NCBI GenBank assembly: GCA_021795355.1 | Contig: JAJYPL010000004.1 | Location: forward strand, 1,467-65,466 | Length of the DNA: 64,000 bases | Source: a bacterium | GTDB lineage: Bacteria; SZUA-79; Acidulodesulfobacterales; Acidulodesulfobacteraceae | Direction of reading: 5' to 3' | In this document: positions 1-64,000 of the stretch, one piece after another | How the letters are laid out: every line of letters starts with the position of its first letter | Numbering within the stretch: the first letter of the stretch is position 1 | Program-made: the position numbers and the translations under genes | The notes under the pieces: model-generated | The model's database searches: none | What the model was told of the DNA's origin: nothing | Seen by the model: the letters and a program-made list of their open reading frames with translations, nothing else

Positions 1-80
1 TAAAAATAATCATTAAAAATATTGCCGCTATAAATTACGAAACAAATTAAATTGCAGGTAAAGAGTAACAAATTTATATT

Positions 81-1064
81 ATGGAACGTACTAAAAATTA
101 TTTGAAATTTTCATTGTTCCTGCTTCTTATTTTAATCGATGCCGGAAATATTAATAATAACGCAAATGCCGCAACCGTGTCTAATTTTAAGGTCGGAAGG
201 ATGCCTTACGGACTTGCGGTAGGCAAAAAAAATAATGTTTATGCCGCTATAAGCAGTTTTAATAATGTGGTTGAACTTAACCAAAACGGTAAATTAATTA
301 AAAATATTATTGCGGACTGGGCGCCTTCAGGGATTGTTATAAATAAAACCGGCTATATTTATATATCGACAGGCATAGGAAATGTCGTAAAACTTAATAA
401 CAAAGGTCAAATTCTTAAAAAGGTAAAAGTTGGAGTTATTCCGGCAGGAATCGCCGTTGGACCCGATGGAAATATTTATGTAACGTCCATACATTCTAAG
501 ACCGTTACTAAATTAAACCCGGCGCTTAAGATTTTAAAGGTTTTTTATGCCGGTATTGCACCATACGGTATAGTTTTAAACGATAACGGTTTTATATATG
601 TTACGAACTTCGTAAACAAAGGTACCGTTACCGTATTAAACAGAAGCGGAAAAATAATAAAAGTATTCAATGCGCAAAGAAAACCGGAAGGCATTGCGAT
701 AGGTCCTTCAGGCGATATATATGTTACGAACGGGTTAAGCGGCAGCGTTTTAAAATTTGACGCAAACGGGAAAATTTTAAAAAAATTTCACGTAAAAGGA
801 GCGCCTTACGGAATTGCTCTAAGCACTACCGGAAGCATGTTCGTTGCCTGCATATATGCCGATAAAGTAGTGAAATTAAGCCGTTCGGGCAAGGTTTTAA
901 ATACCTATAAAACCGGGAAAAATCCTAATTTTATACTAATAGATAATAAAGGCAATGTGTGGACGGCAAACAGCGGAGACGGAACCGTAACTAAAATTAG
1001 CGGCGCAACCCGCGGAAAAGAGTTTTTCCCGTATAATGGGCCGATTTGGCAGGAAAGCTTTTAA
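81..1064 (+). CDS. exported beta-propeller repeat protein (NHL/YVTN-like repeats)
   Basis: Hydrophobic N-terminal signal-like segment ending ANA. Seven reiterations of a ~40-aa unit (P.GIA...G.IYVT....V.KL...GK.LK). Confidence 0.6.
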   Translation: MERTKNYLKFSLFLLLILIDAGNINNNANAATVSNFKVGRMPYGLAVGKKNNVYAAISSFNNVVELNQNGKLIKNIIADWAPSGIVINKTGYIYISTGIGNVVKLNNKGQILKKVKVGVIPAGIAVGPDGNIYVTSIHSKTVTKLNPALKILKVFYAGIAPYGIVLNDNGFIYVTNFVNKGTVTVLNRSGKIIKVFNAQRKPEGIAIGPSGDIYVTNGLSGSVLKFDANGKILKKFHVKGAPYGIALSTTGSMFVACIYADKVVKLSRSGKVLNTYKTGKNPNFILIDNKGNVWTANSGDGTVTKISGATRGKEFFPYNGPIWQESF

Positions 1065-1107
1065 TTTAATTTCTAATTTAATATCTTAAAAGAAAGGAGG
1101 GATTTAA

Positions 1108-1368
1108 ATGGCTGAAGAAAAAAGTTTAGAAAACGTAAAACCGGATGAGACATTAGACGTGTTAGGCGAAACATGTCCTATTCCGGAAGCTATGGCGCAT
1201 AAAAAGCTCAACAAAATGAAAGTGGGGCAGGTGCTGGAGATTTATACCGATCATGCGGCGGCGGTTGAGAATTCGTTCCCGTCCATGCTTAATAAGTTAA
1301 ATTATCCTTACTGTGTAACAAAGACCGGTCCCGGTGAATTTACCATTAAAATTAAAAAAACATCGTAA
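1108..1368 (+). CDS. tusA: TusA/SirA-family sulfur carrier protein
   Basis: 86 aa. LDVLGETCPIPEA contains the CPxP active-site motif of TusA. Strong RBS aaaggaggg upstream. Immediately precedes a YeeE-family gene. Confidence 0.8.
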   Translation: MAEEKSLENVKPDETLDVLGETCPIPEAMAHKKLNKMKVGQVLEIYTDHAAAVENSFPSMLNKLNYPYCVTKTGPGEFTIKIKKTS

Positions 1369-1426
1369 GCCGTATTTTAACCCAGCTATAATTTAACATA
1401 TACAAAGAGAGGGAGGTATTAAAACG

Positions 1427-2605
1427 ATGAATCCTTATTTTCTCGAATACACTATAATAGGTATTGCGGGCTTAATTTTCGGGGCAGCGCTCGAAAGAGG
1501 TAGAATGTGTTTCGTGCTTGCAACTAATAATATATTCATGGCAAAAGATACAAAAATTTTGGAAGGCATATTACTGGCATTTGGAATTTCTATTCTTGCT
1601 TTCGGCATCATAGAATCCGCAGGAATAGTTCCGATACAATCCGCAGTTCAAGGCGTGTTTCCCGCAGGATGGTATGATTTAGTCGGCTCTCTTTTGTTTG
1701 GATTCGGCATAGGGCTTTGCGGAGCATGCATGAGCGGATTAATATTCAGGGCAGGTTCCGGATTTACCCAAAACTGGATGCAATTATTCGGAATACTTGT
1801 CGGAACGATATTCTTTGCTTTCATAATATTCCCGCTGACTAATTTTCTTTACTGGATTTTACACACTATACCGTGGCTTAACTTAAAACCGGGATTTGCC
1901 GACTATATTCCTCATGAATTGTTTGGAAACGCAGTATGGGGACCGTTTGTAACGGCTCTAATTTTCGGCGGCTTGTTTCTCATATTGGGATTATATTTGA
2001 CAAAAAGGAGATTTGGAAAGATAAGCAAAGAACGCGGCGTAAACTATAAAGAACCGATAATAACTTGGGATATGCTAAAATTTAAAGAGGCTTATTCTCC
2101 GAGATTGGGCGGCATATTGTTTGCCGTGGTTGCTATTATAGTTTTTTTAGTCTCTTATTTTACCGTTCATAAAGTTACATATATGGGCGTAACAACCCCT
2201 TACGGCAGTTTCGATACTTATATTTTAGCGCCTTTTATCAATCTATATAATACGGTAGGGCATTATAAAGCATCGTTTTTGCCCAAAATATCGTCAAACT
2301 GGTTTCAGATAGTGCCGGTGGCAATTCCTATGACCTTGCTTGTTATAACTACATTTGCCGGTTCTACCACTACGGCTATTTTAGGCGGGGAATTCAAATG
2401 GAGAGTGCCGAAAAGAAAAATAATGTTTCTTCAAAATTTTATCGGCGGCATTCTTACCGGCGTCGGCGCAAGAATAGCTTTAGGCTGCAACATAGGTACT
2501 TTATGGTCGGGGTTTTTAATGTTTTCTTGGGCAGGAATGTTATTTTTGCCGACCCTTGTTTTGGGAATGTATCTTGCTCTTAAATTTCAACAGGCAATAT
2601 GGTAA
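1427..2605 (+). CDS. yeeE: YeeE/YedE-family sulfur-compound (thiosulfate) transporter
   Basis: Polytopic membrane protein with Cys-bearing motifs GRMCFV, GLCGACMSG and LGCNIGT typical of YeeE/YedE. Paired with tusA as in yeeE-yeeD loci. Confidence 0.8.
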   Translation: MNPYFLEYTIIGIAGLIFGAALERGRMCFVLATNNIFMAKDTKILEGILLAFGISILAFGIIESAGIVPIQSAVQGVFPAGWYDLVGSLLFGFGIGLCGACMSGLIFRAGSGFTQNWMQLFGILVGTIFFAFIIFPLTNFLYWILHTIPWLNLKPGFADYIPHELFGNAVWGPFVTALIFGGLFLILGLYLTKRRFGKISKERGVNYKEPIITWDMLKFKEAYSPRLGGILFAVVAIIVFLVSYFTVHKVTYMGVTTPYGSFDTYILAPFINLYNTVGHYKASFLPKISSNWFQIVPVAIPMTLLVITTFAGSTTTAILGGEFKWRVPKRKIMFLQNFIGGILTGVGARIALGCNIGTLWSGFLMFSWAGMLFLPTLVLGMYLALKFQQAIW

Positions 2606-2649
2606 AAATGAAGTATTAAATTTATCTATACTTTTAAGGAGGAATTTAA

Positions 2650-2946
2650 ATGGCTGCGGCTGACAATATGAAAAAAAGAAAAAATCATAACTGGTGCGGA
2701 ATAACGTTACTGGCTTTATACGGATTATTTACTATATACGCTTCATTTTTCTTATCTTATTTAAATAAAGATAAGGTTATAGGGAAATTATCCAATGAAG
2801 CTATAGCAGGAATAAAAGAAAGTTTTATCTTGTGGGGCGTAATCATGATTATAGGCGCAATTCTTCTTTTAATAAGGGAATATGTGCTGAAATCCGGACA
2901 GGAAGAGGTTAAGGATACGGAAAGCGGGGTATCCCCTCACTATTAA
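2650..2946 (+). CDS. small membrane protein, two predicted TM helices, unknown function
   Basis: 98 aa with two hydrophobic stretches. RBS aaggagg upstream. Same strand, tightly spaced within the sulfur cluster. Confidence 0.45.
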   Translation: MAAADNMKKRKNHNWCGITLLALYGLFTIYASFFLSYLNKDKVIGKLSNEAIAGIKESFILWGVIMIIGAILLLIREYVLKSGQEEVKDTESGVSPHY

Positions 2947-2992
2947 TCTGTTTTGAAATTAAATAATATAATAACGTTGAGGGATTGTATAA

Positions 2993-3298
2993 ATGAAACT
3001 TGCTCTTTTAATAACGACGGATAAATATAAAGATTACGTAGAAAATATCATAAACAGCGCTAAAAAATCAGGTTATGAATTGAAATGTTTTATAATGGAC
3101 GACGGAGTAAATTTATTAAACGATACAAGTTTCGTCGGCAAATTAAAAGAAACCGGTTCGGATGTTTCGCTTTGCGAATATTCATGCGGTATCAGAAACA
3201 TACATGAAAAGATAGAAGGTTTTCTGTATGCTTCCCAGTACGAAAACGCAAGCATAATAAACTCGCTGACAAACGAAGACAGGTTTCTGGTTTTTTAA
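2993..3298 (+). CDS. small DsrE-family protein (DsrE-like paralog)
   Basis: 101 aa. The pattern MKLALLI...G.ELKCFIMDDGVNLL...SLCEYSCGIRNI...DRFLVF parallels DsrE (FFY.DGV, VCVAA..RRGI, DRLVVF). Confidence 0.5.
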   Translation: MKLALLITTDKYKDYVENIINSAKKSGYELKCFIMDDGVNLLNDTSFVGKLKETGSDVSLCEYSCGIRNIHEKIEGFLYASQYENASIINSLTNEDRFLVF

Positions 3299-3310
3299 GA
3301 CGGGGGAAAA

Positions 3311-3583
3311 ATGACTAAAAAGATTGCGGTATTTACGCGCGACAGACAGGCCGAGGCGCTTAGAATGTCCGGAGGACTTACGCTCCTCGACGATAAAGTA
3401 GAAGTATATGTTCTTGATAGAAAACTTGAAGATAATAAGGTTATAAACAAGCATCTCGATATGGTTCAAAATATGCTTGAACTTCCGGTATTAACGAATT
3501 TCAGGGATAACCGGTTCGAATATATATCGAACGAAGAACTGGCGGATAAAATGCTCGAATATGACATAGTTATACCATATTAA
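3311..3583 (+). CDS. small DsrF-like protein (no cysteine)
   Basis: 90 aa, starts 13 nt after the preceding gene. KKIAVFTR...AEALRMSGGL..DDKVEVYVLD resembles the DsrF/TusC N-terminal half. Weak similarity only. Confidence 0.35.
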   Translation: MTKKIAVFTRDRQAEALRMSGGLTLLDDKVEVYVLDRKLEDNKVINKHLDMVQNMLELPVLTNFRDNRFEYISNEELADKMLEYDIVIPY

Positions 3584-3612
3584 TATTAATTACTTATTGC
3601 GGAGAATAAAAT

Positions 3613-3783
3613 ATGAAAATACTTCATGTTTTAAAAAGAGAGCCGTCAAAAACGGAAACTGAAATTATGGAATTGCATTCCAAATCTTACGATACGAAAA
3701 TTATCAGGCTTTATGAGCCAGGAGTAAACTATGACAGTTTTATAACGGACGTATTTAAATACGACAAAATATTTTGCTGGTAA
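3613..3783 (+). CDS. 56-aa ORF, DsrH/TusB-like mini-protein (absent from the supplied track, under 60 aa)
   Basis: ATG at 3613 preceded by ggaga (3601-3605); stop TAA at 3781-3783. Translation MKILHVLKREPSKTETEIMELHSKSYDTKIIRLYEPGVNYDSFITDVFKYDKIFCW. The N-terminus (ILHvlK..P) and the C-terminal W resemble DsrH/TusB. Confidence 0.35.
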   Translation: MKILHVLKREPSKTETEIMELHSKSYDTKIIRLYEPGVNYDSFITDVFKYDKIFCW

Positions 3784-3853
3784 TCCGAAGATAATGTTAT
3801 AATATAATTGTAACAATAAATTTAATGCAAGAATAAAAAAAGGAGTTAAGATT

Positions 3854-4378
3854 ATGAAAAAGTTTATTATCGTAAGCTTAAGCGTAATGTTAATGCTTTC
3901 ATCTGCGGCAGTTTCTTATGCGGGAAATTTTAATCAAATGCTGGCAAAAAAAGCTTATCAGGCATTAAACCCGCGCCATGTGGGCTCAAAACCTAATGCG
4001 GTAGGGGTAGTCGGCGTTCCTCAAATTATGGCGCCGGTGCTTTATAAAGAGTATATTGTAGAACATAACGCGAAACACTATTTTCTTTTAGACGTCAGAG
4101 AACATGCCGCATTCGTGAAAATGGGGCACATAGCGGGCGCGCATAACATACCTCTGCAGGTTCTTTTCACGCCTAAGTATTTAAAAATGCTTCCAAAACA
4201 TAGGACGATTATAAGCATTTGCTACGTGGGACAGTGGGAGTCCATGGCCGCGGCATTATTAAAGACGATGGGCTATAATGTGAAAATATTAAGATTCGGT
4301 ATGTCGTCTTGGAATCCAAAAATAGATTTGCTTCATAGAAATAAAATAGCATTTGGAAACTTTCCGCTTGTACATTAA
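3854..4378 (+). CDS. exported rhodanese-domain sulfurtransferase
   Basis: Signal peptide (MLMLSSAAVSYA). Rhodanese core FLLDVRE...GHIAGAHNIP and a catalytic-loop cysteine in ICYVGQWES. Confidence 0.75.
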   Translation: MKKFIIVSLSVMLMLSSAAVSYAGNFNQMLAKKAYQALNPRHVGSKPNAVGVVGVPQIMAPVLYKEYIVEHNAKHYFLLDVREHAAFVKMGHIAGAHNIPLQVLFTPKYLKMLPKHRTIISICYVGQWESMAAALLKTMGYNVKILRFGMSSWNPKIDLLHRNKIAFGNFPLVH

Positions 4379-4430
4379 TAAAATGAAAATCAAAAAATAA
4401 AATTGAATAGAAATAAGGAGGTGATAATTC

Positions 4431-4646
4431 GTGAAAAAAATTAACAACATTATATTTACCGCCGTGTTAGCTCTGCTGTTTGCATTTGGGATCGGCGCGG
4501 CTTCAGGCTCAAGCGCATATGCTTTTCAAGGCAGCCATTTTATGAAACATTCCGCTTTGACTAAAAAAACTTCAAAAAAAACAAAAAAAGGCAGCGGGAG
4601 CAAGTCAAAAAAAGCTTTAAATAAAATGGGGGCGGGCTGTTTATAA
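4431..4646 (+). CDS. small exported lysine-rich protein ending in GAGCL
   Basis: GTG start with aaggagg RBS. Signal peptide ending AYA. The ~40-aa mature part is very basic, with a single Cys at the penultimate position. Confidence 0.5.
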   Translation: MKKINNIIFTAVLALLFAFGIGAASGSSAYAFQGSHFMKHSALTKKTSKKTKKGSGSKSKKALNKMGAGCL

Positions 4647-4679
4647 TATAATAAAAGTATAATGCAAAAAATTAGCATA

Positions 4680-4710
4680 GAAGGGTGAGAAAATTCACCC
4701 TTCTTTTTTT
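4680..4710 (+). terminator. rho-independent terminator
   Basis: gaagggtga / tcacccttc 9-bp stem with a 6-nt loop, followed by a run of 7 T. Confidence 0.7.
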
Positions 4711-4773
4711 ATTCGGGATATGTAATATAACATAAAATTTATTTTTCATATAAAATAAAAGGAGAAATAATAT

Positions 4774-5301
4774 ATGCGATATTTTACAACGGCAGTTTTA
4801 ATATTTATTACAATTGTTTTTACCGTCGCAGCTTTCGGTATTCCGTCCCATGCTTCTACTTTATCCGCTAAAAAAAGCGCCGCTAAAATTGCGATGATAA
4901 GGAAATATTTCTTATCCCATTCTTTCGATTTCGGTCCGATTTTTTATAAATATCACCCTGGTCCTAATTGGTATCTTCAGCATATTAAAAGCTTGAGGCT
5001 TACCTCAAGCCAGTTAGCAATAATAAAAAAGTTAGATGCCGGAATGATAAAAGATACCGTCATAGGAATAAAGAATCTAAAGATTGCATATTCCAAGTAC
5101 AAAAAAGATTCGATGGAAACTGCTCCAAAAATAAAAACCGTTATAAACGATATAAAAAATATTGGCAAGGCGCAAACTTACCTTGCTTACGAGATGATCC
5201 CGTATCACCTTAAAAGTTATGCCGTATTAACGCCTGCACAGAAAAAAATATTTCAAGATTTAAGAATGACTAAACTAAATGCCGGATGTTTGGCAAAGTG
5301 A
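4774..5301 (+). CDS. exported LTXXQ-motif (CpxP/Spy/ZraP-like) protein ending in AGCLAK
   Basis: Signal peptide ending SHA. Two LTxxQ motifs (LTSSQL, LTPAQK). A single Cys in the C-terminal NAGCLAK. Confidence 0.55.
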   Translation: MRYFTTAVLIFITIVFTVAAFGIPSHASTLSAKKSAAKIAMIRKYFLSHSFDFGPIFYKYHPGPNWYLQHIKSLRLTSSQLAIIKKLDAGMIKDTVIGIKNLKIAYSKYKKDSMETAPKIKTVINDIKNIGKAQTYLAYEMIPYHLKSYAVLTPAQKKIFQDLRMTKLNAGCLAK

Positions 5302-5323
5302 AAAAAAGCAGAATTTCGGATGA

Positions 5324-5511
5324 TACAAAGTTTATTTTCCAACCGCTGATGGAACTATATTTGTTTTAAATAAGGACAATGGCCGTATAATAAGCAAATT
5401 TAATGCGCATAACGGAGGATATGGACCTCAGGATGCCGTTATTATAGGTAAAACTATGATAATAGGAACCAATTTTGGATGGGTTAACGCTATCCCGCTC
5501 TCAAAGTTGTA
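5324..5511 (+). pseudogene. decayed C-terminal fragment of a beta-propeller repeat gene
   Basis: No start codon. Frame 2 reads YKVYFPTADGTIFVLNKDNGRIISKFNAHNGGYGPQDAVIIGKTMI and stops at 5462. The reading continues in another frame as IGTNFGWVNAIPLSKL, ending at TAA 5509-5511. The repeat pattern resembles the ORF at 81-1064. Confidence 0.3.
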
Positions 5512-5554
5512 AAAGTTAAATTCTTTCCTCCGTTAATCGCTAGTTTAGGGGGGC

Positions 5555-5583
5555 TTGACAGCATTATTGCTTTGTGATATATT
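5555..5583 (+). promoter_or_regulatory. candidate sigma70-type promoter
   Basis: TTGACA (5555-5560), 17-nt spacer, TATATT (5578-5583). A second extended -10, TGtTATAAT, lies at 5628-5636. Confidence 0.4.
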
Positions 5584-5781
5584 CAATTTTATAATAAATA
5601 AAGTTTTTTTTATAAAATATTGCTTTATGTTATAATGTATTCCTATTAAGCAGTGCGAAGAGGTAGCGGCTTTTTTTATACTTTGTAAAGATGATTTTGA
5701 TACCTTTGATAACCTTGTACTTGTTCAAGGAATTAGGTGTTTTTAACAATTAAACCTTTTAAAAGTAAGGAGGAAGTCGTT

Positions 5782-6354
5782 ATGGCAGAAGAAAAAAAAG
5801 TTGGCGACCCGACATCGTTGGGTCTATTCGCGTATGGCATAGCTCTTACGCTTTTGGCTACTGTAATCGGGGGATTTGCGGGTCCGTTTAACGGGCTGAT
5901 TTTAGGAACGATTATTTTTACGGGAGGAGTAGGTCTTGTTTTAGCAGGCGTTTACGATTTTATGCGCGGCAGCGCTTTCGGAGGGGTAGCGTTTACGGGA
6001 TGGGGCTTGTTATTCCTAACCGTTTCTACTTTTTTTATTGCAACGGTGATTACAAAAGCCGCGGCTGTTCCTGCGCCCATGTTCGGCGGCTGGTTCCATT
6101 TATTGTGGGCTATCTTTGGCTTTGCAACTTTTTTTGGGGCTAATGTATTAAAAAAATGGGCAATGCTGCAAATTGCCCTCTTTTTAACAAGCGTTTTTCT
6201 TTTAATACAGTCTATAGGACTCTTTACGGGGTCGCTAGCTGGCCTTTTGCCTATAGTAGGAATAGTCGGCATAGTTGCAGGTTTATGCGCACTTTATACA
6301 GCTATAGCCGTATTAATTAACGGAGCGGCTGAAAAAACTGTTCTTCCGGCGTAA
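5782..6354 (+). CDS. GPR1/FUN34/YaaH (AceTr) family acetate/succinate channel-like membrane protein
   Basis: GDPTSLGLFAYG matches the N-terminal NP.sLGL signature, followed by six hydrophobic segments. Start moved to the ATG at 5782, behind the aaggagg RBS; the track ORF begins at 5737. Confidence 0.65.
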   Translation: MAEEKKVGDPTSLGLFAYGIALTLLATVIGGFAGPFNGLILGTIIFTGGVGLVLAGVYDFMRGSAFGGVAFTGWGLLFLTVSTFFIATVITKAAAVPAPMFGGWFHLLWAIFGFATFFGANVLKKWAMLQIALFLTSVFLLIQSIGLFTGSLAGLLPIVGIVGIVAGLCALYTAIAVLINGAAEKTVLPA

Positions 6355-6381
6355 ATGTAAAAAAGATTTATTACCGTTTCG

Positions 6382-6412
6382 GCGGGCATAAAAGTTTCGC
6401 TTTTATGCCCGC
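6382..6412 (+). terminator. stem-loop terminator candidate
   Basis: gcgggcataaaag / cttttatgcccgc 13-bp perfect stem. No clear T-tract follows. Confidence 0.5.
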
Positions 6413-6580
6413 ATCCATATTTATACTCCCTGCTGCAATTATAAAATCATATAAAAAAATATTCCTCGCCCATCTATTTTTTAAATCCGAAAATTAACCA
6501 AAAACCCGTTTTAATTTTATTATTTTAGGTATATAATAATAGGTAAAATTTTAGAAAAATAATTTTACTAACGCAACGCG

Positions 6581-7207
6581 ATGAAAACCGAAATAGAAAT
6601 AGAAAAAAAACTTTTGCTTCATATATGCTGTTCGCCCTGCTTAATGTATCCGTACTCCGTTATTACCTCTGACGCTTCAAATATCCCAAATAGCCGTGAA
6701 AATCAGGATAGACAGTCCTTAGACGGTAAATTTGACAAGATTATAGGTTATTTTTATAATCCTAATATTCATCCATATACGGAATATCTTAGGCGCGAGG
6801 AGTCTTTAAAAAAATTCGGCGAGACCGTCGGTCTCAACGTGATTTACGAAAAAGATTACGATATCGAGGAGTTTATAAGAAACGTGGTTTTCAGGGAAGA
6901 AAACCGCTGCTACTACTGCATCGGCAGCAGGCTGGAAAAAACAGCCGCCCTTGCAAGGTCGTCGAAGTTCACCCATTTTTCGACTACCCTTTTATACAGC
7001 AGGCACCAGGACCACGACTATATAAAAGAAACGGGTTTTAACCTGCAAAAGAAATACGGAGTTAATTTTTATTACGAAGATTTCAGGCAGGGCTATAAGG
7101 AAGGCATAGAACTTTCTCATAGATACGGCTTATACCGTCAAAATTATTGCGGTTGTATTTATAGCGAGAAGGAAAGATTTTTTTCAAAATCTTCAAAATC
7201 TTCTTAG
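6581..7207 (+). CDS. queH: epoxyqueuosine reductase QueH (DUF208)
   Basis: Motifs LLHICCSPC, YNPNIHPYTEY, CYYC and YRQNYCGCIYS are typical of QueH. Confidence 0.75.
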   Translation: MKTEIEIEKKLLLHICCSPCLMYPYSVITSDASNIPNSRENQDRQSLDGKFDKIIGYFYNPNIHPYTEYLRREESLKKFGETVGLNVIYEKDYDIEEFIRNVVFREENRCYYCIGSRLEKTAALARSSKFTHFSTTLLYSRHQDHDYIKETGFNLQKKYGVNFYYEDFRQGYKEGIELSHRYGLYRQNYCGCIYSEKERFFSKSSKSS

Positions 7208-7466
7208 TTATGATACGATTTAAATTTCGAATAATCAAGATAAAGATATAATTACCGATATTATATTTGATAACATATTTACGATAGAGTCCGAAATTTT
7301 TAAATTTATATCTTTTGCCGCCATAGGATGCGGGAAAATACAAAATGATGCAGAAGGCGGTAATTCTATCGAAACAGAAAAAAATAATATTTAAAATAAT
7401 ACTATCGATATTATAACAATACTATAATAAATAAGAACATAATAAAAAAATAGGAGGCACGAATCA

Positions 7467-8171
7467 ATGAAAATTAAGAAAAAAATTACTATATCGCTTG
7501 TTTTAGTTCTCGCAATATTTATTGTATCTTCATCGTTAAGCGGATGCGCTACTTCAAGGGCAACTGCGGCGAGCGGAACTACGGGGGCGATATTCGGAGC
7601 GGGAACGGGGTTTGTAGTTGGAGCGCTTACCGGAGGGCCTATAGGCGCAATAATCGGAACTGCCGCCGGATTGTCTATAGGATACGGCGTAGGTTATGTT
7701 ACCGGAAAATATGTGGTAACGCGCGAAGGAAAGATAAGAGGATTGTCAATGCTTAACGTTCCGTATCGGCTTGCAAGCAACGAATTTATTTACGACCCCA
7801 AAAGCAGCCAAAAAATAAATTTTAACGACGTAAAAGGCGTTCTTATATCGAACTTAAAAATATTTACGGTTCCAAAATCCGTAATAGCGGGCGGCACTAT
7901 AAGCTTAAACATGGAATACGACGTTCTTGGAACGCATATTAACCTCGGCAATTCCGATATTCAGGAAACGAGGATACTTGAAGGTTTAAACGGAAAGATT
8001 TTTTATACTCATACGTCGACTGCCAATATAGTAAGGGAAGGCTACTATAAAACCGTTTTGTCTGTAAAACTTCCTAAGAAAACGCCGAAAATATACATTT
8101 ATGAAGCGATAATTAAAGTAAATAACGTTATAACGGCATTAAGTTCAAAATTAGTTGCGGTAAAAAAATAA
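7467..8171 (+). CDS. lipoprotein with glycine-zipper region, unknown function
   Basis: Lipobox LSGC after a hydrophobic signal. Gly/Ala-rich GxxxG run. RBS taggagg upstream. Confidence 0.5.
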   Translation: MKIKKKITISLVLVLAIFIVSSSLSGCATSRATAASGTTGAIFGAGTGFVVGALTGGPIGAIIGTAAGLSIGYGVGYVTGKYVVTREGKIRGLSMLNVPYRLASNEFIYDPKSSQKINFNDVKGVLISNLKIFTVPKSVIAGGTISLNMEYDVLGTHINLGNSDIQETRILEGLNGKIFYTHTSTANIVREGYYKTVLSVKLPKKTPKIYIYEAIIKVNNVITALSSKLVAVKK

Positions 8172-8182
8172 AGTAAAAAATA

Positions 8183-8866
8183 TCAGCGTTTTTTCTTTAT
8201 AGCGTTTTCAGTGCCGTTTATAAGTCTTTTAATGTTGGGATAATGTTTATATATTACCAATCCTGCTATTAACATGGACGCCGCAAATATGTATATGTTC
8301 TTTAACGCATAAAATACTATAAACGGCATAAAAAATGCGCTTACTATAGAAGCGAGCGAAACATATTTGGAAGCTAATAAAATCACGGTGAAAACTAAAA
8401 AGGCTATAAGAACGGCTTTAGGAGAAACGGCCAAGAATACTCCGAGGGCGGTAGCGACTCCTTTGCCGCCTTTAAATTTTATAAATGCCGAATAGCAGTG
8501 TCCGATTACCGGCGCTATTATTGCTAAAGAATAAAATATTAAGCAGCCGGTACACTGAATAGACCGGTGAAAATTAAAATCGGCATATTTATATTGGGCG
8601 TTAATTAAAATCGGCGCAAAAAAAACCGGCAAAAAACCTTTCGCTGCGTCGATAGCAAGGGTAATAAGCCCGAACTTTTTGCCTATTACCCTTGATACGT
8701 TCGTAGCGCCGAGGTTTCCGCTGCCTTCTTTAGTCAGGTCGGAAATTCCTTTTATTCTTGCGATTATAGCCGAAGTAGGAAAACTTCCCGCAAGATATGC
8801 AGCCAATATATAAAATATATCTATAATTTCTTTCAGAATATCTGTACCCGCCACGACATTATGCAA
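8183..8866 (-). CDS. plsY: glycerol-3-phosphate acyltransferase PlsY
   Basis: SGNLGATNVSR and KGGKGVAT motifs in a multi-TM protein. Confidence 0.85.
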   Translation of the reverse strand: MHNVVAGTDILKEIIDIFYILAAYLAGSFPTSAIIARIKGISDLTKEGSGNLGATNVSRVIGKKFGLITLAIDAAKGFLPVFFAPILINAQYKYADFNFHRSIQCTGCLIFYSLAIIAPVIGHCYSAFIKFKGGKGVATALGVFLAVSPKAVLIAFLVFTVILLASKYVSLASIVSAFFMPFIVFYALKNIYIFAASMLIAGLVIYKHYPNIKRLINGTENAIKKKR

Positions 8867-9920
8867 CTTTTTCGCCGCAATACGGACAGTATTTTAGTCC
8901 GGGCATAAGAGGTATTTCCATTCCGCATTTTTTGTTCGGACAAATTTTATTGGTATCTAAACCGTTAAGTTTAGCCGTTATCGCTTCACTAAGTTTGTCG
9001 ATAAATTTTTCAAATTTCTTGTCGTCGCCTTTTTTAAAATTCTTTGTGATTTCTTTTATCAAAACGGTATCGTTCTCAAGCCTTTTCTCCAAAGCTTTTT
9101 TGTTTATATGGAAATATACCTTGAATTTATTGATTTCTTTTCTGATTATTATATCTTCATCTATAAATTTTTTAAAACTCTGGCTGATAATCGACGGCGC
9201 AAGTCCTGTTTCTTCTTTAACTTTTTTTGTGGTTATAGGTTTTTTTTCGCCGTTTATATAATATTTTATAATCATGGCGTAAACCATAAATTCCGACGGA
9301 CCCATCAGTTTTATCTGGAAATTTGTGATAAGATATCTGCTCGTCCATAAAGCGAGAGCTATGTAATAAAATTTAAAATAGTTATCTGACTTAAGGAGAA
9401 AATCGTCGAGGTTTTTCGATTGCGCTTCCGTAATTATTTTATTAGTTTTGAGCAGGTTTATAACGCCTTCGATTAATCTGTCTATTATAGGCGTGTCGGA
9501 ATCCGTAAATCCGCAGAATTTTAACGCCTGAACGTTTATTTCGTTAAATTTTTTAAGCTCTGCAAACGGCAGTACGTAATTGGTTTTTCTTTTATCTTCG
9601 TTCAGCGTAGCTTTTTTTATAAGTTTTTCATCCTGAAGTTTTTTAAGAACCGTAGCAAGATGAGGGGTGGAAACATACAGCCTGTTAAGTTCCTTATATG
9701 AAACGATTATGCCGTTTTTTTCGTATTCTTTTTTTTCTTTCGCGGTAGAGTGGGTATATTTATAGGCAAAATAACCGAATACGGTAAATTCGATGTCTGA
9801 TAAGTATGCAACGTCCTTATAGCTTGCCGGTATATTTGTTATCGTATCTTTTATTAATTTCTCCCTGCTTAGAAAAAAAATTGAAAAAAGAATGTAAAGT
9901 TTAGCTTCTAAATTTTTCAT
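8859..9920 (-). CDS. hypothetical protein with two winged-helix (MarR-like) modules and a C-terminal zinc ribbon
   Basis: Two HTH-like segments (SYKELNRLYVSTPHLATVLKKL and KVKEETGLAPSIISQSFKKF). C-terminal CPNKKC...CPYC. Its stop overlaps the plsY start by 8 nt. Confidence 0.4.
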   Translation of the reverse strand: MKNLEAKLYILFSIFFLSREKLIKDTITNIPASYKDVAYLSDIEFTVFGYFAYKYTHSTAKEKKEYEKNGIIVSYKELNRLYVSTPHLATVLKKLQDEKLIKKATLNEDKRKTNYVLPFAELKKFNEINVQALKFCGFTDSDTPIIDRLIEGVINLLKTNKIITEAQSKNLDDFLLKSDNYFKFYYIALALWTSRYLITNFQIKLMGPSEFMVYAMIIKYYINGEKKPITTKKVKEETGLAPSIISQSFKKFIDEDIIIRKEINKFKVYFHINKKALEKRLENDTVLIKEITKNFKKGDDKKFEKFIDKLSEAITAKLNGLDTNKICPNKKCGMEIPLMPGLKYCPYCGEKVA

Positions 9921-10094
9921 TTAATTTAAATCTCCTTTATGATTAATTATTGCATTAATTTTATAAATTTTAAAAATACGTAAATTATTAAAGTATAATT
10001 TAGTATTACATATATTTTTGTACATTATAATATTTTCTTTTACTGATGTAAAGAAAAATTTGTATTTTTTTAACGGATATAATAAAATAAACAA

Positions 10095-11420
10095 ATGAGC
10101 AAAAATAACGAATATACCGACGAACTTGATTTTTTTATCGAAAAATACGGGCGCGATATAAATCCCGAAGCTATAATAAAAGAAGATATATTAAGGCAGG
10201 GGATTTCTTTCGGCGACGTCGATCAGGAAGAAAACTTTTCCGGCAAATCCTATTTTATTTTTTCGTTTAACGTCGATAACGACGGAGACGTAATTAATAA
10301 AAAGTATCCGGAAGAAATAGCCCTGATTAACGGGCCGTATAACCTCAGGCGCACTATTATATCCGTAAGAATCAATAAAACATCCCCGTATTCGGTGCTT
10401 TACGATAAAGAGTCTAAAGGTTACAAGATATACAAATACAAAGGAAAAGACCTCGATTATATAGGGGACGTGCTTTTTTCTCCCGAAAAATCTTATATGC
10501 TTAAAAAAACGGAATCGGGAAAATCAGTCCGCGACGCCGCGCCAACTATAGAATGGGGATACTTGATATATCTTGCGGTATTCAGGATGTGCCAGTATTT
10601 CGAAGACGGCAGCGAATGCGCATTCTGCGATATGAATTCCAATTATTTAAACCAGAAAAAATCCAATAAAAATTATTCCGCCGTAAAATCGGTAGAAGAC
10701 ATTTTAAGCGCCCTGTCTATTATATCGGATGCGGACGATTCGAATGCCGGCGCATATACCCTGACGGGCGGAAGCATTATAGACGAAATTAAATTTAAAG
10801 GCGATACCGAAATAGATTTTTACGTAAGATTTCTTGAGGCTATAGAGGATAAATTTAAAGGCAGATGGATCAGCAAAGTCGTCGTTCAGGCGCATACCAA
10901 AGAAAATTTAATGCGCCTTAAAAACGCCGGCGCCTACATATATCATACAAATTTTGAAGTATGGGATAAAAATCTTTTCGATAAAATATGTCCCGGAAAA
11001 TCTAAATTTATCGGGAGGGACGAGTGGATAAACAGGATAATAGATGCAGTATCGGTATTCGGAGAATATAAAGTTATACCTAATTTCGTAGCAGGAGTCG
11101 AACTTTCTAAGCCTTACGGTTTTGCCGATATCGACGAAGCCGTCAATTCGACCGCCGAGGGGCTTGATTTTTTTATGTCGAAAGGGGTAATGCCGAGATA
11201 CACTACATGGTGTCCTGAAAAAACGAGCAGGCTTGGGAAAATGGGGAATACTTCGGCGCCGCTTGAGTACTATGTAAAACTTTTGATGAAATGGCACGAA
11301 CTGCATTACAAGTACGGTCTGCCGGTTCCGGAAGGCTACGGCGAAGCCGGAGCAGGAAAAGCCGAATTTTCGGTCAGCGCATTTATGGACGCTTTTAAGT
11401 CAGAAGACCTTAATTTGTGA
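10095..11420 (+). CDS. radical-SAM-like protein with atypical cysteine spacing (function unknown)
   Basis: 441 aa. The only clustered cysteines are MCQYFEDGSECAFCDM (CX8CX2C). A downstream LTGGS motif and a TIM-barrel-like pattern are present. The family assignment is tentative. Confidence 0.4.
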   Translation: MSKNNEYTDELDFFIEKYGRDINPEAIIKEDILRQGISFGDVDQEENFSGKSYFIFSFNVDNDGDVINKKYPEEIALINGPYNLRRTIISVRINKTSPYSVLYDKESKGYKIYKYKGKDLDYIGDVLFSPEKSYMLKKTESGKSVRDAAPTIEWGYLIYLAVFRMCQYFEDGSECAFCDMNSNYLNQKKSNKNYSAVKSVEDILSALSIISDADDSNAGAYTLTGGSIIDEIKFKGDTEIDFYVRFLEAIEDKFKGRWISKVVVQAHTKENLMRLKNAGAYIYHTNFEVWDKNLFDKICPGKSKFIGRDEWINRIIDAVSVFGEYKVIPNFVAGVELSKPYGFADIDEAVNSTAEGLDFFMSKGVMPRYTTWCPEKTSRLGKMGNTSAPLEYYVKLLMKWHELHYKYGLPVPEGYGEAGAGKAEFSVSAFMDAFKSEDLNL

Positions 11421-11421
11421 C

Positions 11422-11446
11422 GGGGACAGAATTCAATTCTGTCCCC
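11422..11446. repeat. GGGGACAGAATTCAATTCTGTCCCC palindromic hairpin (terminator-like), copy 1 of 2
   Basis: Perfect 12-bp arms directly after the stop codon. A near-identical copy lies at 62021-62047. Confidence 0.7.
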
Positions 11447-11457
11447 GTATTTTAAGA

Positions 11458-11545
11458 GGAAAAGGTGTCAGATATTATTTTCCGCATACGAAAAAGTGAA
11501 GTAATATGAAAGTTGCTTGCGGAAAATTAATCTGACACCTTTTCC
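11458..11545. repeat. AAAGGTGTCAGAT...TTTTCCG inverted-repeat element, copy A
   Basis: ~28-bp arms (11458-11486 and 11518-11545) around a ~31-nt loop. The same arms recur at 43397, 59799 and 62065, and in short form at 13057. Confidence 0.75.
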
Positions 11546-11699
11546 GTTGAAAATTCTTACAAAATATGATATTATAAATAATGTTATATAGATATATAAA
11601 TATTTATATAATATCTAAAGCTAAAGCGCATTAAGGATTTAAAAGCAAAAAGATTAAAAGAGCATAATAAATTAATTAATTTAACAAGAGAGGTTATTT

Positions 11700-12674
11700 A
11701 TGAACAATGAATTCAGAGACGACGAAATGGACGGAAATAAAGATTACTACGAAGAAGGCGCAGATTCCTGCGGCTGCGGAAGCGGCGACGACGGGGAAGA
11801 TTCCTGCGGCTGCGGCGGAGGAGACGAAGAAGAGGATTCTTCCTGCGGCTGCGGCGGCGGACACGGGCATGAAAGCAAAAATCCCTTCGACGACCAGTCT
11901 CCCATAGGCGGAGTTAAAAATATCATAGCGGTCGCAAGCGGAAAAGGCGGCGTCGGCAAATCTACTTTTAGCGTAAACTTGGCGATAACGCTTGCAAAGC
12001 AGGGTAAAAAAGTCGGGCTTTTGGACGCAGACCTTTACGGTCCGAGCATTCCTATGATGATGGGAATAAATAAAAGACCGGACATTACTTCCAGCAATAA
12101 AATTGTGCCCCTTGAAAAATTCGGAATTAAACTTATGTCTTTAGGATTTTTAATTCCCGACGACGCTCCGGCTATTTGGAGAGGCCCTGTAGTAATGCAG
12201 GTTATAACGCAGTTTTTAAAAGACGTCGAATGGGGGGAAATCGATTTCTTGGTAGTAGATCTTCCTCCGGGCACCGGCGATATTCAGCTTACTTTAGTTC
12301 AGACGGTTCCTATAAATTTTGCCATAGTGGTTTCGACCCCGCAGGATATTTCCCTTATCGATGCAAAGAAAGCCCTTGCGATGTTCGATAAAGTCAACGT
12401 TCCCGTTTTTGGTCTGGTCGAAAATATGAGCTATTTTATATGTCCTCACTGCAATAAACGTTCCGATATATTTAAACACGGCGGAGCAAAAGCGGCTGCA
12501 GAAAAACTCGGCGTGAATTTCCTTGGAGAAATACCGATAGTAGAAGAAATCTGCGAACTTTCGGACAAAGGAGAACCTATAATGACGAAAGATATTCATC
12601 CTGAAGTTCAGAGCGTGTTTAACAAGATATCGGATTCATTGGTTTTAAGGGCAGAACAGAGAGTTGTTGCATAA
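11700..12674 (+). CDS. apbC: Mrp/NBP35/ApbC-family Fe-S cluster carrier ATPase with a Cys-Gly-Asp/Glu repeat N-terminal extension
   Basis: Deviant Walker A ASGKGGVGKST. CPHC motif (YFICPHCNK). The N-terminus carries three DSCGCG units. Confidence 0.85.
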   Translation: MNNEFRDDEMDGNKDYYEEGADSCGCGSGDDGEDSCGCGGGDEEEDSSCGCGGGHGHESKNPFDDQSPIGGVKNIIAVASGKGGVGKSTFSVNLAITLAKQGKKVGLLDADLYGPSIPMMMGINKRPDITSSNKIVPLEKFGIKLMSLGFLIPDDAPAIWRGPVVMQVITQFLKDVEWGEIDFLVVDLPPGTGDIQLTLVQTVPINFAIVVSTPQDISLIDAKKALAMFDKVNVPVFGLVENMSYFICPHCNKRSDIFKHGGAKAAAEKLGVNFLGEIPIVEEICELSDKGEPIMTKDIHPEVQSVFNKISDSLVLRAEQRVVA

Positions 12675-12706
12675 AAAATATAAATCTATTAAGGAGGATT
12701 TACTAA

Positions 12707-13042
12707 ATGTCTTCAGAAAAAGTTTTAGCGTTTACCGATTCAAATTTTGATTCGGAAGTTTTAAAATCCGACAAACCGGTACTCGTCGATTTTTGGGCGG
12801 TATGGTGCGCTCCCTGCAGAGCCGTTGCGCCTATAATAGACGAAATAGCTTCCGATTACGACGGTAAAATTAAAGTAGGCAAAGTTAACGTCGACGAAAA
12901 TCAGATTATTCCAGGCAAATACGGTATAAGAGGCATCCCCACCGTCATCCTGTTTAATAAAGGGCAGATAGCAGACCAGATAGTCGGGGCCGCTCCGAAA
13001 GGTTCATTTAAGCAGCTGATAGATAAAGTTATTGGAAATTAA
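12707..13042 (+). CDS. trxA: thioredoxin
   Basis: 111 aa. [12 protein letters not shown] active site (WCAPC variant) and GIRGIPT. Confidence 0.85.
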
Positions 13043-13056
13043 GAAAAAAGTCTGAA

Positions 13057-13090
13057 AAAAAGGTGTCGGATTTATTTTCCGACACCTTTT
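13057..13090. terminator. bidirectional hairpin terminator, short member of the GGTGTC(A/G)GA repeat family
   Basis: aaaaggtgtcgga / tccgacacctttt 13-bp stem flanked by an A-run and a T-run. Lies between convergent trxA and the CNNM gene. Confidence 0.7.
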
Positions 13091-13109
13091 TTGTTTTTTC
13101 TTTTTAAAA

Positions 13110-14372
13110 TCAGAAACTTATTATCACTTCTTTGATTGACTTGCTCGTGGCTTTGGAAACCGTAAAATTTATGTTGTCTATGGTAAATTTTTCGCCGGAA
13201 ACGGGTATACGCCCAAGACGGTCCATTATTAAACCGGATACCGTTTCATATTCCGCTTCTTCGTTGTTTAAGGCGCTTAAGTTAAAAATCTCCGATAATT
13301 CGTCTAAAGTTAACCGCGCATTTATCAGATAGGTATTTTTACCTATTTTTTTGTACATCGCTACTTCTTCGTCGGTTTCGTCCCTTATCTCGCCGACGAT
13401 TTCTTCAAGAATATCTTCAAAAGTAATTATTCCTGATGCACCTCCGTACTCGTCCACTACTACGACCATCTGCTGGCGGCTTTTTTGCATTTTCAGCATT
13501 ATATTGGTTATCTTCAGAGTTTCGGGAATAAATAAAACCGGTTTGGCAATCTCTCCTACGACTTTTTCTGCATTTTTCGGATTAAATACGTCGAAAGCAA
13601 AAACTAAACTCGAAATATTATCGATGCGTTCCGAATAAACTGGAATTCTGGAATAGCTGGTGTCTGCAAAAATCTGCCTTGCTTTGTCTATGCCGTCGTT
13701 TTCGTTAAGGGCTATAACGTTTATTAACGGAATCATAACGTCCTTTGCCGTTTTGCCGCCGAACTCGAATATCCTTTTTATTATTTTTTTGTCGTATTCT
13801 TTAAATTCTTCTATATTGCCGCTTATCGTAAGAACTTTTATAAGTTCGTCTTTCGTTAGAAAAACGTTTTTGGACTTGCTTTTAAAGATTAAATTTAAAA
13901 TTTTTGAGAAACCTATAAAAATTATATTAATCGGAAAAAATATTAAGGAGAAAAAGGCAATAAACGGAATGCTTTTAAGCATAAGGCTGTTTGCATGCCG
14001 CCTGTATATCATTTTAGGAATAATTTCTCCGAAAATAACCATAATAGGCGTAAGAATAACGGCGACTATAATAGGAGTGTAAGACTTTGCATATGCGTAA
14101 ATTATGGACGTCGCAAGAATAGTAGCCGTGGTGTATGCAAAATTATTTCCGATTAAAGACGTAGAAAAAGTGCTTTCCGGCTTTCTGGTCATTGCAAGCA
14201 GAAATTTAGCAAGCCTGTTTCCGCCGGCTTCTTTATGCTTAATCTTTATTTTATCGTAGCTTATGATGCCGATTTCCGATCCCGCGAAAAAACCCTCTAA
14301 AATTATTGCGCCGATAATAACGGCTATATAAATATAAGCGCCGTTTAAAATATTACTGAACGTCATATTCAT
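13110..14372 (-). CDS. CNNM/TlyC-family transporter (DUF21 + CBS pair + CorC_HlyC)
   Basis: N-terminal 4-TM DUF21 with GEIIPK. CBS region. C-terminal ETVSGLI...G..P motif. Confidence 0.75.
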
Positions 14373-15324
14373 CCTCTATTTCGCCGAAAATTTCTTCCAG
14401 CAGATCCTCCATGGTAATTATGCCTTTCATTTTTCCGTATTCATCCACGATTACGGCCATATGAATTTTTTTCTTTTGCAGTTCCCTGAAAAGTTCCAGC
14501 GCATTTTTAGAGCCTGGAATAAAATAAGGCTTAATCATAAAGGAATTGAGCGTTCTTTTTGCTTCGCTCTTATTATATACTTTAGACAGTATGTTTTTTG
14601 ATAAAATTATCCCTATTATATTGTCTTTTTCCCTAAAATATATCGGAATTCTTGAAAAATGATAAGATTCTATCAATTCTACCGCGGCGGATACCGGAGT
14701 TCCGACGTCTAATTCAAACACGGCATCTTTTTTAGTCATAATATTAGAGGCTTTCAAGTAAGAAAGTTTAAGGAAATTTTTTATAAATTCATATTCTTTC
14801 TCTTTAATTTCACCCTCGTTTCTGCCTATTTCTATGATAGTTCTAAGCTCTTCGTTAGATATGGATTCTTCTTTTTTAAGCTGGAGTCTTTTTCCTTTAA
14901 GCCCCGTTTTTTGTATAAACGACCCCGCAAAATATACTGCCCCGTAAAATATTTCGGAAACGAACAGGGAAAGTTCTATCGGTTTTTTTAGCGCTACTAT
15001 TTTTGGAATTATTTCAGCGATAATAATCAGTATAAGCGATATAAAAATAATAGAATAAATTACCGGTATATTTTTAAAATAAATATTTAAAATTATAGAC
15101 CCTATGCTTGCGGTTATAACGTTTGCGGTCATATTTCCGATAAGGATAATTACCAGAAATATAGACGAATTTCTTATCAAAAATATAACTTTGTTTTTTT
15201 TTCTTAAATTCAATTCGTCGATATCGGTTTGATTAAGAGAAAATATCGACGACTCCGAAATGGAAAAAACCGAAGATACAGCCAAAAATAAAATGAATAA
15301 AAATAAAAAAAGTAATAAATCCAT
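14353..15324 (-). CDS. DUF21 + CBS-domain membrane protein (CNNM paralog lacking the CorC C-terminal domain)
   Basis: AEIIPK motif in the TM region, then a CBS pair. Overlaps the downstream paralog by 20 nt. Confidence 0.7.
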   Translation of the reverse strand: MDLLLFLFLFILFLAVSSVFSISESSIFSLNQTDIDELNLRKKNKVIFLIRNSSIFLVIILIGNMTANVITASIGSIILNIYFKNIPVIYSIIFISLILIIIAEIIPKIVALKKPIELSLFVSEIFYGAVYFAGSFIQKTGLKGKRLQLKKEESISNEELRTIIEIGRNEGEIKEKEYEFIKNFLKLSYLKASNIMTKKDAVFELDVGTPVSAAVELIESYHFSRIPIYFREKDNIIGIILSKNILSKVYNKSEAKRTLNSFMIKPYFIPGSKNALELFRELQKKKIHMAVIVDEYGKMKGIITMEDLLEEIFGEIEDEYDVQ

Positions 15325-15337
15325 ATTATATTATTTA

Positions 15338-16372
15338 TTATAGATGCCTGAAAGTATGATCTTCAGGGTTGAAAACCTTGCCGTCTTTTATTAAGGTAAG
15401 TTTTGCGTTTTTTTCGTTTATAAAACCTATTTTTTTTATCTTATTTCCGCATGAATCTTCAAGCTCCGCAATTTCGTCCGCTGTGTATTCCCTGTTGAAA
15501 GTCCACAAAAGTTCGTAATCTTCGCCGAAAGAAATTATATCGTCCATATAGTTTTTTATGTTTAAAATACCGGCTATTTTTTTAAGCCCGTCATTGACCG
15601 GTATATCTTCGACGTTTATGCGGCATCCGCATCCTTTCCCCGCTACGTTAAAAATATCTTTGTAAATTCCGTCGCTTATATCGGTCAAAGAACCGGCAAG
15701 TTTTTTTGTATATAATTTTCTGCCTAAATTTATTCTCGGTTTAGGCAGTTTATATTTATTTATAAAATCCGTTATTAATTTTTTATCCGATGCTTTAAGA
15801 CCATGTTTGTTTTTAAATATATAATCTTTATTGGAATTAAGATAAAAAGCCATCCATGAGTTTCCTATTTCCCCGGATACATATACCGCATCCCCTTTTT
15901 TAGAACCGAATCTTTTAATGCCTGCGCCTTCGCAGTCGCCTATAATCGTAATAGATACGGAAAGTTCGGATGCCGAGGAAATATTTCCGCCTATCAGGGA
16001 TACCCCGTATTTTTTTGCTTCTTCTATAACGCCTTTAATAAGGGATTTAATATCGGAGGTGCATAAGTATGGAGGAATAAAAAGGGACAAAAGAAACAAT
16101 CGGGGAATTCCGCCCATAGCGGCGATATCGCTAAGATTTACAAGAAGTGATTTTTTGCCTATTTCTTGAAAATCATACAAATCCAAGCTGAAATGAACGT
16201 TTTCCGTAATATTGTCGGAACTTAGAAGAATTTTCTTTTTATCTTCTATAACGGCGCAATCGTCCCCGATAGATTCTACTATTAAATTTTTATTAAAGCT
16301 TTGAGTTTCTAAGCCGGCTTTTTCAATGTATTTTATTAATTCCGACTCGTTAAACTTTTCTTTTTTTATCAC
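15338..16372 (-). CDS. thiL: thiamine-monophosphate kinase
   Basis: AIR-synthase-like fold motifs IGDDCAV and DISDG. Length 344 aa. Confidence 0.75.
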
Positions 16373-18905
16373 CCTTTTTGGAAGTATTTGTTTTTTTAGT
16401 TTTAGTTTTGGTTTTGACGCCGTCGGAAGATTCGTTTAAATCCGAAGCATTAGTATTCTTAGAATCTACGCCGATTATTGCATATTTCACTACTTCGTCC
16501 ATATGCTTGACCGGAATAAATTTAAGATTTTTCTTAACTAATTGAGAAATATCTTCCAGATCTTTTTTATTTCTTTCGGGTATAAGAATTGTTTTTATTC
16601 CGGCCCTCAAAGCGGCTAACGACTTTTCTTTTAATCCGCCGATAGGCAGGACGTTGCCTCTAAGCGTAATTTCGCCCGTCATTGCAATATCTTTTCTTAC
16701 CGGTTTTTTAAGTACCGCCGAAATTAAAGAGGTCGCCATAGTAATTCCTGCGGACGGACCGTCTTTAGGGATAGCCCCTTCCGGTATGTGGATATGTATA
16801 TCGTGTTTTTCGAAAGTATCGGTTTTAATCCCCAGCTCGTCGGCTTTAGACCTTGCGTAGCTGACTGCGGCATGCGCCGATTCTTTCATGACGTCGCCGA
16901 GCTGTCCCGTAAGCGAAACACCGCCCTTTCCTTTAACTAATATCGTTTCTATATAAAGGACTTCGCCGCCGTAAGGAGTCCATGCAAGTCCCGTAGCGAC
17001 TCCTATTTCGTCCTTCTGTCTTTCTTCGTCGGGGAGTATTTTAATTACGCCGAGATATTTATGTATATTTTTATCCGTTATAATATATTTTTTTATTTTA
17101 TTTTCGGCGATATTTCTCGCTACTTTACGGCATACCGTACCGATTTCCCTTTCTAAATTTCTTAAACCGGCCTCTCGCGTGTACCCTGCAATAATAGTTC
17201 TTAAGGCGCTTTGTTTAATTTCTATATATTCTTTTTTTAAACCGTTTTCCTTAATCTGTCTCGGTATAAGATATTTTTCCGCTATCTTTTCCTTTTCTTC
17301 CTGAGTGTAGCCGGAAAGATTTATAATCTCCATTCTGTCTCTTAAAGGGGAAGGTATAGTGTCGGCAACGTTTGCGGTTGCTACGAACATAACGTTAGAC
17401 AAATCGAAGGGAACGTTTAAATAGTGGTCGGAGAAACTGGAATTCTGTTCCGGATCCAATACTTCTAAAAGAGCCGAGGAAGGATCGCCCCTAAAATCCG
17501 TGCCGACTTTGTCTATTTCGTCTATCATAAATACGGGATTATTAGTCCCCGCCTGTTTGATTCCCTGGATTATTCTTCCCGGAAGCGCTCCTACGTATGT
17601 TCTTCTGTGTCCTCTTATTTCGGCTTCGTCATGTACACCGCCCAAGGATATTCTGACGAATTTTCTATTCATTGCTTTTGCTATAGATTTTCCGAGAGAA
17701 GTTTTTCCTACGCCGGGAGGTCCTATAAAGCAAAGTATGGGGCCTTTCATTTTTTTGTTCAGTTTTCTGACGCTTAAATATTCGAGGATTCTGTCTTTTA
17801 TTTTTTCTAAGTCGTAATGGTCTTCGTCTAAAATCTCCCTTGCCGTTTTAATATCTAGATTATCTTTTGTTTTTTTAGACCACGGAATATCGCAAAGCCA
17901 TTCTAAATAAGTTTTAATCGTAGAAGCCTCCGCCGCATCCTGATGCATAGATTCTAATCTTGTCAGCTGTTTTTCGGCTTCTTTTAAAACTTCCGGAGGC
18001 ATTTTAGCCGCTTTAATTTTTTCCTGCAGTTCGTTTATTTCCTGAGATTTTTCGTCCGTTTCGCCGAGTTCCTGCTTTATCTGCCTCAGCTGCTCCCTTA
18101 AAAAATAGTCTCTCTGGGTTTTGGTCATTTCTTCTTTCGCCTGAGACTGTATTTTAGCCTGCATTGAAAGAATTTCTATTTCCCTTGCAAGAATATCGTT
18201 AACTTTTTTAAGCCTTTCAATCTGGTTGGTATCTTCCAATATTTTCTGGGATTCTTCTATTTTTAAGCCCATATTGGATGCTACTATATCGGCTAATCTT
18301 CCCGGATTACTAATATTTTCGAGTATAATTAAAATATCCTGCGACGGAAGCCTGCCGAGCGAAACATATTTTTCAAGCTGTTCTTTGACGTTTCTCATTA
18401 AGGCGTCCACGGCGGGAGTAATTTCCGTTACGGGTTCTTCTTTTATTTTAGAAGCTTTTACTAAATAAAAAGGTTTTATCTGGACAAACGTTTCGATTCT
18501 TGCTTTAAGCAGTCCCTGGACTAAAATTTTAACCCTTCCGTCCGGAAGCTTAAGCATTTTCATAATCATTGCGACTACGCCTATGTCGTAAATATCGTTC
18601 TGGGATGGTTCTTCGACGATTATGTCTCTTTGTGCGGACAGCAATATAAGCCTGTCTTTTGAAAGCGCTTCATCCACTGCTTTTATGGATGCTTCTCTTC
18701 CGACGAAAAGAGGAATAATCATAAACGGAAAAAGGACTATATCCCTTACCGGTAAAAGCGGAATTACTTCCGGCAGTTGAATTTCGTCCGGAAGTTCGTG
18801 CTGTTCTATGCTTTCCCCTCTTCCCATAGACGTTTCGCCGGGATTATTTCCCGAATTTTCGGAAAAACTTTCGGAATCGTAAAAGTTTATATAATTATTA
18901 TTCAT
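16350..18905 (-). CDS. lon: ATP-dependent Lon protease
   Basis: N-terminal LON domain, Walker [10 protein letters not shown], catalytic PKDGPSAG. Lys-rich C-terminal tail. Confidence 0.95.
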
Positions 18906-18994
18906 GTGTTATCTCCTGTAGTATTGCCGTATTTTAAAGGCAATATAGATATATTTATTGTATCATATTTTTGCCGTAATTACTCTAAATTTTT

Positions 18995-19462
18995 TTAAGA
19001 GACGGGTATTAAAGTATCAAAGTTAACGAAAAGGCCGCCTATGTCGAAACTTATTTTTAAAACGCCGTTTGATAAAGATGCGTTAGTATTTTCTTTTAAG
19101 GGAGAGACGGGCAGTAAGATGAATTTCTCGAATCTGCCGAATCTTCTTTCAAGGCAGTGAAAATTAACCGCCGGTTTAGTTTTATTCCCCTCTTCGGCTT
19201 TCCATCGGATTACCAGAACGTTATGGTGAATTCCTATTAAAATGTTGTCTTTTTTTATTCCGGGAAGTTCGATTTCTACGGTTAAGGTATTTTCGTGGGT
19301 GTAGATATCTATAGGGGCGTACGGGGCGGAATTTGTTTTAAAAGAATAAGGCAGGTCTTCGGCGTTAAACAAACCGAAATTATTATGAAAAAGTTTTTCT
19401 ATTTCATTTCTAAATTTTATTATTTTTTTGCTTAAATCGTCGTCTTCATAAAAAAATTTCAT
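18995..19462 (-). CDS. Hsp20/alpha-crystallin small heat-shock protein
   Basis: Alpha-crystallin core: ...LTVEIELPGIKKDNI...ERRFGRFEKFILLP...NGVLKISF. Confidence 0.8.
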   Translation of the reverse strand: MKFFYEDDDLSKKIIKFRNEIEKLFHNNFGLFNAEDLPYSFKTNSAPYAPIDIYTHENTLTVEIELPGIKKDNILIGIHHNVLVIRWKAEEGNKTKPAVNFHCLERRFGRFEKFILLPVSPLKENTNASLSNGVLKISFDIGGLFVNFDTLIPVS

Positions 19463-19466
19463 AATT

Positions 19467-20339
19467 TTAATCTCTGCACCATTCCGATTTTTTAATAAAA
19501 TCCATTAAGCCTTTTTTAATTTCGTCGTTTTTTAAACCGTAAATTATCTGTGCCTTAAGCAGGTCGAGTTTGTTGCCGCCGTCGTATCTGTCGCCGTTGA
19601 ATTCCAAGGCATAAACGGGCTGAATCTGGAGCAGGGATTTTATGGCGTCGGTAAGCTGAATTTCGCCGCCTTTTCCGGGAGCGGTATTTTTAAGAAAGTC
19701 GAATATATCCGGCATTAATATATATCTTCCTATTATTGCAAGATTGGAAGGAGCGTCTTTAATATCGGGTTTTTCGACTAAATCTTCCACGCCGTACAAG
19801 CCTTTTTCAATTTCTTTGCCGCTGATTATTCCGTATTTCGATACGTCTTCGTCTTTAACCCGCTGAACCGCCAAAACGGAATATCTGTATTTTTTATAAA
19901 TAGCGACCATCTGTTTCATAACGGGAACTTCGGAATCTATAATGTCGTCGCTCAATACGACCGCGAAAGGTTCATCGCCGACCATATTTTGAGAGCATAA
20001 AATCGCATGCCCAAGTCCAAGAGCTTCTTTTTGCCTCGTATAAGTAAGGCTGATGCGGTTAGATATTTCATCGACCGATTTTAAGAGGTGGTGCTTGCCT
20101 TTTTCTTTCAGAAGAATTTCATGTTCTATCGACCTGTCGAAGTAGTCTTCTATAGCCGTTTTTCCTCTGCCGGTGATGATGATTATATCCGTTATATCCG
20201 CCCCCATGCATTCTTCGACGCCGTACTGTATTAAAGGCTTATCTACGAGAACAAGCATTTCTTTCGGAATCGATTTTGTAATAGGCAGAAGCCTTGTTCC
20301 AAGACCCGCGGCGGGAAAAACCGCTTTATTGACTTTCAT
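19467..20339 (-). CDS. galU: UTP--glucose-1-phosphate uridylyltransferase
   Basis: KAVFPAAGLGTRLLPITKSIPKEML N-terminal signature and VEKP motif. Confidence 0.9.
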   Translation of the reverse strand: MKVNKAVFPAAGLGTRLLPITKSIPKEMLVLVDKPLIQYGVEECMGADITDIIIITGRGKTAIEDYFDRSIEHEILLKEKGKHHLLKSVDEISNRISLTYTRQKEALGLGHAILCSQNMVGDEPFAVVLSDDIIDSEVPVMKQMVAIYKKYRYSVLAVQRVKDEDVSKYGIISGKEIEKGLYGVEDLVEKPDIKDAPSNLAIIGRYILMPDIFDFLKNTAPGKGGEIQLTDAIKSLLQIQPVYALEFNGDRYDGGNKLDLLKAQIIYGLKNDEIKKGLMDFIKKSEWCRD

Positions 20340-20599
20340 TAATAAAGAGCCTCCGTAAATAAATTTAGTATAGCAGTTTTAGTAAAATATTACGAAATAA
20401 TATACCATAATAAAAAAAAATATCAAAATTATCAATATTAAATACGGGGACGGAATTGAATACCGCCCCCGCCACAACTTGGGCAATAATATTTTTTTGA
20501 TAATATTTTCGGTTTATGATAAAATTATTCAGTATCTCAAAAATTAAATAAAATATAACTATAAGTCTCAACCTCAAAATTTTTAAAATTAAATTAAAT

Positions 20600-21184
20600 A
20601 TGACGAAAAAAAATCTGCAGATAATTAAGCTTTCGGTTTTTGTATTAGCTATCGTATTTTTGTCGATAATCATAGTAAAGATGCCGGAAATAGTAGCATC
20701 GATAAAGAATTCTTCTTCGCCGAAAGGAAAACCTGCTTTAAAAAAATCGGGAAATAAATTCAAGGCGCCGTATTTTTCAGTTTCCGCTATTAACTATAAA
20801 GGAAAAGTCTTATCGTTAAAACGCTATAAAGGAAAAATAATTTTAGTAAATTTTTGGGCTACGTGGTGTCCCCCCTGCAGAGCCGAAATCCCTCGATTGG
20901 AAAAATTTTACAAATCGCATAAAAAAGACGGCTTTACCGTAATCGGTCTTTCGGTTAACAATCAGGGAAAAAACTACGTCCTGCATTTTATAAAGACCTT
21001 TAAGGGCGGCATTATAACTTATCCCGTAGGCATGGCTACATATTCGATAGAAAAAGCATACGGAAACATATATGAAATTCCGCAGTCTTTTCTTATAAAC
21101 AGAAAAGGCTATATAGTAGCGCATATTACCGGCGAATTGCCGAGGGGATATTTGCCGTACGAATTTAATAAATTAAATAAATAA
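20600..21184 (+). CDS. membrane-anchored TlpA/ResA-like thiol:disulfide oxidoreductase
   Basis: N-terminal TM anchor. The thioredoxin fold has WATWCPPCRAE. Confidence 0.75.
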   Translation: MTKKNLQIIKLSVFVLAIVFLSIIIVKMPEIVASIKNSSSPKGKPALKKSGNKFKAPYFSVSAINYKGKVLSLKRYKGKIILVNFWATWCPPCRAEIPRLEKFYKSHKKDGFTVIGLSVNNQGKNYVLHFIKTFKGGIITYPVGMATYSIEKAYGNIYEIPQSFLINRKGYIVAHITGELPRGYLPYEFNKLNK

Positions 21185-21197
21185 ATTATTTTTACAC

Positions 21198-21289
21198 GGA
21201 GAGATGGCCGAGTCCGGTTGAAGGCGATTGACTCGAAATCAATTGTAGGCGAAAGCTTACCGGGGGTTCGAATCCCTCTCTCTCCGCCA
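21198..21289 (+). tRNA. tRNA-Ser (anticodon CGA), class II with long variable arm, CCA encoded
   Basis: Acceptor GGAGAGA/TCTCTCC. Anticodon stem attga/tcaat with loop cTCGAaa. Variable arm gtaggcgaaagcttac. T-loop GGTTCGAATCC. 3' GCCA. Confidence 0.9.
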
Positions 21290-21579
21290 TTTATGTCAAA
21301 AAAGTAAGAATAACAATAATAGGTATTAAAAGACGGTCAGAGAGGGATTTGAACCTCCGGTAAGGGCGTAAGCCCGCAAGGGGGTTCGCCGCTTTTAGCG
21401 TCCGCAGGACGCTCATCCCTCTCTCTCCGCCATTTATGTCAAAAAAGTAAGAATAACAATAATAGGTATTAAAAGACGGTCAGAGAGGGATTTGAACCTC
21501 CGGTAAGGGCGTAAGCCCGCAAGGGGGTTCGCCGCTTTTAGCGTCCGCAGGACGCTCATCCCTCTCTCTCCGCCATTTA
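21272..21579 (+). repeat. 143-bp perfect tandem duplication (2 units plus a 22-bp third core) seeded on the tRNA-Ser 3' end
   Basis: The core ATCCCTCTCTCTCCGCCATTTA occurs at 21272, 21415 and 21558. The two 121-bp intervening segments read identical. Confidence 0.85.
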
Positions 21580-21592
21580 CTCCGCCGCTTAT

Positions 21593-21940
21593 ATGAAATT
21601 TAAATACGACGTAGAATATATTACGAAAATCACCAAGTTGAGCAAAGAGTTCATACTCGGACTCCTTAAATATTTTGACGGGCTTCCTTTGCAGGCTAAA
21701 CTTGAAGCGTTTTATATAAGCAAAATAATAGAAGAGGACGATGAATTTGCTTTTCATCAGCACTATTTCGATAAAGACAGATCCGCCGAATATGAATTCG
21801 CGCTGTTCATCCTGGGCGTTGAAAGGATATATTCCGTAGAACATAGAAAAGAAGAAGCGGAAGCTCAAGGAAAAAAACTTTCCGCATATAAGATAAATTT
21901 GATTTCAAAAATTACGGAACTCAGGAAGCAGGATGATTAA
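21593..21940 (+). CDS. hypothetical protein
   Basis: 115-aa ORF whose stop overlaps the dsrN start (ATGATTAA). No clear RBS. Overlaps an antisense ORF. Confidence 0.35.
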   Translation: MKFKYDVEYITKITKLSKEFILGLLKYFDGLPLQAKLEAFYISKIIEEDDEFAFHQHYFDKDRSAEYEFALFILGVERIYSVEHRKEEAEAQGKKLSAYKINLISKITELRKQDD

Positions 21941-23411
21941 CGTTGAAAATACCCAAAAATATAAAAAGAATAATAGAAATATTATTAAAGGAATTTACAT
22001 TTCAGCCGCTAAAAGAAATTCAGGGAAAACTACTATTTCTATAGCTCTGTCGCGTTTGCTGAGCAACAGGGGTTTATCCGTCCAGCCTTTCAAAAAAGGC
22101 CCTGATTTTATCGATCCCATGTGGCTGAATATCGCCTCAAGAAACAGGGCTTATAATCTGGATTTCTATTTTATGCCTAAAGATAAAATCAGAAATCATT
22201 TCTTAAAATATTCTTTAAATTCGGACATCAGCATAGTAGAGGGAAATCACGGTCTGCACGATTCTATAGATATTTACGGAAAATCGTCCAACGCCGAAAT
22301 GGCTAAACTGCTGGGACTTCCGGTGATACTTATTATAGACGTCGGAGAATTGAACAGAGGAGTTGTCCCTTTAATATTGGGGTATAAAGAATTCGATAAA
22401 AACGTAGATATAAAAGGCGTTATTCTGAATAAAGTCCACAGCAAAAGACACGAAAAAAATCTGCTTAGAGCGATTAAATATTATACCGATTTAAAGGTCG
22501 TAGGCAATATACCCAATAATCCGGAATTTTCTATAAAACAGAGGCATCTGGGGCTTTTATCGACGATGTCCGGCAGTGAAATAGAAGCGTTGGTAGATAA
22601 GACTTCAACCGAAATCGCGGACTATATAGATTTGGAAGGCATAATAAAAATGTCGAAATTTGCCGACAAACATTATACCGATGCCCAAAAAAAACATATA
22701 TTAAAATTAAACGCCGATAACGCAAAGCAAAAAAATAAAAGAAGCGGCTCAATCAAAATAGGCGTTGCTTTCGATAACGCTTTTAATTTTTATTATAACG
22801 AAAATTTGGAAGCTCTCGAAAATCTCGGATGCGAATTGATTAAATTTTCTCCGCTCTCCGATAAGCATCTGCCGGATATCGACGCTTTATATATAGGCGG
22901 CGGATTTCCGGAAATATTTGCGCAGGATTTACAGGACAATAACTCGATGCGGAAGGAGATAAGACGGAAAATAGAAGAAGGTCTTCCCGTTTATGCAGAG
23001 TGCGGCGGACTTATGTATCTTTGCCAAAGCATTTCTTACGAAAACGGTTTTAACGAAATGGTAGGCGCGATAGACGCCGACGTTAAACTTACCAAAAAAC
23101 CGAAGGGACACGGATACACGAAACTGACCCCGTATTCTTATGGGAAAGCGGGCGTAAGCCTGTGGTTCGATAAAATTAAATTAATAAAAGGACACGAATT
23201 TCATCATTCGTATTTAGAAATGTCTCCGGAAAGATATAAATTTGTATTTAAAATGAAAAAAGGCTACGGAGTGGACGGCTTCTCCGACGGCATAACATAT
23301 AAGAATCTTTTGGCAGGATACACGCATATGTATTCTCCGTCGTCGCCAGGGTGGTTTAAAAACTGGGTTGCTTTTATAAAACGGACAAAAAATAAACAAG
23401 AAAATATGTAG
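21933..23411 (+). CDS. dsrN: cobyrinate a,c-diamide synthase homolog; by context DsrN-like siroheme amidase
   Basis: CbiA/CobB N-terminal P-loop (AKRNSGKTT) and a C-terminal glutamine amidotransferase domain (AECGGLMYL). Sits directly upstream of dsrAB. Confidence 0.75.
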   Translation: MINVENTQKYKKNNRNIIKGIYISAAKRNSGKTTISIALSRLLSNRGLSVQPFKKGPDFIDPMWLNIASRNRAYNLDFYFMPKDKIRNHFLKYSLNSDISIVEGNHGLHDSIDIYGKSSNAEMAKLLGLPVILIIDVGELNRGVVPLILGYKEFDKNVDIKGVILNKVHSKRHEKNLLRAIKYYTDLKVVGNIPNNPEFSIKQRHLGLLSTMSGSEIEALVDKTSTEIADYIDLEGIIKMSKFADKHYTDAQKKHILKLNADNAKQKNKRSGSIKIGVAFDNAFNFYYNENLEALENLGCELIKFSPLSDKHLPDIDALYIGGGFPEIFAQDLQDNNSMRKEIRRKIEEGLPVYAECGGLMYLCQSISYENGFNEMVGAIDADVKLTKKPKGHGYTKLTPYSYGKAGVSLWFDKIKLIKGHEFHHSYLEMSPERYKFVFKMKKGYGVDGFSDGITYKNLLAGYTHMYSPSSPGWFKNWVAFIKRTKNKQENM

Positions 23412-23538
23412 GATTTTTTATTACAACAATCAGATTTTATATTATTTAAAATGTTTAATATTAGTTGTACAATAAATTATTTGAGAACTATAGAAAATAA
23501 AATAACATATAATTTTTTTTATAACGGCAATTTTTTTA

Positions 23539-23568
23539 TTGACAATTATAGCAATAAAGTTGTATAAA
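23539..23568 (+). promoter_or_regulatory. candidate promoter for dsrAB
   Basis: TTGACA (23539-23544), 18-nt spacer, TATAAA (23563-23568), in a very AT-rich 277-bp intergenic region. Confidence 0.35.
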
Positions 23569-23688
23569 TAAAAATTACAACTATGTTTTAGTTTTAATTC
23601 ATTTAAAAAATAATGCGTATAAATATAAGGCGGCATTATAATTATTCTAATTTTATTTTTTTAATATTTAAATAAAGGAGGCTTTACT

Positions 23689-24876
23689 ATGGGTAAAAAG
23701 CACCAGACTCCGCTTCTTGACGAACTTAAAAAAGGGAAGTGGATAAGTTTTGTCAAGGAAATAGAAAGAGCGGCGGAGAAGAGCGAGAGAACCGAAGACC
23801 TTTTGGGACAGGTTGAAGAATCTTACCGCGATAAAGTAAACCATTGGAAACACGGCGGCATGGCGGGCGTTAAGGGATACGGCGCAGGAATGGTCGGCAG
23901 GTTCAGCGAATACCCCGATAAATATCCGGGAATTAAAGAATGTCATTCTATGAGAATTATACCTTCCGCAGGTTTTTTCTATAACTCCGATTTTCTTAGA
24001 AAATTAGCCGATATTTCCGAAAAACACGCCGGAGGCTTGCTGAACTTTCACGGAGCTACCGGAAATATTCAGATACTCGGAATGTCCCAGGCGGAAGCCG
24101 AAGACGTTTTCCAGGCAGTAGCGGAGCTCGGTTTCGACCTTGGCGGCAGCGGATCCGATTTAAGAACGCCTTCATGCTGTGCCGGACAGGCAAGATGCGA
24201 ATTTGCAAATTACGATACTATGAAAATTTGCCGCCATTTAACCGAAGAATATTTGGACGAGCTTCACAGACCGGCGTTTAATTATAAATTTAAATTTAAA
24301 TTTTCAGGATGCTCTAACGACTGCGTCGCATCAGCCGCAAGATCCGATCTTGCTTTCATAGGAACATGGAAAGACAAAATAAAAATCAATCAGGAAGAAG
24401 TAAAAAATTATAAAAAGAAATTCGACGTTCAAAAATACGTTCTCGATAAATGTCCGACAAAGTGCATGTGGTTTGAAGGTGAAAATCTTGCCATCGACGA
24501 CGAAAACTGCGTGAAATGTATGCACTGTATAAATGAACTGCCTAAAGCTCTTAAAGCCGGCGATGAAAGAGGCTGCTCTATTTTAATAGGAGCAAAAGCG
24601 CCTTTGGTTACCGGTCCTAGAATGGGCATGATGCTCGTTCCTTTTTACGACGTAAACGAAGATGCAAAGAACGACTATGAATGGATAAAATCCTTAATTT
24701 CCAATATGTGGGAATTCTGGGACGAATACGGAGTCAGCAGGGAAAGAATAGGAGAGCTTATAGGAAGGGTAGGATTAAATACCTTCTTGGAAGGCATAGG
24801 ATTAGAGCCTATTCCCGAAATGGTCGAACATCCGAGAAGCAATCCGTTTATTAAATTTACCGAAGACGAAGATTAG
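23689..24876 (+). CDS. dsrA: dissimilatory sulfite reductase alpha subunit
   Basis: Cysteine clusters (PSCCAGQARCE, FSGCSNDCVAS) and ferredoxin-insert cysteines (CPTKC, CVKCMHC). Paired with dsrB. RBS aaaggagg. Confidence 0.9.
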   Translation: MGKKHQTPLLDELKKGKWISFVKEIERAAEKSERTEDLLGQVEESYRDKVNHWKHGGMAGVKGYGAGMVGRFSEYPDKYPGIKECHSMRIIPSAGFFYNSDFLRKLADISEKHAGGLLNFHGATGNIQILGMSQAEAEDVFQAVAELGFDLGGSGSDLRTPSCCAGQARCEFANYDTMKICRHLTEEYLDELHRPAFNYKFKFKFSGCSNDCVASAARSDLAFIGTWKDKIKINQEEVKNYKKKFDVQKYVLDKCPTKCMWFEGENLAIDDENCVKCMHCINELPKALKAGDERGCSILIGAKAPLVTGPRMGMMLVPFYDVNEDAKNDYEWIKSLISNMWEFWDEYGVSRERIGELIGRVGLNTFLEGIGLEPIPEMVEHPRSNPFIKFTEDED

Positions 24877-24949
24877 TAGTCTTAAAATTTAAAAATTAAA
24901 ATAATAATAACAATAATTTTTAGCATTATATATAAATTTGGAGGTTAAT

Positions 24950-26035
24950 ATGGCAGAAGAAGTTAAAAAGAAAAGACTTACCGATATTGGACCCCATGAT
25001 TACAACGAATATTTGTCGCCCGTTATAAAAAAGAATTACGGCAAATGGGCTTATCATGAGATTATCGATCCCGGCACTATGGTGCACGTGGCGGAAAGCG
25101 GCGATAAACTGTATACGGTGAGAATGGGTTCGCCGAGATTAGTCAGCGGCAGTTTCGTGAGGGATATTTGCGATATCGCCGATAAATACTGCGGCGGACA
25201 CTTAAGATTTACTACAAGAAATAACGTTGAATTTTTAATAGAAGACGAAAAAAACGTCGAACCGCTTAAAAAAGACCTTGAAAAAATGGGCTATAACGTA
25301 GGCGGCATAGGCAACATTGTTGCAAATATAGTTCATACTCAGGGATGGGTGCACTGCCATACTTCCGCAAGCGATGCATCAGGCGTCGTAAAATCGGTCA
25401 TGGATGAATTATATGAATATTTTGTTGAAGAAAAGCTTCCGTCAAAAGTCAGAATAGCATTTGCATGCTGTTTAAATATGTGCGGTTCCGTTTCGTCTTC
25501 GGACATAGCTATAGTAGGAACTCACAGAAAACCGCCGAGAATCGATCTCGAAAGACTTAGAAACCTCTGCGAAATACCGAGTACTATTGCGGCGTGTCCT
25601 ACAAATTCAATCAGGCCGGATACCGTGGACGGTAAACCGGCAGTAAAAGTAAACGAAGAAACTTGCGTTTTTTGCGGAAGCTGCTATACGGTTTGTCCCG
25701 CTATGCCTATTGCTAATGCCGAAAACGACGGTTTATCGATTTGGGTCGGAGGAAAAGTATCCAATGCCAGAACGAAACCGACTTTCTCTAAATTGGCGAT
25801 ACCGTTTATTCCTAATGATCCTCCGAGATGGCCGGGAGTAGTAAACGCCGTTAAAACTATTCTTAACGAATATAAAAAAGGCGCAGAACCGGGCGAAAGA
25901 GTCGGCGAATGGATAGACAGGATAGGCTGGCCGAGATTCTTTAAGATTACGGGATTCCCGTTCACGAAATACCATATCGACGATTTCAGGCTCGGCGAAA
26001 CTACTATGAACTATTCTTCGCACGCCAGGTTGTAG
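24950..26035 (+). CDS. dsrB: dissimilatory sulfite reductase beta subunit
   Basis: [10 protein letters not shown] siroheme/[4Fe-4S] region, CCLNMCG, and a ferredoxin insert ([12 protein letters not shown]). Start set at the ATG 5 nt after GGAGG; the track ORF begins at 24938. Confidence 0.9.
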
Positions 26036-26099
26036 TCTTTCGATAATTTTTATAAATTAAAACTAATATTTAGTATTTAGTATATAGGGAGCTCATTAT

Positions 26100-26336
26100 A
26101 TGACTGACGAAACTAAAAAGAAAGTCGAGGATAAAATTTTAGGGCTTGTGACGGAATATGCAGGAAAAAAAAGGTTCAAGCCGATAGATATCGTTAAGGA
26201 AATGGAAAAGGAGTTTGCAAGCGAAGGGTTAACTAAAGACGATATTAAAGGAGCATTAAAAGACTTAATGGACGATGAAAAGCTTGTTTACGGATATGCA
26301 GGAGGCAGTTTCCTGACGCTTCCGGAAAATAAGTAA
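26100..26336 (+). CDS. dsrD: DsrD-like small winged-helix protein
   Basis: 78 aa, immediately after dsrB. Lys-rich N-terminus and a C-terminal LVYGYAGGSFLTL that aligns with the EYWSSGSTTMYGL region of DsrD. Confidence 0.7.
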   Translation: MTDETKKKVEDKILGLVTEYAGKKRFKPIDIVKEMEKEFASEGLTKDDIKGALKDLMDDEKLVYGYAGGSFLTLPENK

Positions 26337-26355
26337 ATAACTAACTAATAAAAAA

Positions 26356-26390
26356 ACGGTAAGGCGTAAATAAAGTTTACGCCTTACCGT
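26356..26390 (+). terminator. strong hairpin after dsrD (attenuator or mRNA-stabilising stem)
   Basis: acggtaaggcgtaaa / tttacgccttaccgt perfect 15-bp stem with a 5-nt loop. No T-tract. Confidence 0.4.
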
Positions 26391-26455
26391 CGAATAATAA
26401 ATAGCGTTGGCCGAAATTTAATCCGTCCAACTGAAAAATAAAATAGGGAAAAATT

Positions 26456-28168
26456 ATGCTTGAATTAAAAAAACCAAAAAAACCGGCAAAAATTGCGGCA
26501 AATACGGGCGGCGGCATGTCTCAGTCGCCGTACAGGCCCAAATACGTCGAAAAAAGACCTCCGTGTATGGATACTTGTCCGAATGGAACCAAGGTTAGGG
26601 ATTATATTCAGCTTATAGCGCAGAGCGAGTCATACGACCGTCCGATAGACGACTCCTTAAAACTCGCTTTTAATATGCTGACGGAGTCGAATCCCCTTCC
26701 TTCGACAACGGGAAGAGTATGTCCCCATCCGTGCGAGGATGCATGCAACAGAAAAGAAAAAGACACGCCGGTAGCCATTAACGCTATAGAAATGTTTGTA
26801 GGAGATTACGGAATAAAAAATAATCTTCAGTATAAAAAATTGACCGAAGTTACAAGAAAAGAAAAGATTGCAATAATAGGAAGCGGCCCTGCGGGATTGT
26901 CGGCAGCTTATCATCTTGCGTTAAGGGGATATAACGTGGTTATTTTCGAAAAATTTCCGGAAACCGGAGGATATTTAAGGTACGGAATACCCCGTTTCAG
27001 GCTGCCGTTAGATATCATAGATGCGGAAGTTCAGCGCATTAAAAATCTCGGAGTAGAGATTAAGACAGGGGTTAACATAGGGACGGACGTAACGTTAGAC
27101 GGCCTTAAGTCAGAATATGACGCAATATTTATAGCTATAGGAACTCACGAACCTATAAAAATGAAGATGAACGGCGCAGATTCCGCTAATGTTTATACCG
27201 GAATAGAATTTCTGCAGAAAGCGGCTTCCGGCGAACTTAAAGATGCGGGAAAAGAAGTTGTAGTTATCGGGAGCGACAGCGCAATGGACGCGGGAATGGT
27301 TGCAAAAAGGCTGGGCGCTAACGTCACGTTTATTTATAATAAAGGCACCGTTAACGATGCATCCGAAATAGAAGAAAAAGGTTCTACGGAAGTAAAAGAG
27401 GGGCACGCCGAAGGAATAAAATTCGAATTTTTATTTGCGCTTGACGAGATAGTTACGGAAAACGGCAAAGCCACAGCCGTAAAACTTAAAAAAATGAAAC
27501 TTTCTGAGAAAGACGCATCCGGCAGGGTTCATCCGATAATCATCGAAGGCGGACAGGAACTTAATTTAAAATTAGACACCCTGATATATTCGTTCGGTCA
27601 AAAACCGGATTATAAAGGTTTAGAAAATCTAACTAAAAATCCGAATAACGAGTTTTTAAAAGTTGACGATAATTATCTTGTAGCAGGAGAAGATAAAGTG
27701 TTTGCCGGCGGCGATATATTAAGGTTCGGTCTCGTTACGGATGCTATCGGAATGGGAAGATATGCCGCATACGCTATACATAAAAAGTTTAGCGGAGAAC
27801 AGGTTATTAACGACGAAAGAAGAGTTATAAAGTACGACGACGCAGTAAACAGAGAAGGGAAAAATATGTATCTTGCATATTTTCAGCCGGCAGAAAGAAA
27901 GAAAAGGACATCTAGAGATCCGAAAGAAAGAGTTAAAGATTTCGAGGGTATTTTAAACGACCTTAATTTCGACGAACTTGTTTCGGAAGTAAAGAGGTGT
28001 ATGAGCTGCGGACTTTGCTTCGACTGCGGCAGCTGTTTCGAATACTGCTCGCAGAGCGCAGTTAAAAAATTGCCCAAAGGACAGCATTTCGAATTTCATC
28101 TCGAAACGTGCAACGGATGTAAAAAATGCGCCGAAAGCTGCCCATGCGGTTATATAGATATGCTGTAA
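26456..28168 (+). CDS. dsrL: DsrL-like NAD(P)H:acceptor oxidoreductase (GltD-like flavoprotein with C-terminal 2x[4Fe-4S] ferredoxin domain)
   Basis: N-terminal Cys cluster (CPHPCEDACNR), FAD/NAD folds (IIGSGPAGLSAA, VIGSDSAMD), and C-terminal CMSCGLCFDCGSC...CNGCKKCAESCPC. Located within the dsr cluster. Confidence 0.75.
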   Translation: MLELKKPKKPAKIAANTGGGMSQSPYRPKYVEKRPPCMDTCPNGTKVRDYIQLIAQSESYDRPIDDSLKLAFNMLTESNPLPSTTGRVCPHPCEDACNRKEKDTPVAINAIEMFVGDYGIKNNLQYKKLTEVTRKEKIAIIGSGPAGLSAAYHLALRGYNVVIFEKFPETGGYLRYGIPRFRLPLDIIDAEVQRIKNLGVEIKTGVNIGTDVTLDGLKSEYDAIFIAIGTHEPIKMKMNGADSANVYTGIEFLQKAASGELKDAGKEVVVIGSDSAMDAGMVAKRLGANVTFIYNKGTVNDASEIEEKGSTEVKEGHAEGIKFEFLFALDEIVTENGKATAVKLKKMKLSEKDASGRVHPIIIEGGQELNLKLDTLIYSFGQKPDYKGLENLTKNPNNEFLKVDDNYLVAGEDKVFAGGDILRFGLVTDAIGMGRYAAYAIHKKFSGEQVINDERRVIKYDDAVNREGKNMYLAYFQPAERKKRTSRDPKERVKDFEGILNDLNFDELVSEVKRCMSCGLCFDCGSCFEYCSQSAVKKLPKGQHFEFHLETCNGCKKCAESCPCGYIDML

Positions 28169-28237
28169 ATGCAGCTTTTATTTAATATGATGTAATGGAT
28201 TTAAATAAATTAAATTTAATTTTAATGGAGGTTATTT

Positions 28238-28579
28238 ATGGCAAGTTTTGTTTATAACGGAAAAACGATAGAAACGGATGACGAAGGTTACCTTCAGAAT
28301 CTTGGAGACTGGGATAAAGGTCTTGCTGAAGTTCTTGCGAAGCAGGAAAATGTCGAATTAACCGAAAAGCACTGGAAATTAATTGAATGGATCAGGGATT
28401 ATTTCCAGAAATTTCAGGTTGCGCCGGCAATTAAATCGCTGACGAAAGAGGTCATGTCGCTTGAAAATTTACCTGATAAAAAAGAAGCTAATAAATTCAT
28501 TTATGAATTATTTCCGGAAGGTCCCGCAAAACAGCTTGCAAAAATCTCCGGTCTTCCTAAACCGACAGGCTGCGTTTAA
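28238..28579 (+). CDS. dsrC: DsrC/TusE-family protein with a single (penultimate) cysteine
   Basis: The C-terminus KISGLPKPTGCV matches the DsrC swinging arm. The position of the second conserved Cys, 11 residues upstream, is Ala. Confidence 0.85.
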   Translation: MASFVYNGKTIETDDEGYLQNLGDWDKGLAEVLAKQENVELTEKHWKLIEWIRDYFQKFQVAPAIKSLTKEVMSLENLPDKKEANKFIYELFPEGPAKQLAKISGLPKPTGCV

Positions 28580-28600
28580 TATAAAAAAGAACTATGTAAA

Positions 28601-28631
28601 TAATCAAGCGGCTTTTTAAGCCGCTTGATTA
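28601..28631 (+). terminator. strong hairpin after dsrC
   Basis: taatcaagcggctt / aagccgcttgatta 14-bp arms with a 3-nt loop. Weak T-tract. Confidence 0.5.
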
Positions 28632-28688
28632 TTATATGAACATAATGTAAAAACAAAAATAAAATTATTTATTCAGGGGGGAGTAAAT

Positions 28689-29450
28689 ATGGAACCTCTT
28701 ACCGTTACAACTTATATATATTTATTAATTACATATTCAGTCGGATTAGTTTTTGCCATAGGCGTTATTTTGAGAATATATCAATATGCAACTACGCCGC
28801 AGCCTATTAAAATAATGCTGACTCCGGCGCCTCTTACGAAAAGCGGCGCATTCGCGAGAGTTCTCGGAGAGGTATTTTTCTTTAAAAGCCTCTTTAAATC
28901 CAATAAGCCTACATGGGTATTCGGATACCTGTTTCATATTTCGTTTTTTCTTTTAATAGCCATGCATTTTGCGCGCCATTTTGTTTACACTAATCCTTTG
29001 CCTTCCTGGTACAACTATTTCGTATTGGCGGGGATAGTATGCGGAATAATTATGGTTTTATCTCTTTTTTTACTTCTCATGAGAAGGGTGGTCGTTGAAA
29101 GAGTCAAATTTATATCTCTGTTTCAAGACTATTTGATATTAATTTTATTGATGCTTATAGGCATAGCCGGTCTGTCTTTGAATTTTGTATTAACGCCAAG
29201 CGCATTGACCGTAGTAGATAAACAGCTGGATCCGTATATAAACGGTCTTTTGACGTTTCAATTCACTAATATACCGTCAAATCCGTTATTTTTGATGCAC
29301 TATACTCTGGTAATGCTTCTTATTCTATATATACCGTTCAGCAAAGTAATGCATTTCGTAGGAATATTCTTTTCTCCGACAAGAAATATGGCGGATAATC
29401 CTATAGAAGAAAGGTATTATCGTCCTAATGCAAAGGATCTTTCAATATAG
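28689..29450 (+). CDS. dsrM: DsrM, NarI-like membrane di-heme cytochrome b
   Basis: Five or six TM helices with conserved His residues (FHISFF, MHFARH, MHY, MHFVG). Immediately upstream of dsrK. Confidence 0.8.
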   Translation: MEPLTVTTYIYLLITYSVGLVFAIGVILRIYQYATTPQPIKIMLTPAPLTKSGAFARVLGEVFFFKSLFKSNKPTWVFGYLFHISFFLLIAMHFARHFVYTNPLPSWYNYFVLAGIVCGIIMVLSLFLLLMRRVVVERVKFISLFQDYLILILLMLIGIAGLSLNFVLTPSALTVVDKQLDPYINGLLTFQFTNIPSNPLFLMHYTLVMLLILYIPFSKVMHFVGIFFSPTRNMADNPIEERYYRPNAKDLSI

Positions 29451-29573
29451 AGGTGTGCGATATAAGCATGCAAAACCGATTTAAATTTATAGTCTAACTA
29501 CTATATAAAATATAAATAATAAATAACCTGCAATTTTGATTCTTCATAAGGATTAATCGGAGGTATGTACAGT

Positions 29574-31061
29574 ATGGCTAAGCCGAAAAGTAAATATAAA
29601 GTACCGGTATTGGACGGAAAGATTTCAATACCGAAAATAGTTCCCGGAGCATCGTCGTATGAACATATGATAGAAGCTCAAAAAGAAGATATGGAAGCGC
29701 TTGGTTTTCCGGCTAAATTGCAAGACGGATGGAAGGATAAAGCGCTTGGAGTATTTAAGCAGATTTTAGACCATAATAAAGCAGTAAGGGATTATATGGA
29801 TATATGCGTCAGGTGCGGCGCATGTACCGATAAATGCCAGTTTTTCCTCGGTACGTCCGACCCGAATAATATGCCCGTACAAAGGCAGGAATTGATGAGG
29901 AAGGTTTACAGATATTATTTTACTCCGTCGGGATTTTTTAAAAGCCTTTCTAACTCGCAGGAACTGACGGAAGAAGTATTAAAAGAATGGTACACTTATT
30001 TCTGGCAGTGTTCGGAGTGCAGAAGATGTTCTCTGTACTGTCCTTACGGCATAGATACCGCAGAAATAACTATGGCGGCAAGACAGATTATGGATTCAAT
30101 AGGTCTCGGCCAAAAATACACGACAGAAGTTATTCACAAGGTTTTCGTGACCGGAAATAATATAGGAATCCCTCCTGCAGCTCTAAGAAATACGCTTGAC
30201 GACTTAGAAGAAGAAATAGAAGAAGAAGGCGGAAAGGGCGTAAAAATTCCAATGGACGTAGAGGGAGCGGAAGTCTTGCTTGTCCCTCCGTCGGCCGATT
30301 TTTTTGCTATGCCCCATATGGAATCCCTGAAAGGATACGCAAAAGTGTTTCATAAAGCCGGTATAAGCTATACGGTTTCATCATATGCGTCCGAAGCCGG
30401 TAATTTCGGTAAGTTTATAGGAAGCTATCAAAACACAAAAGAAATAAATAAAAGGATATGGGATGAAGCAAGAAGGCTTAAAGTAAAGAGAGTTATTATA
30501 GGAGAGTGCGGACATGCATGGAGAGCGGCCTATATGTACTCGAATACCATGAATGGACCTTTCGATTTTCTCGATTCGAAATATAAACAGCCTACCCATA
30601 TATGCGAATTCACCTTAGGTCTTGTAAAAGACGGAGTTATCAAGCTCGATCCAACGGCAAACGACGATAAAATCGTTACGTTCCACGATTCCTGCAACGT
30701 AGCGAGAGGTTCCAGAATAGGCGACGTTGTAGGCGGCCAATTTACGATACCGAGAGAATTGATAAAAGCCGCCGCAAATAAATTTGTAGAATTAAGGGAA
30801 GGAACTACGAAAGAAAGCACTTTTTGCTGCGGCGCAGGCGGCGGACTGCTGACCGAAGAAGTCATGAACGTGAGGCTTGCAGGTTCAATGCCGAGAATGC
30901 AGACGGTTAAAGAAGCCGTAGATAATCACGGTGTAAATTTTTATGCCTTGATTTGCGCAATATGCAAGACCCAGTTTTCTAAGGTATTCCCGTTGTACGG
31001 CTTAGATGCCGAAATGGTGGGCGGTATTCATCAGTTAGTCAGCAATGCTATAATAATGTAA
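29574..31061 (+). CDS. dsrK: DsrK, HdrD-like iron-sulfur protein with CCG domains
   Basis: CVRCGACTDKC and CSECRRCSLYCP ferredoxin motifs. CCG-type motifs (FHDSCN, TFCCGAGGG). Start taken at the second ATG, 10 nt from GGAGG; the track start is 29565. Confidence 0.85.
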   Translation: MAKPKSKYKVPVLDGKISIPKIVPGASSYEHMIEAQKEDMEALGFPAKLQDGWKDKALGVFKQILDHNKAVRDYMDICVRCGACTDKCQFFLGTSDPNNMPVQRQELMRKVYRYYFTPSGFFKSLSNSQELTEEVLKEWYTYFWQCSECRRCSLYCPYGIDTAEITMAARQIMDSIGLGQKYTTEVIHKVFVTGNNIGIPPAALRNTLDDLEEEIEEEGGKGVKIPMDVEGAEVLLVPPSADFFAMPHMESLKGYAKVFHKAGISYTVSSYASEAGNFGKFIGSYQNTKEINKRIWDEARRLKVKRVIIGECGHAWRAAYMYSNTMNGPFDFLDSKYKQPTHICEFTLGLVKDGVIKLDPTANDDKIVTFHDSCNVARGSRIGDVVGGQFTIPRELIKAAANKFVELREGTTKESTFCCGAGGGLLTEEVMNVRLAGSMPRMQTVKEAVDNHGVNFYALICAICKTQFSKVFPLYGLDAEMVGGIHQLVSNAIIM

Positions 31062-31069
31062 AAAAATAC

Positions 31070-31193
31070 GGAATTATGCACTTGACAAAGCAATACTTGG
31101 TATTTGTCATACAATAACTATGGGATTGGCGAGCTTCGCTGGACTTAGTCCGCTAACTACGAAGCAATATCACTTTGTCAAGTGCATAATTCC
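31070..31193. mobile_element. 124-bp MITE-like element with perfect 21-bp terminal inverted repeats, copy 1
   Basis: GGAATTATGCACTTGACAAAG (31070-31090) and its exact reverse complement (31173-31193). The second copy at 57677-57798 is in the inverse orientation. Confidence 0.55.
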
Positions 31194-31227
31194 TAAATAA
31201 TAAATTAAATTATTAATGGAGGAACTA

Positions 31228-31578
31228 ATGAAATTAGGCATTCTTATTAAAGAAGGCCCTTATATGCATCAGGCTATGGACACGGCCTATAATTTTATAT
31301 TAGCGGCTATGGAAAGCGGACATGAAATAACGGGCATATTTTTTTATAACGACGGAGTTTATAACAGATGTGCAACGCTTGAACCTCCAAGAGACGAAAG
31401 GAATATCATGAAACTCCTTACGGAATTAGAATTGAAAGGAGTCAGATTAATAGTCTGCGTTGCGGCTGGGAAAAGAAGAGGCATAGTAAATCAGACGGTA
31501 TGCAAAGTGGAAGAAATATCGGGACTTGGACAACTGCTCGAACTCTGCATAACATCCGACAGAACTATAACTTTTTAA
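31228..31578 (+). CDS. dsrE: DsrE sulfurtransferase subunit
   Basis: EGPYMHQAMDTAYNF, FFYNDGV, VCVAAGKRRGI and ISGLGQL align closely with Allochromatium DsrE. Start at the ATG 5 nt after GGAGG. Confidence 0.9.
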   Translation: MKLGILIKEGPYMHQAMDTAYNFILAAMESGHEITGIFFYNDGVYNRCATLEPPRDERNIMKLLTELELKGVRLIVCVAAGKRRGIVNQTVCKVEEISGLGQLLELCITSDRTITF

Positions 31579-31616
31579 TAAAATATAATAAAAATACTGA
31601 ATAAAGGAGCCATAAG

Positions 31617-31991
31617 ATGTCTGAACAAGAAAAAACTAAAGTTATGTTTGTATGCAGAACCGCTCCGTACGGAACCATATACGAACAGGAAGCTATAGAA
31701 GCTATGGTTATGTTCGGCGCATACGAACAGGATATCAGCGTAACATTTACGGGAGACGGAGTATTTTCGCTGAAAAAAGGACAGGATACTTCATTGCTGG
31801 GAAAGAAAAATTTTTCCATGACCTATCCTATATTAATAGACGACTTTGAAATTTCGCATATATACGTCGAAAAAGAGTCTCTCGAAGAAAGAGGTTTGAC
31901 GGAAGACGATTTAGCGACGGAAGTAGAAATAATAGATAGAAATTCTTTAAAACAAAAGATGGGAGAAATGAAAGCTTTACTTCCGTTTTAA
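31617..31991 (+). CDS. dsrF: DsrF
   Basis: APYGTIYEQEAIE, GDGVFSL.KGQDT, KNFS.TY and LEERGLTEDDL match DsrF/TusC. Confidence 0.9.
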   Translation: MSEQEKTKVMFVCRTAPYGTIYEQEAIEAMVMFGAYEQDISVTFTGDGVFSLKKGQDTSLLGKKNFSMTYPILIDDFEISHIYVEKESLEERGLTEDDLATEVEIIDRNSLKQKMGEMKALLPF

Positions 31992-32043
31992 ATAATAAAA
32001 ACCTAAATTTATTAAAGATTAATAATTAAGGAGGAAATTAAAA

Positions 32044-32343
32044 GTGCTGCACATAGTAAAAAAATCTCCATATGAATCTTCCGCATTCAGCGACGCAATA
32101 AACTATATGGAACAAAACGATATAATGCTTTTAACCGAAGACGGCATATATGCCGCAAAAAAGGGCGGAAAATTTGAAGGAGCGTTAAAAAGCCTTATGC
32201 AAAAAAATGCCGTTTTCTGTCTTATAGCCGACGTAAAAGCAAGAGGCATTCAGGAAAGCGAAATAATAGAAAACGTAAAAGTAATAGACTATAAAGGCTT
32301 TGTAGAAAAAGTAGTTGAACATAATCCTATGACGTGGTCGTAA
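32044..32343 (+). CDS. dsrH: DsrH
   Basis: GTG start. LHIVKKSPYES, EDGIYAA, DVKARGI and IDYKGFV match DsrH/TusB. Confidence 0.85.
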   Translation: MLHIVKKSPYESSAFSDAINYMEQNDIMLLTEDGIYAAKKGGKFEGALKSLMQKNAVFCLIADVKARGIQESEIIENVKVIDYKGFVEKVVEHNPMTWS

Positions 32344-32432
32344 TTTAAAAAGTATAAAAATAATTGTTGACTTTTTAAACAAATAATATTAAATATATAG
32401 AAATAATTTTAAAAATATATACGGAGTAAAAT

Positions 32433-33656
32433 ATGGCCTTAGTAAATCCGCACGGTAAAGAGAAAAAGTTAAAACCTCTGCTTTTGTCGGGAAGCGAACT
32501 TAGCTCCGCAAAAGAAAAAGCGAAAAACCTTAAGAAATTGCCTATGACCTCAAGAGAAACATCCGACCTTATAATGATGGGCATAGGAGCATTTACGCCT
32601 CTTGAAGGCTTTATGGGAAAGAAAGACTGGCAGGGCGTAGTGGACAACTATACTATGGAAGACGGAACATTCTGGCCTATACCGATTACCCTTTCCGCCG
32701 CAAAAGAATTATCCGACGAAATTAAAATCGGAGAGGAAGTTGCGCTTGTCGATTTTGAGACCTCTGAAATTATAGGAATAATTACCGTATCCGAAAAATA
32801 TTCTATAGACAAGGCATATGAGTGCCAAAAAATATTTAAAACGACCGATATGGAACATCCCGGAGTTCAAAAAGTTATGGCACAGGGAGACATAAATATT
32901 GCCGGAAAAGTAAAAGTATTAAGCGAAAGCTATTATCCGGCAGAATTTAAAGATATATATATGCGTCCTGCAGAAGTCAGGAAATTGTTTGAGGAAAAAG
33001 GATGGAATACCGTAGCGGCATTTCAGACGAGAAACCCTATGCACCGCTCGCACGAATATCTTGCAAAAGTTGCGGTTGAAACCACGGACGGAGTGCTTAT
33101 ACACCAGTTAGTCGGAAAGTTAAAACCCGGAGATATTCCTGCGAACGTTCGAGCGGTAGCAATCAATACATTAATAGATAAATATTTCGTTAAAAACACC
33201 GTAGTTCAAGCAGGTTATCCTATGGAAATGAGATATGCCGGACCAAGGGAAGCCCTGCTTCATGCAGTGTTCAGGCAGAATTACGGATGCTCCCATCTTA
33301 TCGTCGGAAGAGATCACGCCGGAGTCGGCGACTATTACGGTCCGTTCGATGCGCACAAGATATTCGACGAAATTCCCAAAAATGCGCTTGAGTTAAAACC
33401 GTTAAAAATGGACCTTACGTTTTACTGCCATAAATGCGACGGCATGGCTTCGACGAGAACATGTCCCCACCCGAAGGAAGACAGGCTTACGCTTAGCGGA
33501 ACTATGCTAAGAAAATTATTATCCGAAGGACAGGAAGTTCCGGACCATTTTTCCAGACCGGAAGTTTTATCTATACTGAAAGATTACTATGCATCTCTTG
33601 CAAAAGAAGATAAGGTAGAAATTAAGCTTCATAAAGCGGCAAAAGGAGAAATTTAA
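32433..33656 (+). CDS. sat: sulfate adenylyltransferase (ATP sulfurylase)
   Basis: [13 protein letters not shown] and GRDHAGVG signatures. C-terminal zinc-ribbon-like CHKCDG...CPH. Confidence 0.95.
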
Positions 33657-33747
33657 TTCAGTTATAATTTTATATTGCCGGCTTGATATAAAGCGGCAGT
33701 ATATATTCTTATAAAAAAACAAAATATAAAATTAAGGAGGTATGGAA

Positions 33748-34182
33748 ATGCCAAGTTTTGTAATTACGGAAAAGTGCGACGGATGTAAAGGCAGAGATAA
33801 GACGGCCTGCCAGTATATTTGTCCGAACGACCTTATGGTATTAAATAAGGACATTATGAAGGCTTATAATCAGGAGCCCGACCAGTGCTGGGAGTGCTAC
33901 AGCTGCGTTAAAATTTGTCCTCAGTCTGCAATCGAAGTGAGAGCTTATCAGGATTTTGCCCCGCTGGGCGCATCGGTTATTCCTATGAGAGGTTCCGATT
34001 CAATTATGTGGACGGTAAAATTCAGAAACGGAAAAATTAAAAGGTTTAAATTCCCGATAAGAACTACTCCGGAAGGCGGTATCGATCCGTATCAGGGAAT
34101 AGCCGAGGTAAACCAGGGCAGCCTGAAAGACGAGCGTCTGTGCGACGAACTCGGAGTTGAACTTACGGCTCCTAAGAAATAA
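33748..34182 (+). CDS. aprB: adenylylsulfate (APS) reductase beta subunit
   Basis: MPSFVITEKCDGCKG...CQYICP and CWECYSCVKICP ferredoxin clusters. Precedes aprA. Start at the ATG 7 nt after GGAGG. Confidence 0.9.
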   Translation: MPSFVITEKCDGCKGRDKTACQYICPNDLMVLNKDIMKAYNQEPDQCWECYSCVKICPQSAIEVRAYQDFAPLGASVIPMRGSDSIMWTVKFRNGKIKRFKFPIRTTPEGGIDPYQGIAEVNQGSLKDERLCDELGVELTAPKK

Positions 34183-34246
34183 AGAATTAAAAGACTTTTA
34201 TTTATTTATAATTAAAATAATTTATAATTTGCGAGGATAAATTGAT

Positions 34247-36172
34247 ATGGCTGAAATGAAAGGTTCAATGACTAGCACCGAAGTTTTGAACAATTATACC
34301 ATAGAAGAAATCAGCACCGACGTCTTAATCGTCGGCGGCGGTATGGTTGGTTGCGGAGCCGCATTCGAAATCAAAAAATGGGCGCCGAAAGATATGAAAA
34401 TAACTTTGATAGAAAAAGCTTCCATAGAAAGAAGCGGCGCCGTTGCAATGGGATTATCCGCTATTAATACGTATCTTGGAGACAATACTCCGGAAGATTA
34501 CGTTAAACACGTTGCTAACGACCTTATGGGTATAGTTAGGGAAGACCTTATATACGATACCGGAAGGCACGTCGATTCTACCGTAAGGCTTTTTGAAAAA
34601 TTCGGACTTCCTATATTTAAAGAAGACGAAGACGATTCAAGAACGATTGCCGAGGGAGCAAAACCGTTAAGAGCAGGAAGATGGCAGATAATGATTCACG
34701 GCGAGTCTTATAAAGTACTTGTTGCCGAAGCGGCAAGAAAAGCTTTAGGCGAAGAAAACATCAAGGAAAGAGTCTTTATTACCGAACTTCTTATGGACGA
34801 AAAGCACGAAAACAGGGTTGCCGGAGCAATCGGTTTCAGCTTAAGAGAAGCAAAAATATATATCATTAAAGCAAAAGCGGTAATCATGGCTTGCGGCGGA
34901 ACGGTTAACGTTTTCAGGCCGAGATCCCAGGCTGAAGGTATGGGAAGAACATGGTATGCAATATGGAATGCCGGTTCTACCTATGCTATGGGTTATCAGG
35001 CCGGCGCAGAAATGACCACTATGGAAAACAGATTCGTTCCGAACAGATTTAAAGACGGATACGGACCCGTAGGCGCATGGTTTACTCTCTTCAAATCCAG
35101 AGTTTTAAATGCTCACGGTGAAGATTATATGCAGAAATGGGGACACATGCTTCAGGATTATGCTCCTTACGGACTTGCGAAAGTTCCCGCCACTTGCTTA
35201 TGGAACCACGTTATGCTTAAAGACTGGATGGAAGGAAACGGTCCTTTCTATATGAATACGTCCGGCGCTATGAAAACGCTTTTTGAAACTCTTCCCGAAA
35301 AGAGAAAAAAATCGCTTGAAGCCGATGCTTGGGAAGATTTCCTTGATATGACGGTTGCGCAGGCGGGATTATGGGCGTCGATGGATATAGATCCTGGTGA
35401 AACAAACTCCGAAGTTATGCCGACCGAACCTTATTTCTTAGGTTCGCATTCGGGCGCTTGCGGAATGTGGGTTTCGGGACCGGAAGATTTAGCTCCGAAG
35501 GAATATCAGTGGGGCTATAACCGTATGACGACAGTTAACGGACTATTCACAGGCGGCGACGGCGTAGGAGCATCCGGACACAAATTCTCTTCCGGCTCAT
35601 ACGTAGAAGGAAGAATTGCGGCAAAATCCGCAGTCAGGTTTATACTTGACGATCCGGGATTTACGCCTACGGTTCATACCGACAACAAAGTCCTTGCGGA
35701 AAAAGTGTACGGACCTATGATAACCTTTGAAAAATTCAAAGACTATTCCACAGAGTCAAACGTAAATCCTAACTATATAAAACCGAGGCTCTATCTGTTC
35801 AGGTTGAATAAACTTATGGACGAATACGTCGCCGGAACTTCGACTTTCTACAGGACAAGCGAAGCCAGCCTTTTAAGAGGATTGGATCTTTTAAACAGAT
35901 TGAAAGAGGATGCGCCTAAACTTGCGGCCGCCAATCTCCATGAACTTATGAGAGCATGGGAAAATTACCACAGGTCTATAGTCGGCGAACTTCACTTAAG
36001 GCATGTACTGTTCAGAGAAGAAACAAGATATCCGGGCTTCTATTACAGAACCGACCATCCCAAACTCGACGAGCAGAACTGGAAGGTTTTTGTGAATTCT
36101 AAATTAAATAAAACAACGGGACAGCCGGAATTGTTTAAAAAGCCTTATATTGAAATCGTTCCGAAAAATTAG
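34247..36172 (+). CDS. aprA: adenylylsulfate (APS) reductase alpha subunit
   Basis: FAD fold VGGGMVGCGAA. Length of 641 aa and motifs typical of AprA (fumarate-reductase-like flavoprotein). Confidence 0.95.
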   Translation: MAEMKGSMTSTEVLNNYTIEEISTDVLIVGGGMVGCGAAFEIKKWAPKDMKITLIEKASIERSGAVAMGLSAINTYLGDNTPEDYVKHVANDLMGIVREDLIYDTGRHVDSTVRLFEKFGLPIFKEDEDDSRTIAEGAKPLRAGRWQIMIHGESYKVLVAEAARKALGEENIKERVFITELLMDEKHENRVAGAIGFSLREAKIYIIKAKAVIMACGGTVNVFRPRSQAEGMGRTWYAIWNAGSTYAMGYQAGAEMTTMENRFVPNRFKDGYGPVGAWFTLFKSRVLNAHGEDYMQKWGHMLQDYAPYGLAKVPATCLWNHVMLKDWMEGNGPFYMNTSGAMKTLFETLPEKRKKSLEADAWEDFLDMTVAQAGLWASMDIDPGETNSEVMPTEPYFLGSHSGACGMWVSGPEDLAPKEYQWGYNRMTTVNGLFTGGDGVGASGHKFSSGSYVEGRIAAKSAVRFILDDPGFTPTVHTDNKVLAEKVYGPMITFEKFKDYSTESNVNPNYIKPRLYLFRLNKLMDEYVAGTSTFYRTSEASLLRGLDLLNRLKEDAPKLAAANLHELMRAWENYHRSIVGELHLRHVLFREETRYPGFYYRTDHPKLDEQNWKVFVNSKLNKTTGQPELFKKPYIEIVPKN

Positions 36173-36219
36173 TAAATAAACTTAATATATTGTAAAAATA
36201 ATTTATAAAATTAAGTCTA

Positions 36220-36250
36220 TCCCCTTCTCTAGATAGAGAAGGGGATTTTA
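36220..36250 (+). terminator. rho-independent terminator after aprA
   Basis: tccccttctct / agagaagggga 11-bp stem with a 4-nt loop, followed by tttta. Confidence 0.6.
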
Positions 36251-36323
36251 ATATGTATAAAGTCTTTATATATTTTTTATATTATATTTAAATAAATAAA
36301 AACTTAGCAATGGAGATTTAAAG

Positions 36324-37622
36324 TTGAGCGAGCTAAATAATGAAAATGCCGTGCTAATAATCGGCGGCGGGCACAGCGGGGTATCTGCCGCATTAGAAAT
36401 CACCGAGGCGGTCGATAAAAAAGTATATATAGTAGAAAAAAAATCGTATATCGGCGGCAGGGTTCTCCAGATGTATAAGTATTTTCCAAAATTATGCCCC
36501 CCATTCTGCGGCTTTGAAATCAATACGAAAAGAATAAAGTCGTCCGCCGAAGGAAATATAAATTTTTTAGTTTCTTCAAGCGTCGAAGAAATCACGAAAG
36601 CAAAAGAAGGATCAGGATATAAAGTAAAAATTAAACAAAAACCGCAATATATCAACGATAACTGTACCGTATGCGGAGAATGCGCTAAGGTTTGCCCCGA
36701 AGAAAGACCTAACGATTTCAATTACGGCATGGATAATACTAAAGCTATATTTATGCCTGCAATATCTTCGTTTCCCCTTAAATACAGCGTAGATGATAAA
36801 TACTGCAAGTTTTCTGCATGTAAAAAATGCGAAGAAGCGTGCAGATACAGTGCAATTAACTTGGATGCAAAAGAGAATATTATAGAATTAACGGTATCAG
36901 ATATCATATTTGCTACGGGCTGGAAGCCCTATGAAGTAGAAAAATTAGAAAACCTGGGATACGGCAAATATAAAAACGTTATTACCAACGTAAAAATGGA
37001 GAGGCTTGCCGCAGAAAACGGTCCTACAGGCGGAAAAATTTTAAGGCCGTCCGACGGAAAAGAAGTTAAAAACGTAGCATTTATTCAGTGCGCCGGCTCC
37101 AGAAACGAAAACCATCTGCCATACTGTTCCGCGATTTGCTGTATGGCATCCTTGAAGCAGGCGATGTATTTGAGGGAAAAAAATCCCGAATCCTCGCCGG
37201 TCATATTTTATATAGATTTAAGAACGCCGGGCAGATATGAAAATTTTTTAAATAAAGCTCAAAGCGACGAAAAAATAAAATTCAATAAAGGAATAGTCGG
37301 CAAAATATCCGAAGACCGTGAAACGGGAGATCTGCTTTTAGACGTCGAAGATATGCTTTCCGGCAAAAAAAATAAGGTCAGGGCGGAAATGGTGGTTCTT
37401 GCCGCAGGAATGGCGTCAAACATTAAAGACGACCTTAAAGAAATTAAAATAGACGAAGAAATTAAAATAGATATCGACGAAAACGGATTTATATTTAACG
37501 ATAATTTTAAAGAAGGAATATTTTCGGCAGGCGTTGCAAGGTTTCCTTTGGACGTTTATATGTCCGGACAATCTGCGACTTCAGCAGCATTATCGGTAAT
37601 TCAGCATAACGCGAAACTATAA
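36324..37622 (+). CDS. qmoA: QmoA (HdrA-like flavoprotein)
   Basis: IIGGGHSGVSAA FAD fold, CTVCGECAKVCP, and CSAICC typical of the HdrA/Qmo family. TTG start. Follows aprBA. Confidence 0.85.
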   Translation: MSELNNENAVLIIGGGHSGVSAALEITEAVDKKVYIVEKKSYIGGRVLQMYKYFPKLCPPFCGFEINTKRIKSSAEGNINFLVSSSVEEITKAKEGSGYKVKIKQKPQYINDNCTVCGECAKVCPEERPNDFNYGMDNTKAIFMPAISSFPLKYSVDDKYCKFSACKKCEEACRYSAINLDAKENIIELTVSDIIFATGWKPYEVEKLENLGYGKYKNVITNVKMERLAAENGPTGGKILRPSDGKEVKNVAFIQCAGSRNENHLPYCSAICCMASLKQAMYLREKNPESSPVIFYIDLRTPGRYENFLNKAQSDEKIKFNKGIVGKISEDRETGDLLLDVEDMLSGKKNKVRAEMVVLAAGMASNIKDDLKEIKIDEEIKIDIDENGFIFNDNFKEGIFSAGVARFPLDVYMSGQSATSAALSVIQHNAKL

Positions 37623-37648
37623 AAGATATTATTTAGGAAGGAGTTAAA

Positions 37649-39955
37649 ATGGATAATAATTTGGGGATTTATATATGTTCCGGCTGCGATATAGGAAAAA
37701 GCCTTAACGTTGAAAGATTAATCAATACCGCGAAAGATTCCGGCAAGCCTTTAGTATGCGTAAGCCATGAGTTTCTTTGCGGACCGGAAGGCATAAATCT
37801 CATAAAAAACGATATTTCCGAAAAAAAAATAAATAAATTAGTAATAGCCGCCTGTTCGATGCGCGCCAAACAGGATGTTTTTAATTTCGACCAGTTTACT
37901 ATTCATACCGAAAGGGTAAACTTAAGGGAGCACGTTATTTGGATAAGCCCGCCGAACGATAATAATACACAGCTTCTTGCAGAAGATTATATAAATATGG
38001 GCGCTTCTAGAGCAAAAAAAGCTGCATTTCCGGAACCTTTAGTCCAGGACCTTAACAAAACGGTTCTCGTAGTAGGCGGCGGAGTTACAGGACTTAACGC
38101 ATCGGTTAACGCCGCGAAAGCTGGTTACGACGTCGTTCTTGTCGAAAAAAAGCCGAATCTCGGCGGATTTCCGTTTTCAAAATATAAAAAATGGGAAACC
38201 AAACCCCCTTTCGACAAAAATACGTGGATAAGGGAAGGATTAGACGAACTTATAAGCGAAGCGGAAAAATCTAATAAAATAAAAATATATAAAAATTCTA
38301 AAATTAAGTCTATATCCGGAGCGCCGGGCAAATTTAACGTAGAAATAGAATCAGCCGAAGGAAATTCCGGTTCGGAGCCTGTTAAAGAAATTGCCGGTTC
38401 TATAGTCGCAGCGACGGGCTGGAAGCCTTACGATGCAAAAAAATTGGATAATCTTGGATACGGTTTAACGCCCGATATTTTAACAAACGTAGAACTGGAA
38501 GAACTGTATTCCGAGCTCTCGGATAACGGAAAATCCGAAAATTTCGCATTAAAAAGAAAATCGGACGGCAAGCCGGTTAAGTCGGTATTGTTTGTTCAGT
38601 GCGCAGGTTCAAGGGACGAAAATCATCTTCCTTACTGTTCGACCGTCTGCTGTATGTCTTCCTTAAAAGAAGCCGCTTTAATAAGAAAAAACAATCCCGA
38701 TGCAAATGTTTACATTATATACAAAGATATGAGAACTATGGGCGAATACGAAAACTTTTACAGAAAAATGCAGGACGACGAGGGCATTTTTATGGTTAAA
38801 GGCGTCGTATCCGGCGTATCGTTCGACAAGAGCGGAAATACCATAGGCGTTAAGGTAAAAGATACCCTTTTCGGAGGAGATATCGATATAAATACCGAAA
38901 TGGTCGTTCTTGCTACCGGTATGGTTCCGAATTCCGGAGAGATAGAATTAAAAGATAATGCCGCAACTTTAAACGTAGGAGAAGTACAGCCTGCAAGCGG
39001 AGCTTCCTGTCCGCCTTCCGTGCCTGTTTCAACGGCTCAGGTTCCTAAGAGCGGCTTGTTAAACCTTTCCTATAGGCAGGGTAAAGAAATGCCGGACCTT
39101 ATTTACGGATTTCCGGATTCAAATTTCATATGCTTTCCTTACGAATCAAGAAGGACGGGAATATATCCCGCCGGTTCCGTCAGGATGCCTTTAGATACCG
39201 TCTTTTCCGTCGATGATGCGAAAGGAGCGGTTTTAAAGGCCATACAGTGTATTGAACAGACTTCTAAAGGCAGGGCGGTTCACCCTCGTTCAAACGATAC
39301 TACGTACCCGTTTTTTGACCTTCCAAGGTGTACGCAGTGTAAAAGATGCACCGAAGAGTGTCCTTTCGGCGCTATAGACGAAGACGAAAAAGGAACGCCG
39401 CAATATAATCCCGAAAGATGCAGGAGATGCGGTATATGCATGGGCGCATGTCCGGTAAGAATCATATCGTTTAAAAATTATTCGCCGGATATTATCGGCT
39501 CTATGATTAAAAGCATATACGTTCCGGAAGATCCGACCGACGAAAATTACAGGATATTAGTATTTGCATGCGAAAACGACGCTTATCCGGCTCTCGACAT
39601 ACTCGGATTGAATAAAATGAACTTATCTTCTAATATAAGGGTTATTCCGGTAAGGTGTCTCGGTTCTATAAATAACGTATGGTATGCCGACGCTCTTTCA
39701 AAAGGCATAGACGGCATTCTTTTGCTGGGCTGTAAATACGGCGACGACTATCAGTGCCATTTTACGAAAGGTTCGGAACTGGCTTCTTACAGAATGGGAA
39801 ACCTCAAGGAAACACTTACAAGGCTTGTTCTCGAAGAAGAAAGAGTCAGGCAGGTTCAGCTCGAATATACCGACTATATGAAACTGCCGGAAATAGTCGA
39901 AGATTTCGTTAATAAAGTTAAATCTCTTGGACCTAATCCATATAAAGGCTTTTAA
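37649..39955 (+). CDS. qmoB: QmoB (HdrA-like flavoprotein with MvhD-like C-terminal domain)
   Basis: VVGGGVTGLNAS, CSTVCC, CTQCKRCTEECP...CRRCGICMGACP, and the C-terminal FACENDAY...GC..GDDYQCHF. Confidence 0.85.
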   Translation: MDNNLGIYICSGCDIGKSLNVERLINTAKDSGKPLVCVSHEFLCGPEGINLIKNDISEKKINKLVIAACSMRAKQDVFNFDQFTIHTERVNLREHVIWISPPNDNNTQLLAEDYINMGASRAKKAAFPEPLVQDLNKTVLVVGGGVTGLNASVNAAKAGYDVVLVEKKPNLGGFPFSKYKKWETKPPFDKNTWIREGLDELISEAEKSNKIKIYKNSKIKSISGAPGKFNVEIESAEGNSGSEPVKEIAGSIVAATGWKPYDAKKLDNLGYGLTPDILTNVELEELYSELSDNGKSENFALKRKSDGKPVKSVLFVQCAGSRDENHLPYCSTVCCMSSLKEAALIRKNNPDANVYIIYKDMRTMGEYENFYRKMQDDEGIFMVKGVVSGVSFDKSGNTIGVKVKDTLFGGDIDINTEMVVLATGMVPNSGEIELKDNAATLNVGEVQPASGASCPPSVPVSTAQVPKSGLLNLSYRQGKEMPDLIYGFPDSNFICFPYESRRTGIYPAGSVRMPLDTVFSVDDAKGAVLKAIQCIEQTSKGRAVHPRSNDTTYPFFDLPRCTQCKRCTEECPFGAIDEDEKGTPQYNPERCRRCGICMGACPVRIISFKNYSPDIIGSMIKSIYVPEDPTDENYRILVFACENDAYPALDILGLNKMNLSSNIRVIPVRCLGSINNVWYADALSKGIDGILLLGCKYGDDYQCHFTKGSELASYRMGNLKETLTRLVLEEERVRQVQLEYTDYMKLPEIVEDFVNKVKSLGPNPYKGF

Positions 39956-39970
39956 GAAAGGGGGGATATT

Positions 39971-41134
39971 TTGAATAATACCGTTATTAAGACCGACAAC
40001 GAGTTGATTAAATATATAAAAGAAGTAGGCGAAAGCAATTTTAAAAAATGTTTTCAGTGCGGCACGTGTTCCGCAGTATGTCCTCTGTCAACCGAAGACA
40101 GGCCGTTTCCGAGAAAAGAAATGATAATGGCGGGATGGGGAATGAAAGAACAGCTGACCGCCGATTTAGACCCATGGTTATGCTATTACTGCGGCGAATG
40201 CTCCAAGAACTGCCCAAGGAAAGCCGAACCGGGCGAACTGATGATGTCGCTGCGCCGTTTTTTAATAAGCGCGTATGACTGGACCGGGATTTCAAAGCTT
40301 TTATATGTATCGAAGTACGCCGAATATATCGCAATATTAATAGTAGCGCTCGGAGTTTTGCTTGAGTGGGCGGTTATATTCGGACTTCATCCGGCCGCAG
40401 GAGCGACGCTGTCCCAAGCGGTATCTCCGGATAAAGTGGACTATTTCTTCGACTGGCCGATATCGGCTTTTCTTGCAATTATGCTGACGTCTTTCATATA
40501 CAATATGTACCGGAAGACGGTATTAAGCGACAAAAGCGTGAAAATTCCGCTAAGCCTTTACGTTACGGAAGCATGGTCGCTGATATTTAACTTTTTTACG
40601 CAGTATAGATATGCAAAATGCGACGATTCTGAAGAGTCGGCGACTAAAAAACTTGCCTCCGGCAAATATAATTTCTGGCTTGCCCATCTTTTCTTAATGA
40701 TAAGCTATGTATCCCTGTTTGTAGCCATCGTATTTTTCTTGGACTGGTTTCAAAGCGAAAACAGCATGCCGATTCTTCATATAGTTCTATTCGATTATTT
40801 TGCCAGCATAGGATTAATTTTCGGAACTATTTATTTTATAATTAAAAGATTTTCTAAAAAAATAGAAAGAAGCAAGTTTTCCCATCATACCGACTGGATG
40901 TTCGTCACACTGCTCTTTTTAACGGCGGTTAGCGGAGTTTTACTAAGGGCGGCTATAGTTTACAACTATTCGGTTTCCGCTATTTTTTATATATATCTGA
41001 TTCATTTAATGATATTATTTCCGATGCTTGTGATAGAAGTTCCTTTTTCTAAATGGTCACATCTTGCTTACAGACCGGTTGCAGTATATTTTGCAAACTT
41101 AAAAGAAAAAGCTAAAAACCTAAGTAATAATTAA
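39971..41134 (+). CDS. qmoC: QmoC (HdrC-like Fe-S domain fused to HdrE-like membrane cytochrome b)
   Basis: CFQCGTCSAVCP and CYYCGECSKNCP, followed by about six TM helices. TTG start after the aaagggggg RBS. Confidence 0.8.
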   Translation: MNNTVIKTDNELIKYIKEVGESNFKKCFQCGTCSAVCPLSTEDRPFPRKEMIMAGWGMKEQLTADLDPWLCYYCGECSKNCPRKAEPGELMMSLRRFLISAYDWTGISKLLYVSKYAEYIAILIVALGVLLEWAVIFGLHPAAGATLSQAVSPDKVDYFFDWPISAFLAIMLTSFIYNMYRKTVLSDKSVKIPLSLYVTEAWSLIFNFFTQYRYAKCDDSEESATKKLASGKYNFWLAHLFLMISYVSLFVAIVFFLDWFQSENSMPILHIVLFDYFASIGLIFGTIYFIIKRFSKKIERSKFSHHTDWMFVTLLFLTAVSGVLLRAAIVYNYSVSAIFYIYLIHLMILFPMLVIEVPFSKWSHLAYRPVAVYFANLKEKAKNLSNN

Positions 41135-41204
41135 TGCTTTAACATGTGTAATGTTAAAGAAATTTTAATAATAATTAAAAATTTAATTTAGGGGGTTTTA
41201 GGTT

Positions 41205-43310
41205 ATGAGTCTATTTGACAAAGCAATGATTTTCGGAATTATTGCGGGTCTTATCGCCGTTATTTACAGTATAGCGGTAACGATATGGGCTATGAAGCAG
41301 GATGAAGGTTCCGACAGAATGAAACAGATAGCTAAGGCTATCCAGGAAGGCGCCACAGCATTTCTTAACAGGCAGTATAGGACGGTAGCGATAGTGGGAG
41401 TAGTTATTTTCGCTTTGCTTCTTATCGGTAAAATATGGGTGCCCCAGTTTGGGCTTTTAACGGCATGCGGATTTGCGTTGGGCGCTTTTTTATCGGCTTT
41501 GGCAGGTTATCTCGGTATGTTTAACGCTGTTAGAGCAAACATAAGAACTGCCCAGATTGCGCATAAAGGCGTAAAACCGGCTTTAAAGTTTGCATTTAAA
41601 GGCGGTTCCGTTACCGGCTTAATGGTTTTAGGCCTCGGCGTCCTCGGAATATCGGTTTTTATGTTAATAGGGTATCACACGAGCGGGCTTGACGGCGTTA
41701 TAAATTCATTAATAGGCTTTGCTTTCGGATGCAGTCTTATTTCCGTTTTTGCAAGGCTTGGCGGCGGTATATACACTAAGGCTGCAGACGTAGGCGCCGA
41801 CCTCGTCGGAAAAGTAGAAGCCGGAATACCGGAAGACGACCCAAGAAACCCTGCGGTTATTGCAGACCAGGTCGGAGACAACGTCGGAGACTGCGCCGGT
41901 ATGGCGGCAGATGTTTTTGAAACTTTTGCTGTTACTATAATAGCATCTATATTGCTGGCATACTCCACCTTTAAAACCGGTTCAAACAGCGGCAGTCTAA
42001 TGCACGGTATACTTTACCCCCTTCTTTTGGGAGGCATAGCAGTTTTTACATCGATTATAGGCGTATTTTTCGTAAGCGCTCCAACTAAAGAAAAAATTAT
42101 GCAGGGTCTTTATAAAGGGCTGTTCGTTACAGGAATAGTTTCGGCTATTGCATATTATTTCTTCACAATGGCTTTTATGAAGCACGTTGGAACCCATTCC
42201 GCAATGGATTATTACTATGCGGCTCTCGTCGGTCTTATTTTAACCGGACTAATTATAGTAATAACCGATTATTTTACATCGACTCAATTTTCACCTGTCA
42301 AATCTATAGCCGAAGCATCGACAACCGGTCACGGAACTAACATTATTGCAGGATTAGCAGTAGGACAGATGTCCACGGCTTTGCCTGTTATAGCGATAGT
42401 TTTCGGCATTTTGATTTCTTATCATTTTGCGGGTTTTTACGGCGTGGCGGTTGCGGCTTCCAGCATGCTCTCTATGGCGGGAATGGTAATAGCGGTCGAT
42501 TCGTTCGGACCTATTACCGATAATGCCGGGGGTATCGCCGAAATGAGCGAACTTCCGGAAGACGTCAGGGAAACCACCGATGCACTCGATGCAGTCGGAA
42601 ACACGACAAAAGCGGTAACGAAAGGATATGCTATAGGCTCCGCAGCTCTTGCGGCTATAGTACTTTTCGGAGAATACTCTAATTTGATCCAAAATGGATA
42701 CGTAAAGGCAGGACTAGAAAAAATATCGTTTTCTATACATCAGCCTATGGTATTAATAGGACTTTTCCTCGGCGCAATGCTTCCTTATATATTTGCTTCC
42801 CTTGCAATGAAATCCGTCGGAAAGGCGGCGGGAGATATAGTCGTCGAAGTCAGGAGGCAGTTTAAAGAAATTCCCGGAATCATGGACGGCACCGGCAAAC
42901 CCGAATACGGAAAATGCGTCGATATAGTCACGAAATCTTCCTTAAGGGAAATGATACTTCCCGCATTTATTCCGATTGCCGGTCCTATTGTTTTCGGTCT
43001 TACTATGGGACCTCAGGTTCTCGGCGGGATATTATTGGGAACTATTATATCGGGTCTTTTCGTCGCAATATCTATGACAAGCGGCGGAGCGGCATGGGAT
43101 AACGCAAAAAAACTTATAGAAAAAGGATTTGAATATAACGGACAGACGTACCGCAAAGGCAGCGAAGCCCACAAAGCCGCAGTTACCGGCGACACCGTCG
43201 GCGATCCTTACAAAGATACCGCCGGTCCGGCAATCAACCCGATGATTAAAGTCGTAAACATCTTTACTATCTTAATCATCCCGATTGTCTTACTGCTTTG
43301 GGCGCATTAA
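41205..43310 (+). CDS. hppA: membrane-bound ion-translocating pyrophosphatase
   Basis: 16-TM protein with GGG(I/L)[23 protein letters not shown]-like ([12 protein letters not shown]) and [11 protein letters not shown] motifs. Confidence 0.95.
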
Positions 43311-43342
43311 TATAAATTAGCGGCAGTGCAATAATAATCTAA

Positions 43343-43381
43343 AAAGAGGGTCGGGTTAAACAAATCCGGCCCTCTTTTTTC
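43343..43381 (+). terminator. rho-independent terminator after hppA
   Basis: agagggtcgg / ccggccctct stem (one mismatch) followed by tttttt. Confidence 0.55.
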
Positions 43382-43396
43382 ATTTTATTTTTTTTT

Positions 43397-43479
43397 AAAG
43401 GTGTCAGATTAATTTTCCGCAATGACCTTTATATAAAATATTTATATTTCAGGTGCGGAAAATAAAATTTGACACCTTT
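43397..43479. repeat. AAAGGTGTCAGAT...TTTTCCG inverted-repeat element, copy C
   Basis: Arms at 43397-43421 and 43454-43479. An extra partial arm, ctcaccttttcc, lies at 43484-43495. Confidence 0.7.
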
Positions 43480-43518
43480 TCCGCTCACCTTTTCCATTTA
43501 TGTTCATCCGGACTTTAA

Positions 43519-43995
43519 TTAGCTTCCGTTTACGTTTGCAGATTTATCATATCTTATGTTTTCGCGTTTAGATTTAAAAAACGACTTTAACAGCATTGAC
43601 GATTCTTCAGCCATTATGCCCCCGATAAGTTCGATTTTCCCGCCCAAAATAGAACTTGAAACGCCGCCTTTCGGGTCGGATGCCCCGTAAACCACCCTGC
43701 CGATTCTCGATAAAAGAATAGCCCCGCAGCACATTATGCAAGGCTCAAGGGTAACGTAAAGCGAACATTCGTCTAAGCGCCAGTTATGAAGTTTTTTCTG
43801 CCCCGCTAAAATAGAGTTTATTTCGGCGTGCATAATACAGGAAACATTGCTTTCTACAGTATTGAAAGCTGAAGAAATTACCTCTCCTCCGGCGCTTGCT
43901 ATAATAGCTCCAACCGGAACTTCGTCCCCGTTCAGCGCCTTTTCTGCTTCTTTTAAAGCTAAATTCATAAAATATTTATCGTCTAATTTATTCAT
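43519..43995 (-). CDS. tadA: tRNA-specific adenosine deaminase
   Basis: CMP/dCMP deaminase zinc motifs HAEINSI and PCIMCCGA. Confidence 0.85.
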   Translation of the reverse strand: MNKLDDKYFMNLALKEAEKALNGDEVPVGAIIASAGGEVISSAFNTVESNVSCIMHAEINSILAGQKKLHNWRLDECSLYVTLEPCIMCCGAILLSRIGRVVYGASDPKGGVSSSILGGKIELIGGIMAEESSMLLKSFFKSKRENIRYDKSANVNGS

Positions 43996-44233
43996 TCTTA
44001 ATATTATATAAAAATATTATATAAATTTATTAAAATTTTAAAAACTTTAAAAATTAAAATTAGTAAAATAATAAAATAGCAAAATACGATTGAAATTTAT
44101 ATATGTTTTATGTATTATTATATAATGTATAAGCTATATATAAATAGTTTATATATACGGTGGAATAAATAAAAAAACTATAAAATAATTTAATAATAAG
44201 CGCATTAGATTAAATCGATAATGCGGATATAAA

Positions 44234-45169
44234 ATGAACCAAAGACTTCCCGATTATTTAAAAAAAGAGATTCTGAAAATCAAGTCCAGAAAAGATATTT
44301 TCGAGACGTCTAAAATTATAAAGGAAAAAGAGCTAAATACCGTCTGCTCTTCATCGAGATGTCCTAACCTGCACCTCTGCTTTTCAAATAAAACCGCGAC
44401 TTTTTTGCTTCTCGGCGACAAATGTACGAGAAAATGCCCTTTCTGCAACATAGAACATATGGATACGTCTTTTAAAAATGATAAAAACAGTGAAACGGCT
44501 ATGTCCGTAAAATCAGCTATGCCCGTAACAGCATATGCGTCCGTAGATATCGACGAACCTCAAAAAGTAGCATATGCGGTAAAAACTCTCGGTTTAAAAC
44601 ATGCCGTAATAACGATGGTTACAAGAGACGATATCGATGACGGAGGCGCCGATATTTTGGTTAAAACGGTAAGGGAAATTAGAAAAACTACCGGCTGTAA
44701 AATCGTAGAAGTTTTAACGTCCGATTTTAACGGAAACAAGAAGTCTGCATTAGACGTTGCCGAAAGCGGCATAGATATTTTCGGCCATAATATTGAAACG
44801 GTAGAAAGGCTTTATGCAGACGTCAGGCCTTCAAGCTCATATACGAGGTCTTTGAACCTGCTTAAAAGCGTAAAAGAAGAAAAACCGGATATCGTAACGA
44901 AATCGGGCATTATGGTCGGGCTTGGAGAAGACGACGGTGAAGTTTTTCAAACTATAGACGATATGATCGATAACGGGATAGAATTTATTACCATAGGACA
45001 GTATTTAAGACCGTCTTTAGAAAATATACCTGTTCAAAGGTATGTACCTTTAAATAAATTTATAGAATATAAAAATTATGCAAACACAAAAGGCGTAAAA
45101 CAGGTGTTTGCCGCTCCGCTTGTAAGAAGCTCTTTCGGCGCCGAAAAGTTTTTTAAGCACTCGTCTTAA
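44234..45169 (+). CDS. lipA: lipoyl synthase
   Basis: Auxiliary cluster CSSSRCPNLHLC, radical-SAM CTRKCPFC, and the C-terminal RSSF motif. Contains an apparent ~20-aa insertion after the radical-SAM motif. Confidence 0.9.
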   Translation: MNQRLPDYLKKEILKIKSRKDIFETSKIIKEKELNTVCSSSRCPNLHLCFSNKTATFLLLGDKCTRKCPFCNIEHMDTSFKNDKNSETAMSVKSAMPVTAYASVDIDEPQKVAYAVKTLGLKHAVITMVTRDDIDDGGADILVKTVREIRKTTGCKIVEVLTSDFNGNKKSALDVAESGIDIFGHNIETVERLYADVRPSSSYTRSLNLLKSVKEEKPDIVTKSGIMVGLGEDDGEVFQTIDDMIDNGIEFITIGQYLRPSLENIPVQRYVPLNKFIEYKNYANTKGVKQVFAAPLVRSSFGAEKFFKHSS

Positions 45170-45286
45170 TTTCGTCTTTATTTTTATTCGTTTTTTTATT
45201 TTCGAATTTTATTATTTATTTTATCTGAGCAAAATAATATAATATAAAACTATTATATTAGTTATATAATTTCGGAGAAATTTATC

Positions 45287-46498
45287 ATGACAGAAGATTT
45301 TGAGACTATTAAAAGGCTTCCGCCATATGTTTTTGCGGAAGTAAATAAAATAAAAATGGAAGCCAGGAAAAGGGGCGACGACATTATAGACCTCGGAATG
45401 GGCAATCCCGATTCTCCTACTCCCGATTATATAATAGAAAAGCTGATAGAAGCGTCGAGGCATCCCAAAAATCACAGATATTCGGTATCTCGGGGAATTT
45501 ACAAACTGAGGCTTGCCATAGTAAATATGTATAAGAGAAATTACGGCGTCGAGCTCGATCCCGACTCCGAGGCAATAGTTACTATGGGCATAAAAGAAGG
45601 GTTGAGCCATCTTATGCTGGCGATTATAAATAAGGGCGACGTAGCCTTTGTACCTAACCCGACTTATCCCATCCATGCATACAGCGTTATTATTGCGGGA
45701 GGAGACGTCAGAAGCATACCTTTAATTCCGGGCGAAGATTTTTTCGAACATCTTATGACGGCGCTTAAACAGACTTGGCCTAAACCGAAGGTTATCGTTT
45801 TAAGTTTTCCGCACAATCCTACTACCGTCACGGTAGAACTTGATTTTTTTGAAAAATTAGTCGATTTTGCCAAAGAAAACAACATATATATAATACATGA
45901 CAATGCATACGCCGATTTGACTTTCGACGGATACAAAGCCCCAAGTTTTTTGCAGGCAAAGGGAGCAAAAGACGTAGGAATAGAATTTTTTTCTATGTCG
46001 AAAAGCTACAGTATGGCGGGGTTCAGGGTGGGCTATGCGCTCGGCAATCCAACCCTTATAAATGCGCTTTCGAGGATAAAAAGCTATTTGGATTACGGAA
46101 TGTTTCAGCCTATACAGATAGCTTCCATAATAGCCCTCAACGAAGAAATAGAGCATAATGCTATAAGCGATATGGTTTTGCACTATAAAAAAAGAAGAGA
46201 CGTACTTATAGAAAGTTTCAGATTTGCCGGTTGGCACATAGAAAAACCCAAAGCTACCATGTTTGTATGGGGTAAAATACCAAACCAGTTTCTAGATGCG
46301 GGAATTAAATCGCTCGAATTTTCTAAATTATTGTTGGATAATGCTAAGGTTGCGGTTTCTCCGGGAATAGGATTCGGAGAATACGGCGACGAATACGTCC
46401 GCTTTGCTTTAGTGGAAAACGAGATGAGAATAAGGCAGGCATCTAAAGGAGTAAAGCATTTCATAAATAACGAAGAGTTTATACGCAAAGCAGTATAA
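45287..46498 (+). CDS. class I/II PLP-dependent aminotransferase (aspartate/alanine type)
   Basis: LPPYVFAEV...DLGMGNPD N-terminus, HNPTT, and PLP-lysine context [15 protein letters not shown]. Confidence 0.8.
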
Positions 46499-46619
46499 AA
46501 TAATACTTATTTATATTGTAAATATTTATTATTTCTAATCACATTATATTCATTAAATTATATAAATTATATTAAAACTGTCGGCGTTCTAAATAGTTCT
46601 AAATAAATACAAAAAAAAT

Positions 46620-47921
46620 ATGAAAAAATTTATCAACATTGGGCTTCTAGGTTTCGGTACCGTAGCTTCAAGTTTTTACCACATTTTTTCGGAACAGAAA
46701 AATGAAATCGATGAAGTATTTTCGGTTCCCATTAATATAAAAAAAATATTTACCCGCGGCGGCAGCCATCCGGTGCCCGAAAATATTAAAAAACTGCTTG
46801 TTAAAAGCGCCGCCGATATAACAGGCGACGAAGATATCGATGTCGTTATAGAGCTTATAGGAGGAATCGAACCTGCAAAAAGTTTTATCTTGCAAGCTAT
46901 AGAAGGCGGAAAAAATATAATTACCGCAAATAAAGCCCTTCTTGCCGAACACGGAGAAGAGATATTTAAAAAATCCGCTGCAAAAAAAGTGCATATAGGA
47001 TTTGAAGCCGCCGTAGGCGGCGGTATTCCTGTATTGCGTTCTATAAAAAACGGACTTGCCGGAGACGAAATTAAATCGGTCTATTCCATAATAAACGGAA
47101 CGTCTAATTTCATACTGTCAAAAATGACTAAAGAAGGCGGAAAATTTGAAGACGTTCTTAAAAAAGCGCAGGAAAAAGGATATGCCGAAGCCGACCCGTC
47201 TTTAGATATAAACGGCACGGACAGCGCCCATAAACTTGCTATTCTTGGAAGGCTTGCTTTTTCCACAAGTTTGACTATGGACGATATTATAATAGAAGGC
47301 ATTGAAAATATAACGCAGTTAGACATCAGTTTTGCAAAAGAACTCGGTTACGTTATAAAACTTTTGGGTATTCTTAAAAACGAAGATTCTAAAATAGAAA
47401 TAAGAGTGCATCCTACTTTAATTCCGTTTTCAAGCATTATATCGAAGGTTGACGGCGTCTTTAACGCATTTCTCGTCAATACAAAATTTGCCGGACCGTT
47501 AAGCCTTACCGGTTACGGAGCCGGAGGAAATCCTACTGCCAGCGCCGTCATGGGAGATCTGGTAGAAACTATTTCCGGAATAATAAACGGCGAAAACAGG
47601 CGCGATTTTATTATGTCTAAAATTAAAAACAAGCTTAATATAAAAACAAAAAAAGATATAATTTCAAGGTATTATTTAAGGTTTTCGGCTGTGGACAGAC
47701 CGGGTGTGCTGTCTAAAATATCCGGCATTCTCGGGGAAAATTCTATAAGCATCAGCTCGATGATTCAAAAAGGCAGAAAAGTCGAAGGCTCCGTTCCTAT
47801 AGTAATTACCACTCACGAGGCAAACGAAGCCGAATTGTTTAAGAGCGTAGAGAAATGCGACAAATTAGACGTTATTACCGCCAAGACTATGGTTTTAAGG
47901 ATAGAAGACAAAATAGAGTAA
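46620..47921 (+). CDS. hom: homoserine dehydrogenase with C-terminal ACT domain
   Basis: GLLGFGTV NAD fold, ANK, GGIP and DINGTDSAHKL motifs. ACT-like C-terminus. Confidence 0.9.
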   Translation: MKKFINIGLLGFGTVASSFYHIFSEQKNEIDEVFSVPINIKKIFTRGGSHPVPENIKKLLVKSAADITGDEDIDVVIELIGGIEPAKSFILQAIEGGKNIITANKALLAEHGEEIFKKSAAKKVHIGFEAAVGGGIPVLRSIKNGLAGDEIKSVYSIINGTSNFILSKMTKEGGKFEDVLKKAQEKGYAEADPSLDINGTDSAHKLAILGRLAFSTSLTMDDIIIEGIENITQLDISFAKELGYVIKLLGILKNEDSKIEIRVHPTLIPFSSIISKVDGVFNAFLVNTKFAGPLSLTGYGAGGNPTASAVMGDLVETISGIINGENRRDFIMSKIKNKLNIKTKKDIISRYYLRFSAVDRPGVLSKISGILGENSISISSMIQKGRKVEGSVPIVITTHEANEAELFKSVEKCDKLDVITAKTMVLRIEDKIE

Positions 47922-47969
47922 AGCAAATAAATCAAAAACTAACTCATAAAAAAGCTGACGGAGGGAAGT

Positions 47970-49061
47970 TTGGTCTTTAAAGGATACGAAGGAGTAATAA
48001 AAAGATACCGCGAATTTTTACCGGAAATAGACGAAAAATATATAATTACTATAAACGAAGGAAACACTCCGCTGATAAAAGCCCGCAACTTAGGCAGGAT
48101 AATAAATCCCGACATAGAAATATATTTTAAATACGAAGGTTTAAATCCAACCGGTTCATTTAAAGACAGAGGGATGACTATGGCTGTATCCAAAGCCGTG
48201 TCGGACGGCTCCAAAGCCGTGATATGCGCTTCTACCGGAAATACTTCCGCTTCCGCTTCCGCTTATGCGGCAAGGGCGGGAATAAAATCTTTTGTTTTAA
48301 TCCCTGAAGGTAAAATAGCTACGGGAAAGCTGTCCCAGGCTTTAGTCCACGGAGCGTTAGTCATGCAGATTCAGGGGAATTTTGATGACGCTCTTGTAAT
48401 TACGCGCGAAATAGCAAAAGATTACGATGTTACTTTAGTTAATTCCGTAAATCCGTTCAGGCTGGAAGGGCAGAAGACCGCAAGTTTTGAAATAGCCGAC
48501 GAACTCGGTTCCGCGCCGGATTACCATATTCTGCCGGTAGGAAATGCAGGAAATATAACTGCGTACTGGAAAGGCTATAAAGAATACTTCGCCGCAGGCA
48601 AAATAAAAAAACTTCCGAAAATGATAGGTTTTCAGGCCGAAGGCGCTGCCCCTATAGTTTTAAACCATATAGTAAAAGAGCCTCATACCGTAGCTACGGC
48701 GATAAGGATAGGCAATCCCGCAAGCTGGCAGAAAGCGGTAGAGGCAAAAGAAGAATCGGGCGGGTTAATAGAAGCGGTTAGCGACGAAGATATATTAAAG
48801 GCTTATGCTTTGCTGGCGGCAAACGAAGGAGTTTTTTGCGAACCGGCTTCGGCGATTACCCTTGCCGGATTAATCAAACTCAACGGGCGCGGCTTTTTTG
48901 AAAAAGGTTCCGTCTGCGTTTTAACTCTCACGGGTCACGGACTTAAAGACCCCGGCAATGCCATAAAGGTTTCAAAAGAGCCCGTCATAGTGCCGTGCGA
49001 TAAAAATTCGGTTCTAAAAGCTATGGGTATAAAAAAAACAAAATCAGGAGGATTTATTTAA
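47970..49061 (+). CDS. thrC: threonine synthase
   Basis: EGNTPL and NPTGSFKDRG (PLP lysine) motifs. The start codon (TTG) is uncertain. Confidence 0.9.
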   Translation: MVFKGYEGVIKRYREFLPEIDEKYIITINEGNTPLIKARNLGRIINPDIEIYFKYEGLNPTGSFKDRGMTMAVSKAVSDGSKAVICASTGNTSASASAYAARAGIKSFVLIPEGKIATGKLSQALVHGALVMQIQGNFDDALVITREIAKDYDVTLVNSVNPFRLEGQKTASFEIADELGSAPDYHILPVGNAGNITAYWKGYKEYFAAGKIKKLPKMIGFQAEGAAPIVLNHIVKEPHTVATAIRIGNPASWQKAVEAKEESGGLIEAVSDEDILKAYALLAANEGVFCEPASAITLAGLIKLNGRGFFEKGSVCVLTLTGHGLKDPGNAIKVSKEPVIVPCDKNSVLKAMGIKKTKSGGFI

Positions 49062-49066
49062 TTTAG

Positions 49067-50305
49067 ATGAATAAACATAAGTACGTTATTTTATGTCCCG
49101 ACGGCATGGCCGATACGCCGTTATCGGAGCTTGGCGGCAAGACGCCTCTTGAGTATGCTAAAACGCCGAATATGGATTCCGTAGCGGCAAGAGGAGTTAC
49201 CGGTTTAATTCAAACTATTCCCGACGGATGCCTTCCCGGCAGCGATATAGGTTCTATGTCGATACTCGGATACGACCCTTTAAATTATTATACCGGAAGG
49301 TCGCCTCTCGAGGCGGCAAGCATGGGCGTCGAACTCGGCAAAGACGACGTTGCGTTCAGGCTTAATCTTGTAAATATACTTGAAAAAGACGGCAAAAAAT
49401 ATATGCACGACTATTCCGGCGGACATATTACGACTGAAGAGGCAAGGCAGATTATAGAATCGTTCCGGAAAGAACTCGGCAGCGACAGGTTCCGCTTCTA
49501 TCCGGGAGTCAGCTACAGGCATCTTCTCGTCGTTAAAAATATAGACATAAACGGTCTTCAAACCGTTGCTCCGCACGACATTCCCGATTTGCAGACAGAC
49601 GAATATATTCCCCACGGAACGGCTTCAAGTCCCGAAATAGTCGAAATAATGAAAAAAGCGGAAAAAATATTGGAAAATCATGAAGTAAACAAAAAAAGAA
49701 CCGCCGGAGGCAAATTGCCGGCAAATTCTATTTGGCTTTGGGGACAGGGATATAAACCTTCTATGCCCACCATGAAAGAAGCTTACGGACTTGAAGGTTC
49801 GGTTATTTCCGCCGTAGATTTGGTAAAAGGCATCGGAAAATATGCCGGACTTAAAGTTATCGACGTTCCAGGCGCTACCGGATATTTAGATACCAATTAT
49901 GCCGGTAAAGTCGAATACGGAATGAAATCTTTAAACGACGGAGATTTTGTTTATATTCATGTAGAAGCTACCGACGAAACTTCCCATGAAGGAAAAATAG
50001 ATTTAAAACTTAAAGCCATAGAAGATTTCGACAAATTTATTGCCGGAGGGGTGCTTGAAGGACTTAAAAAATTTGGCGGATATACGTTAATGATTCTGCC
50101 CGACCATTACAATCAGGTTAAATTAAAAAAGCATACGCCTGAACCCGTGCCGTTCTGCGGTTTTTCTACCCAAACGGAAAAGCAGGCATCCGATAAATAC
50201 TCCGCCGTTCATTATTCCGAAACTTTAGCTCAAAACAGCGGTTTATTTTTCGACTCAGGTTCTAAACTGTTTAAATATTTTTTAAACGATTTTAACCGGC
50301 GGTAA
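49067..50305 (+). CDS. cofactor-independent phosphoglycerate mutase-like metalloenzyme (ApgM family; proposed alternative homoserine kinase by context)
   Basis: N-terminal ILCPDGMADTP...KTPNMD and EATDETSHEG motifs of the archaeal-type iPGM family. Follows hom-thrC with a 5-nt gap. Confidence 0.7.
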   Translation: MNKHKYVILCPDGMADTPLSELGGKTPLEYAKTPNMDSVAARGVTGLIQTIPDGCLPGSDIGSMSILGYDPLNYYTGRSPLEAASMGVELGKDDVAFRLNLVNILEKDGKKYMHDYSGGHITTEEARQIIESFRKELGSDRFRFYPGVSYRHLLVVKNIDINGLQTVAPHDIPDLQTDEYIPHGTASSPEIVEIMKKAEKILENHEVNKKRTAGGKLPANSIWLWGQGYKPSMPTMKEAYGLEGSVISAVDLVKGIGKYAGLKVIDVPGATGYLDTNYAGKVEYGMKSLNDGDFVYIHVEATDETSHEGKIDLKLKAIEDFDKFIAGGVLEGLKKFGGYTLMILPDHYNQVKLKKHTPEPVPFCGFSTQTEKQASDKYSAVHYSETLAQNSGLFFDSGSKLFKYFLNDFNRR

Positions 50306-50395
50306 AAGCATATAAACTGCATTTAATTTTTAGCGTTTTTATAATTTATAATAAGCAGAAAATGTTAAAAGCCGGAGCTCTTTCGATATTTTTGC

Positions 50396-50424
50396 TTGAT
50401 TTTAAAAAATTGTTTTATTATAAT
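50396..50424 (+). promoter_or_regulatory. candidate promoter (duplicated promoter cassette, copy 1) for carbonic anhydrase
   Basis: TTGATT, 17-nt spacer, TATAAT. The ~40-bp block TTTGCTTGATTTTAAAAAATTGTTTTATTATAATCAA is repeated at 51123. Confidence 0.55.
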
Positions 50425-50474
50425 CAAATATCACTTATAATGATTTAACTTAAAATCAATAATAGGTCGCAATT

Positions 50475-51110
50475 ATGGCAAGTTTATTTGACGGAGTTAT
50501 CGATTTCAATAATAACGAGTATAAAAAATACAGCGAGCTATTTAAGAAAATAGCGGACGGCCAGAGTCCGCACACCCTTTTTATCGGGTGTTCCGATTCC
50601 AGAGTGGTTCCTACCCTTATAACTAAATCGCTCCCCGGCGAACTTTTCGTCGTCAGGAATATCGCGAATTTAGTGCCGCCATATAGAAACGTAGCCGAAT
50701 ATCTTGCAACGACTTCGGCCATAGAATATGCAATAAACGTTTTAAAAGTCCGGAATATCGTAGTATGCGGACATTCTAACTGCGGAGGATGCAGGGCTCT
50801 ATATATGTCGGACGAAGATTTAAAACATATTCCGCATACAAAAAAATGGCTTGAGCTTGCGGGCAGCGCAAAAAAAATAGTATCCGGCCATATCAGGGAA
50901 GCGGGCGAAAAAGGCGAAAAATTTACCGAAAAACAGATAGCGGCGCTTACGGAAAGAGAGAACATAAAAGAACAGCTTAAACACCTTGCTTCTTATCCTT
51001 ATATTAAAGAAAATAAAGATATCGATATATACGGATGGCATTACGACATAGAAACCGGAGATGTTTATAACTATTCGTTCGACAGAGATATTTTTGAAAA
51101 AATAAATTAA
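50475..51110 (+). CDS. beta-class carbonic anhydrase
   Basis: Zinc ligand motifs CSDSRV and HSNCGG. Confidence 0.85.
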   Translation: MASLFDGVIDFNNNEYKKYSELFKKIADGQSPHTLFIGCSDSRVVPTLITKSLPGELFVVRNIANLVPPYRNVAEYLATTSAIEYAINVLKVRNIVVCGHSNCGGCRALYMSDEDLKHIPHTKKWLELAGSAKKIVSGHIREAGEKGEKFTEKQIAALTERENIKEQLKHLASYPYIKENKDIDIYGWHYDIETGDVYNYSFDRDIFEKIN

Positions 51111-51126
51111 CGTTTTTATTTTTTGC

Positions 51127-51155
51127 TTGATTTTAAAAAAATGTTTTATTATAAT
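51127..51155 (+). promoter_or_regulatory. candidate promoter (duplicated promoter cassette, copy 2) for icd
   Basis: TTGATT, 17-nt spacer, TATAAT. The core block is near identical to copy 1 (one substitution in the spacer; the match runs from TTTGCTTGA to ATAATCAA). Confidence 0.55.
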
Positions 51156-51227
51156 CAATTTCATCGTATTTTTTAATCCCGTTAAATTAATAATTAATAG
51201 CAGATAATTTTAAAAGGAATATAAATA

Positions 51228-52490
51228 ATGAAAAACGAAAACGTTTTTTTATGGGACGGTAAAATAAACATACCTAATGGCGGCGAATTTATAAAATTAA
51301 AAAGCGACCACAGCATAGAAGTGCCGAATAATCCTATTATACCTTTTATAAGCGGAGACGGCATAGGACCGGAGATTACTCCCGTAATGCTTAACGTAGT
51401 TAATGCCGCAATGGAAAAAGCTTACGGGGACGAAAAAAAAATATACTGGACAGAAGCCGTTGCCGGAGACAAAGCCGAGTCTAACGGCTTGGAAAGAATG
51501 CCGGCGGAAACTCTAGAATTGCTTAAACGCAGCGTGGTTTCCATAAAAGGACCGCTCGGAACTCCGGTCGGCAAACCCGGAAAATCGTTAAATTCTATAT
51601 TAAGGCAGTCTATGGATTTTTATTCGGCGATAAGGCCGGTTTATTATCTCGGCCAGCCTACGCCTATTCCCGATCCCGAAAGAGTGGACGTTACTATTTT
51701 CAGGGAAAATTCCGACGACGTTTATATGGCTATAGAATATATGGCAGGTTCCGAAGGCGCAAAAAAGGTGCGCAATTTCTTCTTGAACGAGATGGGCGTC
51801 AAGGATGCCGCCATTCCGGAAGACGCCGGAATAACTATAAAGCCTATGAGCGAATTTAAAACTAAAAGACACGTCAGGAAGGCTTTCAGGTATGCTATAG
51901 ATAACGGTAAAAAATCTATCGCCGTTGCAGGTAAAGGCAACATAATGAAAGCTACCGAAGGCGCATTTCTAAACTGGGCGTTCGAAGCAGCTAAAGAAGA
52001 TGAGTTTAAAGATAAAATTTCAACGGAAGCAGGCTCTTCTCCTGAAAAAATAAAATTATCGAAAGTTATTACCGATCAGATGCTTATGCAGTTGGTTTTA
52101 AATCCTAACGCATACGATGTTATAATTACACAAAATTTAAACGGCGATTATATTTCCGATCTTGCTTCCGCATTAGTCGGCGGACCCGGTTTCGTACCCA
52201 GCGGCAATATAGGAGACGGTTACGCTCTTTTTGAAAGCACCCACGGCGTAGGTATGGACATTGCAGGCAAGGGGATAGCAAATCCTCTGTCGATAACACT
52301 TTCGGGAGCCATGATGCTTGAATATATAGGTTTTAACGAAGCGGCAAAACTCGTTTACGATGCCGTGAAAAGAACTATTTATCAGGGCAACGGCACGAGG
52401 GATATTTACACCGGTTTTGAAAAATTAGACAAAAAAGCGGTAGAGCTCAGCACCGTAGAGTTCGGAAAACATATAATAAAAGAGATTTAA
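51228..52490 (+). CDS. icd: isocitrate dehydrogenase (prokaryotic homodimeric type)
   Basis: KSLNSILRQ, NLNGDYISD and GTAPD-like region. 420 aa, as in bacterial ICDH. Confidence 0.9.
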   Translation: MKNENVFLWDGKINIPNGGEFIKLKSDHSIEVPNNPIIPFISGDGIGPEITPVMLNVVNAAMEKAYGDEKKIYWTEAVAGDKAESNGLERMPAETLELLKRSVVSIKGPLGTPVGKPGKSLNSILRQSMDFYSAIRPVYYLGQPTPIPDPERVDVTIFRENSDDVYMAIEYMAGSEGAKKVRNFFLNEMGVKDAAIPEDAGITIKPMSEFKTKRHVRKAFRYAIDNGKKSIAVAGKGNIMKATEGAFLNWAFEAAKEDEFKDKISTEAGSSPEKIKLSKVITDQMLMQLVLNPNAYDVIITQNLNGDYISDLASALVGGPGFVPSGNIGDGYALFESTHGVGMDIAGKGIANPLSITLSGAMMLEYIGFNEAAKLVYDAVKRTIYQGNGTRDIYTGFEKLDKKAVELSTVEFGKHIIKEI

Positions 52491-52545
52491 AAATAAAAAA
52501 TAAATAGAATTTAAAATAAGATTTAAAATAAATTCCGGAGGCTAT

Positions 52546-52953
52546 ATGAAATTAACCGTTAAGCAGAAAGAAGATTTTCATTTTGTCGGCAAAAGCGAAT
52601 CCGGCGAAATTAATATAGACGCGGCAGGTTACGTCGGCGGCAAAGGCAGGGGAATAAGGCCGCCCGAACTATTCTTGTATTCTATCGCAGGATGCATGGG
52701 GATACATGCATACGAGGCGCTTCATAAAATGGGCAGACACGTAGAGGACGTAATAGTCGATACCGACAGCGAAAGAAGGGAAGAAAAACCGAAGGTATTT
52801 ACGAAAATAATCTTAAGTTTCACGGTAAAAGGCAAAGGAATAACGGAAGAAGACGTCAAAAAAGCCGTCGAAGAAGCTCTTACAAGTTCCTGCAGCATAG
52901 CTTATTTAGTAAACAAAGCTTGCCCGATAACTTACAGCATTAAACTTGGTTAG
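52546..52953 (+). CDS. OsmC/Ohr-family peroxiredoxin-like protein
   Basis: 135 aa with two conserved-position cysteines (IAGCMG and SSCSIA). Confidence 0.7.
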   Translation: MKLTVKQKEDFHFVGKSESGEINIDAAGYVGGKGRGIRPPELFLYSIAGCMGIHAYEALHKMGRHVEDVIVDTDSERREEKPKVFTKIILSFTVKGKGITEEDVKKAVEEALTSSCSIAYLVNKACPITYSIKLG

Positions 52954-53025
52954 TTAATTAACGATACAATTTAATTAACCGCACCGAAATGAACCGAATT
53001 AATCTGACGGAGGAGTTTTAAAATA

Positions 53026-54444
53026 ATGTTTAATAAAATTTTAGTAGCGAACAGGGGTGAGATAGCCTGCAGAATAATAAGGGCGTCGAAAGAGCTCGGC
53101 ATACCTACTGCGGCTATTTTTTCCGACGTAGAACCGACGGCGCGGCACGTTAAAATGGCCGACGAAGCTTACATGATAGGCGCAAACCCTCTTGATACTT
53201 ATCTTAACTATCAGCTGATAATAGACCTTGCAAAATCTATAGGAGCTGATGCAATTCATCCGGGTTACGGATTTCTTGCCGAAAATGAAGATTTCGCAAA
53301 AGCCGCCGAAGACAATAATATTAATTTTATCGGACCTTCGTCGGAAGTTATAAGGCTTATGGGCGATAAAGCAAGGTCGAAAGAAATTATGAAAAAAGCC
53401 GGCGTTATTACTGTCCCCGGCAGCGACGGCATATTAAAATCGGCTGAAGAAGGGGTAGAAATAGCCGAAAAAATAGGTTATCCGGTTCTTCTTAAAGCTA
53501 CAGCCGGCGGCGGAGGAAGAGGAATAAGACTATGCCGAAATGCAGAAGAAGTAAAGGCCAATTATGAAAACGCTTACGCGGAAGCCCTTAAAGCATTCGG
53601 CAACGGAGAGCTGCTTTTAGAAAAATTTATCGAAAATCCAAAGCATATAGAGTTTCAAATTCTCGGCGATAAATTCGGCAACGTAGTTCATCTTGGAGAA
53701 AGAGACTGTTCCATTCAGAGAAAAAATCAAAAAATGATAGAAATAGCGCCTTCTATGGTTTTAACCGAAGAAAAACGTAAATTTTACGGCGATGCCGCGG
53801 TTAAGGCATGCAGGGATATAGGCTATTACAGCGCAGGCACTATGGAATTCGTTTCCGATTTGTCGGGCAATATATACTTTATTGAAATGAACACGAGGGT
53901 TCAGGTAGAACATCCCGTTACCGAAAGCATTACAGGGTTCGACATAGTGAAAGAACAGATTAAAATCGCCGCAGGAAACAAATTATCGATCAAACAGGAA
54001 GACGTTAAGCTGAACGGATTTGCCATAGAATGCAGAATAAATGCGGAAGACCCGAAACACGATTTCCGTCCCAGCATCGGCACTATAGAACGCTATTATG
54101 TTCCCGGAGGCAACGGTATAAGGATAGAAAGCGCGGCCTCGGTCGGTTTTGAAGTAACTCCTTATTACGATTCGATGATAGGCAAATTAATCTGCTGGGG
54201 TAATACGTTTGAAGAAGCTATCAGCAGAACTTATGAAGCTCTCGAAACTTACGAGATCAAAGGCATTAAAACCACCATACCTATTATAAAAAAGATAATA
54301 AAAAAGGATAATTTTAAAACAGGACTTTTTTCTACGAGTTATTTAAAAGAAAACCCCGATGTTTTTGAATATGAAGTGCAGAGGGATAAAGAAGATTTTG
54401 TAGCTTTCATAAGCGCCGCCTTGTCGGCATATCACGGTTTATAG
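53026..54444 (+). CDS. cfiB: biotin carboxylase subunit (2-oxoglutarate carboxylase small subunit CfiB or pyruvate carboxylase subunit A)
   Basis: KILVANRGEIA, ATP-grasp GGGGRGIR, and EMNTRVQVEHPVTE. Confidence 0.85.
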   Translation: MFNKILVANRGEIACRIIRASKELGIPTAAIFSDVEPTARHVKMADEAYMIGANPLDTYLNYQLIIDLAKSIGADAIHPGYGFLAENEDFAKAAEDNNINFIGPSSEVIRLMGDKARSKEIMKKAGVITVPGSDGILKSAEEGVEIAEKIGYPVLLKATAGGGGRGIRLCRNAEEVKANYENAYAEALKAFGNGELLLEKFIENPKHIEFQILGDKFGNVVHLGERDCSIQRKNQKMIEIAPSMVLTEEKRKFYGDAAVKACRDIGYYSAGTMEFVSDLSGNIYFIEMNTRVQVEHPVTESITGFDIVKEQIKIAAGNKLSIKQEDVKLNGFAIECRINAEDPKHDFRPSIGTIERYYVPGGNGIRIESAASVGFEVTPYYDSMIGKLICWGNTFEEAISRTYEALETYEIKGIKTTIPIIKKIIKKDNFKTGLFSTSYLKENPDVFEYEVQRDKEDFVAFISAALSAYHGL

Positions 54445-54468
54445 TCTATAACGGAGGAATAAAAATAA

Positions 54469-56382
54469 ATGAAAAATATCGAAACTATGTTGCATGAAGG
54501 CTCGATAGAAATTGCGAAGCCTAAAAAGATTTTAATTACCGATTTAACCGCAAGGGACGGACAGCAGTGTAAATTAGCGACGAGGGTTACGACGGACGAT
54601 CTGCTTCCTTTATGCGAAAAAATGGATAAAGCCGGTCTTTACGCTTTCGAGGCATGGGGCGGCGCGACGTACGACGTCTGTTTAAGATATTTAAAGGAAG
54701 ACCCGTGGGAAAGACTCAAAAGAATTAAAGCCGTGATGCCGAATACAAAAATACAGATGCTGTTTAGAGGACAGAGCATAGTAGGCTATAGACCGCGAGC
54801 CGACAAGGTAGTTTACAAGTTTGTCGAAAAAGCCCTTAAGAACGGCATTACCGTTTTCAGGGTGTTCGACTCTTTAAACGATAACCGCAATATCGAAGTC
54901 GCCTGCAAGGTCATCAAGGAACTCGGCGGAGAATGCCATGCGGAAATAAGCTATACCAAAAGCCCTGTTCATACATACGAAAAATGGATGCAATACGCCG
55001 ACGAACTTTTAGAAATCGGACCGGACTGGATTTCCTTTAAAGACGCTACCGGTATCATAATGCCTTTGGATACCTACAACATAATAAAAGGAATGAAAGA
55101 AAAAGTCGGAGATAAAATAAAAATTTTATTTCACAATCACGATATGAGCGGAACCGCCATAATGAATCATATGATGGCGATATTTGCCGGCGTGGATATG
55201 CTTGATACCGTTCTTTCTCCTCTAGCATTCGGCTCTTCCCATCCCGCTACCGAAAGCGTAGTCGCCGCGCTTCAAGGCACGCCTTACGATACGGGCATAG
55301 ATTTAAAAATCTTGGAAGAGGCAGCCGCTTTAACCGGAATTATCAGAAAAAATTATAAAAAATACGAAACCGAATACGGCGGAGTTAACGCGAAAGTTCT
55401 TATCCATAAAATACCCGGCGGAATGATTTCTAATATGACCGCACAGTTAAAAGAGGCTAACGCTATCGACAAAATGGAAGAAGTTCTTAAAGAAACTCCC
55501 AACGTCGAAAGAGACCTCGGTTATCCTCCGCTTTTAACGCCGTCGTCTCAAATAGTCGGCGTTCAGGCCGTCTTAAACGTTATATCCGGCGAAAGATATA
55601 AAATGATAACAAAAGAAGTCAGAGATTATATAGAAGGCAAATACGGTATGCCTCCGGGACCGGTATCGAAAGAGCTTATCGAAAAAATTATGGGCCAAGG
55701 CGGCAAACCGGATTACTCCAAGCGTCCAAGCGACAGCGCAGACGTAAACGAATGGGATAAAGCCGTTAAAGAACTCGGTTCGCTTGCAAAATCCGAAGAG
55801 GATATTCTTCTTTACGTCTTGTTCCCGCTGCAGGCTATGGAATTTTTGAAAGCAAGGGAAAGCGGACAGTTGGAAACGCCGGAAGTTACGCCGGGTACCG
55901 AAGATATGATAGAAACGCGCGCAGGAGTTATAGAAAATACTGCGCCGGTAGAGTTTGACGTTACATATCACGGCGATAAATTTAACGTAAAAATTGAAGG
56001 CGTAACCCCGAATCAGGAAGAAGGCAAACCCAGAAAATATTATGTAAGGGTAGGCGGCAAATTAGAAGAAATACAACTCTTTCCGAAAGTGGAAGCGGTA
56101 GTCGGCGGAAAAGCCGGCGGTTCTAAAACCTCTGCGGGAAGCGCGTCTAGCGGCAAAAGAAGGATTGAAGCCGGAGACGTTTCGGCTCCTATGCCCGGCA
56201 AGGTCGCCAAATTATTAGTAAAAGAAGGCGATAAAGTAACGAAAGGGCAGACCGTTGCCATGGTCGAAGCTATGAAAATGGAAAACGAAATTCATGCGGC
56301 TGCGGACGGCACGGTTAAAGCGGTTTATGTCAAAGTGGGCGATAATATTACGCCGGACGATCCGCTGTTAAATATAGGATAG
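54469..56382 (+). CDS. cfiA: carboxyltransferase + biotinyl carrier subunit (2-oxoglutarate carboxylase large subunit CfiA or pyruvate carboxylase subunit B)
   Basis: HMGL-like TIM barrel (DLTARDGQQ, HNHDMSG) and a C-terminal biotinyl domain, EAMKMENEI. Confidence 0.85.
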   Translation: MKNIETMLHEGSIEIAKPKKILITDLTARDGQQCKLATRVTTDDLLPLCEKMDKAGLYAFEAWGGATYDVCLRYLKEDPWERLKRIKAVMPNTKIQMLFRGQSIVGYRPRADKVVYKFVEKALKNGITVFRVFDSLNDNRNIEVACKVIKELGGECHAEISYTKSPVHTYEKWMQYADELLEIGPDWISFKDATGIIMPLDTYNIIKGMKEKVGDKIKILFHNHDMSGTAIMNHMMAIFAGVDMLDTVLSPLAFGSSHPATESVVAALQGTPYDTGIDLKILEEAAALTGIIRKNYKKYETEYGGVNAKVLIHKIPGGMISNMTAQLKEANAIDKMEEVLKETPNVERDLGYPPLLTPSSQIVGVQAVLNVISGERYKMITKEVRDYIEGKYGMPPGPVSKELIEKIMGQGGKPDYSKRPSDSADVNEWDKAVKELGSLAKSEEDILLYVLFPLQAMEFLKARESGQLETPEVTPGTEDMIETRAGVIENTAPVEFDVTYHGDKFNVKIEGVTPNQEEGKPRKYYVRVGGKLEEIQLFPKVEAVVGGKAGGSKTSAGSASSGKRRIEAGDVSAPMPGKVAKLLVKEGDKVTKGQTVAMVEAMKMENEIHAAADGTVKAVYVKVGDNITPDDPLLNIG

Positions 56383-56421
56383 TTATAAAAACAATATTTA
56401 ATTAATTTATCGAGGTTTTAT

Positions 56422-57663
56422 ATGAAGCTTTACGAATACGAAACTTATGATACCATATTTAAAAAATACGGCGTGCCTACGCCTAAATATTTAGTAGTCC
56501 AGCATCCGGGGCAGAACGTCGAAGATTTTGTGGAACAGTACGGCGAAGTCGTCATAAAATCTCAGGTTCTGGTAGGCAAAAGGGGCAAGGCGGGCGCCGT
56601 AAAGTTTGCAAAAAACGGCGACGAAGCAAACGAACATGTTCAGGCATTAATGGAAGCCGAGGTTTACGGAGAAAAACCCGTAAGCGTAATTCTTCAGGAA
56701 AAAGCATCTATATTAAAGGAATTATACGTAAGTTTTACATATTCTTCAAAGCCGAGGCGTCCGGTCTTCGTAGTTTCTCTCGAAGGCGGAATGGACGTCG
56801 AGGCGCAGGATCCTTCTAAAATATTTACTTTCGAGATAAATCCGCTCGAAGGACTGTTTCCTTATAAAGTCAGGGAATATCTTATTGAAATAGGGCTTGA
56901 AGACAGGCCTGTATTAAGGCAGATGTCGGAAGTAATAGCCAACATGTATAAAGGATTTTGGAATTCGGAAGCAAGGCTGATAGAGGTTAATCCTTTAATA
57001 ATAGCAGGGGACAAGGCAAATCCCGATAAGCAGAAAGTTTTTGCCATAGATGCCGTAACCATGATAGACGACGACGCCAGAATAGCGCCTTCAAAAATAT
57101 ACACCGCAAGAGGCGCAATGGGAAGGCCTCTGACGGAAAGAGAAAAAGCCGCCCACTTAATAGACAGGGATGACCACAGGGGAAAAGCAGGTTCTTACGT
57201 TGAATTAGACGGAAATATAGGAATGATGACTTTCGGCGGCGGCGGTTCTACTATTACGGCGGAAACCGTTTTCGCGCTGGGAATGAAACCCGCTAATTTG
57301 ACGGATATAGGCGGAAATCCTCCCGCAGAAAAAATGAATAAAATTTCAAAAATTATACTTTCCAAGCCGGGTTTAAAGGCCGTTCTAGTATGCGGCGGCA
57401 CTGCAAGCAATACAAGGATAGACGTTACCATAGGCGAAGGATTGGTATCGGCGATAGAAGAAATGAAAAAAGAAGGAACGTTTCCTGAGGGTATGATATG
57501 GATGGTAAGAAGAAGCGGTCCCGAATATCAGAAAGGTTTAAAAATGCTTCACGAATGTTTTCAGAGAAACAATATCGAAGGCGTTATATACGATTCGGAA
57601 CTTCCGCTTACCGAAGCTCCTCAAAAATTATACGAAATTTTAAAATCTAAAAATTTATTATAA
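56422..57663 (+). CDS. ccsA: citryl-CoA synthetase large subunit (SucC-like ATP-grasp)
   Basis: MKLYEYE...KSQVLVGKRGKAGAVKF ATP-grasp N-terminus. 413 aa. Clustered with a SucD-like gene and a short citrate-synthase-like gene. Confidence 0.75.
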   Translation: MKLYEYETYDTIFKKYGVPTPKYLVVQHPGQNVEDFVEQYGEVVIKSQVLVGKRGKAGAVKFAKNGDEANEHVQALMEAEVYGEKPVSVILQEKASILKELYVSFTYSSKPRRPVFVVSLEGGMDVEAQDPSKIFTFEINPLEGLFPYKVREYLIEIGLEDRPVLRQMSEVIANMYKGFWNSEARLIEVNPLIIAGDKANPDKQKVFAIDAVTMIDDDARIAPSKIYTARGAMGRPLTEREKAAHLIDRDDHRGKAGSYVELDGNIGMMTFGGGGSTITAETVFALGMKPANLTDIGGNPPAEKMNKISKIILSKPGLKAVLVCGGTASNTRIDVTIGEGLVSAIEEMKKEGTFPEGMIWMVRRSGPEYQKGLKMLHECFQRNNIEGVIYDSELPLTEAPQKLYEILKSKNLL

Positions 57664-57676
57664 ATTTTAAAAAATA

Positions 57677-57798
57677 GAAATTATGCACTTGACAAAGCGA
57701 GATTGGTTAGCTTCGCTGGACTTCGTCCGCTATCGCTCGCAATCTCGCCGTTATTGTATGACAGATACCAAATATTGCTTTGTTAAGTGCATAATTCC
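57677..57798. mobile_element. 122-bp MITE-like element, copy 2 (inverse orientation relative to copy 1)
   Basis: TIRs GAAATTATGCACTTGACAAAG (57677-57697) and CTTTGTTAAGTGCATAATTCC (57778-57798). The internal sequence matches the reverse complement of 31091-31172. Confidence 0.55.
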
Positions 57799-57847
57799 GT
57801 AAAAAATTAATTTAGTTGATTAAAATTATTTATTGGAGATTATTTAT

Positions 57848-58846
57848 ATGAAAGGCACTAAGTTTTTAAACGACGGAACCGGAGTCATAGTAATAGGCAT
57901 TACCGGAAGAGAGGCTTCCCAGGTCGTTATCGAATCGGAAAAATTATTTCCAGGCATAGTAAAATGCGGAGTAACGCCCGGCAAAGGCGGAACCGTGCTT
58001 ACAAACGACTGTCCGGTACCGGTTTTCGATACCGTAAAAGAAGCTCTTAAGGTTAAAGAATTAAAGCAGTCCGTAAATACCGGACTTGTTTACGTTCCGC
58101 CGACGTCCGTTTTGGATGCGGTTTATGAACTTATCGACAACGGCATTAAACTTATATATATAATTACAGAACACGTGCCTATCAGGGATTCTATAATAAT
58201 ATACGAATTTGCGAAAGAAAAAGACGTTACGATAGTAGGAGGAACTTCTCTCGGATGCTATGCCCCTTCTGTAGGCAGGATAGGAGCTATCGGCGGAAAA
58301 GACCCGAGCATCGCATTTAAGGACGGCTCTATAGTGGTGCTTTCGAAAAGCGGCGGACTTACCGTTACGACTTCCGAGATGTTTAAAAGAAGAGGCTTCG
58401 GAATTTATATGGCTCTTGCCGTAGGTGGCGACGTTATTGCATGTACTACGTTTGCCGATGTCCTTCCTGAACTGGAAAAAGACAAAAACGTTCAGGCATG
58501 CGTTATAATGGGCGAACCCGGCGGCGTTTACGAAGAGAAGGTTGCCGAACTCGTAGATAAAGGCGGATATACTAAGCCGTTGGCGGTGTTCGTAGCAGGC
58601 GTTTTTCAGGAGATGATGCCCGAAGGCGTTTCATTCGGCCATGCGGGAGCCATAGTCGAAAGAGGTATGGGCAAAGCCACGAATAAAATAAAGATACTCG
58701 AAGAAGTCGGCAAAAAAACAGGAACTATTAAAGTCGCCAAATTTTATCACGAATTAGTCAACTCGATTATTTCGCTCGGCGTCAAAAGAGACTTTGAAGA
58801 CGGTTCTTCCGACGACGTTAAGCCGCTTTACAGCACTTTAAAATAA
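57848..58846 (+). CDS. ccsB: citryl-CoA synthetase small subunit (SucD-like CoA-binding)
   Basis: GITGREAS CoA-binding fold, SKSGGLT, and the phosphohistidine loop SFGHAGAIV. Start at the ATG 9 nt after GGAG; the track ORF begins at 57833. Confidence 0.75.
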   Translation: MKGTKFLNDGTGVIVIGITGREASQVVIESEKLFPGIVKCGVTPGKGGTVLTNDCPVPVFDTVKEALKVKELKQSVNTGLVYVPPTSVLDAVYELIDNGIKLIYIITEHVPIRDSIIIYEFAKEKDVTIVGGTSLGCYAPSVGRIGAIGGKDPSIAFKDGSIVVLSKSGGLTVTTSEMFKRRGFGIYMALAVGGDVIACTTFADVLPELEKDKNVQACVIMGEPGGVYEEKVAELVDKGGYTKPLAVFVAGVFQEMMPEGVSFGHAGAIVERGMGKATNKIKILEEVGKKTGTIKVAKFYHELVNSIISLGVKRDFEDGSSDDVKPLYSTLK

Positions 58847-58871
58847 TTTTTTATCGAATTTATAATTTCAC

Positions 58872-58910
58872 TCCCTTAGTTTCTTCAATGTTTTTGTCGA
58901 AGCTAAGGGA
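58872..58910 (+). terminator. imperfect intercistronic hairpin between ccsB and ccl
   Basis: tcccttag / ctaaggga outer stem plus cttc/gaag inner stem; followed by aatttaatttt. Confidence 0.3.
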
Positions 58911-58989
58911 AATTTAATTTTGAAATCAAGGCGAATTAACTTAAATTTAAATATTAAAAATAATTTTTAAAATAAGGAGCGATGATTTT

Positions 58990-59793
58990 ATGTCCGAAAC
59001 CGTTTCTCAAAAAGAATGGAGAACCGCAATTACGTCCAATCAGGACGGCAAAATTCTTATAAGAGGCTACAATCTCGATAGTTTAATAGGGAATAAATCT
59101 TATGCGGAAGTCTGTTTTCTGCTATTAAAAGGCGAACTTCCAAACCAAAACGAAGCTAAAATGCTGGACGCAATTTTTGTTTCCTGCATAGATGCAGGCA
59201 TAGCCGCTCCTTCGTCCGTTGCCGCAAGGACCGTATTTTCCGGCGGAAATTCGCTTAATGCCGCCGTAGCCGCCGGAGTTTTGACTTTAGGCGATGCTCA
59301 CGGAGGCGCAATAGAAAAAGCCGCCAAAATGTTTCAGGATTATCTAAAAGGCAAGGACGGACTTAAGGAATCCGAAATAAAAGATATGGCGGCAAACATA
59401 GTTGACGATGCGTTGAAAAATAAAAAAAGGCTTGCAGGCTACGGGCATAAACTTCATACCGTCGATCCGAGAACTAAGAGGCTTTTAGAAGTCGCCGAAG
59501 ATTTAAATTTCGGAGGAGATTTTATTAAGTTAGCCGTTTATATCGCAGACGAATTTAAAGTTAAAAAACCCGAACAGAAACTTCCGCTTAACGTGGACGG
59601 CTGTATTGCCGCGATAATTTCCGATATGGGCTTTGATTACAGGCTCGGCAAGGGTTTCTTTATTATCGCCCGTTCCGCCGGTCTCGTCGGCCAGGTTTTC
59701 GAGGAATGGATGAGGGAAAAACCGTTCCGCAGATTAGCCGCCAATCTCCACGAATACGACGGAGTGCCGGAGCGCGAACTTAAAAAGCAGTAA
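58990..59793 (+). CDS. ccl: citryl-CoA lyase (short citrate-synthase-family protein)
   Basis: 267 aa, corresponding to the citrate synthase catalytic C-terminal region (GDAHGGA, GYGHKLH). Directly downstream of ccsAB. Confidence 0.75.
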   Translation: MSETVSQKEWRTAITSNQDGKILIRGYNLDSLIGNKSYAEVCFLLLKGELPNQNEAKMLDAIFVSCIDAGIAAPSSVAARTVFSGGNSLNAAVAAGVLTLGDAHGGAIEKAAKMFQDYLKGKDGLKESEIKDMAANIVDDALKNKKRLAGYGHKLHTVDPRTKRLLEVAEDLNFGGDFIKLAVYIADEFKVKKPEQKLPLNVDGCIAAIISDMGFDYRLGKGFFIIARSAGLVGQVFEEWMREKPFRRLAANLHEYDGVPERELKKQ

Positions 59794-59798
59794 AATAG

Positions 59799-59885
59799 AA
59801 AAAGGTGTCAGATTTTATTTTCCGTATAAAAAAAGTTAGTTAATATATATAGCTGATAGCGGAAAATAAAATCTGACACCTTTTT
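59799..59885. repeat. AAAGGTGTCAGAT...TTTTCCG inverted-repeat element, copy D (perfect arms)
   Basis: AAAAAGGTGTCAGATTTTATTTTCCG (59799-59824) and its exact reverse complement (59860-59885), with a 35-nt loop. Confidence 0.8.
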
Positions 59886-59889
59886 CTAA

Positions 59890-59918
59890 TTGAAATATAC
59901 CTATAAACGTAGTATAAT
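59890..59918 (+). promoter_or_regulatory. candidate promoter for glpX
   Basis: TTGAAA (59890-59895), 17-nt spacer, TATAAT (59913-59918). A ~100-nt leader follows. Confidence 0.5.
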
Positions 59919-60020
59919 TCATCAAAGTTACGTGAGGCAAAGAGACCTCTAAGAAGACGTTGCTTAATTTTAAAACATTACATAACTCTAATCGGTAAAT
60001 ATAATAAGGGAGGAGCAATA

Positions 60021-60977
60021 ATGGACGATAAAGCGTTGACTATCGAATTTGTCAGGGTTACGGAACATGCCGCAATATCCGTTGCAAGATTTATAGGCAG
60101 AGGCGACGAAAAAGCGGCGGACAGGGCTGCCGTAGAATCCATGAGGGACTCTCTTAATTATATCGATATAGACGGCACTATCGTTATCGGCGAAGGCGAA
60201 AGAGACGAAGCTCCCATGCTTTACATAGGGGAAAAAGTAGGGAACGGAAAAGGGCAGAAGGTAGATATAGCCGTCGATCCTTTAGAAGGAACTACTTTGG
60301 CGGCTACCAGCGCGCCAAACGCTATCGCCGTAATGGCTATAGGCGACCATGGAAACTTTCTTCATGCGCCGGATACCTATATGCAGAAAATAGCCGTCGG
60401 ACCTAAAGCAAAAGGCGCAATAGACATAAATCTTTCACCGACTGAAAATCTTCACAGGATAGCGGATGCCATGAACAGATATGTTGAAGACCTTACAGTC
60501 ATAATCCTTAACCGCGAAAGACATAAAGAATTAATAGACGAAGTTAGAAAAGCCGGAGCAAGAATCCGCCTAATTCAGGACGGCGACGTTGCCGGAGCTA
60601 TCGCTACCGCTAAAGAAGACTCCGGAATAGACGTTCTTATGGGCACCGGAGGCGCGCCTGAAGGAGTTCTCGGCGCGGCGGCGCTAAGATGCGTCGGGGG
60701 AGATATGCAGGGCAGGCTTGCATTCAGGAATGAAGGCGAAAAAGAGCGCGCACTTAAAATGGGGATAAAAGATTTAAATAAAGTTTACGGCATACAGGAA
60801 CTTGCCGCCGGAGACGTGATATTTGTCGCAACCGGAGTGACTAACGGCGATTATTTGAACGGCGTGGAATTTTTTCACGGCGGCGCAAAAACGTATTCGG
60901 TAGTCATGAGGTCTAAAACCGGAACCATTAGGTATATAGAAGCCAACCACTATTTCAATTACAAAGAAATAAAATAA
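60021..60977 (+). CDS. glpX: class II fructose-1,6-bisphosphatase (GlpX type, possibly FBP/SBPase)
   Basis: VTEHAAI...GRGDEKAADRAAV N-terminus, VDPLEGT and GTGGAPEGV motifs. Confidence 0.9.
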   Translation: MDDKALTIEFVRVTEHAAISVARFIGRGDEKAADRAAVESMRDSLNYIDIDGTIVIGEGERDEAPMLYIGEKVGNGKGQKVDIAVDPLEGTTLAATSAPNAIAVMAIGDHGNFLHAPDTYMQKIAVGPKAKGAIDINLSPTENLHRIADAMNRYVEDLTVIILNRERHKELIDEVRKAGARIRLIQDGDVAGAIATAKEDSGIDVLMGTGGAPEGVLGAAALRCVGGDMQGRLAFRNEGEKERALKMGIKDLNKVYGIQELAAGDVIFVATGVTNGDYLNGVEFFHGGAKTYSVVMRSKTGTIRYIEANHYFNYKEIK

Positions 60978-61095
60978 ATATCCGGTTTTACCAAAATTCT
61001 GCATTACGCACCTCATATTGAAATTAATGGTATAATTAACTTAACTTATTATTATATCGTTAATAAACTTATATTTAAGAAAAAGAGGTGTTTTT

Positions 61096-62016
61096 ATGAA
61101 AGTTTTTATTGCCGGCGGCACCGGTTTTGTCGGTTCGGCCGTATCGGAAAAAATTAAATCGTCCGGCGCTTCGGTCGTGCTTTTAGAGCGCAATAAAAAT
61201 AAGATTCCGCGCTTAAAAGAACAGGGATACGAAGTTTTTGAAAGTACTCTCGAAGATAAAGCCGCAGTTAACGGCTTTTTATCCGCAAATAAATTCGACG
61301 CCGTAATAAATCTTATAGGCATAATAAGAAGCGTCCCCGGTTTTTCCTTTCAAAAAGTTCACGTGGATTACGTAAATACTTTATTGGAATTGGCAAAGGA
61401 AAACGGCATAGACAGGTTTATCCATATGAGCGCTCTCGGCGCATCCGAAAACAGCGACTCAGAGTATTTTTCTACAAAATACGAAGGCGAATCGCTCGTC
61501 AAAAATTCAGGTTTAAAATGGACTGTGTTCCGTCCTTCTTTGATTTTCGGAGACAACGCCGGTTTTTTCGACGATATAATCGACGTGGTAAAAACAAGAG
61601 CGTTGGTTCCGATAATAGGAACCGGCGAAACCAAATTTGCTCCTATAGACGTTTTTTCAATAGCCGAAGCGTATAATAATTCTTTATATAACGAAAAAAC
61701 CGTCAACGAAGTTTTCCGCTTATGCGGACCGGATATTTACACTTTCGAGGAAATTATAGATTTAATTATGGAAATTCACCCGCCTAAAAAATTGAAAATC
61801 CATACGCCTTCGTTTATAGCGGAAAAATCCCTTGGTTTTATCGAAAAATTATCCCTGTCTTTATCCAAAAACGCCCCCGTAACTTCCGACCAGATAAGGA
61901 TGCTGAAACACGACAATATCTGCGAAACAGACGATGAATCGAAAAAAAACGACGAAATATTAGGATTAAAAAGAACCCGCTTAAAAGACTGGCTGGCCGC
62001 GTATCTTACCATATAA
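61096..62016 (+). CDS. NAD(P)-binding epimerase/dehydratase-family (NmrA/NDUFA9-like) protein
   Basis: MKVFIAGGTGFVGSAV Rossmann motif and a YxxxK-like region (YFSTKYEGE). Confidence 0.7.
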   Translation: MKVFIAGGTGFVGSAVSEKIKSSGASVVLLERNKNKIPRLKEQGYEVFESTLEDKAAVNGFLSANKFDAVINLIGIIRSVPGFSFQKVHVDYVNTLLELAKENGIDRFIHMSALGASENSDSEYFSTKYEGESLVKNSGLKWTVFRPSLIFGDNAGFFDDIIDVVKTRALVPIIGTGETKFAPIDVFSIAEAYNNSLYNEKTVNEVFRLCGPDIYTFEEIIDLIMEIHPPKKLKIHTPSFIAEKSLGFIEKLSLSLSKNAPVTSDQIRMLKHDNICETDDESKKNDEILGLKRTRLKDWLAAYLTI

Positions 62017-62020
62017 ATAC

Positions 62021-62047
62021 AGGGGCAGAATTCAATTCTGTCCCTGT
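62021..62047. repeat. GGGACAGAATTCAATTCTGTCCC-type hairpin, copy 2
   Basis: acaggggcagaatt / aattctgtccctgt arms with one mismatch, directly after the stop codon. As at 11422, a GGTGTCAGA element follows. Confidence 0.65.
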
Positions 62048-62060
62048 CTATTAGTAGAAG

Positions 62061-62200
62061 AAAAAAAGGTGTCAGATTTATTTATTTAACTACTCCCGCT
62101 TTTTTCACATGACACCTTTTTGCGACACCTTTTTGTTTTTGTAGTTTATCCGCAAACCCAATCGGCAGTGAGCAAATAAATAAATCTGACCCCTTTAAAA
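62061..62200. repeat. AAAGGTGTCAGAT inverted-repeat element, copy E (expanded, with extra half-sites)
   Basis: Left arm 62065-62087. Matching right arm 62174-62196 (one mismatch). Two additional GACACCTTTTT half-arms at 62111-62121 and 62124-62134. Confidence 0.65.
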
Positions 62201-62243
62201 GACCCCTTTAAGAAGCCCGCTAAAAAAATATTTTTAAATTTAC

Positions 62244-62272
62244 TTGACTTTTAATTAAATGAATAATATTAT
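62244..62272 (+). promoter_or_regulatory. candidate mraZ/dcw promoter
   Basis: TTGACT (62244-62249), 17-nt spacer, TATTAT (62267-62272). Confidence 0.4.
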
Positions 62273-62278
62273 TTAAGT

Positions 62279-62308
62279 GTGGTAAAAAGTGGTAAAAAGT
62301 GGTAAAAG
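62279..62308 (+). promoter_or_regulatory. three tandem 10-bp GTGGTAAAA(A/G) boxes, putative MraZ operator
   Basis: gtggtaaaaa gtggtaaaaa gtggtaaaag, immediately downstream of the -10 and 45 nt upstream of the mraZ start. Confidence 0.55.
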
Positions 62309-62352
62309 GTTAAATATATTAAATTTTATTATTATAAAGAATTATTCCTATT

Positions 62353-62796
62353 ATGTTTAGCGGCAGATATAACCATGCGATAGACGATAAGGGCAGGATA
62401 AAGGTGCCTCAAAAGATAAAAGACTCGTTAGTGTCGGTTTACGACGATACTTCCGTGGTGATTACCAATCTCGACAAATGTCTCGTCGCATATCCGCTTG
62501 AGGAATGGCGGAAATTAGAAGAAAAGGCGCTTAAACTTCCGTCTATGCAAAAAGACGTGCTGGAATTTTTAAGGTATTTTTTTTCGGGGGCGGAGGAAGT
62601 AGAACTTGATAAAATGGACAGGATACACATTCCCCAGTCGCTTAAATTAAGCGGAAATTTAAATAAAGAAGCGGTGATCGTAGGAATAATAAACAGATTT
62701 GAAATATGGGACAGAGATTTATGGGATGTTAATTTTCAAGGCGCGAAATCCAATTTTGAATCTATCGCCGCTACTATGGCGCAGATAGGATTCTGA
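62353..62796 (+). CDS. mraZ: transcriptional regulator MraZ
   Basis: MFSGRYNHAIDDKGRIKVP and a second DRIHIPQ SpoVT/AbrB-like repeat. Confidence 0.9.
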   Translation: MFSGRYNHAIDDKGRIKVPQKIKDSLVSVYDDTSVVITNLDKCLVAYPLEEWRKLEEKALKLPSMQKDVLEFLRYFFSGAEEVELDKMDRIHIPQSLKLSGNLNKEAVIVGIINRFEIWDRDLWDVNFQGAKSNFESIAATMAQIGF

Positions 62797-62935
62797 CAAT
62801 ATCGAAAAGACACTTTTAAAGGTGCTGTATGGGATGTTAATACGAGATAAAAGCACCGAATTTTTCAATACAAACATTTAAGGGTAACATATGAGATGTT
62901 AATAATATAAATAAATAATTAATTAAGATATTATT

Positions 62936-63940
62936 ATGGAAATATTTTCCGAAAAGAAAAGCGGCGGCGTTGTTATCTCAACACAAACTCAAACGCAGTC
63001 TGCCGTCCATATACCGGTGCTTTTAAAAGAAGCTATGGATGCTTTAAACGTACGGCGCGGCAATGTTTACGTCGATGGAACATTAGGCGGAGGCGGGTTT
63101 TCGGAAGCAATACTGAAAAAACTTGACGGCGAAGGTTTTCTTATCGGAATAGACAGGGATTTTTCGGCGGTTAAAAATGTTTCGTCTAAATTTGAAACGG
63201 AATTTAATACGAAAAATTTTAAACTTTTTCATTCAAATTTCGGCAAAATTGACGAAGTAATAAAAACGGCCGGTTTTGCAAGCATAGACGGAGTAGTTCT
63301 CGATCTCGGCATCAGTTCGATACAGCTTGGAAGCAACAGGGGGTTTAGTTTTACTTTTAATAATGAAGCCTCCATAGAAGGCGAAGGAAAGATCGAAGCC
63401 GAAGCAAGCATAGATATGAGGATGGATGCCGGCGACGAAAACGGATTAACCGCATACGACATAGTAAACGGCTATCCGGAGCGGGAGATAGCAGATATCA
63501 TATATAAATACGGCGACGAAAAATTTTCAAGAAGAATAGCAAAAAGCATAATAGAATACAGAAAAAAAAATAAATCGATAGATACTCCTTCTGAATTAGC
63601 CGAAATAATAAGGAAAGCGGTTTACAAAGGATACGGAAAATTTAAAAGATTCAAAACCGATCCCGCAACGAAAACGTTCATGGCTTTGAGAATTTTCGTA
63701 AACGAAGAATACGATTCTCTTTCGCTGTTTTTGGGCAAACTCGACGGCGTTTTAAAAAAAGACGGAAGAGCCGTCATAATTTCGTTTCACTCCGGCGAAG
63801 ACAGAATTGTTAAAAATTTTTTAAAAAATAATTTAAATTTTAAACCTTTAAATAAAAAACCGATAGTCCCGGCGGAAGAAGAAATAGAAAATAATCCCAG
63901 ATCGAGGAGCGCTAAATTGAGGGCATTTTATCGTGACTAA
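62936..63940 (+). CDS. rsmH: 16S rRNA (cytosine1402-N4)-methyltransferase
   Basis: HIPVLL, DGTLGGGG, DLGISS, FHSGEDR and NPRSRSAKLR motifs. Glu/Ala-rich insertion near residues 145-165. Confidence 0.9.
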   Translation: MEIFSEKKSGGVVISTQTQTQSAVHIPVLLKEAMDALNVRRGNVYVDGTLGGGGFSEAILKKLDGEGFLIGIDRDFSAVKNVSSKFETEFNTKNFKLFHSNFGKIDEVIKTAGFASIDGVVLDLGISSIQLGSNRGFSFTFNNEASIEGEGKIEAEASIDMRMDAGDENGLTAYDIVNGYPEREIADIIYKYGDEKFSRRIAKSIIEYRKKNKSIDTPSELAEIIRKAVYKGYGKFKRFKTDPATKTFMALRIFVNEEYDSLSLFLGKLDGVLKKDGRAVIISFHSGEDRIVKNFLKNNLNFKPLNKKPIVPAEEEIENNPRSRSAKLRAFYRD

Positions 63941-64000
63941 GATAAAACCTTATTTTATAATTTTAGTTATAATACTTACTATTCTTGGAATTTTTTACGT
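63933..64000 (+). CDS. possible start of an FtsL-like membrane protein (truncated by window end)
   Basis: GTG overlapping the rsmH stop. Reads VTKIKPYFIILVIILTILGIFY, a TM helix, in the position expected for ftsL. Confidence 0.3.
   Translation, partial: MTKIKPYFIILVIILTILGIFY

What the first reader, a model, noticed from the sequence alone, without database searches (positions are those of the whole stretch)
1108..5301. Extended TusA-YeeE sulfur-relay cluster with exported rhodanese, miniature DsrEFH-like proteins and Cys-terminated exported proteins
Nine same-strand, closely spaced genes lie here:
- TusA (CPIP active site)
- YeeE/YedE (three Cys motifs)
- a 2-TM protein
- three small DsrE/F/H-like proteins
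- a signal-peptide rhodanese (CYVGQW loop)
- two exported proteins ending in AGCL
TusA-YeeE pairs are established as thiosulfate uptake and sulfur-transfer modules. To my knowledge, this extension with periplasmic and cytoplasmic cysteine-bearing carriers is not a described system. It looks like a trans-envelope sulfane-sulfur relay that could feed the dsr/apr island 17 kb downstream.
Basis: partly seen in the sequence, partly recalled or inferred. Interest (0 to 1): 0.8.

Follow-up and report, generated by a model that had tools for sequence, protein, structure and literature searches.

The report
Known sulfur-relay cluster with lineage-specific periplasmic extras
This is an acid-mine-drainage bacterium's copy of the already described YeeE-TusA-DsrEFH type II ("YTD") sulfur-trafficking gene cluster, and it carries an exported rhodanese plus two small lineage-specific proteins that are candidates for handing sulfur to the importer.

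Summary
The nine genes exist as described.

**Core.** Five genes (tusA, yeeE and three small genes of 101, 90 and 56 aa) are the published YTD cluster, also called DsrEFH type II. It was characterised biochemically in cable bacteria in 2026 and reported from 985 genomes. The window has the common order tusA-yeeE-E-F-H.

**Extras.**
- An exported single-domain rhodanese. Signal-peptide rhodaneses also abut DsrEFH type II genes in 12 of 43 assessable metagenome loci, so this is a recurrent accessory.
- A 2-TM protein with one cysteine.
- A Lys-rich exported 71-aa protein ending GAGCL.

The last two are confined to Ca. Acidulodesulfobacterales. They are conserved in order in every relative whose contig reaches them.

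**Ninth gene.** It is a CpxP/Spy/CnrX-fold periplasmic protein. It follows a terminator-like hairpin. It is missing from, or sits elsewhere in, about half of the relatives, so it is not a stable part of the cluster.

**Context.** The window also encodes canonical DsrEFH type I inside its dsr operon, and a sox cluster lies directly upstream.

**Verdict.** This is a new variant of a known kind. The rhodanese-plus-GAGCL pair is a testable candidate for the unknown periplasmic hand-off to YeeE.

The parts
81..1064 (+). Exported NHL-repeat beta-propeller protein (327 aa). Probably the first gene of the unit; the finding did not include it.
   Evidence: Pfam NHL 9e-16, SGL 2e-16 and Vgb_lyase 9e-22. 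It has an N-terminal hydrophobic leader and ends 43 bp before tusA. It lies directly upstream of tusA in the window and in L013, L015, L017, L018, L020, L021, L024, L025 and L026. In L011 it is upstream of the TetR gene, and it is absent in L009.
1108..1368 (+). g1, TusA-family sulfur carrier (86 aa, Cys23 in GETCPIP)
   Evidence: Pfam TusA 2.3e-17. NCBIfam YedF, TusA and TsuB equivalogs all score below their cut-offs. It is 83-99% identical across the lineage.
1427..2605 (+). g2, YeeE/YedE-family membrane transporter (392 aa)
   Evidence: Pfam Sulf_transp 2.4e-49. TsuA and YedE NCBIfam models score far below their cut-offs. Cys28, Cys98/101 and Cys354 are invariant across 4 lineage members.
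2650..2946 (+). g3, small 2-TM membrane protein (98 aa). Conserved N-terminal KKNHNWCG with a single Cys16, and C-terminal GV(A/S)PHY. Lineage-specific insert between yeeE and dsrE.
   Evidence: No family hit. Two hydrophobic segments at residues 17-35 and 57-75. It is conserved at this position in all lineage loci at 63-97% identity. Its HMM gave 0 hits in 80 metagenome DsrEFH-II loci, and Type A loci have no ORF between yeeE and dsrE.
2993..3298 (+). g4, DsrE type II (101 aa). Cys61 is the predicted active-site cysteine.
   Evidence: Pfam DsrE 25.3 bits against a cut-off of 22.7. The profile finds 72 representatives, nearly all about 100 aa long, and 1074 proteins in the larger collection. 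Cys61 is invariant across a 30-sequence multi-phylum alignment.
3311..3583 (+). g5, DsrF type II (YTD 'Chp', 90 aa, no Cys)
   Evidence: 47% identical to the 90-aa gene of a Nitrospirota cluster and 41% to the 93-aa gene of a Thermoleophilia cluster. 80 metagenome homologues at 42-60% identity, nearly all next to E and H.
3613..3783 (+). g6, DsrH type II (YTD 'Chp', 56 aa). The C-terminal Cys55 is specific to this lineage.
   Evidence: 33-36% identical to the 55-58-aa genes of Nitrospirota and Thermoleophilia clusters, which have S or T in place of Cys55.
3854..4378 (+). g7, exported single-domain rhodanese (174 aa, single Cys123 in CYVGQW)
   Evidence: Pfam Rhodanese 5.4e-14. The catalytic loop aligns with PDB 3gk5. 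It has a leader peptide. It belongs to the same subfamily as the 163-166-aa exported rhodaneses that abut dsrE-II in 9 metagenome loci (phmmer 1e-13 to 1e-17; shared motifs LK.LPK, C..GQ and N[FY]P).
4431..4646 (+). g8, small exported Lys-rich protein (71 aa) with an invariant C-terminal (M/L)GAGCL. Its single Cys is the penultimate residue.
   Evidence: It follows the rhodanese in all lineage loci that reach that far. Identity falls to 40% but the tail stays invariant. Its HMM gave 0 hits in 80 metagenome loci. No family hit.
4679..4704 (+). Intrinsic-terminator-like hairpin (10-11 bp stem followed by TTTTTTAT) that ends the g1-g8 unit
   Evidence: A hairpin plus T-run recurs after g8 in 8 of 11 lineage loci, with different sequences.
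4774..5301 (+). g9, exported CpxP/Spy/ZraP/CnrX-like protein (175 aa, two LTXXQ motifs, tail LNAGCLAK). A neighbour, not a stable member of the cluster.
   Evidence: AF2 model with pLDDT 73. The best PDB fold matches are CnrX, NccX, CpxP, ZraP and Spy. It has only 9 homologues, and the distant ones lack the Cys tail. It is found at unrelated loci in L004-L006 and L008 and is absent after g8 in 5 lineage loci.

Best explanation
**What it is.** The window comes from a Ca. Acidulodesulfobacterales genome from acid mine drainage. Positions 81-4714 form one transcription unit: NHL propeller, tusA, yeeE, g3, dsrE-II, dsrF-II, dsrH-II, exported rhodanese, g8. It lies downstream of a TetR-family regulator gene and a sox cluster. 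Its core is the known YTD / DsrEFH type II sulfur-trafficking cluster.

**Most likely mechanism.**
1. In the periplasm, sulfane sulfur arises from the truncated Sox system encoded upstream, or from polysulfide, thiosulfate or polythionates.
2. The single cysteine of the exported rhodanese g7 picks this sulfur up as a persulfide. It may pass by way of the penultimate cysteine on the flexible Lys-rich tail of g8. This step is inferred.
3. YeeE moves the sulfur across the membrane along its three cysteine motifs. g3 may act as a small accessory subunit whose Cys16 lies at the cytoplasmic face. This step is inferred from TsuA/SoxT1A work.
4. TusA Cys23 accepts the sulfur and passes it to Cys61 of DsrE type II. 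From there it goes to DsrC (28238-28579) and DsrAB. These two transfers were shown in vitro for the cable-bacterial orthologues only.

**Direction of use.** The route would feed oxidation or disproportionation, not sulfate reduction.

**g9.** g9 is a separately transcribed periplasmic CpxP/CnrX-fold protein. It shares the Cys tail but is not a fixed component.
For: **Identity of the core**
- Pfam and NCBIfam domain hits.
- The g4 family consists of proteins of about 100 aa with an invariant Cys61.
- g5 and g6 are 33-47% identical to the two small genes of YTD clusters in Nitrospirota and Thermoleophilia.
- The same tusA-yeeE-E-F-H order occurs in 8 or more metagenome loci.
- Literature: the YTD definition (PMC8780430, PMC9751629); DsrEFH type II biochemistry and synteny with tusA and yeeE (PMC13293266); an independent AF2 study (PMC13047784).

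**Extent of the unit**
- Short intergenic gaps and ribosome-binding sites.
- A terminator-like hairpin after g8.
- g1-g8 synteny in all lineage genomes that reach that far.

**Periplasmic half**
- Leader peptides, and exactly one Cys each in g7 and g8.
- Signal-peptide rhodaneses abut DsrEFH-II genes in 8 of 25 loci assessable on both sides and 12 of 43 assessable on at least one side. They also do so in Nitrospira bacterium SG8_35_1.

**Acceptor and source**
- DsrC and DsrAB lie in the same window.
- soxYZ, soxA and a soxB-like gene lie directly upstream.
Against: - There are no expression or biochemical data for this organism.
- My single-sequence AF2 model of g5 was uninformative (pLDDT 44). 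Profile comparisons of g5 and g6 with DsrE/F/H sequences or with PDB chains were not significant. The DsrF/H fold therefore rests on homology to proteins that others modelled.
- The genome already has canonical DsrEFH type I in its dsr operon. A second DsrC-loading complex looks redundant, so type II may serve another acceptor.
- Most YTD clusters have no rhodanese, g3 or g8, so these are not required for the core function.
- The transported sulfur species is unknown.
- g8 also occurs paired with g9 away from any rhodanese (L008).
Confidence: 0.6

Rival explanations
1. The rhodanese, g8 and g9 are a periplasmic thiol-based stress or metal-handling set, plausible in acid mine drainage with high metal loads. 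Under this reading they merely sit next to the YTD cluster, and the single cysteines bind metal or buffer reactive sulfur species instead of feeding YeeE.
For: - The g9 model matches the metal sensors CnrX and NccX, the zinc protein ZraP, and CpxP and Spy.
- g9 and a g8 paralogue occur as a pair next to ferritin and an aldo-keto reductase, far from any sulfur gene (L008).
- g9 alone lies next to pheS in L004-L006.
- The Cys tail is found only in g8 and g9 among 2406 ORFs scanned.
Against: - g7 and g8 stay downstream of dsrH-II in every lineage genome that reaches that far.
- Exported rhodaneses of the same subfamily abut dsrE-II in unrelated metagenome lineages that lack g8 and g9.
- The Foldseek E-values for g9 are weak (0.025 and above).
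- No His- or Cys-rich metal site is evident in g8.
Confidence: 0.2
2. The cluster is a thiosulfate (or polythionate) uptake and decomposition system of the TsuA-TsuB (YeeE-YeeD) type. It would serve assimilation or detoxification, with DsrEFH type II as acceptor of the TusA-bound products, and it would have no connection to DsrC or DsrAB.
For: - YeeE plus a TusA-like partner is the established thiosulfate uptake pair (PMC11073785; cited).
- A thiosulfate route ending at the DsrEFH-like complex has been proposed for cable bacteria (PMC13047784).
- The type I DsrEFH in the dsr operon could cover DsrC loading on its own.
Against: - g2 scores far below the TsuA equivalog cut-offs (93 against 400 bits and 54 against 645 bits). 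g1 scores 16.5 against 147.5 bits for TsuB.
- Cable-bacterial TusA, DsrEFH II and DsrC were not persulfidated by thiosulfate, and DsrE II passed sulfur to DsrC in vitro (PMC13293266).
- The cluster sits between a sox cluster and the dsr/apr island.
Confidence: 0.12
3. The YeeE-like protein acts mainly as a signal-transducing importer, as SoxT1B does. It would deliver sulfane sulfur to the adjacent TetR-family repressor to switch on the sox and dsr genes, and would not be a mass-flux route.
For: - A TetR_N gene precedes the cluster in all lineage loci.
- SoxT1B of Hyphomicrobium is a signalling YeeE-like protein encoded next to a repressor (PMC11582611).
Against: - A dedicated DsrEFH type II complex and a rhodanese are more than signalling would need.
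- The known sulfane-responsive repressors in that system are ArsR-type, not TetR.
- No cysteine analysis of the TetR protein was done here.
Confidence: 0.06

Closest known systems
YTD gene cluster / DsrEFH type II (Electronema aureum GS, Desulfurivibrio alkaliphilus, Desulfolithobacter dissulfuricans; PMC13293266, PMC13047784, PMC9751629)
   Same: - It has yeeE/yedE-like, tusA, a dsrE-like gene of about 100 aa with the conserved cysteine, and two small conserved genes (90 and 56 aa).
- It has the same tusA-yeeE-E-F-H order as many metagenome clusters.
- It co-occurs with dsrABC, sat, apr and qmo.
   Different: - A 2-TM Cys protein is inserted between yeeE and dsrE.
- An exported rhodanese and a GAGCL-tailed exported peptide are appended.
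- An exported NHL propeller precedes the cluster.
- g6 carries a lineage-specific C-terminal Cys.
- The genome also has DsrEFH type I and a sox cluster.
SoxT1A sulfur-import module of Hyphomicrobium denitrificans (PMC11582611)
   Same: - It follows the same concept: a periplasmic thiol protein presents sulfane sulfur to a YeeE-like importer encoded beside a small membrane protein.
- Cytoplasmic sulfur transferases (rhodanese, DsrE-family, TusA) take over.
- It is linked to a truncated Sox system.
   Different: - There the periplasmic partner is a DsbA-like oxidoreductase and the rhodanese is cytoplasmic.
- The 56-aa membrane protein there has no cysteine.
- The sink there is sHdr-LbpA, not DsrC/DsrAB.
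- The DsrE there is DsrE3C, not a DsrEFH type II trimer.
TsuA-TsuB (YeeE-YeeD) thiosulfate uptake pair of E. coli / Spirochaeta thermophila (PMC11073785)
   Same: A YeeE-family transporter with three cysteine motifs is encoded next to a TusA-fold partner with a CPxP cysteine.
   Different: - Both proteins score far below the NCBIfam equivalog cut-offs.
- The context is dissimilatory.
- There are extra DsrEFH II and periplasmic components.
Periplasmic single-domain rhodaneses Sud (Wolinella succinogenes polysulfide-sulfur transferase) and PspE (E. coli). Named from my own knowledge, apart from the PspE NCBIfam hit.
   Same: They are exported, have a single rhodanese domain and a single catalytic cysteine, and are proposed to shuttle sulfane sulfur to a membrane complex.
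   Different: - The PspE models score below their cut-offs (24 against 102 bits).
- g7 has an extra N-terminal helical segment and a conserved C-terminal N[FY]P motif shared with the DsrEFH-II-linked rhodaneses.
- The proposed partner is an importer, not a reductase.
CpxP / Spy / ZraP / CnrX periplasmic helical-hairpin family (for g9 only)
   Same: - It is exported and all-helical, with two LTXXQ motifs.
- The best fold matches are CnrX (target-normalised TM 0.68-0.77), CpxP, ZraP and Spy.
   Different: - The Pfam LTXXQ and NCBIfam Spy scores are below their cut-offs.
- An added C-terminal LNAGC(L/M)(A/G)K tail is present only in this lineage.

Membership tests
YTD cluster / DsrEFH type II | A DsrE-like protein of about 100 aa carrying the conserved sulfur-binding cysteine (Cys67 in Electronema) | tested here: met
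   g4 is 101 aa and passes the Pfam DsrE cut-off. Cys61 is the only cysteine invariant across 30 family members from several phyla. I did not align it to the Electronema sequence itself, which was not available.
YTD cluster / DsrEFH type II | Two further small conserved genes (Chp1/Chp2, i.e. DsrF and DsrH type II) adjacent to the dsrE-like gene | tested here: met
   g5 and g6 are 47%/41% and 36%/33% identical to the 90-93-aa and 55-58-aa genes of Nitrospirota and Thermoleophilia clusters. E, F and H were found together in 55 of 80 metagenome loci.
YTD cluster / DsrEFH type II | Synteny with tusA and a yeeE/yedE-like gene | tested here: met
   tusA and yeeE lie directly upstream. The same order is seen in L036, L037, L041, L053, L064, L075, L098 and L103.
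YTD cluster / DsrEFH type II | The three proteins adopt DsrE/F/H folds and form a heterotrimer | tested here: inconclusive
   The single-sequence AF2 model of g5 had pLDDT 44. hhalign of the g5 family against the g4 family gave probability 3.7%. PDB profile searches of g5 and g6 found nothing. The g4 family hits DsrE structures weakly (3pnx 0.0035, 2hy5 0.22).
YTD cluster / DsrEFH type II | Sulfur transfer TusA -> DsrE Cys -> DsrC | not testable with these tools
   Shown in vitro only for the Electronema aureum proteins (PMC13293266).
YTD cluster / DsrEFH type II | Co-occurrence with dsrAB (usually the reductive type) and dsrC/MK | tested here: met
   dsrA, B, L, C, M and K are in the window. 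Whether DsrAB is of the reductive or oxidative type was not determined here. Tan 2019 reports dsrD together with dsrL and dsrEFH in this order. The 78-aa ORF at 26100-26336 gave no Pfam hit.
TsuA/TsuB (YeeE/YeeD) thiosulfate uptake equivalogs | The score reaches the curated NCBIfam equivalog cut-off | tested here: not met
   g2 scores 92.9 bits against 400 (NF052577) and 54.1 against 645 (NF041049). g1 scores 16.5 against 147.5 (NF041048).
YedE/YedF selenium metabolism pair | The score reaches the curated NCBIfam cut-off | tested here: not met
   g2 scores 109 bits against 350 (NF033796). g1 scores 35.7 against 79 (NF008242).
Rhodanese (catalytically competent single domain) | A rhodanese domain above the Pfam cut-off, with the active-site cysteine in the loop position | tested here: met
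   52.9 bits against 22.2. Cys123 aligns with the loop cysteine of 3gk5.
CpxP/Spy/ZraP (LTXXQ) family, for g9 | A Pfam LTXXQ or NCBIfam Spy score above cut-off | tested here: not met
   LTXXQ scores 17.9 bits against 24.3 and Spy scores 15 against 174. The fold resemblance is nevertheless supported: pLDDT 73, top Foldseek hits CnrX, CpxP, ZraP and Spy, and two LTXXQ motifs are visible.
SoxY-type or DsrC-type swinging-arm sulfur carrier, for g8 | Homology to SoxY or DsrC, or demonstrated persulfide or thiosulfonate loading on the terminal cysteine | tested here: not met
   There is no family hit. Only the last residues resemble each other: g8 ends GAGCL, DsrC ends PTGCV and the local SoxY ends VGGC. 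Loading is not testable here. This is a functional analogy only.

The most novel reading that the evidence does not exclude
The exported rhodanese g7 and the 71-aa Lys-rich protein g8 would form a previously unrecognised periplasmic donor pair for YeeE-family importers. In this reading g8 is a minimal, intrinsically disordered sulfur carrier. Its penultimate cysteine (the invariant GAGCL-COOH, reminiscent of the PTGCV arm of DsrC and the GGC arm of SoxY) is persulfidated by the rhodanese and threaded into the YeeE channel. The Cys-bearing 2-TM protein g3 would help on the cytoplasmic side. The same tail grafted onto the CpxP-like g9 would mark a small family of tail-cysteine periplasmic proteins served by the same enzyme.
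Probability: 0.2. Interest if true: 0.65.

Novelty: new variant of a known kind. Interest (0 to 1): 0.4.

Why it matters
How reduced sulfur reaches the cytoplasmic Dsr machinery is still open. This applies to organisms that carry 'sulfate-reducer' genes yet oxidise or disproportionate sulfur. PMC13293266 states that the uptake mechanism is unknown.

This cluster and the rhodanese-bearing clusters in other phyla put candidate periplasmic donors in the same operon as the importer. That gives concrete proteins to test. The candidates are:
- an exported rhodanese subfamily;
- in this lineage, a Cys-tailed peptide and a Cys-bearing membrane protein.

It also shows a genome that carries both DsrEFH type I and type II. 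That bears on whether the two complexes are redundant.

The core finding itself is already in the literature.

Tried and rejected
- **Genome-contig scan with a YeeE alignment.** The patterns were too lineage-specific. It returned only Acidulodesulfobacterales loci.
- **Metagenome scan with diverse DsrE-II alignments A3 and A4.** The g5 alignment A8 worked instead.
- **AF2 of g5 with an alignment of locus-derived sequences.** The single-sequence model had pLDDT 44 and was not used for fold search.
- **Remote homology of g5 and g6 to DsrF/H.** Profile searches against PDB found nothing, and hhalign of the g5 family against the g4 family was not significant. This agrees with published statements that these proteins do not align with canonical DsrF/H.
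- **Nearest non-lineage DsrE relative, P0024 (46% identity).** It is a stand-alone gene beside a nitroreductase, not a YTD cluster, so it says nothing about how deep the extension goes.
- **Selenium (YedE/YedF) reading.** Rejected on scores and context.
- **g3 as a split-off piece of YeeE.** Rejected. Type A YeeE proteins are about 360 aa and have no adjacent small ORF.
- **Lipoprotein or RiPP reading of g8.** Considered and dropped. There is no Cys at the leader cleavage site and no maturase gene nearby.
- **Rfam scan of the window.** It found only one tRNA.

Full report
**1. Observation**

The nine + strand ORFs are present at the stated coordinates. They have ribosome-binding sites and gaps of 12-127 bp.

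Domain searches confirm four of them:
- TusA for g1, E 2.3e-17.
- Sulf_transp/YeeE for g2, E 2.4e-49.
- DsrE for g4, 25.3 bits against a cut-off of 22.7.
- Rhodanese for g7, E 5.4e-14.

g3, g5, g6 and g8 have no family hit. g9 has only sub-threshold LTXXQ/Spy hits.

The cysteine pattern is as follows.
- g7, g8 and g9 each have an N-terminal hydrophobic leader and exactly one cysteine: C123 in ICYVGQW, C70 in MGAGCL, and C172 in LNAGCLAK.
- g3 has two hydrophobic segments and one cysteine.
- YeeE carries cysteines in three conserved motifs.

The downstream island is real. dsrN, A, B, L, C, M, K, E, F and H, then sat, aprBA, qmoABC and an H+-pyrophosphatase, occupy 21.9-43.3 kb.

**2. Source and surroundings**

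The YeeE protein is found exactly on a 59-kb contig of MAG GCA_021832585.1. Relatives are named Ca. Acidulodesulfobacterium acidiphilum and Ca. Acididesulfobacter diazotrophicus. These belong to the acid-mine-drainage group Ca. Acidulodesulfobacterales (PMC6776010).

Just before the window starts, the same strand encodes soxY, soxZ, DUF302, a soxB-like gene, three DsrE-family genes, soxA and a TetR-family regulator. An exported NHL-repeat beta-propeller gene (81-1064) ends 43 bp before tusA. It holds this position in most relatives.

**3. The core is a published system**

[quoted passage not shown] That study reported:
- Sulfur moves from TusA to DsrE-Cys67 and on to DsrC in vitro.
- The genes occur in 985 genomes from 20 phyla.
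- In bacteria they are syntenic with tusA and yeeE.
- They mostly co-occur with reductive dsrAB.

An independent study reached the same structural conclusion (PMC13047784).

I tested membership in three ways.
- **g4 family.** A profile of g4 and its close relatives finds 72 representatives, nearly all about 100 aa long, among 1.8 billion proteins. A broader profile finds 1074 proteins in the larger collection, mostly Nitrospirota. Cys61 is invariant across a 30-sequence alignment spanning several phyla.
- **Neighbourhoods of distant members.**
  - Nitrospira bacterium SG8_35_1 and relatives: rhodanese(309 aa)-90aa-55aa-DsrE(100)-YeeE-TusA.
  - A Thermoleophilia MAG: YeeE-TusA-DsrE(95)-93aa-58aa.
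  - In the first two, the 90/93-aa and 55/58-aa proteins are plainly homologous to g5 (47% and 41% identity) and g6 (36% and 33%).
  - A third locus (L034): DsrE(100)-56aa-559aa-YeeE-TusA.
- **Metagenome scan with the g5 alignment.** It returned 80 loci at 42-60% identity. Local HMMs found E, F and H together in 55 of them. At least 8 loci have exactly the window's order, tusA-yeeE-E-F-H.

The fold itself I could not confirm.
- The single-sequence AF2 model of g5 had pLDDT 44.
- Sequence-profile comparisons to DsrE/F/H were not significant. The published work also reports that these proteins do not align with canonical DsrF and DsrH.

**4. The extension, tested gene by gene**

*Within the lineage.* In all related species-level genomes whose contig extends far enough, the order TetR-(NHL)-g1-g2-g3-g4-g5-g6-g7-g8 is kept. 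This holds with g4 down to 67% identity, g6 to 49% and g8 to 40%.

*g9.*
- g9 follows g8 only in the window and in L013, L015, L017, L020 and L021.
- It is absent after g8 in L009/L023, L011, L018, L024 and L025.
- In the genome that carries L025, the g9 homologue lies on another contig next to pheS (L004).
- In L008 a g8-like and g9-like pair lies between an aldo-keto reductase gene and a ferritin gene.
- In the window, a stable hairpin with a T-run (4679-4704) separates g8 from g9.
- Such a hairpin recurs after g8 in 8 of 11 lineage loci, with different sequences.
- g9 has two LTXXQ motifs. Its AF2 model (pLDDT 73) best matches CnrX, NccX, CpxP, ZraP and Spy.
- More distant g9 homologues lack the Cys tail.

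I conclude that g9 is a neighbour and not a fixed member.

*Outside the lineage.* HMMs of g3, g8 and g9 found nothing in the 80 metagenome loci. Type A loci have neither an ORF between yeeE and dsrE nor a rhodanese after dsrH. So g3 and g8 are lineage-specific.

*The rhodanese is not lineage-specific.*
- Nine loci (Type B: F-H-E-Rhd) carry a 163-166-aa rhodanese with a signal peptide directly after dsrE-II. It is related to g7 (phmmer 1e-13 to 1e-17). It shares g7's architecture and motifs beyond the generic domain.
- Three more loci, and SG8_35_1, carry an exported two-domain rhodanese directly before dsrF-II.
- Overall a signal-peptide rhodanese abuts the trio in 8 of 25 loci with 700 bp or more on both sides, and in 12 of 43 loci with one side assessable.

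The papers I read discuss periplasmic rhodaneses as separate loci, not as part of the cluster. The two papers on this bacterial group do not mention TusA, YeeE or rhodanese at all.

**5. Mechanism**

The cytoplasmic half (YeeE to TusA to DsrE-Cys to DsrC) is carried over from experiments on orthologues. It has not been shown here.

The periplasmic half is inferred from three things: localisation signals, the single-cysteine design of g7 and g8, and the recurrent gene linkage of exported rhodaneses with DsrEFH type II.

The g8 tail is invariant and unique. The pattern [AG]GC[LMIV] within the last three residues occurs only in g8 and g9 homologues among 2406 ORFs scanned. Its end, G-C-aliphatic-COOH, resembles the PTGCV end of the window's DsrC and the VGGC end of the local SoxY. 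That is a resemblance of two or three residues. It is a lead, not evidence.

Two points weaken a simple 'feeds DsrC' model.
- The genome also has canonical DsrEFH type I in its dsr operon.
- Most YTD clusters lack all three extras.

**6. Comparison and novelty**

The closest system is the YTD / DsrEFH type II cluster. All sequence- and synteny-based membership criteria are met. The structural and biochemical criteria were inconclusive or untestable here.

The closest concept for the whole envelope-spanning arrangement is the SoxT1A module of Hyphomicrobium denitrificans. It consists of a periplasmic DsbA, a YeeE-like importer, a 56-aa membrane protein, a cytoplasmic rhodanese, DsrE3C and TusA (PMC11582611).

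The finding is therefore a new variant of a known kind. Two points are new. First, an exported rhodanese subfamily recurrently linked to DsrEFH type II, which to my reading has not been pointed out. Second, two lineage-specific cysteine proteins, g3 and g8, in the operon.

**7. Scores**

Interest is 0.4. The most novel reading not excluded is a rhodanese plus Cys-tailed peptide donor pair for YeeE, with probability about 0.2 and interest about 0.65 if true.

Noticed in passing
window 31216-32343 (dsrE 31216-31578, dsrF 31617-31991, dsrH 32044-32343) versus 2993-3783: The same genome encodes canonical DsrEFH type I inside its dsr operon (Pfam DsrE 1.9e-25, DsrE 9.7e-19, DsrH 1.6e-25) as well as DsrEFH type II in the tusA-yeeE cluster. 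If both complexes load DsrC, they look redundant.
   Followed up: partly
L001 1-8600 (the contig directly upstream of window position 1): A sox cluster lies on the same strand: thioredoxin, soxY (ending VTVGGC), soxZ, DUF302, a soxB-like gene, three DsrE-family genes, soxA, a second Metallophos protein, then a TetR-family regulator whose gene ends at about window position 16. No soxCD was seen in this stretch.
   Followed up: partly
L029 8805-9098; L030 7807-8064; L034 11236-11628: In Nitrospirota clusters, tusA is followed by a small protein with an N-terminal TM segment and long GGYG / GGYGE(M)P repeats. From my own knowledge this recalls Gly/Tyr-rich sulfur-globule envelope proteins. It is unrelated to g3 and g8.
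   Followed up: no
L039 6052-9425; L056 6035-9422: Two DsrEFH type II trios lie head to head in one locus: H-F-E-tusA on the minus strand and F-H-E-rhodanese on the plus strand. yeeE-tusA follows further downstream.
   Followed up: no
L013 1417-2598, 4523-5065, 10375-11769: One lineage member carries two further exported rhodaneses: a 180-aa paralogue of g7 between the TetR and NHL genes, and a 393-aa two-domain lipoprotein-like form. It also has a PQQ_2 beta-propeller protein right after g9.
   Followed up: partly
L020 6971-7417; L021 12491-12933: In Ca. Acididesulfobacter, a second tusA copy (75-79% identical to g1) and a rhodanese fragment follow g9. These loci lack a strong hairpin between g8 and g9.
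   Followed up: no
L045 9983-10762 and 11003-12712 (similar ORFs in L039, L056 and L034 7576-9255): Between the exported rhodanese and yeeE, Type B loci encode two proteins. One is a Tat-signal C_GCAxxG_C_C 'putative redox-active protein'. The other is a membrane protein of about 560 aa of the PMT_2 glycosyltransferase family.
   Followed up: partly
L027 2768-3079: The closest non-lineage relative of g4 (P0024, 46% identity) is a stand-alone DsrE-like gene between a nitroreductase gene and a YkuD transpeptidase gene, near a NiFe hydrogenase. No tusA or yeeE is nearby.
   Followed up: no
window 26100-26336: A 78-aa ORF lies between dsrB and dsrL, where dsrD is expected (Tan 2019 reports dsrD in this order). 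It gave no Pfam hit at E below 0.01.
   Followed up: partly
window 5737-7207 and 21198-21286: Downstream of g9 lie an acetate-uptake-transporter family gene (AceTr, 2.7e-22) and a QueH-like gene. The only Rfam hit in the window is a tRNA at 21198-21286, just upstream of dsrN.
   Followed up: no

Follow-up and report, generated by a model that had tools for sequence, protein, structure and literature searches.

Sud of Wolinella and PspE of E. coli are exported single-domain rhodaneses with one catalytic cysteine and a presumed role in periplasmic sulfane-sulfur transfer; we know of no dedicated protein or peptide acceptor described for either, nor of a cysteine arm on the enzyme itself. SilE and PcoE, the genes of which sit in metal-resistance operons, are small, exported, disordered Met/His-rich metal binders that have neither a conserved terminal cysteine nor a Lys-rich stalk.

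SoxY is a periplasmic covalent carrier of sulfur between enzymes. It presents a single cysteine in a small-residue motif, GGCGG, on the flexible C-terminal tail of a folded Ig-like body, has SoxZ as a partner and SoxXA/SoxB as partner enzymes, and has been proposed as a donor to the YeeE-family SoxT transporters (PMC11582611). The cytoplasmic DsrC/TusE proteins, with a PF04358 domain, carry an arm that ends ...PTGCV-COOH and accepts sulfur from DsrEFH or TusBCD. For the YeeE-TusA-DsrEFH type II (YTD) cluster, sulfur transfer from TusA to DsrE to DsrC has been shown in vitro, and substrate specificity was considered probably to lie in the uptake system (PMC13293266). In other bacteria, YTD genes and periplasmic rhodaneses are expressed together (PMC13047784, PMC9751629). 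Extracytoplasmic sulfane sulfur is said to reach YeeE-type importers "by unknown means" (Li et al., 2024, PMC11582611), and thiol-bearing envelope proteins have been postulated, and never identified, in the activation of elemental sulfur by acidophiles (review, PMC6335251).

The gene cluster and its conservation

The window, a stretch of 64,000 nucleotides, carries the following features.

81-1064, + strand: predicted exported NHL-repeat beta-propeller protein with a visible signal peptide, first gene of the cluster (Pfam NHL/Vgb_lyase/SGL)
1108-1368, + strand: TusA-family sulfurtransferase, the T of YTD (PF01206, 2.3e-17, 63 bits; CP motif GETCPIP)
1427-2605, + strand: YeeE/YedE-family membrane sulfur transporter, the Y of YTD (PF04143, 2.4e-49)
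2650-2946, + strand: two-helix membrane protein of 98 residues (no family match in Pfam or NCBIfam)
2993-3298, + strand: DsrE-like protein (PF02635, 25.3 bits)
3311-3583 and 3613-3783, + strand: two small conserved proteins of 90 and 56 residues, from their position after the DsrE-like gene
3854-4378, + strand: predicted exported single-domain rhodanese of 174 residues (PF00581, 5.4e-14)
4431-4646, + strand: Lys-rich peptide precursor of 71 residues with a GTG start (about 45 relatives; strong ribosome-binding site AGGAGG upstream)
4679-4714, + strand: putative intrinsic terminator, a hairpin and T-run (11-bp stem with five GC pairs, then TTTTTTTATT)
4774-5301, + strand: predicted exported Spy/CpxP/CnrX-like protein of 175 residues (HPGPxW, MIPYH and two LTxxQ motifs)

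To judge from gene content and order, this is the published YTD cluster (PMC13293266). PF04143, PF01206 and PF02635 all score above threshold, and the 90- and 56-residue reading frames follow in the published order; we read 2993-3783 as the DsrEFH type II set, its order and sizes matching those reported (PMC9751629, PMC13293266, PMC13047784). Matches of the YeeE protein to the NCBIfam TsuA/YedE models fall below the cut-offs. The published clusters, in contrast, have been described without an NHL propeller, small membrane protein, rhodanese, cysteine-tail peptide or Spy-like protein.

The order of the operon (NHL propeller, TusA, YeeE, small membrane protein, DsrEFH type II, rhodanese, peptide, terminator) is conserved in Ca. 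Acidulodesulfobacteriota, with the peptide as the last gene. In at least nine distinct lineages the peptide lies directly 3' of the exported rhodanese and closes the same operon. The succession of rhodanese, peptide and terminator is found in the window and in loci L014-L018 and L040-L047, at peptide identities down to about 40%; the NHL propeller is syntenic in L014-L018, L040, L043 and L046, and the 98-residue membrane protein keeps its place in every Acidulodesulfobacteriota cluster that was examined. The hairpin at 4679-4714 appears from its sequence to close the rhodanese-peptide transcription unit, and hairpins of different sequence stand at the corresponding place behind the peptide gene in other loci. 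The sole Rfam match, L20_leader over the hairpin of the window, was attributed to chance (25.5 bits against a cut-off of 58.7).

The Spy-like gene comes next, as a separate transcription unit, in most lineages. It is missing from the L040-L047 clusters and solitary in L001; L004 has the pair of peptide and Spy-like protein but lacks a rhodanese in the vicinity. L039, from a more distant organism, has YeeE-TusA-DsrEFH-like genes and an exported rhodanese followed by the Spy-like protein. In Proteobacteria, the neighbours of Cys-less members of the Spy-like family include DsrE-like genes, SoxA-like cytochromes, SoxB (scoring above the TIGR04486 cut-off) and a tetrathionate hydrolase (E 6e-162 to 6L8A). 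Only L028 shows a two-component or sigma-factor neighbourhood. Neither the peptide gene nor the Spy-like gene adjoins a soxZ-like gene. A true DsrC, with a G-C-V-COOH arm, is encoded elsewhere in the window at 28238-28579 (PF04358, 4.5e-39).

The Lys-rich peptide and the Spy-like protein

The two proteins are divided as follows.

4431-4523, + strand: signal peptide of the Lys-rich peptide, as read from the sequence
4524-4643, + strand: mature 40-residue peptide, predicted to be disordered (AF2 model)
4617-4643, + strand: peptide tail L63-N-K-M-G-A-G-C70-L71-COOH, the putative cysteine arm, from its invariance in aligned variants
5272-5298, + strand: tail K167-L-N-A-G-C172-L-A-K175-COOH of the Spy-like protein, the second putative arm, kept in all close orthologs

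The peptide begins with MKK and a hydrophobic core, and by eye its cleavage is predicted between AYA and FQ. Its description as Lys-rich holds good: the mature 40 residues contain 11 lysines and no acidic residue. The coding sequence includes four A7-A8 runs (4563-4613), at which slipped-strand switching of the tail is conceivable. The AF2 model of the precursor is confident for the signal-peptide helix only, and the mature peptide is predicted from it to be disordered. The peptide belongs to no family in Pfam or NCBIfam, and sub-threshold matches to LapA_dom, CzcI and a JUQZ bacteriocin were put down to signal-peptide or helix noise. Copies adjoin restriction or mobile genes in L006-L013.

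For the 175-residue protein, cleavage is predicted by eye between SHA and ST. Its earlier label as an LTXXQ (CpxP/Spy-like) protein is founded on a weak Pfam match, with backing from the predicted fold. PF07813 matches below the gathering threshold (17.9 bits against 24.3, E 0.0052) and covers the C-terminal motif only, and the NCBIfam Spy model scores 15 bits where 174 are required. Both LTxxQ motifs are present (L76-T-S-S-Q80 and L152-T-P-A-Q156), with Q80 and L152 invariant in 29 members of the family. The predicted model is helical (pLDDT 70.9); Foldseek against the PDB matches it to CnrX, NccX, STV, CpxP, Spy and ZraP with probabilities of 0.96-1.00 and target-normalised TM scores of 0.6-0.79, at E values of only 0.17-1.4. 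Against PDB sequences, a profile search finds STV, CpxP and Spy at E 0.001-0.03. A sub-threshold CjCas9_PI_CTD match was set aside as noise from the signal peptide or helices. In common with the periplasmic hooked-hairpin proteins CpxP/Spy/ZraP/CnrX, the protein has two LTxxQ motifs, a predicted signal peptide and, in its model, an all-helical structure; it adds an N-terminal HS.F..F..HPGPxW, MIPYH, the cysteine tail and a sulfur-gene neighbourhood. The family is small (91 representatives). The cysteine tail occurs only in the close orthologs, and most members have no cysteine at all.

From the visible n-, h- and c-regions and the conserved sites AYA-F, SHA-S and SYA-G, we infer that the peptide, the Spy-like protein and the rhodanese are exported. 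The Lys-rich mature part of the peptide could hinder this.

A shared C-terminal cysteine motif

The peptide ends LNKMGAGCL (C-terminal letters KKALNKMGAGCL) and the Spy-like protein KLNAGCLAK (C-terminal letters RMTKLNAGCLAK). The sequence-only reading had reported a common cysteine motif on two proteins, with likeness at the protein level and a lone cysteine in each mature part, and all three observations are confirmed. Cys70 (codon 4638-4640) and Cys172 (5287-5289) are the sole cysteines even of the whole 71- and 175-residue precursors. AGCL is encoded by GCG GGC TGT TTA in the peptide and GCC GGA TGT TTG in the Spy-like protein, so that a DNA repeat or recent duplication is ruled out. The motif had been written K-(M/L)-x-A-G-C-L; the AGCL part stands, but the lysine is not invariant and may be K, N or E.

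Conservation in orthologs, which had been named as a test able to refute the idea, was found for the peptide and for close Spy-like orthologs alike. All full-length relatives of the peptide retain L-N-x-M-G-A-G-C-L-COOH; the residues L, M, G, A, G, C and L are invariant in 21 aligned variants with 41-92% identity to the window peptide, and MGAGCL is invariant in about 45 variants with identities down to 34%. All close orthologs of the Spy-like protein retain K-L-N-A-G-C-[LM]-[AG]-K-COOH. The body of the peptide cannot be aligned between L016 and the window, the tail is identical, and codon changes in the tail are synonymous only (11 loci). The motif is thus evidently under strong purifying selection at the protein level, which in the peptide is confined to the tail.

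Among the 65 genes of the window, four of the 2080 gene pairs share a 4-mer in their last 12 residues, and the peptide and Spy-like protein are the only pair with a Cys-containing 3-mer in common there. Together with the conservation, these counts rule out pure chance. A search for further proteins with such endings had been advised; run over about 350 kb of fetched, related low-GC loci, it found G-C-[LMIV] in the last eight residues of the peptide, the Spy-like protein and DsrC, and in one further reading frame (L016, 61-240, 59 residues, ending ...GNGCLRGIES) that we take as spurious. C-L-A-K is not a CaaX box: the peptide ends in C-L, some orthologs of the Spy-like protein end in C-L-G-K, and the host is a bacterium.

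The peptide resembles DsrC/TusE in ending G-C-(V/L)-COOH, its penultimate cysteine preceded by glycine and followed by one aliphatic residue, whereas the cysteine of the Spy-like protein is fourth from the end (A-G-C-L-A-K). Unlike DsrC, both carry predicted signal peptides, and neither matches PF04358. With SoxY they share a single cysteine among small residues on a flexible C-terminal tail; the motif here is instead MGAGCL or NAGCL, the peptide is bodiless in its model, the partner enzyme would be a rhodanese and there is no adjacent SoxZ. Neither protein matches a Sox family in Pfam or NCBIfam.

The exported rhodanese and its relatives

The rhodanese (PF00581, 52.9 bits against a cut-off of 22.2) has a predicted cleavage site, chosen by eye, between VSYA and GN. 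Like Sud and PspE it is predicted to be an exported single-domain enzyme with one catalytic cysteine, and PspE models match it weakly. Its single cysteine, Cys123 (4220-4222), aligns with the catalytic cysteine of PDB entry 3GK5 and lies within an active-site loop, CYVGQWE, that is invariant in seven orthologs and lacks the usual basic residues.

Rhodaneses of sister lineages bear the cysteine motif themselves, as KNAGC[LI]G or HMGAGCLG, in an N-terminal insert. In L016 and L044 the cleavage-site residues SYA are followed by QGMMKGHKNAGC[IL]G, and in P0161 and P0168 (L046/L047) by HEMMNKG[HA]MGAGCLG. In either flavour the insert gives the enzyme a second cysteine, some ten residues past the cleavage site; the insert of the L045 rhodanese has none. 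A DNA-repeat origin is excluded here too, since the codons are unlike those of the peptide tail of the same genome. An unrelated, predicted exported lipoprotein rhodanese (L060) has a Pro/Ala linker and a GGGGCG-COOH end, apparently a SoxY-like arm. It came from a metagenome scan by rhodanese alignment, in which all matches were distant (at most 43% identity) and in unrelated contexts, with no Cys-tail peptide downstream of any.

A candidate thiol arm for sulfane sulfur

We class the locus as a variant of the SoxY/DsrC swinging-arm idea. Our preferred explanation, to which we give about an even chance, is that the motif, [LK]-N-x-M-G-A-G-C-L or K-L-N-A-G-C-L on flexible termini of predicted exported proteins, is a modular thiol arm, loaded with sulfane sulfur by the periplasmic rhodanese and possibly feeding YeeE. 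In the acidic periplasm Cys123 would take sulfane sulfur from thiosulfate, polysulfide or polythionate and pass it to the arm cysteine of the Lys-rich 40-mer, which would then be a genetically encoded small thiol, an arm without a body; the arm of the Spy-like protein could be loaded likewise. A loaded arm would keep the sulfur as a persulfide or thiosulfonate and present it to a downstream acceptor, most plausibly the periplasmic mouth of YeeE. The Lys-rich stalk may have three effects: solubility of the peptide at low pH, attraction of anionic sulfur species and a reduced pKa of the thiol. The most specific form of the idea, in which a free-standing disordered Lys-rich 40-mer shuttles sulfane sulfur from rhodanese to YeeE channel at acid pH and its module has been grafted onto a Spy-like protein and a rhodanese as a modular short-linear-motif system, we consider doubtful.

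The fusion of the motif to rhodanese in sister lineages is evidence of the Rosetta-stone type for a partnership between enzyme and arm. Operon membership in the window and across L014-L018 and L040-L047, the purifying selection on the peptide tail, the match of the cluster to the published YTD genes with their known sulfur transfer and co-expressed periplasmic rhodaneses, the gene order in L039, the tetrathionate hydrolase, SoxB and DsrE-like neighbours of the Cys-less relatives, the likeness of the peptide G-C-L-COOH to that of DsrC/TusE, the tail of the L060 rhodanese and the predicted disorder of the mature peptide also count in favour of a sulfur arm. Against it stand the L004 pair without rhodanese and the peptide copies by restriction or mobile genes, the absence of the Spy-like protein from L040-L047 and its solitary occurrence in L001, the Cys-less insert in L045, and the fact that a thiol is a poor nucleophile at the periplasmic pH of acid mine drainage. 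Furthermore, the six invariant residues MGAGCL exceed the need of a flexible arm, implying a specific partner that is maybe not the rhodanese. The earlier suggestion of periplasmic sulfur carriers or rhodanese substrates is partly supported by synteny, the motif in rhodanese, the YTD cluster and the sulfur-gene neighbours of relatives, and weakened by the L004 pair, the mostly Cys-less family, the Met/His flanks and the CnrX-like fold.

The last two features leave room for a soft-metal ligand, in which the cysteine and nearby Met/His would bind Cu(I), Hg(II), As(III) or Cd(II). In a mine-water organism the Spy/CnrX/ZraP-like protein and the peptide might buffer, sense or chaperone periplasmic metals, and two proteins with identical motifs could swap ligands, much as Atx1-type chaperones do with their targets. 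Among the structural matches of the Spy-like protein, the metal sensors CnrX and NccX, with ZraP, rank best, and one source labels an ortholog 'Periplasmic heavy metal sensor'; His49, His61, Met141 and His145 are conserved in the family. Its nearest Cys-less relatives have Met/His-rich C-terminal tails (P0031, P0034, P0027), which typify Cu(I) binders and not sulfur carriers, or an EF-hand domain (P0019), and the Sulfuriferula homolog (L027) lies near a Cu-ATPase, a multicopper oxidase and Met-rich proteins. The spacer of the peptide, which like SilE/PcoE is small and predicted to be exported and disordered, is Met/His-rich (HFMKH, MSSTMSMKH, NMHM), with a methionine invariant four residues ahead of the cysteine, and Met and His flank the arm in the rhodanese insert too. 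The Cys-less family, the outgroup tails and these flanks all weigh against a sulfur arm. Nevertheless, no metal-resistance gene lies in or adjoins any Acidulodesulfobacteriota locus, the peptide gene probably shares a transcript with sulfur-trafficking genes, it is a rhodanese and not a metal protein that bears the grafted motif, a lone cysteine makes a weak site and the wider Spy-like family is found mostly in sulfur-gene contexts. We regard metal binding as unlikely.

The synteny and fusion also fit a resolving or redox thiol, by which the arm, instead of handing sulfur on, would reduce the rhodanese persulfide to give H2S and an arm-arm or arm-enzyme disulfide; this is a thiosulfate-reductase type of reaction, the first step of disproportionation, and a variant would have regulatory or tethering disulfides among the peptide, the Spy-like protein and the rhodanese. 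The three proteins have one free cysteine each and a common motif, so that disulfide pairing is possible; the in-cis second cysteine of the rhodanese relatives resembles a resolving cysteine, and YTD genes and periplasmic rhodaneses are upregulated in thiosulfate disproportionation (PMC9751629, PMC13047784). A stoichiometric reductant would, however, require re-reduction across the membrane, the cluster has no periplasmic disulfide reductase or Dsb-type gene by Pfam and NCBIfam, and the Lys-rich stalk is left unexplained. A redox role thus seems improbable to us.

Six-residue invariance would also suit recognition by an enzyme, with the cysteine as the site of lipidation, C-terminal processing, sorting or covalent attachment and the modifying enzyme encoded elsewhere. 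A-G-C is a lipobox core, [GN]-A-G-C resembles L-[AS]-[GA]-C, and the motif occurs both at C-termini and near N-termini, in the rhodanese insert and as LNAC in P0031. The place of a lipobox is the end of an N-terminal signal peptide; in these proteins the cysteine is 39 (peptide) and 145 (Spy-like protein) residues past the predicted cleavage sites, which excludes lipobox membership, and that of the rhodanese insert is also off position. None of the gene contexts conserves an enzyme that might carry out the modification, and we know of no C-terminal system of this kind. We therefore think a tag very unlikely.

That the peptide is a secreted antimicrobial or bacteriocin, its tail like that of its neighbour without shared function, is scarcely credible: it is small, Sec-type, very cationic, predicted to be disordered, weakly matched to an NCBIfam bacteriocin family (E 0.026, 14.8 bits against a cut-off of 40) and in places near mobile and restriction genes, but there are no immunity, export or modification genes, its place at the end of a sulfur operon is fixed across lineages and the motif recurs on two other protein families.

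Implications

The peptide, the Spy-like protein and, in sister lineages, the motif-bearing rhodanese are good candidates for sulfur carriers outside the cytoplasm of acid-mine bacteria. We infer the sulfur chemistry and the hand-off to YeeE, and the locus supplies small, synthesisable candidates in the 40-mer, the 174-residue rhodanese and the natural rhodanese-arm fusions. If metal binding were instead true, the locus would still define a Cys/Met motif that lacks annotation, and a new family of Spy/CnrX-like proteins tied to the sulfur-oxidation loci of acidophiles. If the free-standing peptide does shuttle sulfur from rhodanese to YeeE, the system would name the long-postulated thiol carriers of acidophiles.

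Two putatively exported proteins with a common cysteine tail

The Lys-rich peptide and the 175-residue protein are encoded downstream of what is a bona fide YTD, or yeeE–tusA–dsrEFH type II, sulfur-trafficking cluster.

Genes of the cluster and the two Cys-tailed proteins
81-1064 (+), exported NHL propeller
1108-1368 (+), TusA
1427-2605 (+), YeeE/YedE
2650-2946 (+), 98-residue membrane protein with two helices
2993-3783 (+), read as the YTD/DsrEFH type II set
3854-4378 (+), exported rhodanese with a single Cys
4431-4646 (+), peptide precursor, GTG start, 71 residues: MKKINNIIFTAVLALLFAFGIGAASGSSAYA, then, after the signal-peptide cleavage site read from the sequence, FQGSHFMKHSALTKKTSKKTKKGSGSKSKKALNKMGAGCL
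4774-5301 (+), 175-residue protein, C-terminus ...QDLRMTKLNAGCLAK

Both precursors are putatively exported: as read from the sequence, each begins with a typical signal peptide, with n, h and c regions and a cleavage site of the AxA type. As the sequence-only reading had claimed, they end in a common Cys motif, and the cysteine concerned is the only one in each mature chain and indeed in each whole precursor (Cys70 at 4638-4640; Cys172 at 5287-5289). The DNA of the tails had been described as no repeat, and it is not: GCG GGC TGT TTA in the peptide gene corresponds to GCC GGA TGT TTG in the other, and the likeness therefore lies at the protein level. Any 4-mer common to the last 12 residues occurs in four of the 2080 gene pairs of the window, and a Cys-containing 3-mer in this pair alone. 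A proposed search for other proteins with similar ends was run over 350 kb of related low-GC loci, where G-C-[LMIV] within eight residues of the C-terminus is restricted to the peptide, the 175-residue protein and DsrC; the exception, a 59-residue ORF at locus L016 with G-C-[LMIV] near its end, is taken to be spurious.

Conservation of the tail

The peptide family comprises about 45 sequence variants, all unannotated ('hypothetical protein'), in which a signal peptide is followed by a variable Met/His/Ser/Gly-rich spacer and a Lys/Ser-rich stalk; disorder is predicted for the mature peptide. All full-length members end [LK]-[NKS]-[KNE]-M-G-A-G-C-L-COOH. A tblastn query with the window peptide misses the peptide of L016, whose C-terminus is nonetheless SKLNKMGAGCL. 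Of the tail codons, those for Gly, Ala, Gly, Cys and Leu all show synonymous variation across 11 loci, with zero amino-acid changes, and all close orthologs of the 175-residue protein keep R-M-[TA]-K-L-N-A-G-C-[LM]-[AG]-K. The loss of the motif from orthologs, foreseen at the outset as evidence against the idea, is not what is seen in full-length peptides and close orthologs of the 175-residue protein, and at the level of sequence comparison the motif is shown to be under selection.

Four A7-A8 runs lie within the peptide gene (4563-4613). Variants P0012 and P0016 (+1) and P0013 (-1), which lack the Cys tail, correspond exactly to what single-A indels in such runs would yield; these differences could be homopolymer sequencing errors or slipped-strand on/off switching.

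Gene neighbourhood

The YTD gene cluster has since been re-interpreted as yeeE-tusA-dsrEFH type II, and sulfur transfer from TusA to DsrE to DsrC has been demonstrated for it in vitro (PMC9751629, PMC13293266, PMC13047784). Published descriptions are without an exported rhodanese, peptide or Spy-like protein, whereas the window cluster has all three; neither do they include the 98-residue membrane protein. In the latter, one Cys stands where helix 1 begins (NHNWCGITLL), and every Acidulodesulfobacteriota cluster seen has this protein encoded between yeeE and dsrE-II.

The peptide gene is followed by a strong hairpin of the terminator type (4679-4704) with a T-run, and hairpins of different sequence occupy the same position in other genomes. 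The peptide gene therefore ends the rhodanese transcription unit, and the 175-residue protein gene is transcribed separately. An Rfam L20 leader match that covers the hairpin and the last part of the peptide gene (4606-4716) reached 25.5 bits against a gathering score of 58.7 and was taken as chance.

The homologs come from acid-mine-drainage MAGs named Candidatus Acidulodesulfobacterium and Acididesulfobacter. The complete cluster, ending in rhodanese, peptide and 175-residue protein, is found in five GTDB species representatives of two genera (L014-L018). In the L040-L047 clade the rhodanese and peptide genes are followed by a malate/lactate dehydrogenase gene and the 175-residue protein is absent; L004 has the peptide and the 175-residue protein with no rhodanese close by, L001-L003 have the 175-residue protein by itself, and the peptide copies of L006-L013 adjoin restriction or mobile genes, one having a DsrH-type-II remnant 5' of it. 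From this synteny and its exceptions, rhodanese and peptide are therefore the most tightly linked, the peptide and the 175-residue protein more loosely.

At L012:5838-5930 and L013:741-815 a stand-alone peptide gene has a 30-residue DsrH-type-II remnant (…KHDKIFAW) 5' of it and hypothetical proteins around it; apparently part of the operon was copied along with the gene. Just 3' of the 175-residue protein gene, L017:8613-9052 and L018:6971-7414 hold TusA a second time (75-79% identical), along with the C-terminal piece of a rhodanese, which looks like the trace of a partial cluster duplication or rearrangement.

Further genes of the window are dsrABDLCMK, dsrEFH type I, sat, aprBA and qmoABC. 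Its 64 kb hold two DsrEFH sets, type II (2993-3783) and a canonical type I (31216-32343; PF02635 twice plus PF04077) inside dsrABDLCMK-EFH, with sat, aprBA, qmoABC-like genes and an H+-pyrophosphatase 3' of the latter.

The motif on the rhodanese

Right after its signal peptide, the exported rhodanese of some lineages contains an insert that bears the motif and a second Cys. With a slash for the cleavage site, this reads SYA/QGMMKGHKNAGC[IL]GT at L016 and L044, resembling the 175-residue protein, and SYA/HEMMNKG[HA]MGAGCLGT in P0161 and P0168 (L046/L047), resembling the peptide. Such loci still encode a separate peptide downstream, the arm and tail codons differing within one genome; the L045 insert is a variant without Cys. 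With the rhodanese insert, the peptide and the 175-residue protein, three exported proteins of a single cluster that are unrelated to one another thus bear the motif as a portable module, and its fusion argues that it works with the exported rhodanese.

An unrelated lipoprotein rhodanese on a high-GC metagenome contig (L060:2195-2872; active-site loop CYKGQT) ends in a Pro/Ala/Glu linker and a SoxY-like …SDDGGGGCG-COOH, which suggests that an exported rhodanese with a Cys arm is a recurring design. A family of about 365 residues with an N-terminal rhodanese domain and no visible signal peptide (L058, L059, L063, L064, L067, L070, L072, L073) has a near-terminal Cys in its conserved C-terminus, …GPNRCAI[AG].

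The family of the 175-residue protein

The LTXXQ (CpxP/Spy-like) label first given to this protein may hold in part: its Pfam score is below threshold, and CpxP and Spy are among the proteins that its modelled fold most resembles. The AF2 model is helical (pLDDT 70.9), with CnrX, NccX, STV, CpxP, Spy and ZraP as top PDB matches, and the family profile matches STV, CpxP and Spy among PDB sequences (E 0.001-0.03). The family is small and outside Pfam (91 representatives in 1.84 billion); HS.F..F..HPGPxW, MIPYH and two LTxxQ motifs are conserved.

Outside Acidulodesulfobacteriota most members lack the C-terminal tail. P0031, P0034 (L036:6001-6630) and P0027 have long Met/His-rich tails (e.g. MKMRHKMMMMRRMMKMLHEKMMM…), and P0019 a domain of four EF-hands. 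As judged from these homologs, the C-terminal extension is a variable cassette (Cys tail, Met/His-rich tail or four-EF-hand domain) and the Cys tail a lineage-specific addition. P0031 (L039:6001-6576) has a single Cys near its mature N-terminus (DAKMLNACAMNK) and follows YeeE, TusA, TusA, DsrEFH-like and exported tandem rhodanese genes; in P0031 and P0058 the lone Cys stands in an N-terminal LNAC/SNAC stretch.

Cys-less Proteobacterial members lie directly 3' of a tetrathionate hydrolase (L022, 6327-7934; E 6e-162 to 6L8A), near SoxB above the TIGR04486 cut-off (L023, 9075-10778; L024, 5650-7398), near SoxA/TsdA-like cytochromes (L021, L029), near DsrE-like and DUF202 genes (L005, L021, L023; L021:7441-7869) and near YgaP-like membrane proteins; the L028 member adjoins a two-component system. 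These sulfur-gene neighbourhoods thus repeatedly link the family body with the extracytoplasmic metabolism of sulfur compounds in acidophiles. The HPGPxW/MIPYH family has the look of an accessory protein of sulfur oxidation that has so far gone unrecognised. The hosts at L021-L024 are Beta- and Gammaproteobacterial acidophile MAGs.

Possible role of the cysteine

Neither protein belongs to a carrier family, the SoxY and DsrC tests failing on fold and domain. The closest likeness in proposed function is to the swinging arms of SoxY and DsrC/TusE, the peptide end G-C-L-COOH mirroring the DsrC end G-C-V-COOH. Sud and PspE are periplasmic rhodaneses, and the arm system would work similarly.

The dsr-operon DsrC of the window (28238-28579, +; PF04358, 4.5e-39) retains CysA as its penultimate residue (…PKPTGCV) and has Ala at the CysB position (…GPAKQLAKISG… versus …GPAKQACRFAG… in A. 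vinosum). The DsrC trisulfide/heterodisulfide cycle needs CysB; therefore either another dsrC lies elsewhere or this DsrC functions in the manner of TusE.

Our best reading, at roughly even odds, is that the motif is a thiol arm exchanging sulfane sulfur with the exported rhodanese. A soft-metal ligand is unlikely: the predicted CnrX/ZraP-like fold, the Met/His-rich flanks and outgroup tails and locus L027, where a family member adjoins a Cu-ATPase and a multicopper oxidase, would suit one, but metal genes are near no Acidulodesulfobacteriota locus and the fusion partner of the motif is a rhodanese. It is also improbable that the Cys is a resolving or redox thiol or a disulfide tether, which would have identical genetic evidence with different chemistry, as a recycling reductase is not encoded nearby. 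We think it very doubtful that the motif is a processing or lipidation tag; A-G-C is a lipobox core, but it is wrongly positioned and the neighbourhood has no conserved gene for a modifying enzyme. That the peptide is a cationic antimicrobial is scarcely credible.

As a thiol arm, the motif would make the peptide a diffusible, genetically encoded small thiol and the Spy-like protein a second holder. Sulfur, putatively as a persulfide, may be handed from the arm to YeeE, and the Lys stalk may act through charge, pKa or anion attraction. This reading fits statements that sulfur gets to YeeE-type SoxT transporters 'by unknown means', with a SoxY cysteine perhaps the donor (PMC11582611), that YTD genes and periplasmic rhodaneses are co-expressed (PMC13047784) and that thiol-bearing envelope proteins were postulated, never identified, in acidophile sulfur activation (PMC6335251). 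It is unexpected that a rhodanese, a Spy-like protein and a peptide of 40 residues should have a portable six-residue Cys module in common, and this makes extracytoplasmic sulfur hand-off tractable by a simple in vitro experiment.

Follow-up and report, generated by a model that had tools for sequence, protein, structure and literature searches.

Does a gene cluster in which markers of sulfite reduction and of sulfur oxidation lie side by side serve a reductive, an oxidative, or a reversible pathway? The locus that raises this question lies in a 64,000-nucleotide stretch of contig JAJYPL010000004.1 (hereafter, the window), which sequence comparison assigns to an acid mine drainage bacterium of Ca. 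Acidulodesulfobacterales/-ota (GTDB SZUA-79) carrying a chromosomal dissimilatory sulfur gene cluster. Its DsrB shared 94% identity with that of MAG DBS1-1.bin125 and 84% with those of SZUA-79 and Ca. Acididesulfobacter diazotrophicus AP1, and the window is placed in another strain or species within the same genus-level group as these named clade MAGs. The cluster is the published 'chimeric' or mixed Dsr system of Ca. Acidulodesulfobacterales, already known and in print since 2019. The combination of dsrD, dsrL, and dsrEFH was described by Tan et al. 2019, ISME J (PMC6776010), and discussed again in 2020, 2022, 2023, and 2025 (PMC7596348, Loffler 2020; PMC10504309; PMC10591310; PMC12506266, 2025). 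The bidirectional, disproportionation, and evolutionary-intermediate hypotheses, all raised by an earlier sequence-only reading of the window, have likewise been published for the clade (PMC6776010, PMC7596348, PMC12506266), and sequence cannot decide between them. Our additions are modest, namely a clade-wide single-cysteine DsrC and a 78-aa ORF after dsrB that standard DsrD profiles miss.

As that reading had claimed, 18 consecutive + strand ORFs (ORF list) occupy positions 21933-43310 in the order dsrN-dsrAB-78-aa ORF-dsrL-dsrC-dsrMK-dsrEFH-sat-aprBA-qmoABC-hppA, with gaps of 15-277 bp between genes. The dsrD-type gene, dsrL, and dsrEFH are thereby contiguous with dsrAB and a complete Sat-AprBA-QmoABC-HppA branch. 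It was also correct that DsrMK occurs without dsrJOP in the window, the flanks having been searched and found to encode no DsrJ, DsrO, or DsrP domains. No sox, sqr, or terminal-oxidase linkage was found in the window. Positions 1427-4378 carry genes for a YeeE-like transporter, two DsrE-like proteins, and a secreted rhodanese. The features of the row are:

21593-21940, + strand: orf115, conserved 115-aa ORF, function not assigned, no Pfam match
21933-23411, + strand: dsrN, sirohaem a,c-diamide synthase of the CobB type (TIGR00379, 439 bits, above the curated cutoff; GATase_3, CbiA)
23689-24876, + strand: dsrA (TIGR02064, 489 bits, cutoff 393)
24938-26035, + strand: dsrB (TIGR02066, 500 bits, cutoff 342)
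26100-26336, + strand: candidate diverged dsrD, 78 aa, predicted winged helix, no Cys
26456-28168, + strand: dsrL type 2 (PRK12771, 537 bits, cutoff 516; Fer4_20, Pyr_redox_2, C-terminal Fer4_7)
28238-28579, + strand: single-cysteine dsrC (PF04358, 134 bits; TIGR03342, DsrC/TusE family, 135 bits, cutoff 53.5)
28689-29450, + strand: putative dsrM, NarI-like membrane cytochrome b (PF02665; NF038037, 99.5 bits, under the cutoff of 300), named by adjacency to dsrK
29565-31061, + strand: dsrK, HdrD-like catalytic subunit (NF045796, 528 bits, cutoff 400; Fer4_8, CCG)
31216-31578, + strand: dsrE (TIGR03012, 102 bits, cutoff 89), aligned to Allochromatium vinosum DsrE 2HY5_A, Cys78 equivalent conserved (LIVCVAAGKRRG)
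31617-31991, + strand: dsrF (TIGR03010, 107 bits, cutoff 94)
32044-32343, + strand: dsrH (TIGR03011, 88 bits, cutoff 49), aligned to 2HY5_C
32433-33656, + strand: sat, ATP sulfurylase (PRK04149, 529.5 bits, cutoff 387)
33742-34182, + strand: aprB, APS reductase (TIGR02060, 217 bits, cutoff 136)
34247-36172, + strand: aprA, APS reductase (TIGR02061, 916 bits, cutoff 642)
36324-37622, + strand: putative qmoA (HdrA-like models only)
37649-39955, + strand: putative qmoB (HdrA-like models only, plus an MvhD/FlpD domain)
39971-41134, + strand: putative qmoC (NF038018, 231 bits, under the cutoff of 300)
41205-43310, + strand: hppA, membrane ion-pumping pyrophosphatase (PF03030, 868 bits; NF001951, 1003 bits, cutoff 859)
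43341-43379, + strand: terminator-like hairpin, 17-bp stem followed by a T-run, closing the row

The names DsrM, QmoA, QmoB, and QmoC are putative, following architecture and place in the gene order. In 8 other species-level MAGs, the row has the same arrangement from orf115 to dsrH; 5 continue into sat-aprBA, in 1 four additional genes of Sdh/Hdr-like type separate dsrH from sat, and 2 loci stop at dsrH. Several further independent assemblies agree with the row over the stretch they cover. The end of orf115 and the beginning of dsrN share 8 bp. Every one of the 8 clade loci L011-L018, but no other lineage, has a homologue directly 5' of dsrN; the ORF was also called as a gene in L001, L002, L005, and L007. 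Its single-sequence AF2 model was all-helical and poor (pLDDT 55). Genes of mixed phylogenetic affinity (PMC10504309) in a metagenome-type assembly might suggest that a reducer's genes had been mis-assembled onto those of an oxidiser, yet the identical order in the 8 MAGs and in over 12 separate assemblies from ENA, NCBI, and Logan samples, the uniform GC content and skew over the region, and the short intergenic spacers reduce this explanation to a negligible one.

Typing of DsrAB and DsrL had been proposed as a check on the sequence-only reading. In an NJ tree, DsrA fell among dsrD-linked DsrA, on the reductive bacterial-type side, with a median identity of 54% to dsrD-linked DsrA versus 42% to viral rDsrA, and it scored about 430 bits against reductive DsrA chains in the PDB. 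Published work typed the DsrAB of this clade as reductive or reductive-disproportionation (PMC6776010, PMC7596348, PMC12506266). DsrL proved to be type 2; in its N-terminal distal cluster, Arg takes the place of the fourth Cys ligand, and the stretch SPYRP aligns with S-x-L-R-P of other DsrL-2. The Arg ligand characterises DsrL-2 in organisms whose DsrAB is reductive; DsrL-2 accompanies such DsrAB and provides it with electrons from NAD(P)H to reduce sulfite (PMC7596348). At residues 294-296, YNK replaces YRR, an exception already published for DsrL of the clade (PMC7596348), with YRR kept in the sister subgroup L015-L018. The replacement removes the NADP(H)-preference signature and could favour NAD+ reduction, the oxidative direction.

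The 78-aa ORF, called DsrD in the sequence-only reading, matched no DsrD model in Pfam even at E <= 10 or in NCBIfam, and BLASTP gave no match to PDB DsrD 1UCR. The claim did not hold at the level of standard profiles but survives in the form of a probable diverged DsrD, for which the slot after dsrB, a winged-helix model, and weak profile scores argue. Homologues were recovered by phmmer in 70/80 other dsrAB loci of the genome scan; almost every one lies immediately after dsrB, at a distance of 3-140 bp where this could be measured. Of 46 family representatives, 9 matched PF08679 (best E 4.4e-6). In hhalign, a profile of the wider family aligned over its full length with Desulfovibrio DsrD (E 2.9e-4, probability 40%), as against a probability of 2% for a clade-only profile, and the wider-family profile reported 120/120 canonical DsrDs at E <= 10, the best at about 21 bits. 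The AF2 model was a winged helix (pLDDT 89.9) for which Foldseek listed 1wq2/1ucr within the top 13 fold matches (TM about 0.6-0.68), headed by the generic wHTH proteins Fur, Z-alpha, and LmrR. The ORF resembles DsrD in size (about 78 residues) and absence of Cys, and its wing reads YGYAGGS where Desulfobacterota DsrD has YWSSGSTT. Published surveys name the small gene 3' of reductive dsrAB in these phyla dsrD (PMC10591310), although individual loci were not matched to those annotations. The null searches, the clade-only score, the Foldseek ranking, and the absent YWSSGSTT motif are consistent with a generic winged-helix DNA-binding regulator that lies after dsrB by chance, with which the reductive marker would be lost. 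Set against the recurrence directly 3' of dsrB, the published naming, the PF08679 and wider-profile links, the two DsrD structures among the fold matches, and the DsrD-like length and lack of Cys, such a regulator appears improbable. DsrD itself activates sulfite reduction allosterically and, in the cited literature, is absent from all established oxidisers.

DsrC was aligned residue by residue with homologues from A. vinosum, A. fulgidus, P. aerophilum, and D. norvegicum, with 8 PDB chains matched. The window's DsrC keeps CysA (penultimate, C112) and has Ala101 at the CysB position. CysB was Ala in 13/13 complete DsrCs of the clade and present in 47/47 dsrAB-linked DsrCs of other lineages; among database clusters, the single-cysteine state extended to 19/19 clade DsrC clusters, and CysB was present in 62 of the 63 others. 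All 13 CysB-less DsrCs were in loci with dsrEFH, compared with 0 of the 47 two-cysteine loci (within 10 kb). The association between CysB loss and dsrEFH counts as one event in the phylogeny, confined to the clade or common to it and Desulfurella, and not as independent replication. A second, two-cysteine dsrC elsewhere in the genome is conceivable, the search having covered the window and the fetched loci. Among PDB entries, the best match to the window's DsrC was that of the sulfur oxidiser A. vinosum (127 bits versus 103 for A. fulgidus and 75 for D. vulgaris), and the nearest DsrCs outside the clade, where the source was named, came mostly from Gammaproteobacteria and Nitrospinae MAGs. In DsrH, Ala occupies the position of A. 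vinosum Cys20 (alignment to 2HY5_C), a residue reportedly conserved in oxidisers. The hppA gene is co-linear with sat-apr-qmo; membrane pyrophosphatases are reported (Pereira et al. 2011) to accompany sulfate activation in several sulfate reducers, and linkage to sat would fit PPi removal, not PPi consumption.

From this gene content, these residue states, and the clade identity, we infer the catalytic steps and direction, and consider it moderately likely that the cluster encodes a Desulfurella-like system on reductive-type DsrAB, mainly reductive, including the reductive half of disproportionation, with a persulfide relay of single-cysteine DsrC and DsrEFH. Sat would activate sulfate, with HppA pulling the reaction by PPi removal, and AprBA would convert APS to sulfite with electrons from QmoABC. 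DsrAB would reduce the sulfite, stimulated by the diverged DsrD and supplied with NAD(P)H electrons from DsrL-2. Since the clade DsrC has CysA alone, no intramolecular CysA-S-CysB trisulfide would form, so that the sulfur would probably travel either as a persulfide on DsrC CysA or within a mixed polysulfide that also involves DsrE Cys78. DsrEFH would then be an obligatory relay partner, and DsrMK would couple the cycle to the quinone pool. The grouping of DsrA, the DsrD homologue after dsrB, the DsrL Arg ligand, and the co-linear hppA point to the reductive direction, while Ala at CysB with dsrEFH in each of the 13 loci, the conserved DsrE Cys78, and the Desulfurella precedent argue for the relay. 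In situ, dsrD transcripts far exceeded those of dsrEFH, and dsrAB transcript abundance correlated with sulfate (PMC6776010). Against a reductive direction, DsrC, DsrMK, DsrN, and DsrEFH of the clade have oxidative-type phylogenetic affinities (PMC10504309, PMC12506266), with which the proximity of DsrC to A. vinosum is consistent, and YNK in DsrL could count likewise. The use of dsrEFH and dsrL as oxidiser markers in the sequence-only reading is outdated; they are no longer clean markers because DsrL-2 accompanies reductive DsrAB and serves sulfite reduction (PMC7596348) and because the DsrE-like proteins and DsrL of Desulfurella amilsii are induced during thiosulfate/sulfite reduction (PMC6378623).

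Since the proposed relay passes sulfur on as persulfide, these proteins could in principle also work in reverse, and oxidation in this way, though unproven, is possible. Tan et al. 2019 (PMC6776010) proposed a redox-dependent bidirectional pathway, in which sulfate is reduced in anoxic biofilm or sediment and is formed from sulfide or sulfur by oxidation where conditions are micro-oxic. One co-directional row that sets reductive-associated DsrAB and DsrD beside DsrC, DsrMK, DsrN, and DsrEFH of oxidative affinity would suit this proposal, as would the use of a DsrC/DsrEFH persulfide relay as the sulfur entry route of oxidisers (PMC7596348), a possible relaxation of NADP(H) specificity by YNK, and the YeeE-like, DsrE-like, and rhodanese genes of the window. 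It is nevertheless doubtful, given that reversal of reductive-type DsrAB has never been demonstrated experimentally and no established oxidiser has DsrD (cited literature), that dsrD transcripts predominate over dsrEFH in situ (PMC6776010), and that sox, sqr, and terminal-oxidase linkage are missing from the window. Highly improbable is a dedicated oxidiser 'disguised as a sulfate reducer', operating only in reverse from DsrEFH through DsrC and DsrAB to sulfite and then through AprBA/Sat to sulfate. A precedent exists in the sulfide oxidation that Desulfurivibrio and cable bacteria perform with reductive-type DsrAB (PMC6776010), and DsrEFH with its conserved DsrE Cys78 and the oxidative-type affinity of DsrC, DsrMK, and DsrN would fit; however, DsrD is present and highly transcribed (PMC6776010), the type 2 DsrL has the Arg ligand associated with reductive DsrAB, the hppA-sat linkage would favour PPi removal, DsrH has lost the Cys20 equivalent, and the Desulfurella homologues are induced in reductive mode (PMC6378623).

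The proposed, mainly reductive system with a persulfide relay can be set beside four known ones. Ca. Acidulodesulfobacterales MAGs AP1, AP3, and AP4 (PMC6776010; phylum level, PMC12506266) belong to the same clade as the window and share the YNK exception, with nothing substantive differing; the AP1 locus has the orf115-dsrN-AB-D-L-C-MK-EFH order as far as it extends, and in other clade loci the row goes on into sat-aprBA. D. amilsii (Florentino et al. 2019, PMC6378623), whose dsr genes cluster with those of the clade and whose DsrAB is reported as the sister lineage (PMC12506266), likewise has DsrMK without DsrJOP, DsrL-2, a single-cysteine DsrC, and DsrE-like genes in the operon. All of these proteins, DsrC and DsrK included along with the DsrE-like proteins and DsrL, are induced during thiosulfate/sulfite reduction, and the authors suggested that DsrE makes up for the Cys that DsrC lacks (PMC6378623, where dsrD is not mentioned for this organism). 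Unlike the window, Desulfurella lacks sat and apr and therefore cannot reduce sulfate (PMC6378623), has two DsrE-like genes rather than a DsrE/DsrF/DsrH triplet, and has a DsrL with YRR that is strictly NADP(H)-dependent (PMC7596348).

The dsrAB-D-L(-N)-C-MK clusters of Acidobacteriota, Zixibacteria, Gemmatimonadota, and others (Hausmann 2018; Anantharaman 2018; Diao 2023) resemble the window in their reductive-type DsrAB (DsrB identity 61-65%) and in having a member of the same putative diverged DsrD family directly after dsrB, followed by DsrL-2, but differ in their two-cysteine DsrC (47/47), the absence of dsrEFH within 10 kb, and YRR in DsrL. The rDsr system of A. vinosum (dsrABEFHCMKLJOPNRS) shares type I DsrEFH with DsrE Cys78, DsrL, and DsrN, and its DsrC is the most similar to the window's among solved DsrCs. 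In contrast, A. vinosum has oxidative-type DsrAB, DsrL-1A, a two-cysteine DsrC, DsrH Cys20, a full DsrMKJOP, and no DsrD, and the window is its opposite in each.

Eighteen successive ORFs on the forward strand spanned positions 21933-43310, and their Pfam and NCBIfam names matched the gene order claimed by the sequence-only reading. The row opened with a CobB-type amidase (dsrN), dsrA, dsrB, a 78-aa ORF, a DsrL-like Fe-S flavoprotein, and a DsrC-family protein, continued through a NarI-like membrane protein (DsrM), DsrK, DsrE, DsrF, DsrH, Sat, AprB, and AprA, and ended with three Qmo-like proteins and a membrane pyrophosphatase (HppA). Most of these genes exceeded curated cutoffs, including Sat, AprB, and AprA (529.5, 217, and 916 bits, all above equivalog cutoffs). 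DsrM and QmoC scored below theirs (99.5 and 231 bits, respectively, each against a cutoff of 300), and HdrA-type models were the only matches to QmoA and QmoB, the latter also carrying an MvhD domain; the names DsrM, QmoA, QmoB, and QmoC rest on architecture and position, the Qmo genes lying after aprBA. No DsrJ, DsrO, or DsrP domain was detected within the 64-kb window, flanks included, as had been claimed from the sequence, and a DsrMK-only complement without JOP is reported for the clade, Candidatus Acidulodesulfobacterales (Neukirchen et al. 2023, PMC10504309). The flanking genes were of housekeeping, sulfur-trafficking, and carbon-fixation types.

The window DsrA was matched residue for residue in acid-mine-drainage assemblies at ENA and NCBI. 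Its DsrB shared 94% identity with that of MAG DBS1-1.bin125 and 84% with those of MAG SZUA-79 and Candidatus Acididesulfobacter diazotrophicus AP1, a genus assigned by NCBI to the phylum Candidatus Acidulodesulfobacteriota; the next-best matches, at 65% or less, came from Acidobacteriota and other phyla. GC content and skew were even across the region. The order from orf115 (a 115-aa ORF upstream of dsrN) through dsrH was found again in eight other species-level MAGs, of which five ran on into sat-aprBA, a sixth carried four additional genes ahead of sat, and the remaining two stopped at dsrH. Additional independent assemblies agreed in gene order as far as each extended. Mis-assembly, by which genes of a reducer and an oxidizer might have been joined, was therefore ruled out, the same order recurring in many independent assemblies. 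On one clade contig (L005, shared with locus L018; MAG YF1.bin84), four extra genes at 16139-19731 lay between dsrH and sat and together resemble a module of the fumarate-reductase or Hdr kind:
477-aa protein without a Pfam match
76-aa Succ_DH_flav_C fragment
Fer2_3/Fer4_8 protein
CCG-domain protein

Four noncoding elements were located between or behind the genes of the row:
23412-23688, dsrN-dsrA spacer, 277 bp and very AT-rich
26355-26391, hairpin 3' of the dsrD-like ORF, with a perfect 16-bp stem, 19 bp past the ORF stop
36219-36246, hairpin after aprA, with a 12-bp stem and a T-rich tail
43341-43379, terminator-like hairpin with a strong stem and a T-run, closing the gene row
Inside the dsrN-dsrA spacer, TTGACA-17-TATAAA at about 23541-23570 is a probable dsrABD promoter. 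Given this promoter-like element and the hairpin after aprA, the 21-kb row is probably several transcription units, not one operon. The hairpin at 26355-26391 was considered as a conserved attenuator behind the higher transcript level of dsrD relative to dsrEFH and was rejected. It had no counterpart in the equivalent spacer of any of eight related species, marking it as strain-specific, and, since an A-run precedes the stem, its T-run lies on the minus strand, the wrong one. At the upstream end, the stop of orf115 (21593-21940) overlapped the dsrN start by 8 bp, and the ORF was kept directly upstream of dsrN in all eight clade species loci and absent from other lineages. It matched no Pfam family, and its single-sequence AF2 model was all-helical and too poor (pLDDT 55) for a fold search; orf115 may encode a regulator or an accessory factor of the Dsr system that is peculiar to this clade.

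Two further gene rows were observed on the same strand. One, at 1427-4378, holds sulfur-handling genes and may supply DsrEFH/DsrC by both taking up and relaying sulfane sulfur or thiosulfate:
1427-2605, forward, YeeE/YedE-type 'sulphur transport' membrane protein
2650-2946, forward, small membrane ORF
2993-3298, forward, DsrE-like protein of 101 aa
3311-3583, forward, partner ORF of the DsrE-like protein, 90 aa
3854-4378, forward, rhodanese with a signal peptide (secreted)
The other, at 50475-60977, is by its predicted gene content a reductive-TCA variant with two-step citrate cleavage in the style of Hydrogenobacter and Leptospirillum, and fits the autotrophy reported for the clade:
beta-carbonic anhydrase, isocitrate dehydrogenase, and OsmC
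biotin carboxylase and carboxyltransferase/BCCP subunit (2-oxoglutarate or pyruvate carboxylase type)
CcsA- and CcsB-like citryl-CoA synthetase, short citrate-synthase-like citryl-CoA lyase, and GlpX FBPase

The sequence-only reading had left the type of DsrAB and DsrL to be decided. DsrA and DsrB scored 489 and 500 bits to their equivalog models, and, compared with reductive DsrA chains of known structure, DsrA scored about 430 bits. As an oxidative reference we used 47 virus-borne DsrAs (rDsrA), which we take to be oxidative-type following the SUP05-phage literature. In a midpoint-rooted neighbor-joining tree of 125 DsrA sequences, as distinct from a curated maximum-likelihood phylogeny, the clade grouped on the reductive side with 69 dsrD-linked DsrAs, apart from the viral set; median identities were 54% to the former versus 42% to the latter. 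This placement agrees with published typing and suggests a reductive-type DsrAB; in the literature, clade DsrAB is classed as reductive, latest-diverging, or of 'disproportionation' type (PMC6776010, PMC7596348, PMC12506266, PMC10591310).

The flavoprotein, encoded at 26456-28168, had the three modules of DsrL, namely an N-terminal Fer4_20, Pyr_redox_2, and a C-terminal Fer4_7 at residues 521-565 (PRK12771, 537 bits). In its distal N-terminal cluster, Arg stood in for the fourth Cys ligand, with SPYRP aligning with the S-x-L-R-P of other DsrL-2 proteins, a state typical of DsrL-2 in organisms with reductive DsrAB (Löffler et al. 2020, PMC7596348). The NADP(H) preference motif YRR, present in 61 of 71 aligned DsrLs, was replaced by YNK at residues 294-296. 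This motif split the phylum, YNK occurring in the window and four loci (L011-L014) and YRR in the sister subgroup (L015-L018). The window protein was thus typed as DsrL-2 with the reductive-associated Arg and the YNK exception; the same study typed clade DsrL as DsrL-2, gave these genera as the sole DsrL-2 bearers of YNK instead of YRR, and counted the clade among the few organisms combining reductive DsrA, DsrL-2, and DsrEFH (PMC7596348).

DsrE, DsrF, and DsrH were encoded by adjacent genes and all exceeded equivalog cutoffs (TIGR03012, 102 bits; TIGR03010, 107 bits; TIGR03011, 88 bits). The active-site Cys78 was kept in DsrE (VVCVAAA versus LIVCVAAG in 2HY5_A), and DsrH had Ala at the Cys20 position when aligned to 2HY5_C. 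Across 80 loci, proximity of dsrEFH to reductive dsrAB was confined to the clade, apart from single MAGs of Thermoleophilia and Nitrospirota. Thermoleophilia MAG B_ACT_02 (locus L046) carried two dsrAB sets on one contig, at 1783-4437 and from 6448. Its first set comprised dsrAB followed by a DsrD-like gene and dsrL, and its second dsrAB-dsrL-dsrEFH. The DsrL of the second set had Cys instead of Arg as the distal-cluster ligand, and the accompanying DsrA branched between the reductive and viral groups. This second dsrAB copy was tried as an oxidative reference and dropped in favor of the viral set, being no closer to viral rDsrA than reductive sequences were.

The 78-aa ORF (26100-26336, forward), starting 65 bp past the dsrB stop, had been named dsrD from the sequence. 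Direct comparisons did not recover this name: no DsrD match was returned by Pfam even at E ≤ 10 or by NCBIfam, phmmer found no PDB sequence match, BLASTP gave no alignment with D. vulgaris DsrD (sequence verified against 1UCR), and a clade-only profile reached 2% probability against Desulfovibrio DsrD in hhalign. The outcome that the sequence-only reading had named as refuting, an ORF not recognized as DsrD in profile searches, thus literally occurred, but synteny and a wider profile point to a diverged DsrD. Synteny is the strongest evidence. A phmmer search with the ORF found a homolog in 70 of 80 other dsrAB loci of the genome scan (Acidobacteriota, Zixibacteria, Gemmatimonadota, Nitrospirota, and others), nearly all directly 3' of dsrB, with gaps of 3-140 bp where measurable, and surveys of these phyla apply the name dsrD to the short gene that follows reductive dsrAB (Diao et al. 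2023, PMC10591310). A profile built from clade sequences retrieved 66 clusters among 1.84 billion representatives, and 9 of 46 full-length family members matched PF08679 at E ≤ 0.01 (best E 4.4e-6). Putative homology to DsrD at the sequence level emerged solely via the wider family profile, which hhalign aligned in register along the full length of the Desulfovibrio DsrD domain, GGS over SGS (E 2.9e-4, probability 40%); reciprocally, all of 120 canonical DsrDs were recovered by the family HMM at E ≤ 10, with a top score of about 21 bits.

The AF2 model of the ORF was a confident winged helix (pLDDT 89.9; topology H-H-H-beta-beta). Foldseek placed 1wq2 and 1ucr at ranks 6 and 13 (TM 0.59-0.68), and generic wHTH proteins scored as well, with winged-helix matches at E about 1e-2; the modeled structure supports a winged-helix fold and does not single out DsrD. 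The ORF contained no Cys, and in place of the Desulfobacterota YWSSGSTT motif its equivalent wing read YGYAGGSF. Taken with its position, the ORF is very probably a diverged DsrD and positional ortholog, for which we infer a DsrAB-activator function. The PF08679 gathering threshold of 24.2 bits was missed by the AP1 ortholog (13.3 bits) and by most tested post-dsrB small genes from other lineages (0 to 15 bits; Acidobacteriota, Zixibacteria, Nitrospirota, and similar). Since standard profiles miss the clade and most tested Acidobacteriota- or Zixibacteria-type DsrDs, 'dsrD absent' by profile search is unreliable, and such calls made in metagenomes from Pfam or NCBIfam models call for annotation caution in the clade and in Acidobacteriota, Zixibacteria, and Nitrospirota lineages.

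DsrC, encoded at 28238-28579 and matching PF04358 at 134 bits, ended in ...GPAKQLAKISGLPKPTGCV. Its arm, ...SGLPKPTGCV, kept the penultimate cysteine, CysA (reference arm AGLPKPTGCV), and agreed with the DsrC motif of DiSCo when a single mismatch was tolerated. The position of the second C-terminal cysteine, CysB, 11 residues upstream of CysA, was occupied by Ala101, leaving CysA alone. Eight solved DsrC/TusE chains were matched, and all four printed alignments (A. vinosum, A. fulgidus, P. aerophilum, and D. norvegicum) had Cys at this position. CysB was Ala in 13 of 13 complete DsrCs from clade loci and kept in all 47 dsrAB-linked DsrCs of other lineages; in the database it was absent from 19 of 19 clade clusters and present in 62 of 63 next-nearest DsrCs. 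A six-frame motif search found no second, two-Cys dsrC within the window. By sequence, the operon DsrC is without CysB clade-wide wherever DsrEFH is present. In the literature searched we found no statement of this loss for Acidulodesulfobacterales, although it may still be published. A DsrC lacking CysB cannot form the intramolecular trisulfide on which the standard model relies, and the co-occurrence of CysB loss with DsrEFH suggests DsrE-DsrC persulfide chemistry as a possible replacement.

From gene content and residue states we infer the following chemistry. Sat would activate sulfate, with HppA removing PPi and conserving energy, and AprBA, fed by QmoABC, would reduce APS to sulfite. DsrAB, stimulated by DsrD and supplied with NAD(P)H electrons by DsrL-2, would then reduce sulfite. 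As DsrC has CysA alone, the partly reduced sulfur would probably be taken up as a CysA persulfide, or as a mixed species with DsrE Cys78; DsrEFH would shuttle sulfur, and DsrMK would provide the quinone link.

The gene combination, its typing, and all three direction hypotheses are already in print, and the window poses no new question. Passages of Tan et al. 2019 (PMC6776010), who named the clade, describe dsr operons with reductive-type dsrAB, dsrD, and, 'surprisingly', dsrL and dsrEFH too, and propose sulfate reduction with possible, oxygen-dependent sulfide oxidation. Diao et al. 2023 (PMC10591310) count SZUA-79 among the phyla whose Dsr set is complete, with dsrD and a type 2 dsrL, and Ferreira et al. 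2022 use the clade to illustrate how marker sets can be ambiguous. The sequence-only interpretation of a bidirectional pathway, a disproportionating pathway, or an evolutionary intermediate was therefore reasonable, but not new, its three readings being the published ones.

In sulfur-cycle microbiology, the question of two-way operation of a reductive-type DsrAB pathway is still open, and this clade is among the examples usually cited for it. On balance, the module appears to run mainly in a reductive or disproportionation mode. Passages of Tan et al. 2019 report in situ dsrD transcripts above those of dsrEFH and dsrAB tracking sulfate (PMC6776010), and a 2025 paper assigns Sat-AprAB-Qmo and DsrD to the reductive part of a 'mixed pathway', with a possibly transitional DsrAB of 'reductive disproportionation type' whose sister lineage is Desulfurella (PMC12506266). 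The same paper counts DsrCMKEFH as oxidative, and Neukirchen et al. 2023 (PMC10504309) found oxidative-type affinities in clade DsrMK, DsrC, and DsrN beside a reductive-type DsrAB. The best solved match of the window DsrC was that of A. vinosum, and the YRR signature was gone from DsrL, both pointing toward oxidation. An oxidation-only mode, which these features would favor, nonetheless seems very improbable to us, and a true redox-dependent two-way pathway, drawing on both sets of markers, is unlikely.

Desulfurella amilsii likewise has a published single-Cys DsrC, and its operon-encoded DsrE-like proteins have been proposed to compensate for the missing DsrC Cys (Florentino et al. 2019, PMC6378623). 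Its DsrAB, single-Cys DsrC, DsrK, DsrE-like proteins, and DsrL rise during thiosulfate/sulfite reduction (PMC6378623). A speculative extension, to which we give limited credence, is that the module of Acidulodesulfobacterota and Desulfurella (single-Cys DsrC, DsrEFH or DsrE-like proteins, DsrMK without JOP, and DsrL-2) constitutes a mechanistically distinct, trisulfide-free Dsr cycle. DsrE Cys78 would there replace DsrC CysB, with sulfur moving as an intermolecular persulfide or polysulfide; the DsrAB step could be truly reversible in one organism, and the YNK DsrL of the genus would be an adaptation also allowing NAD+ reduction. For the mainly reductive or disproportionating working proposed here, D. 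amilsii is the closest experimental precedent.
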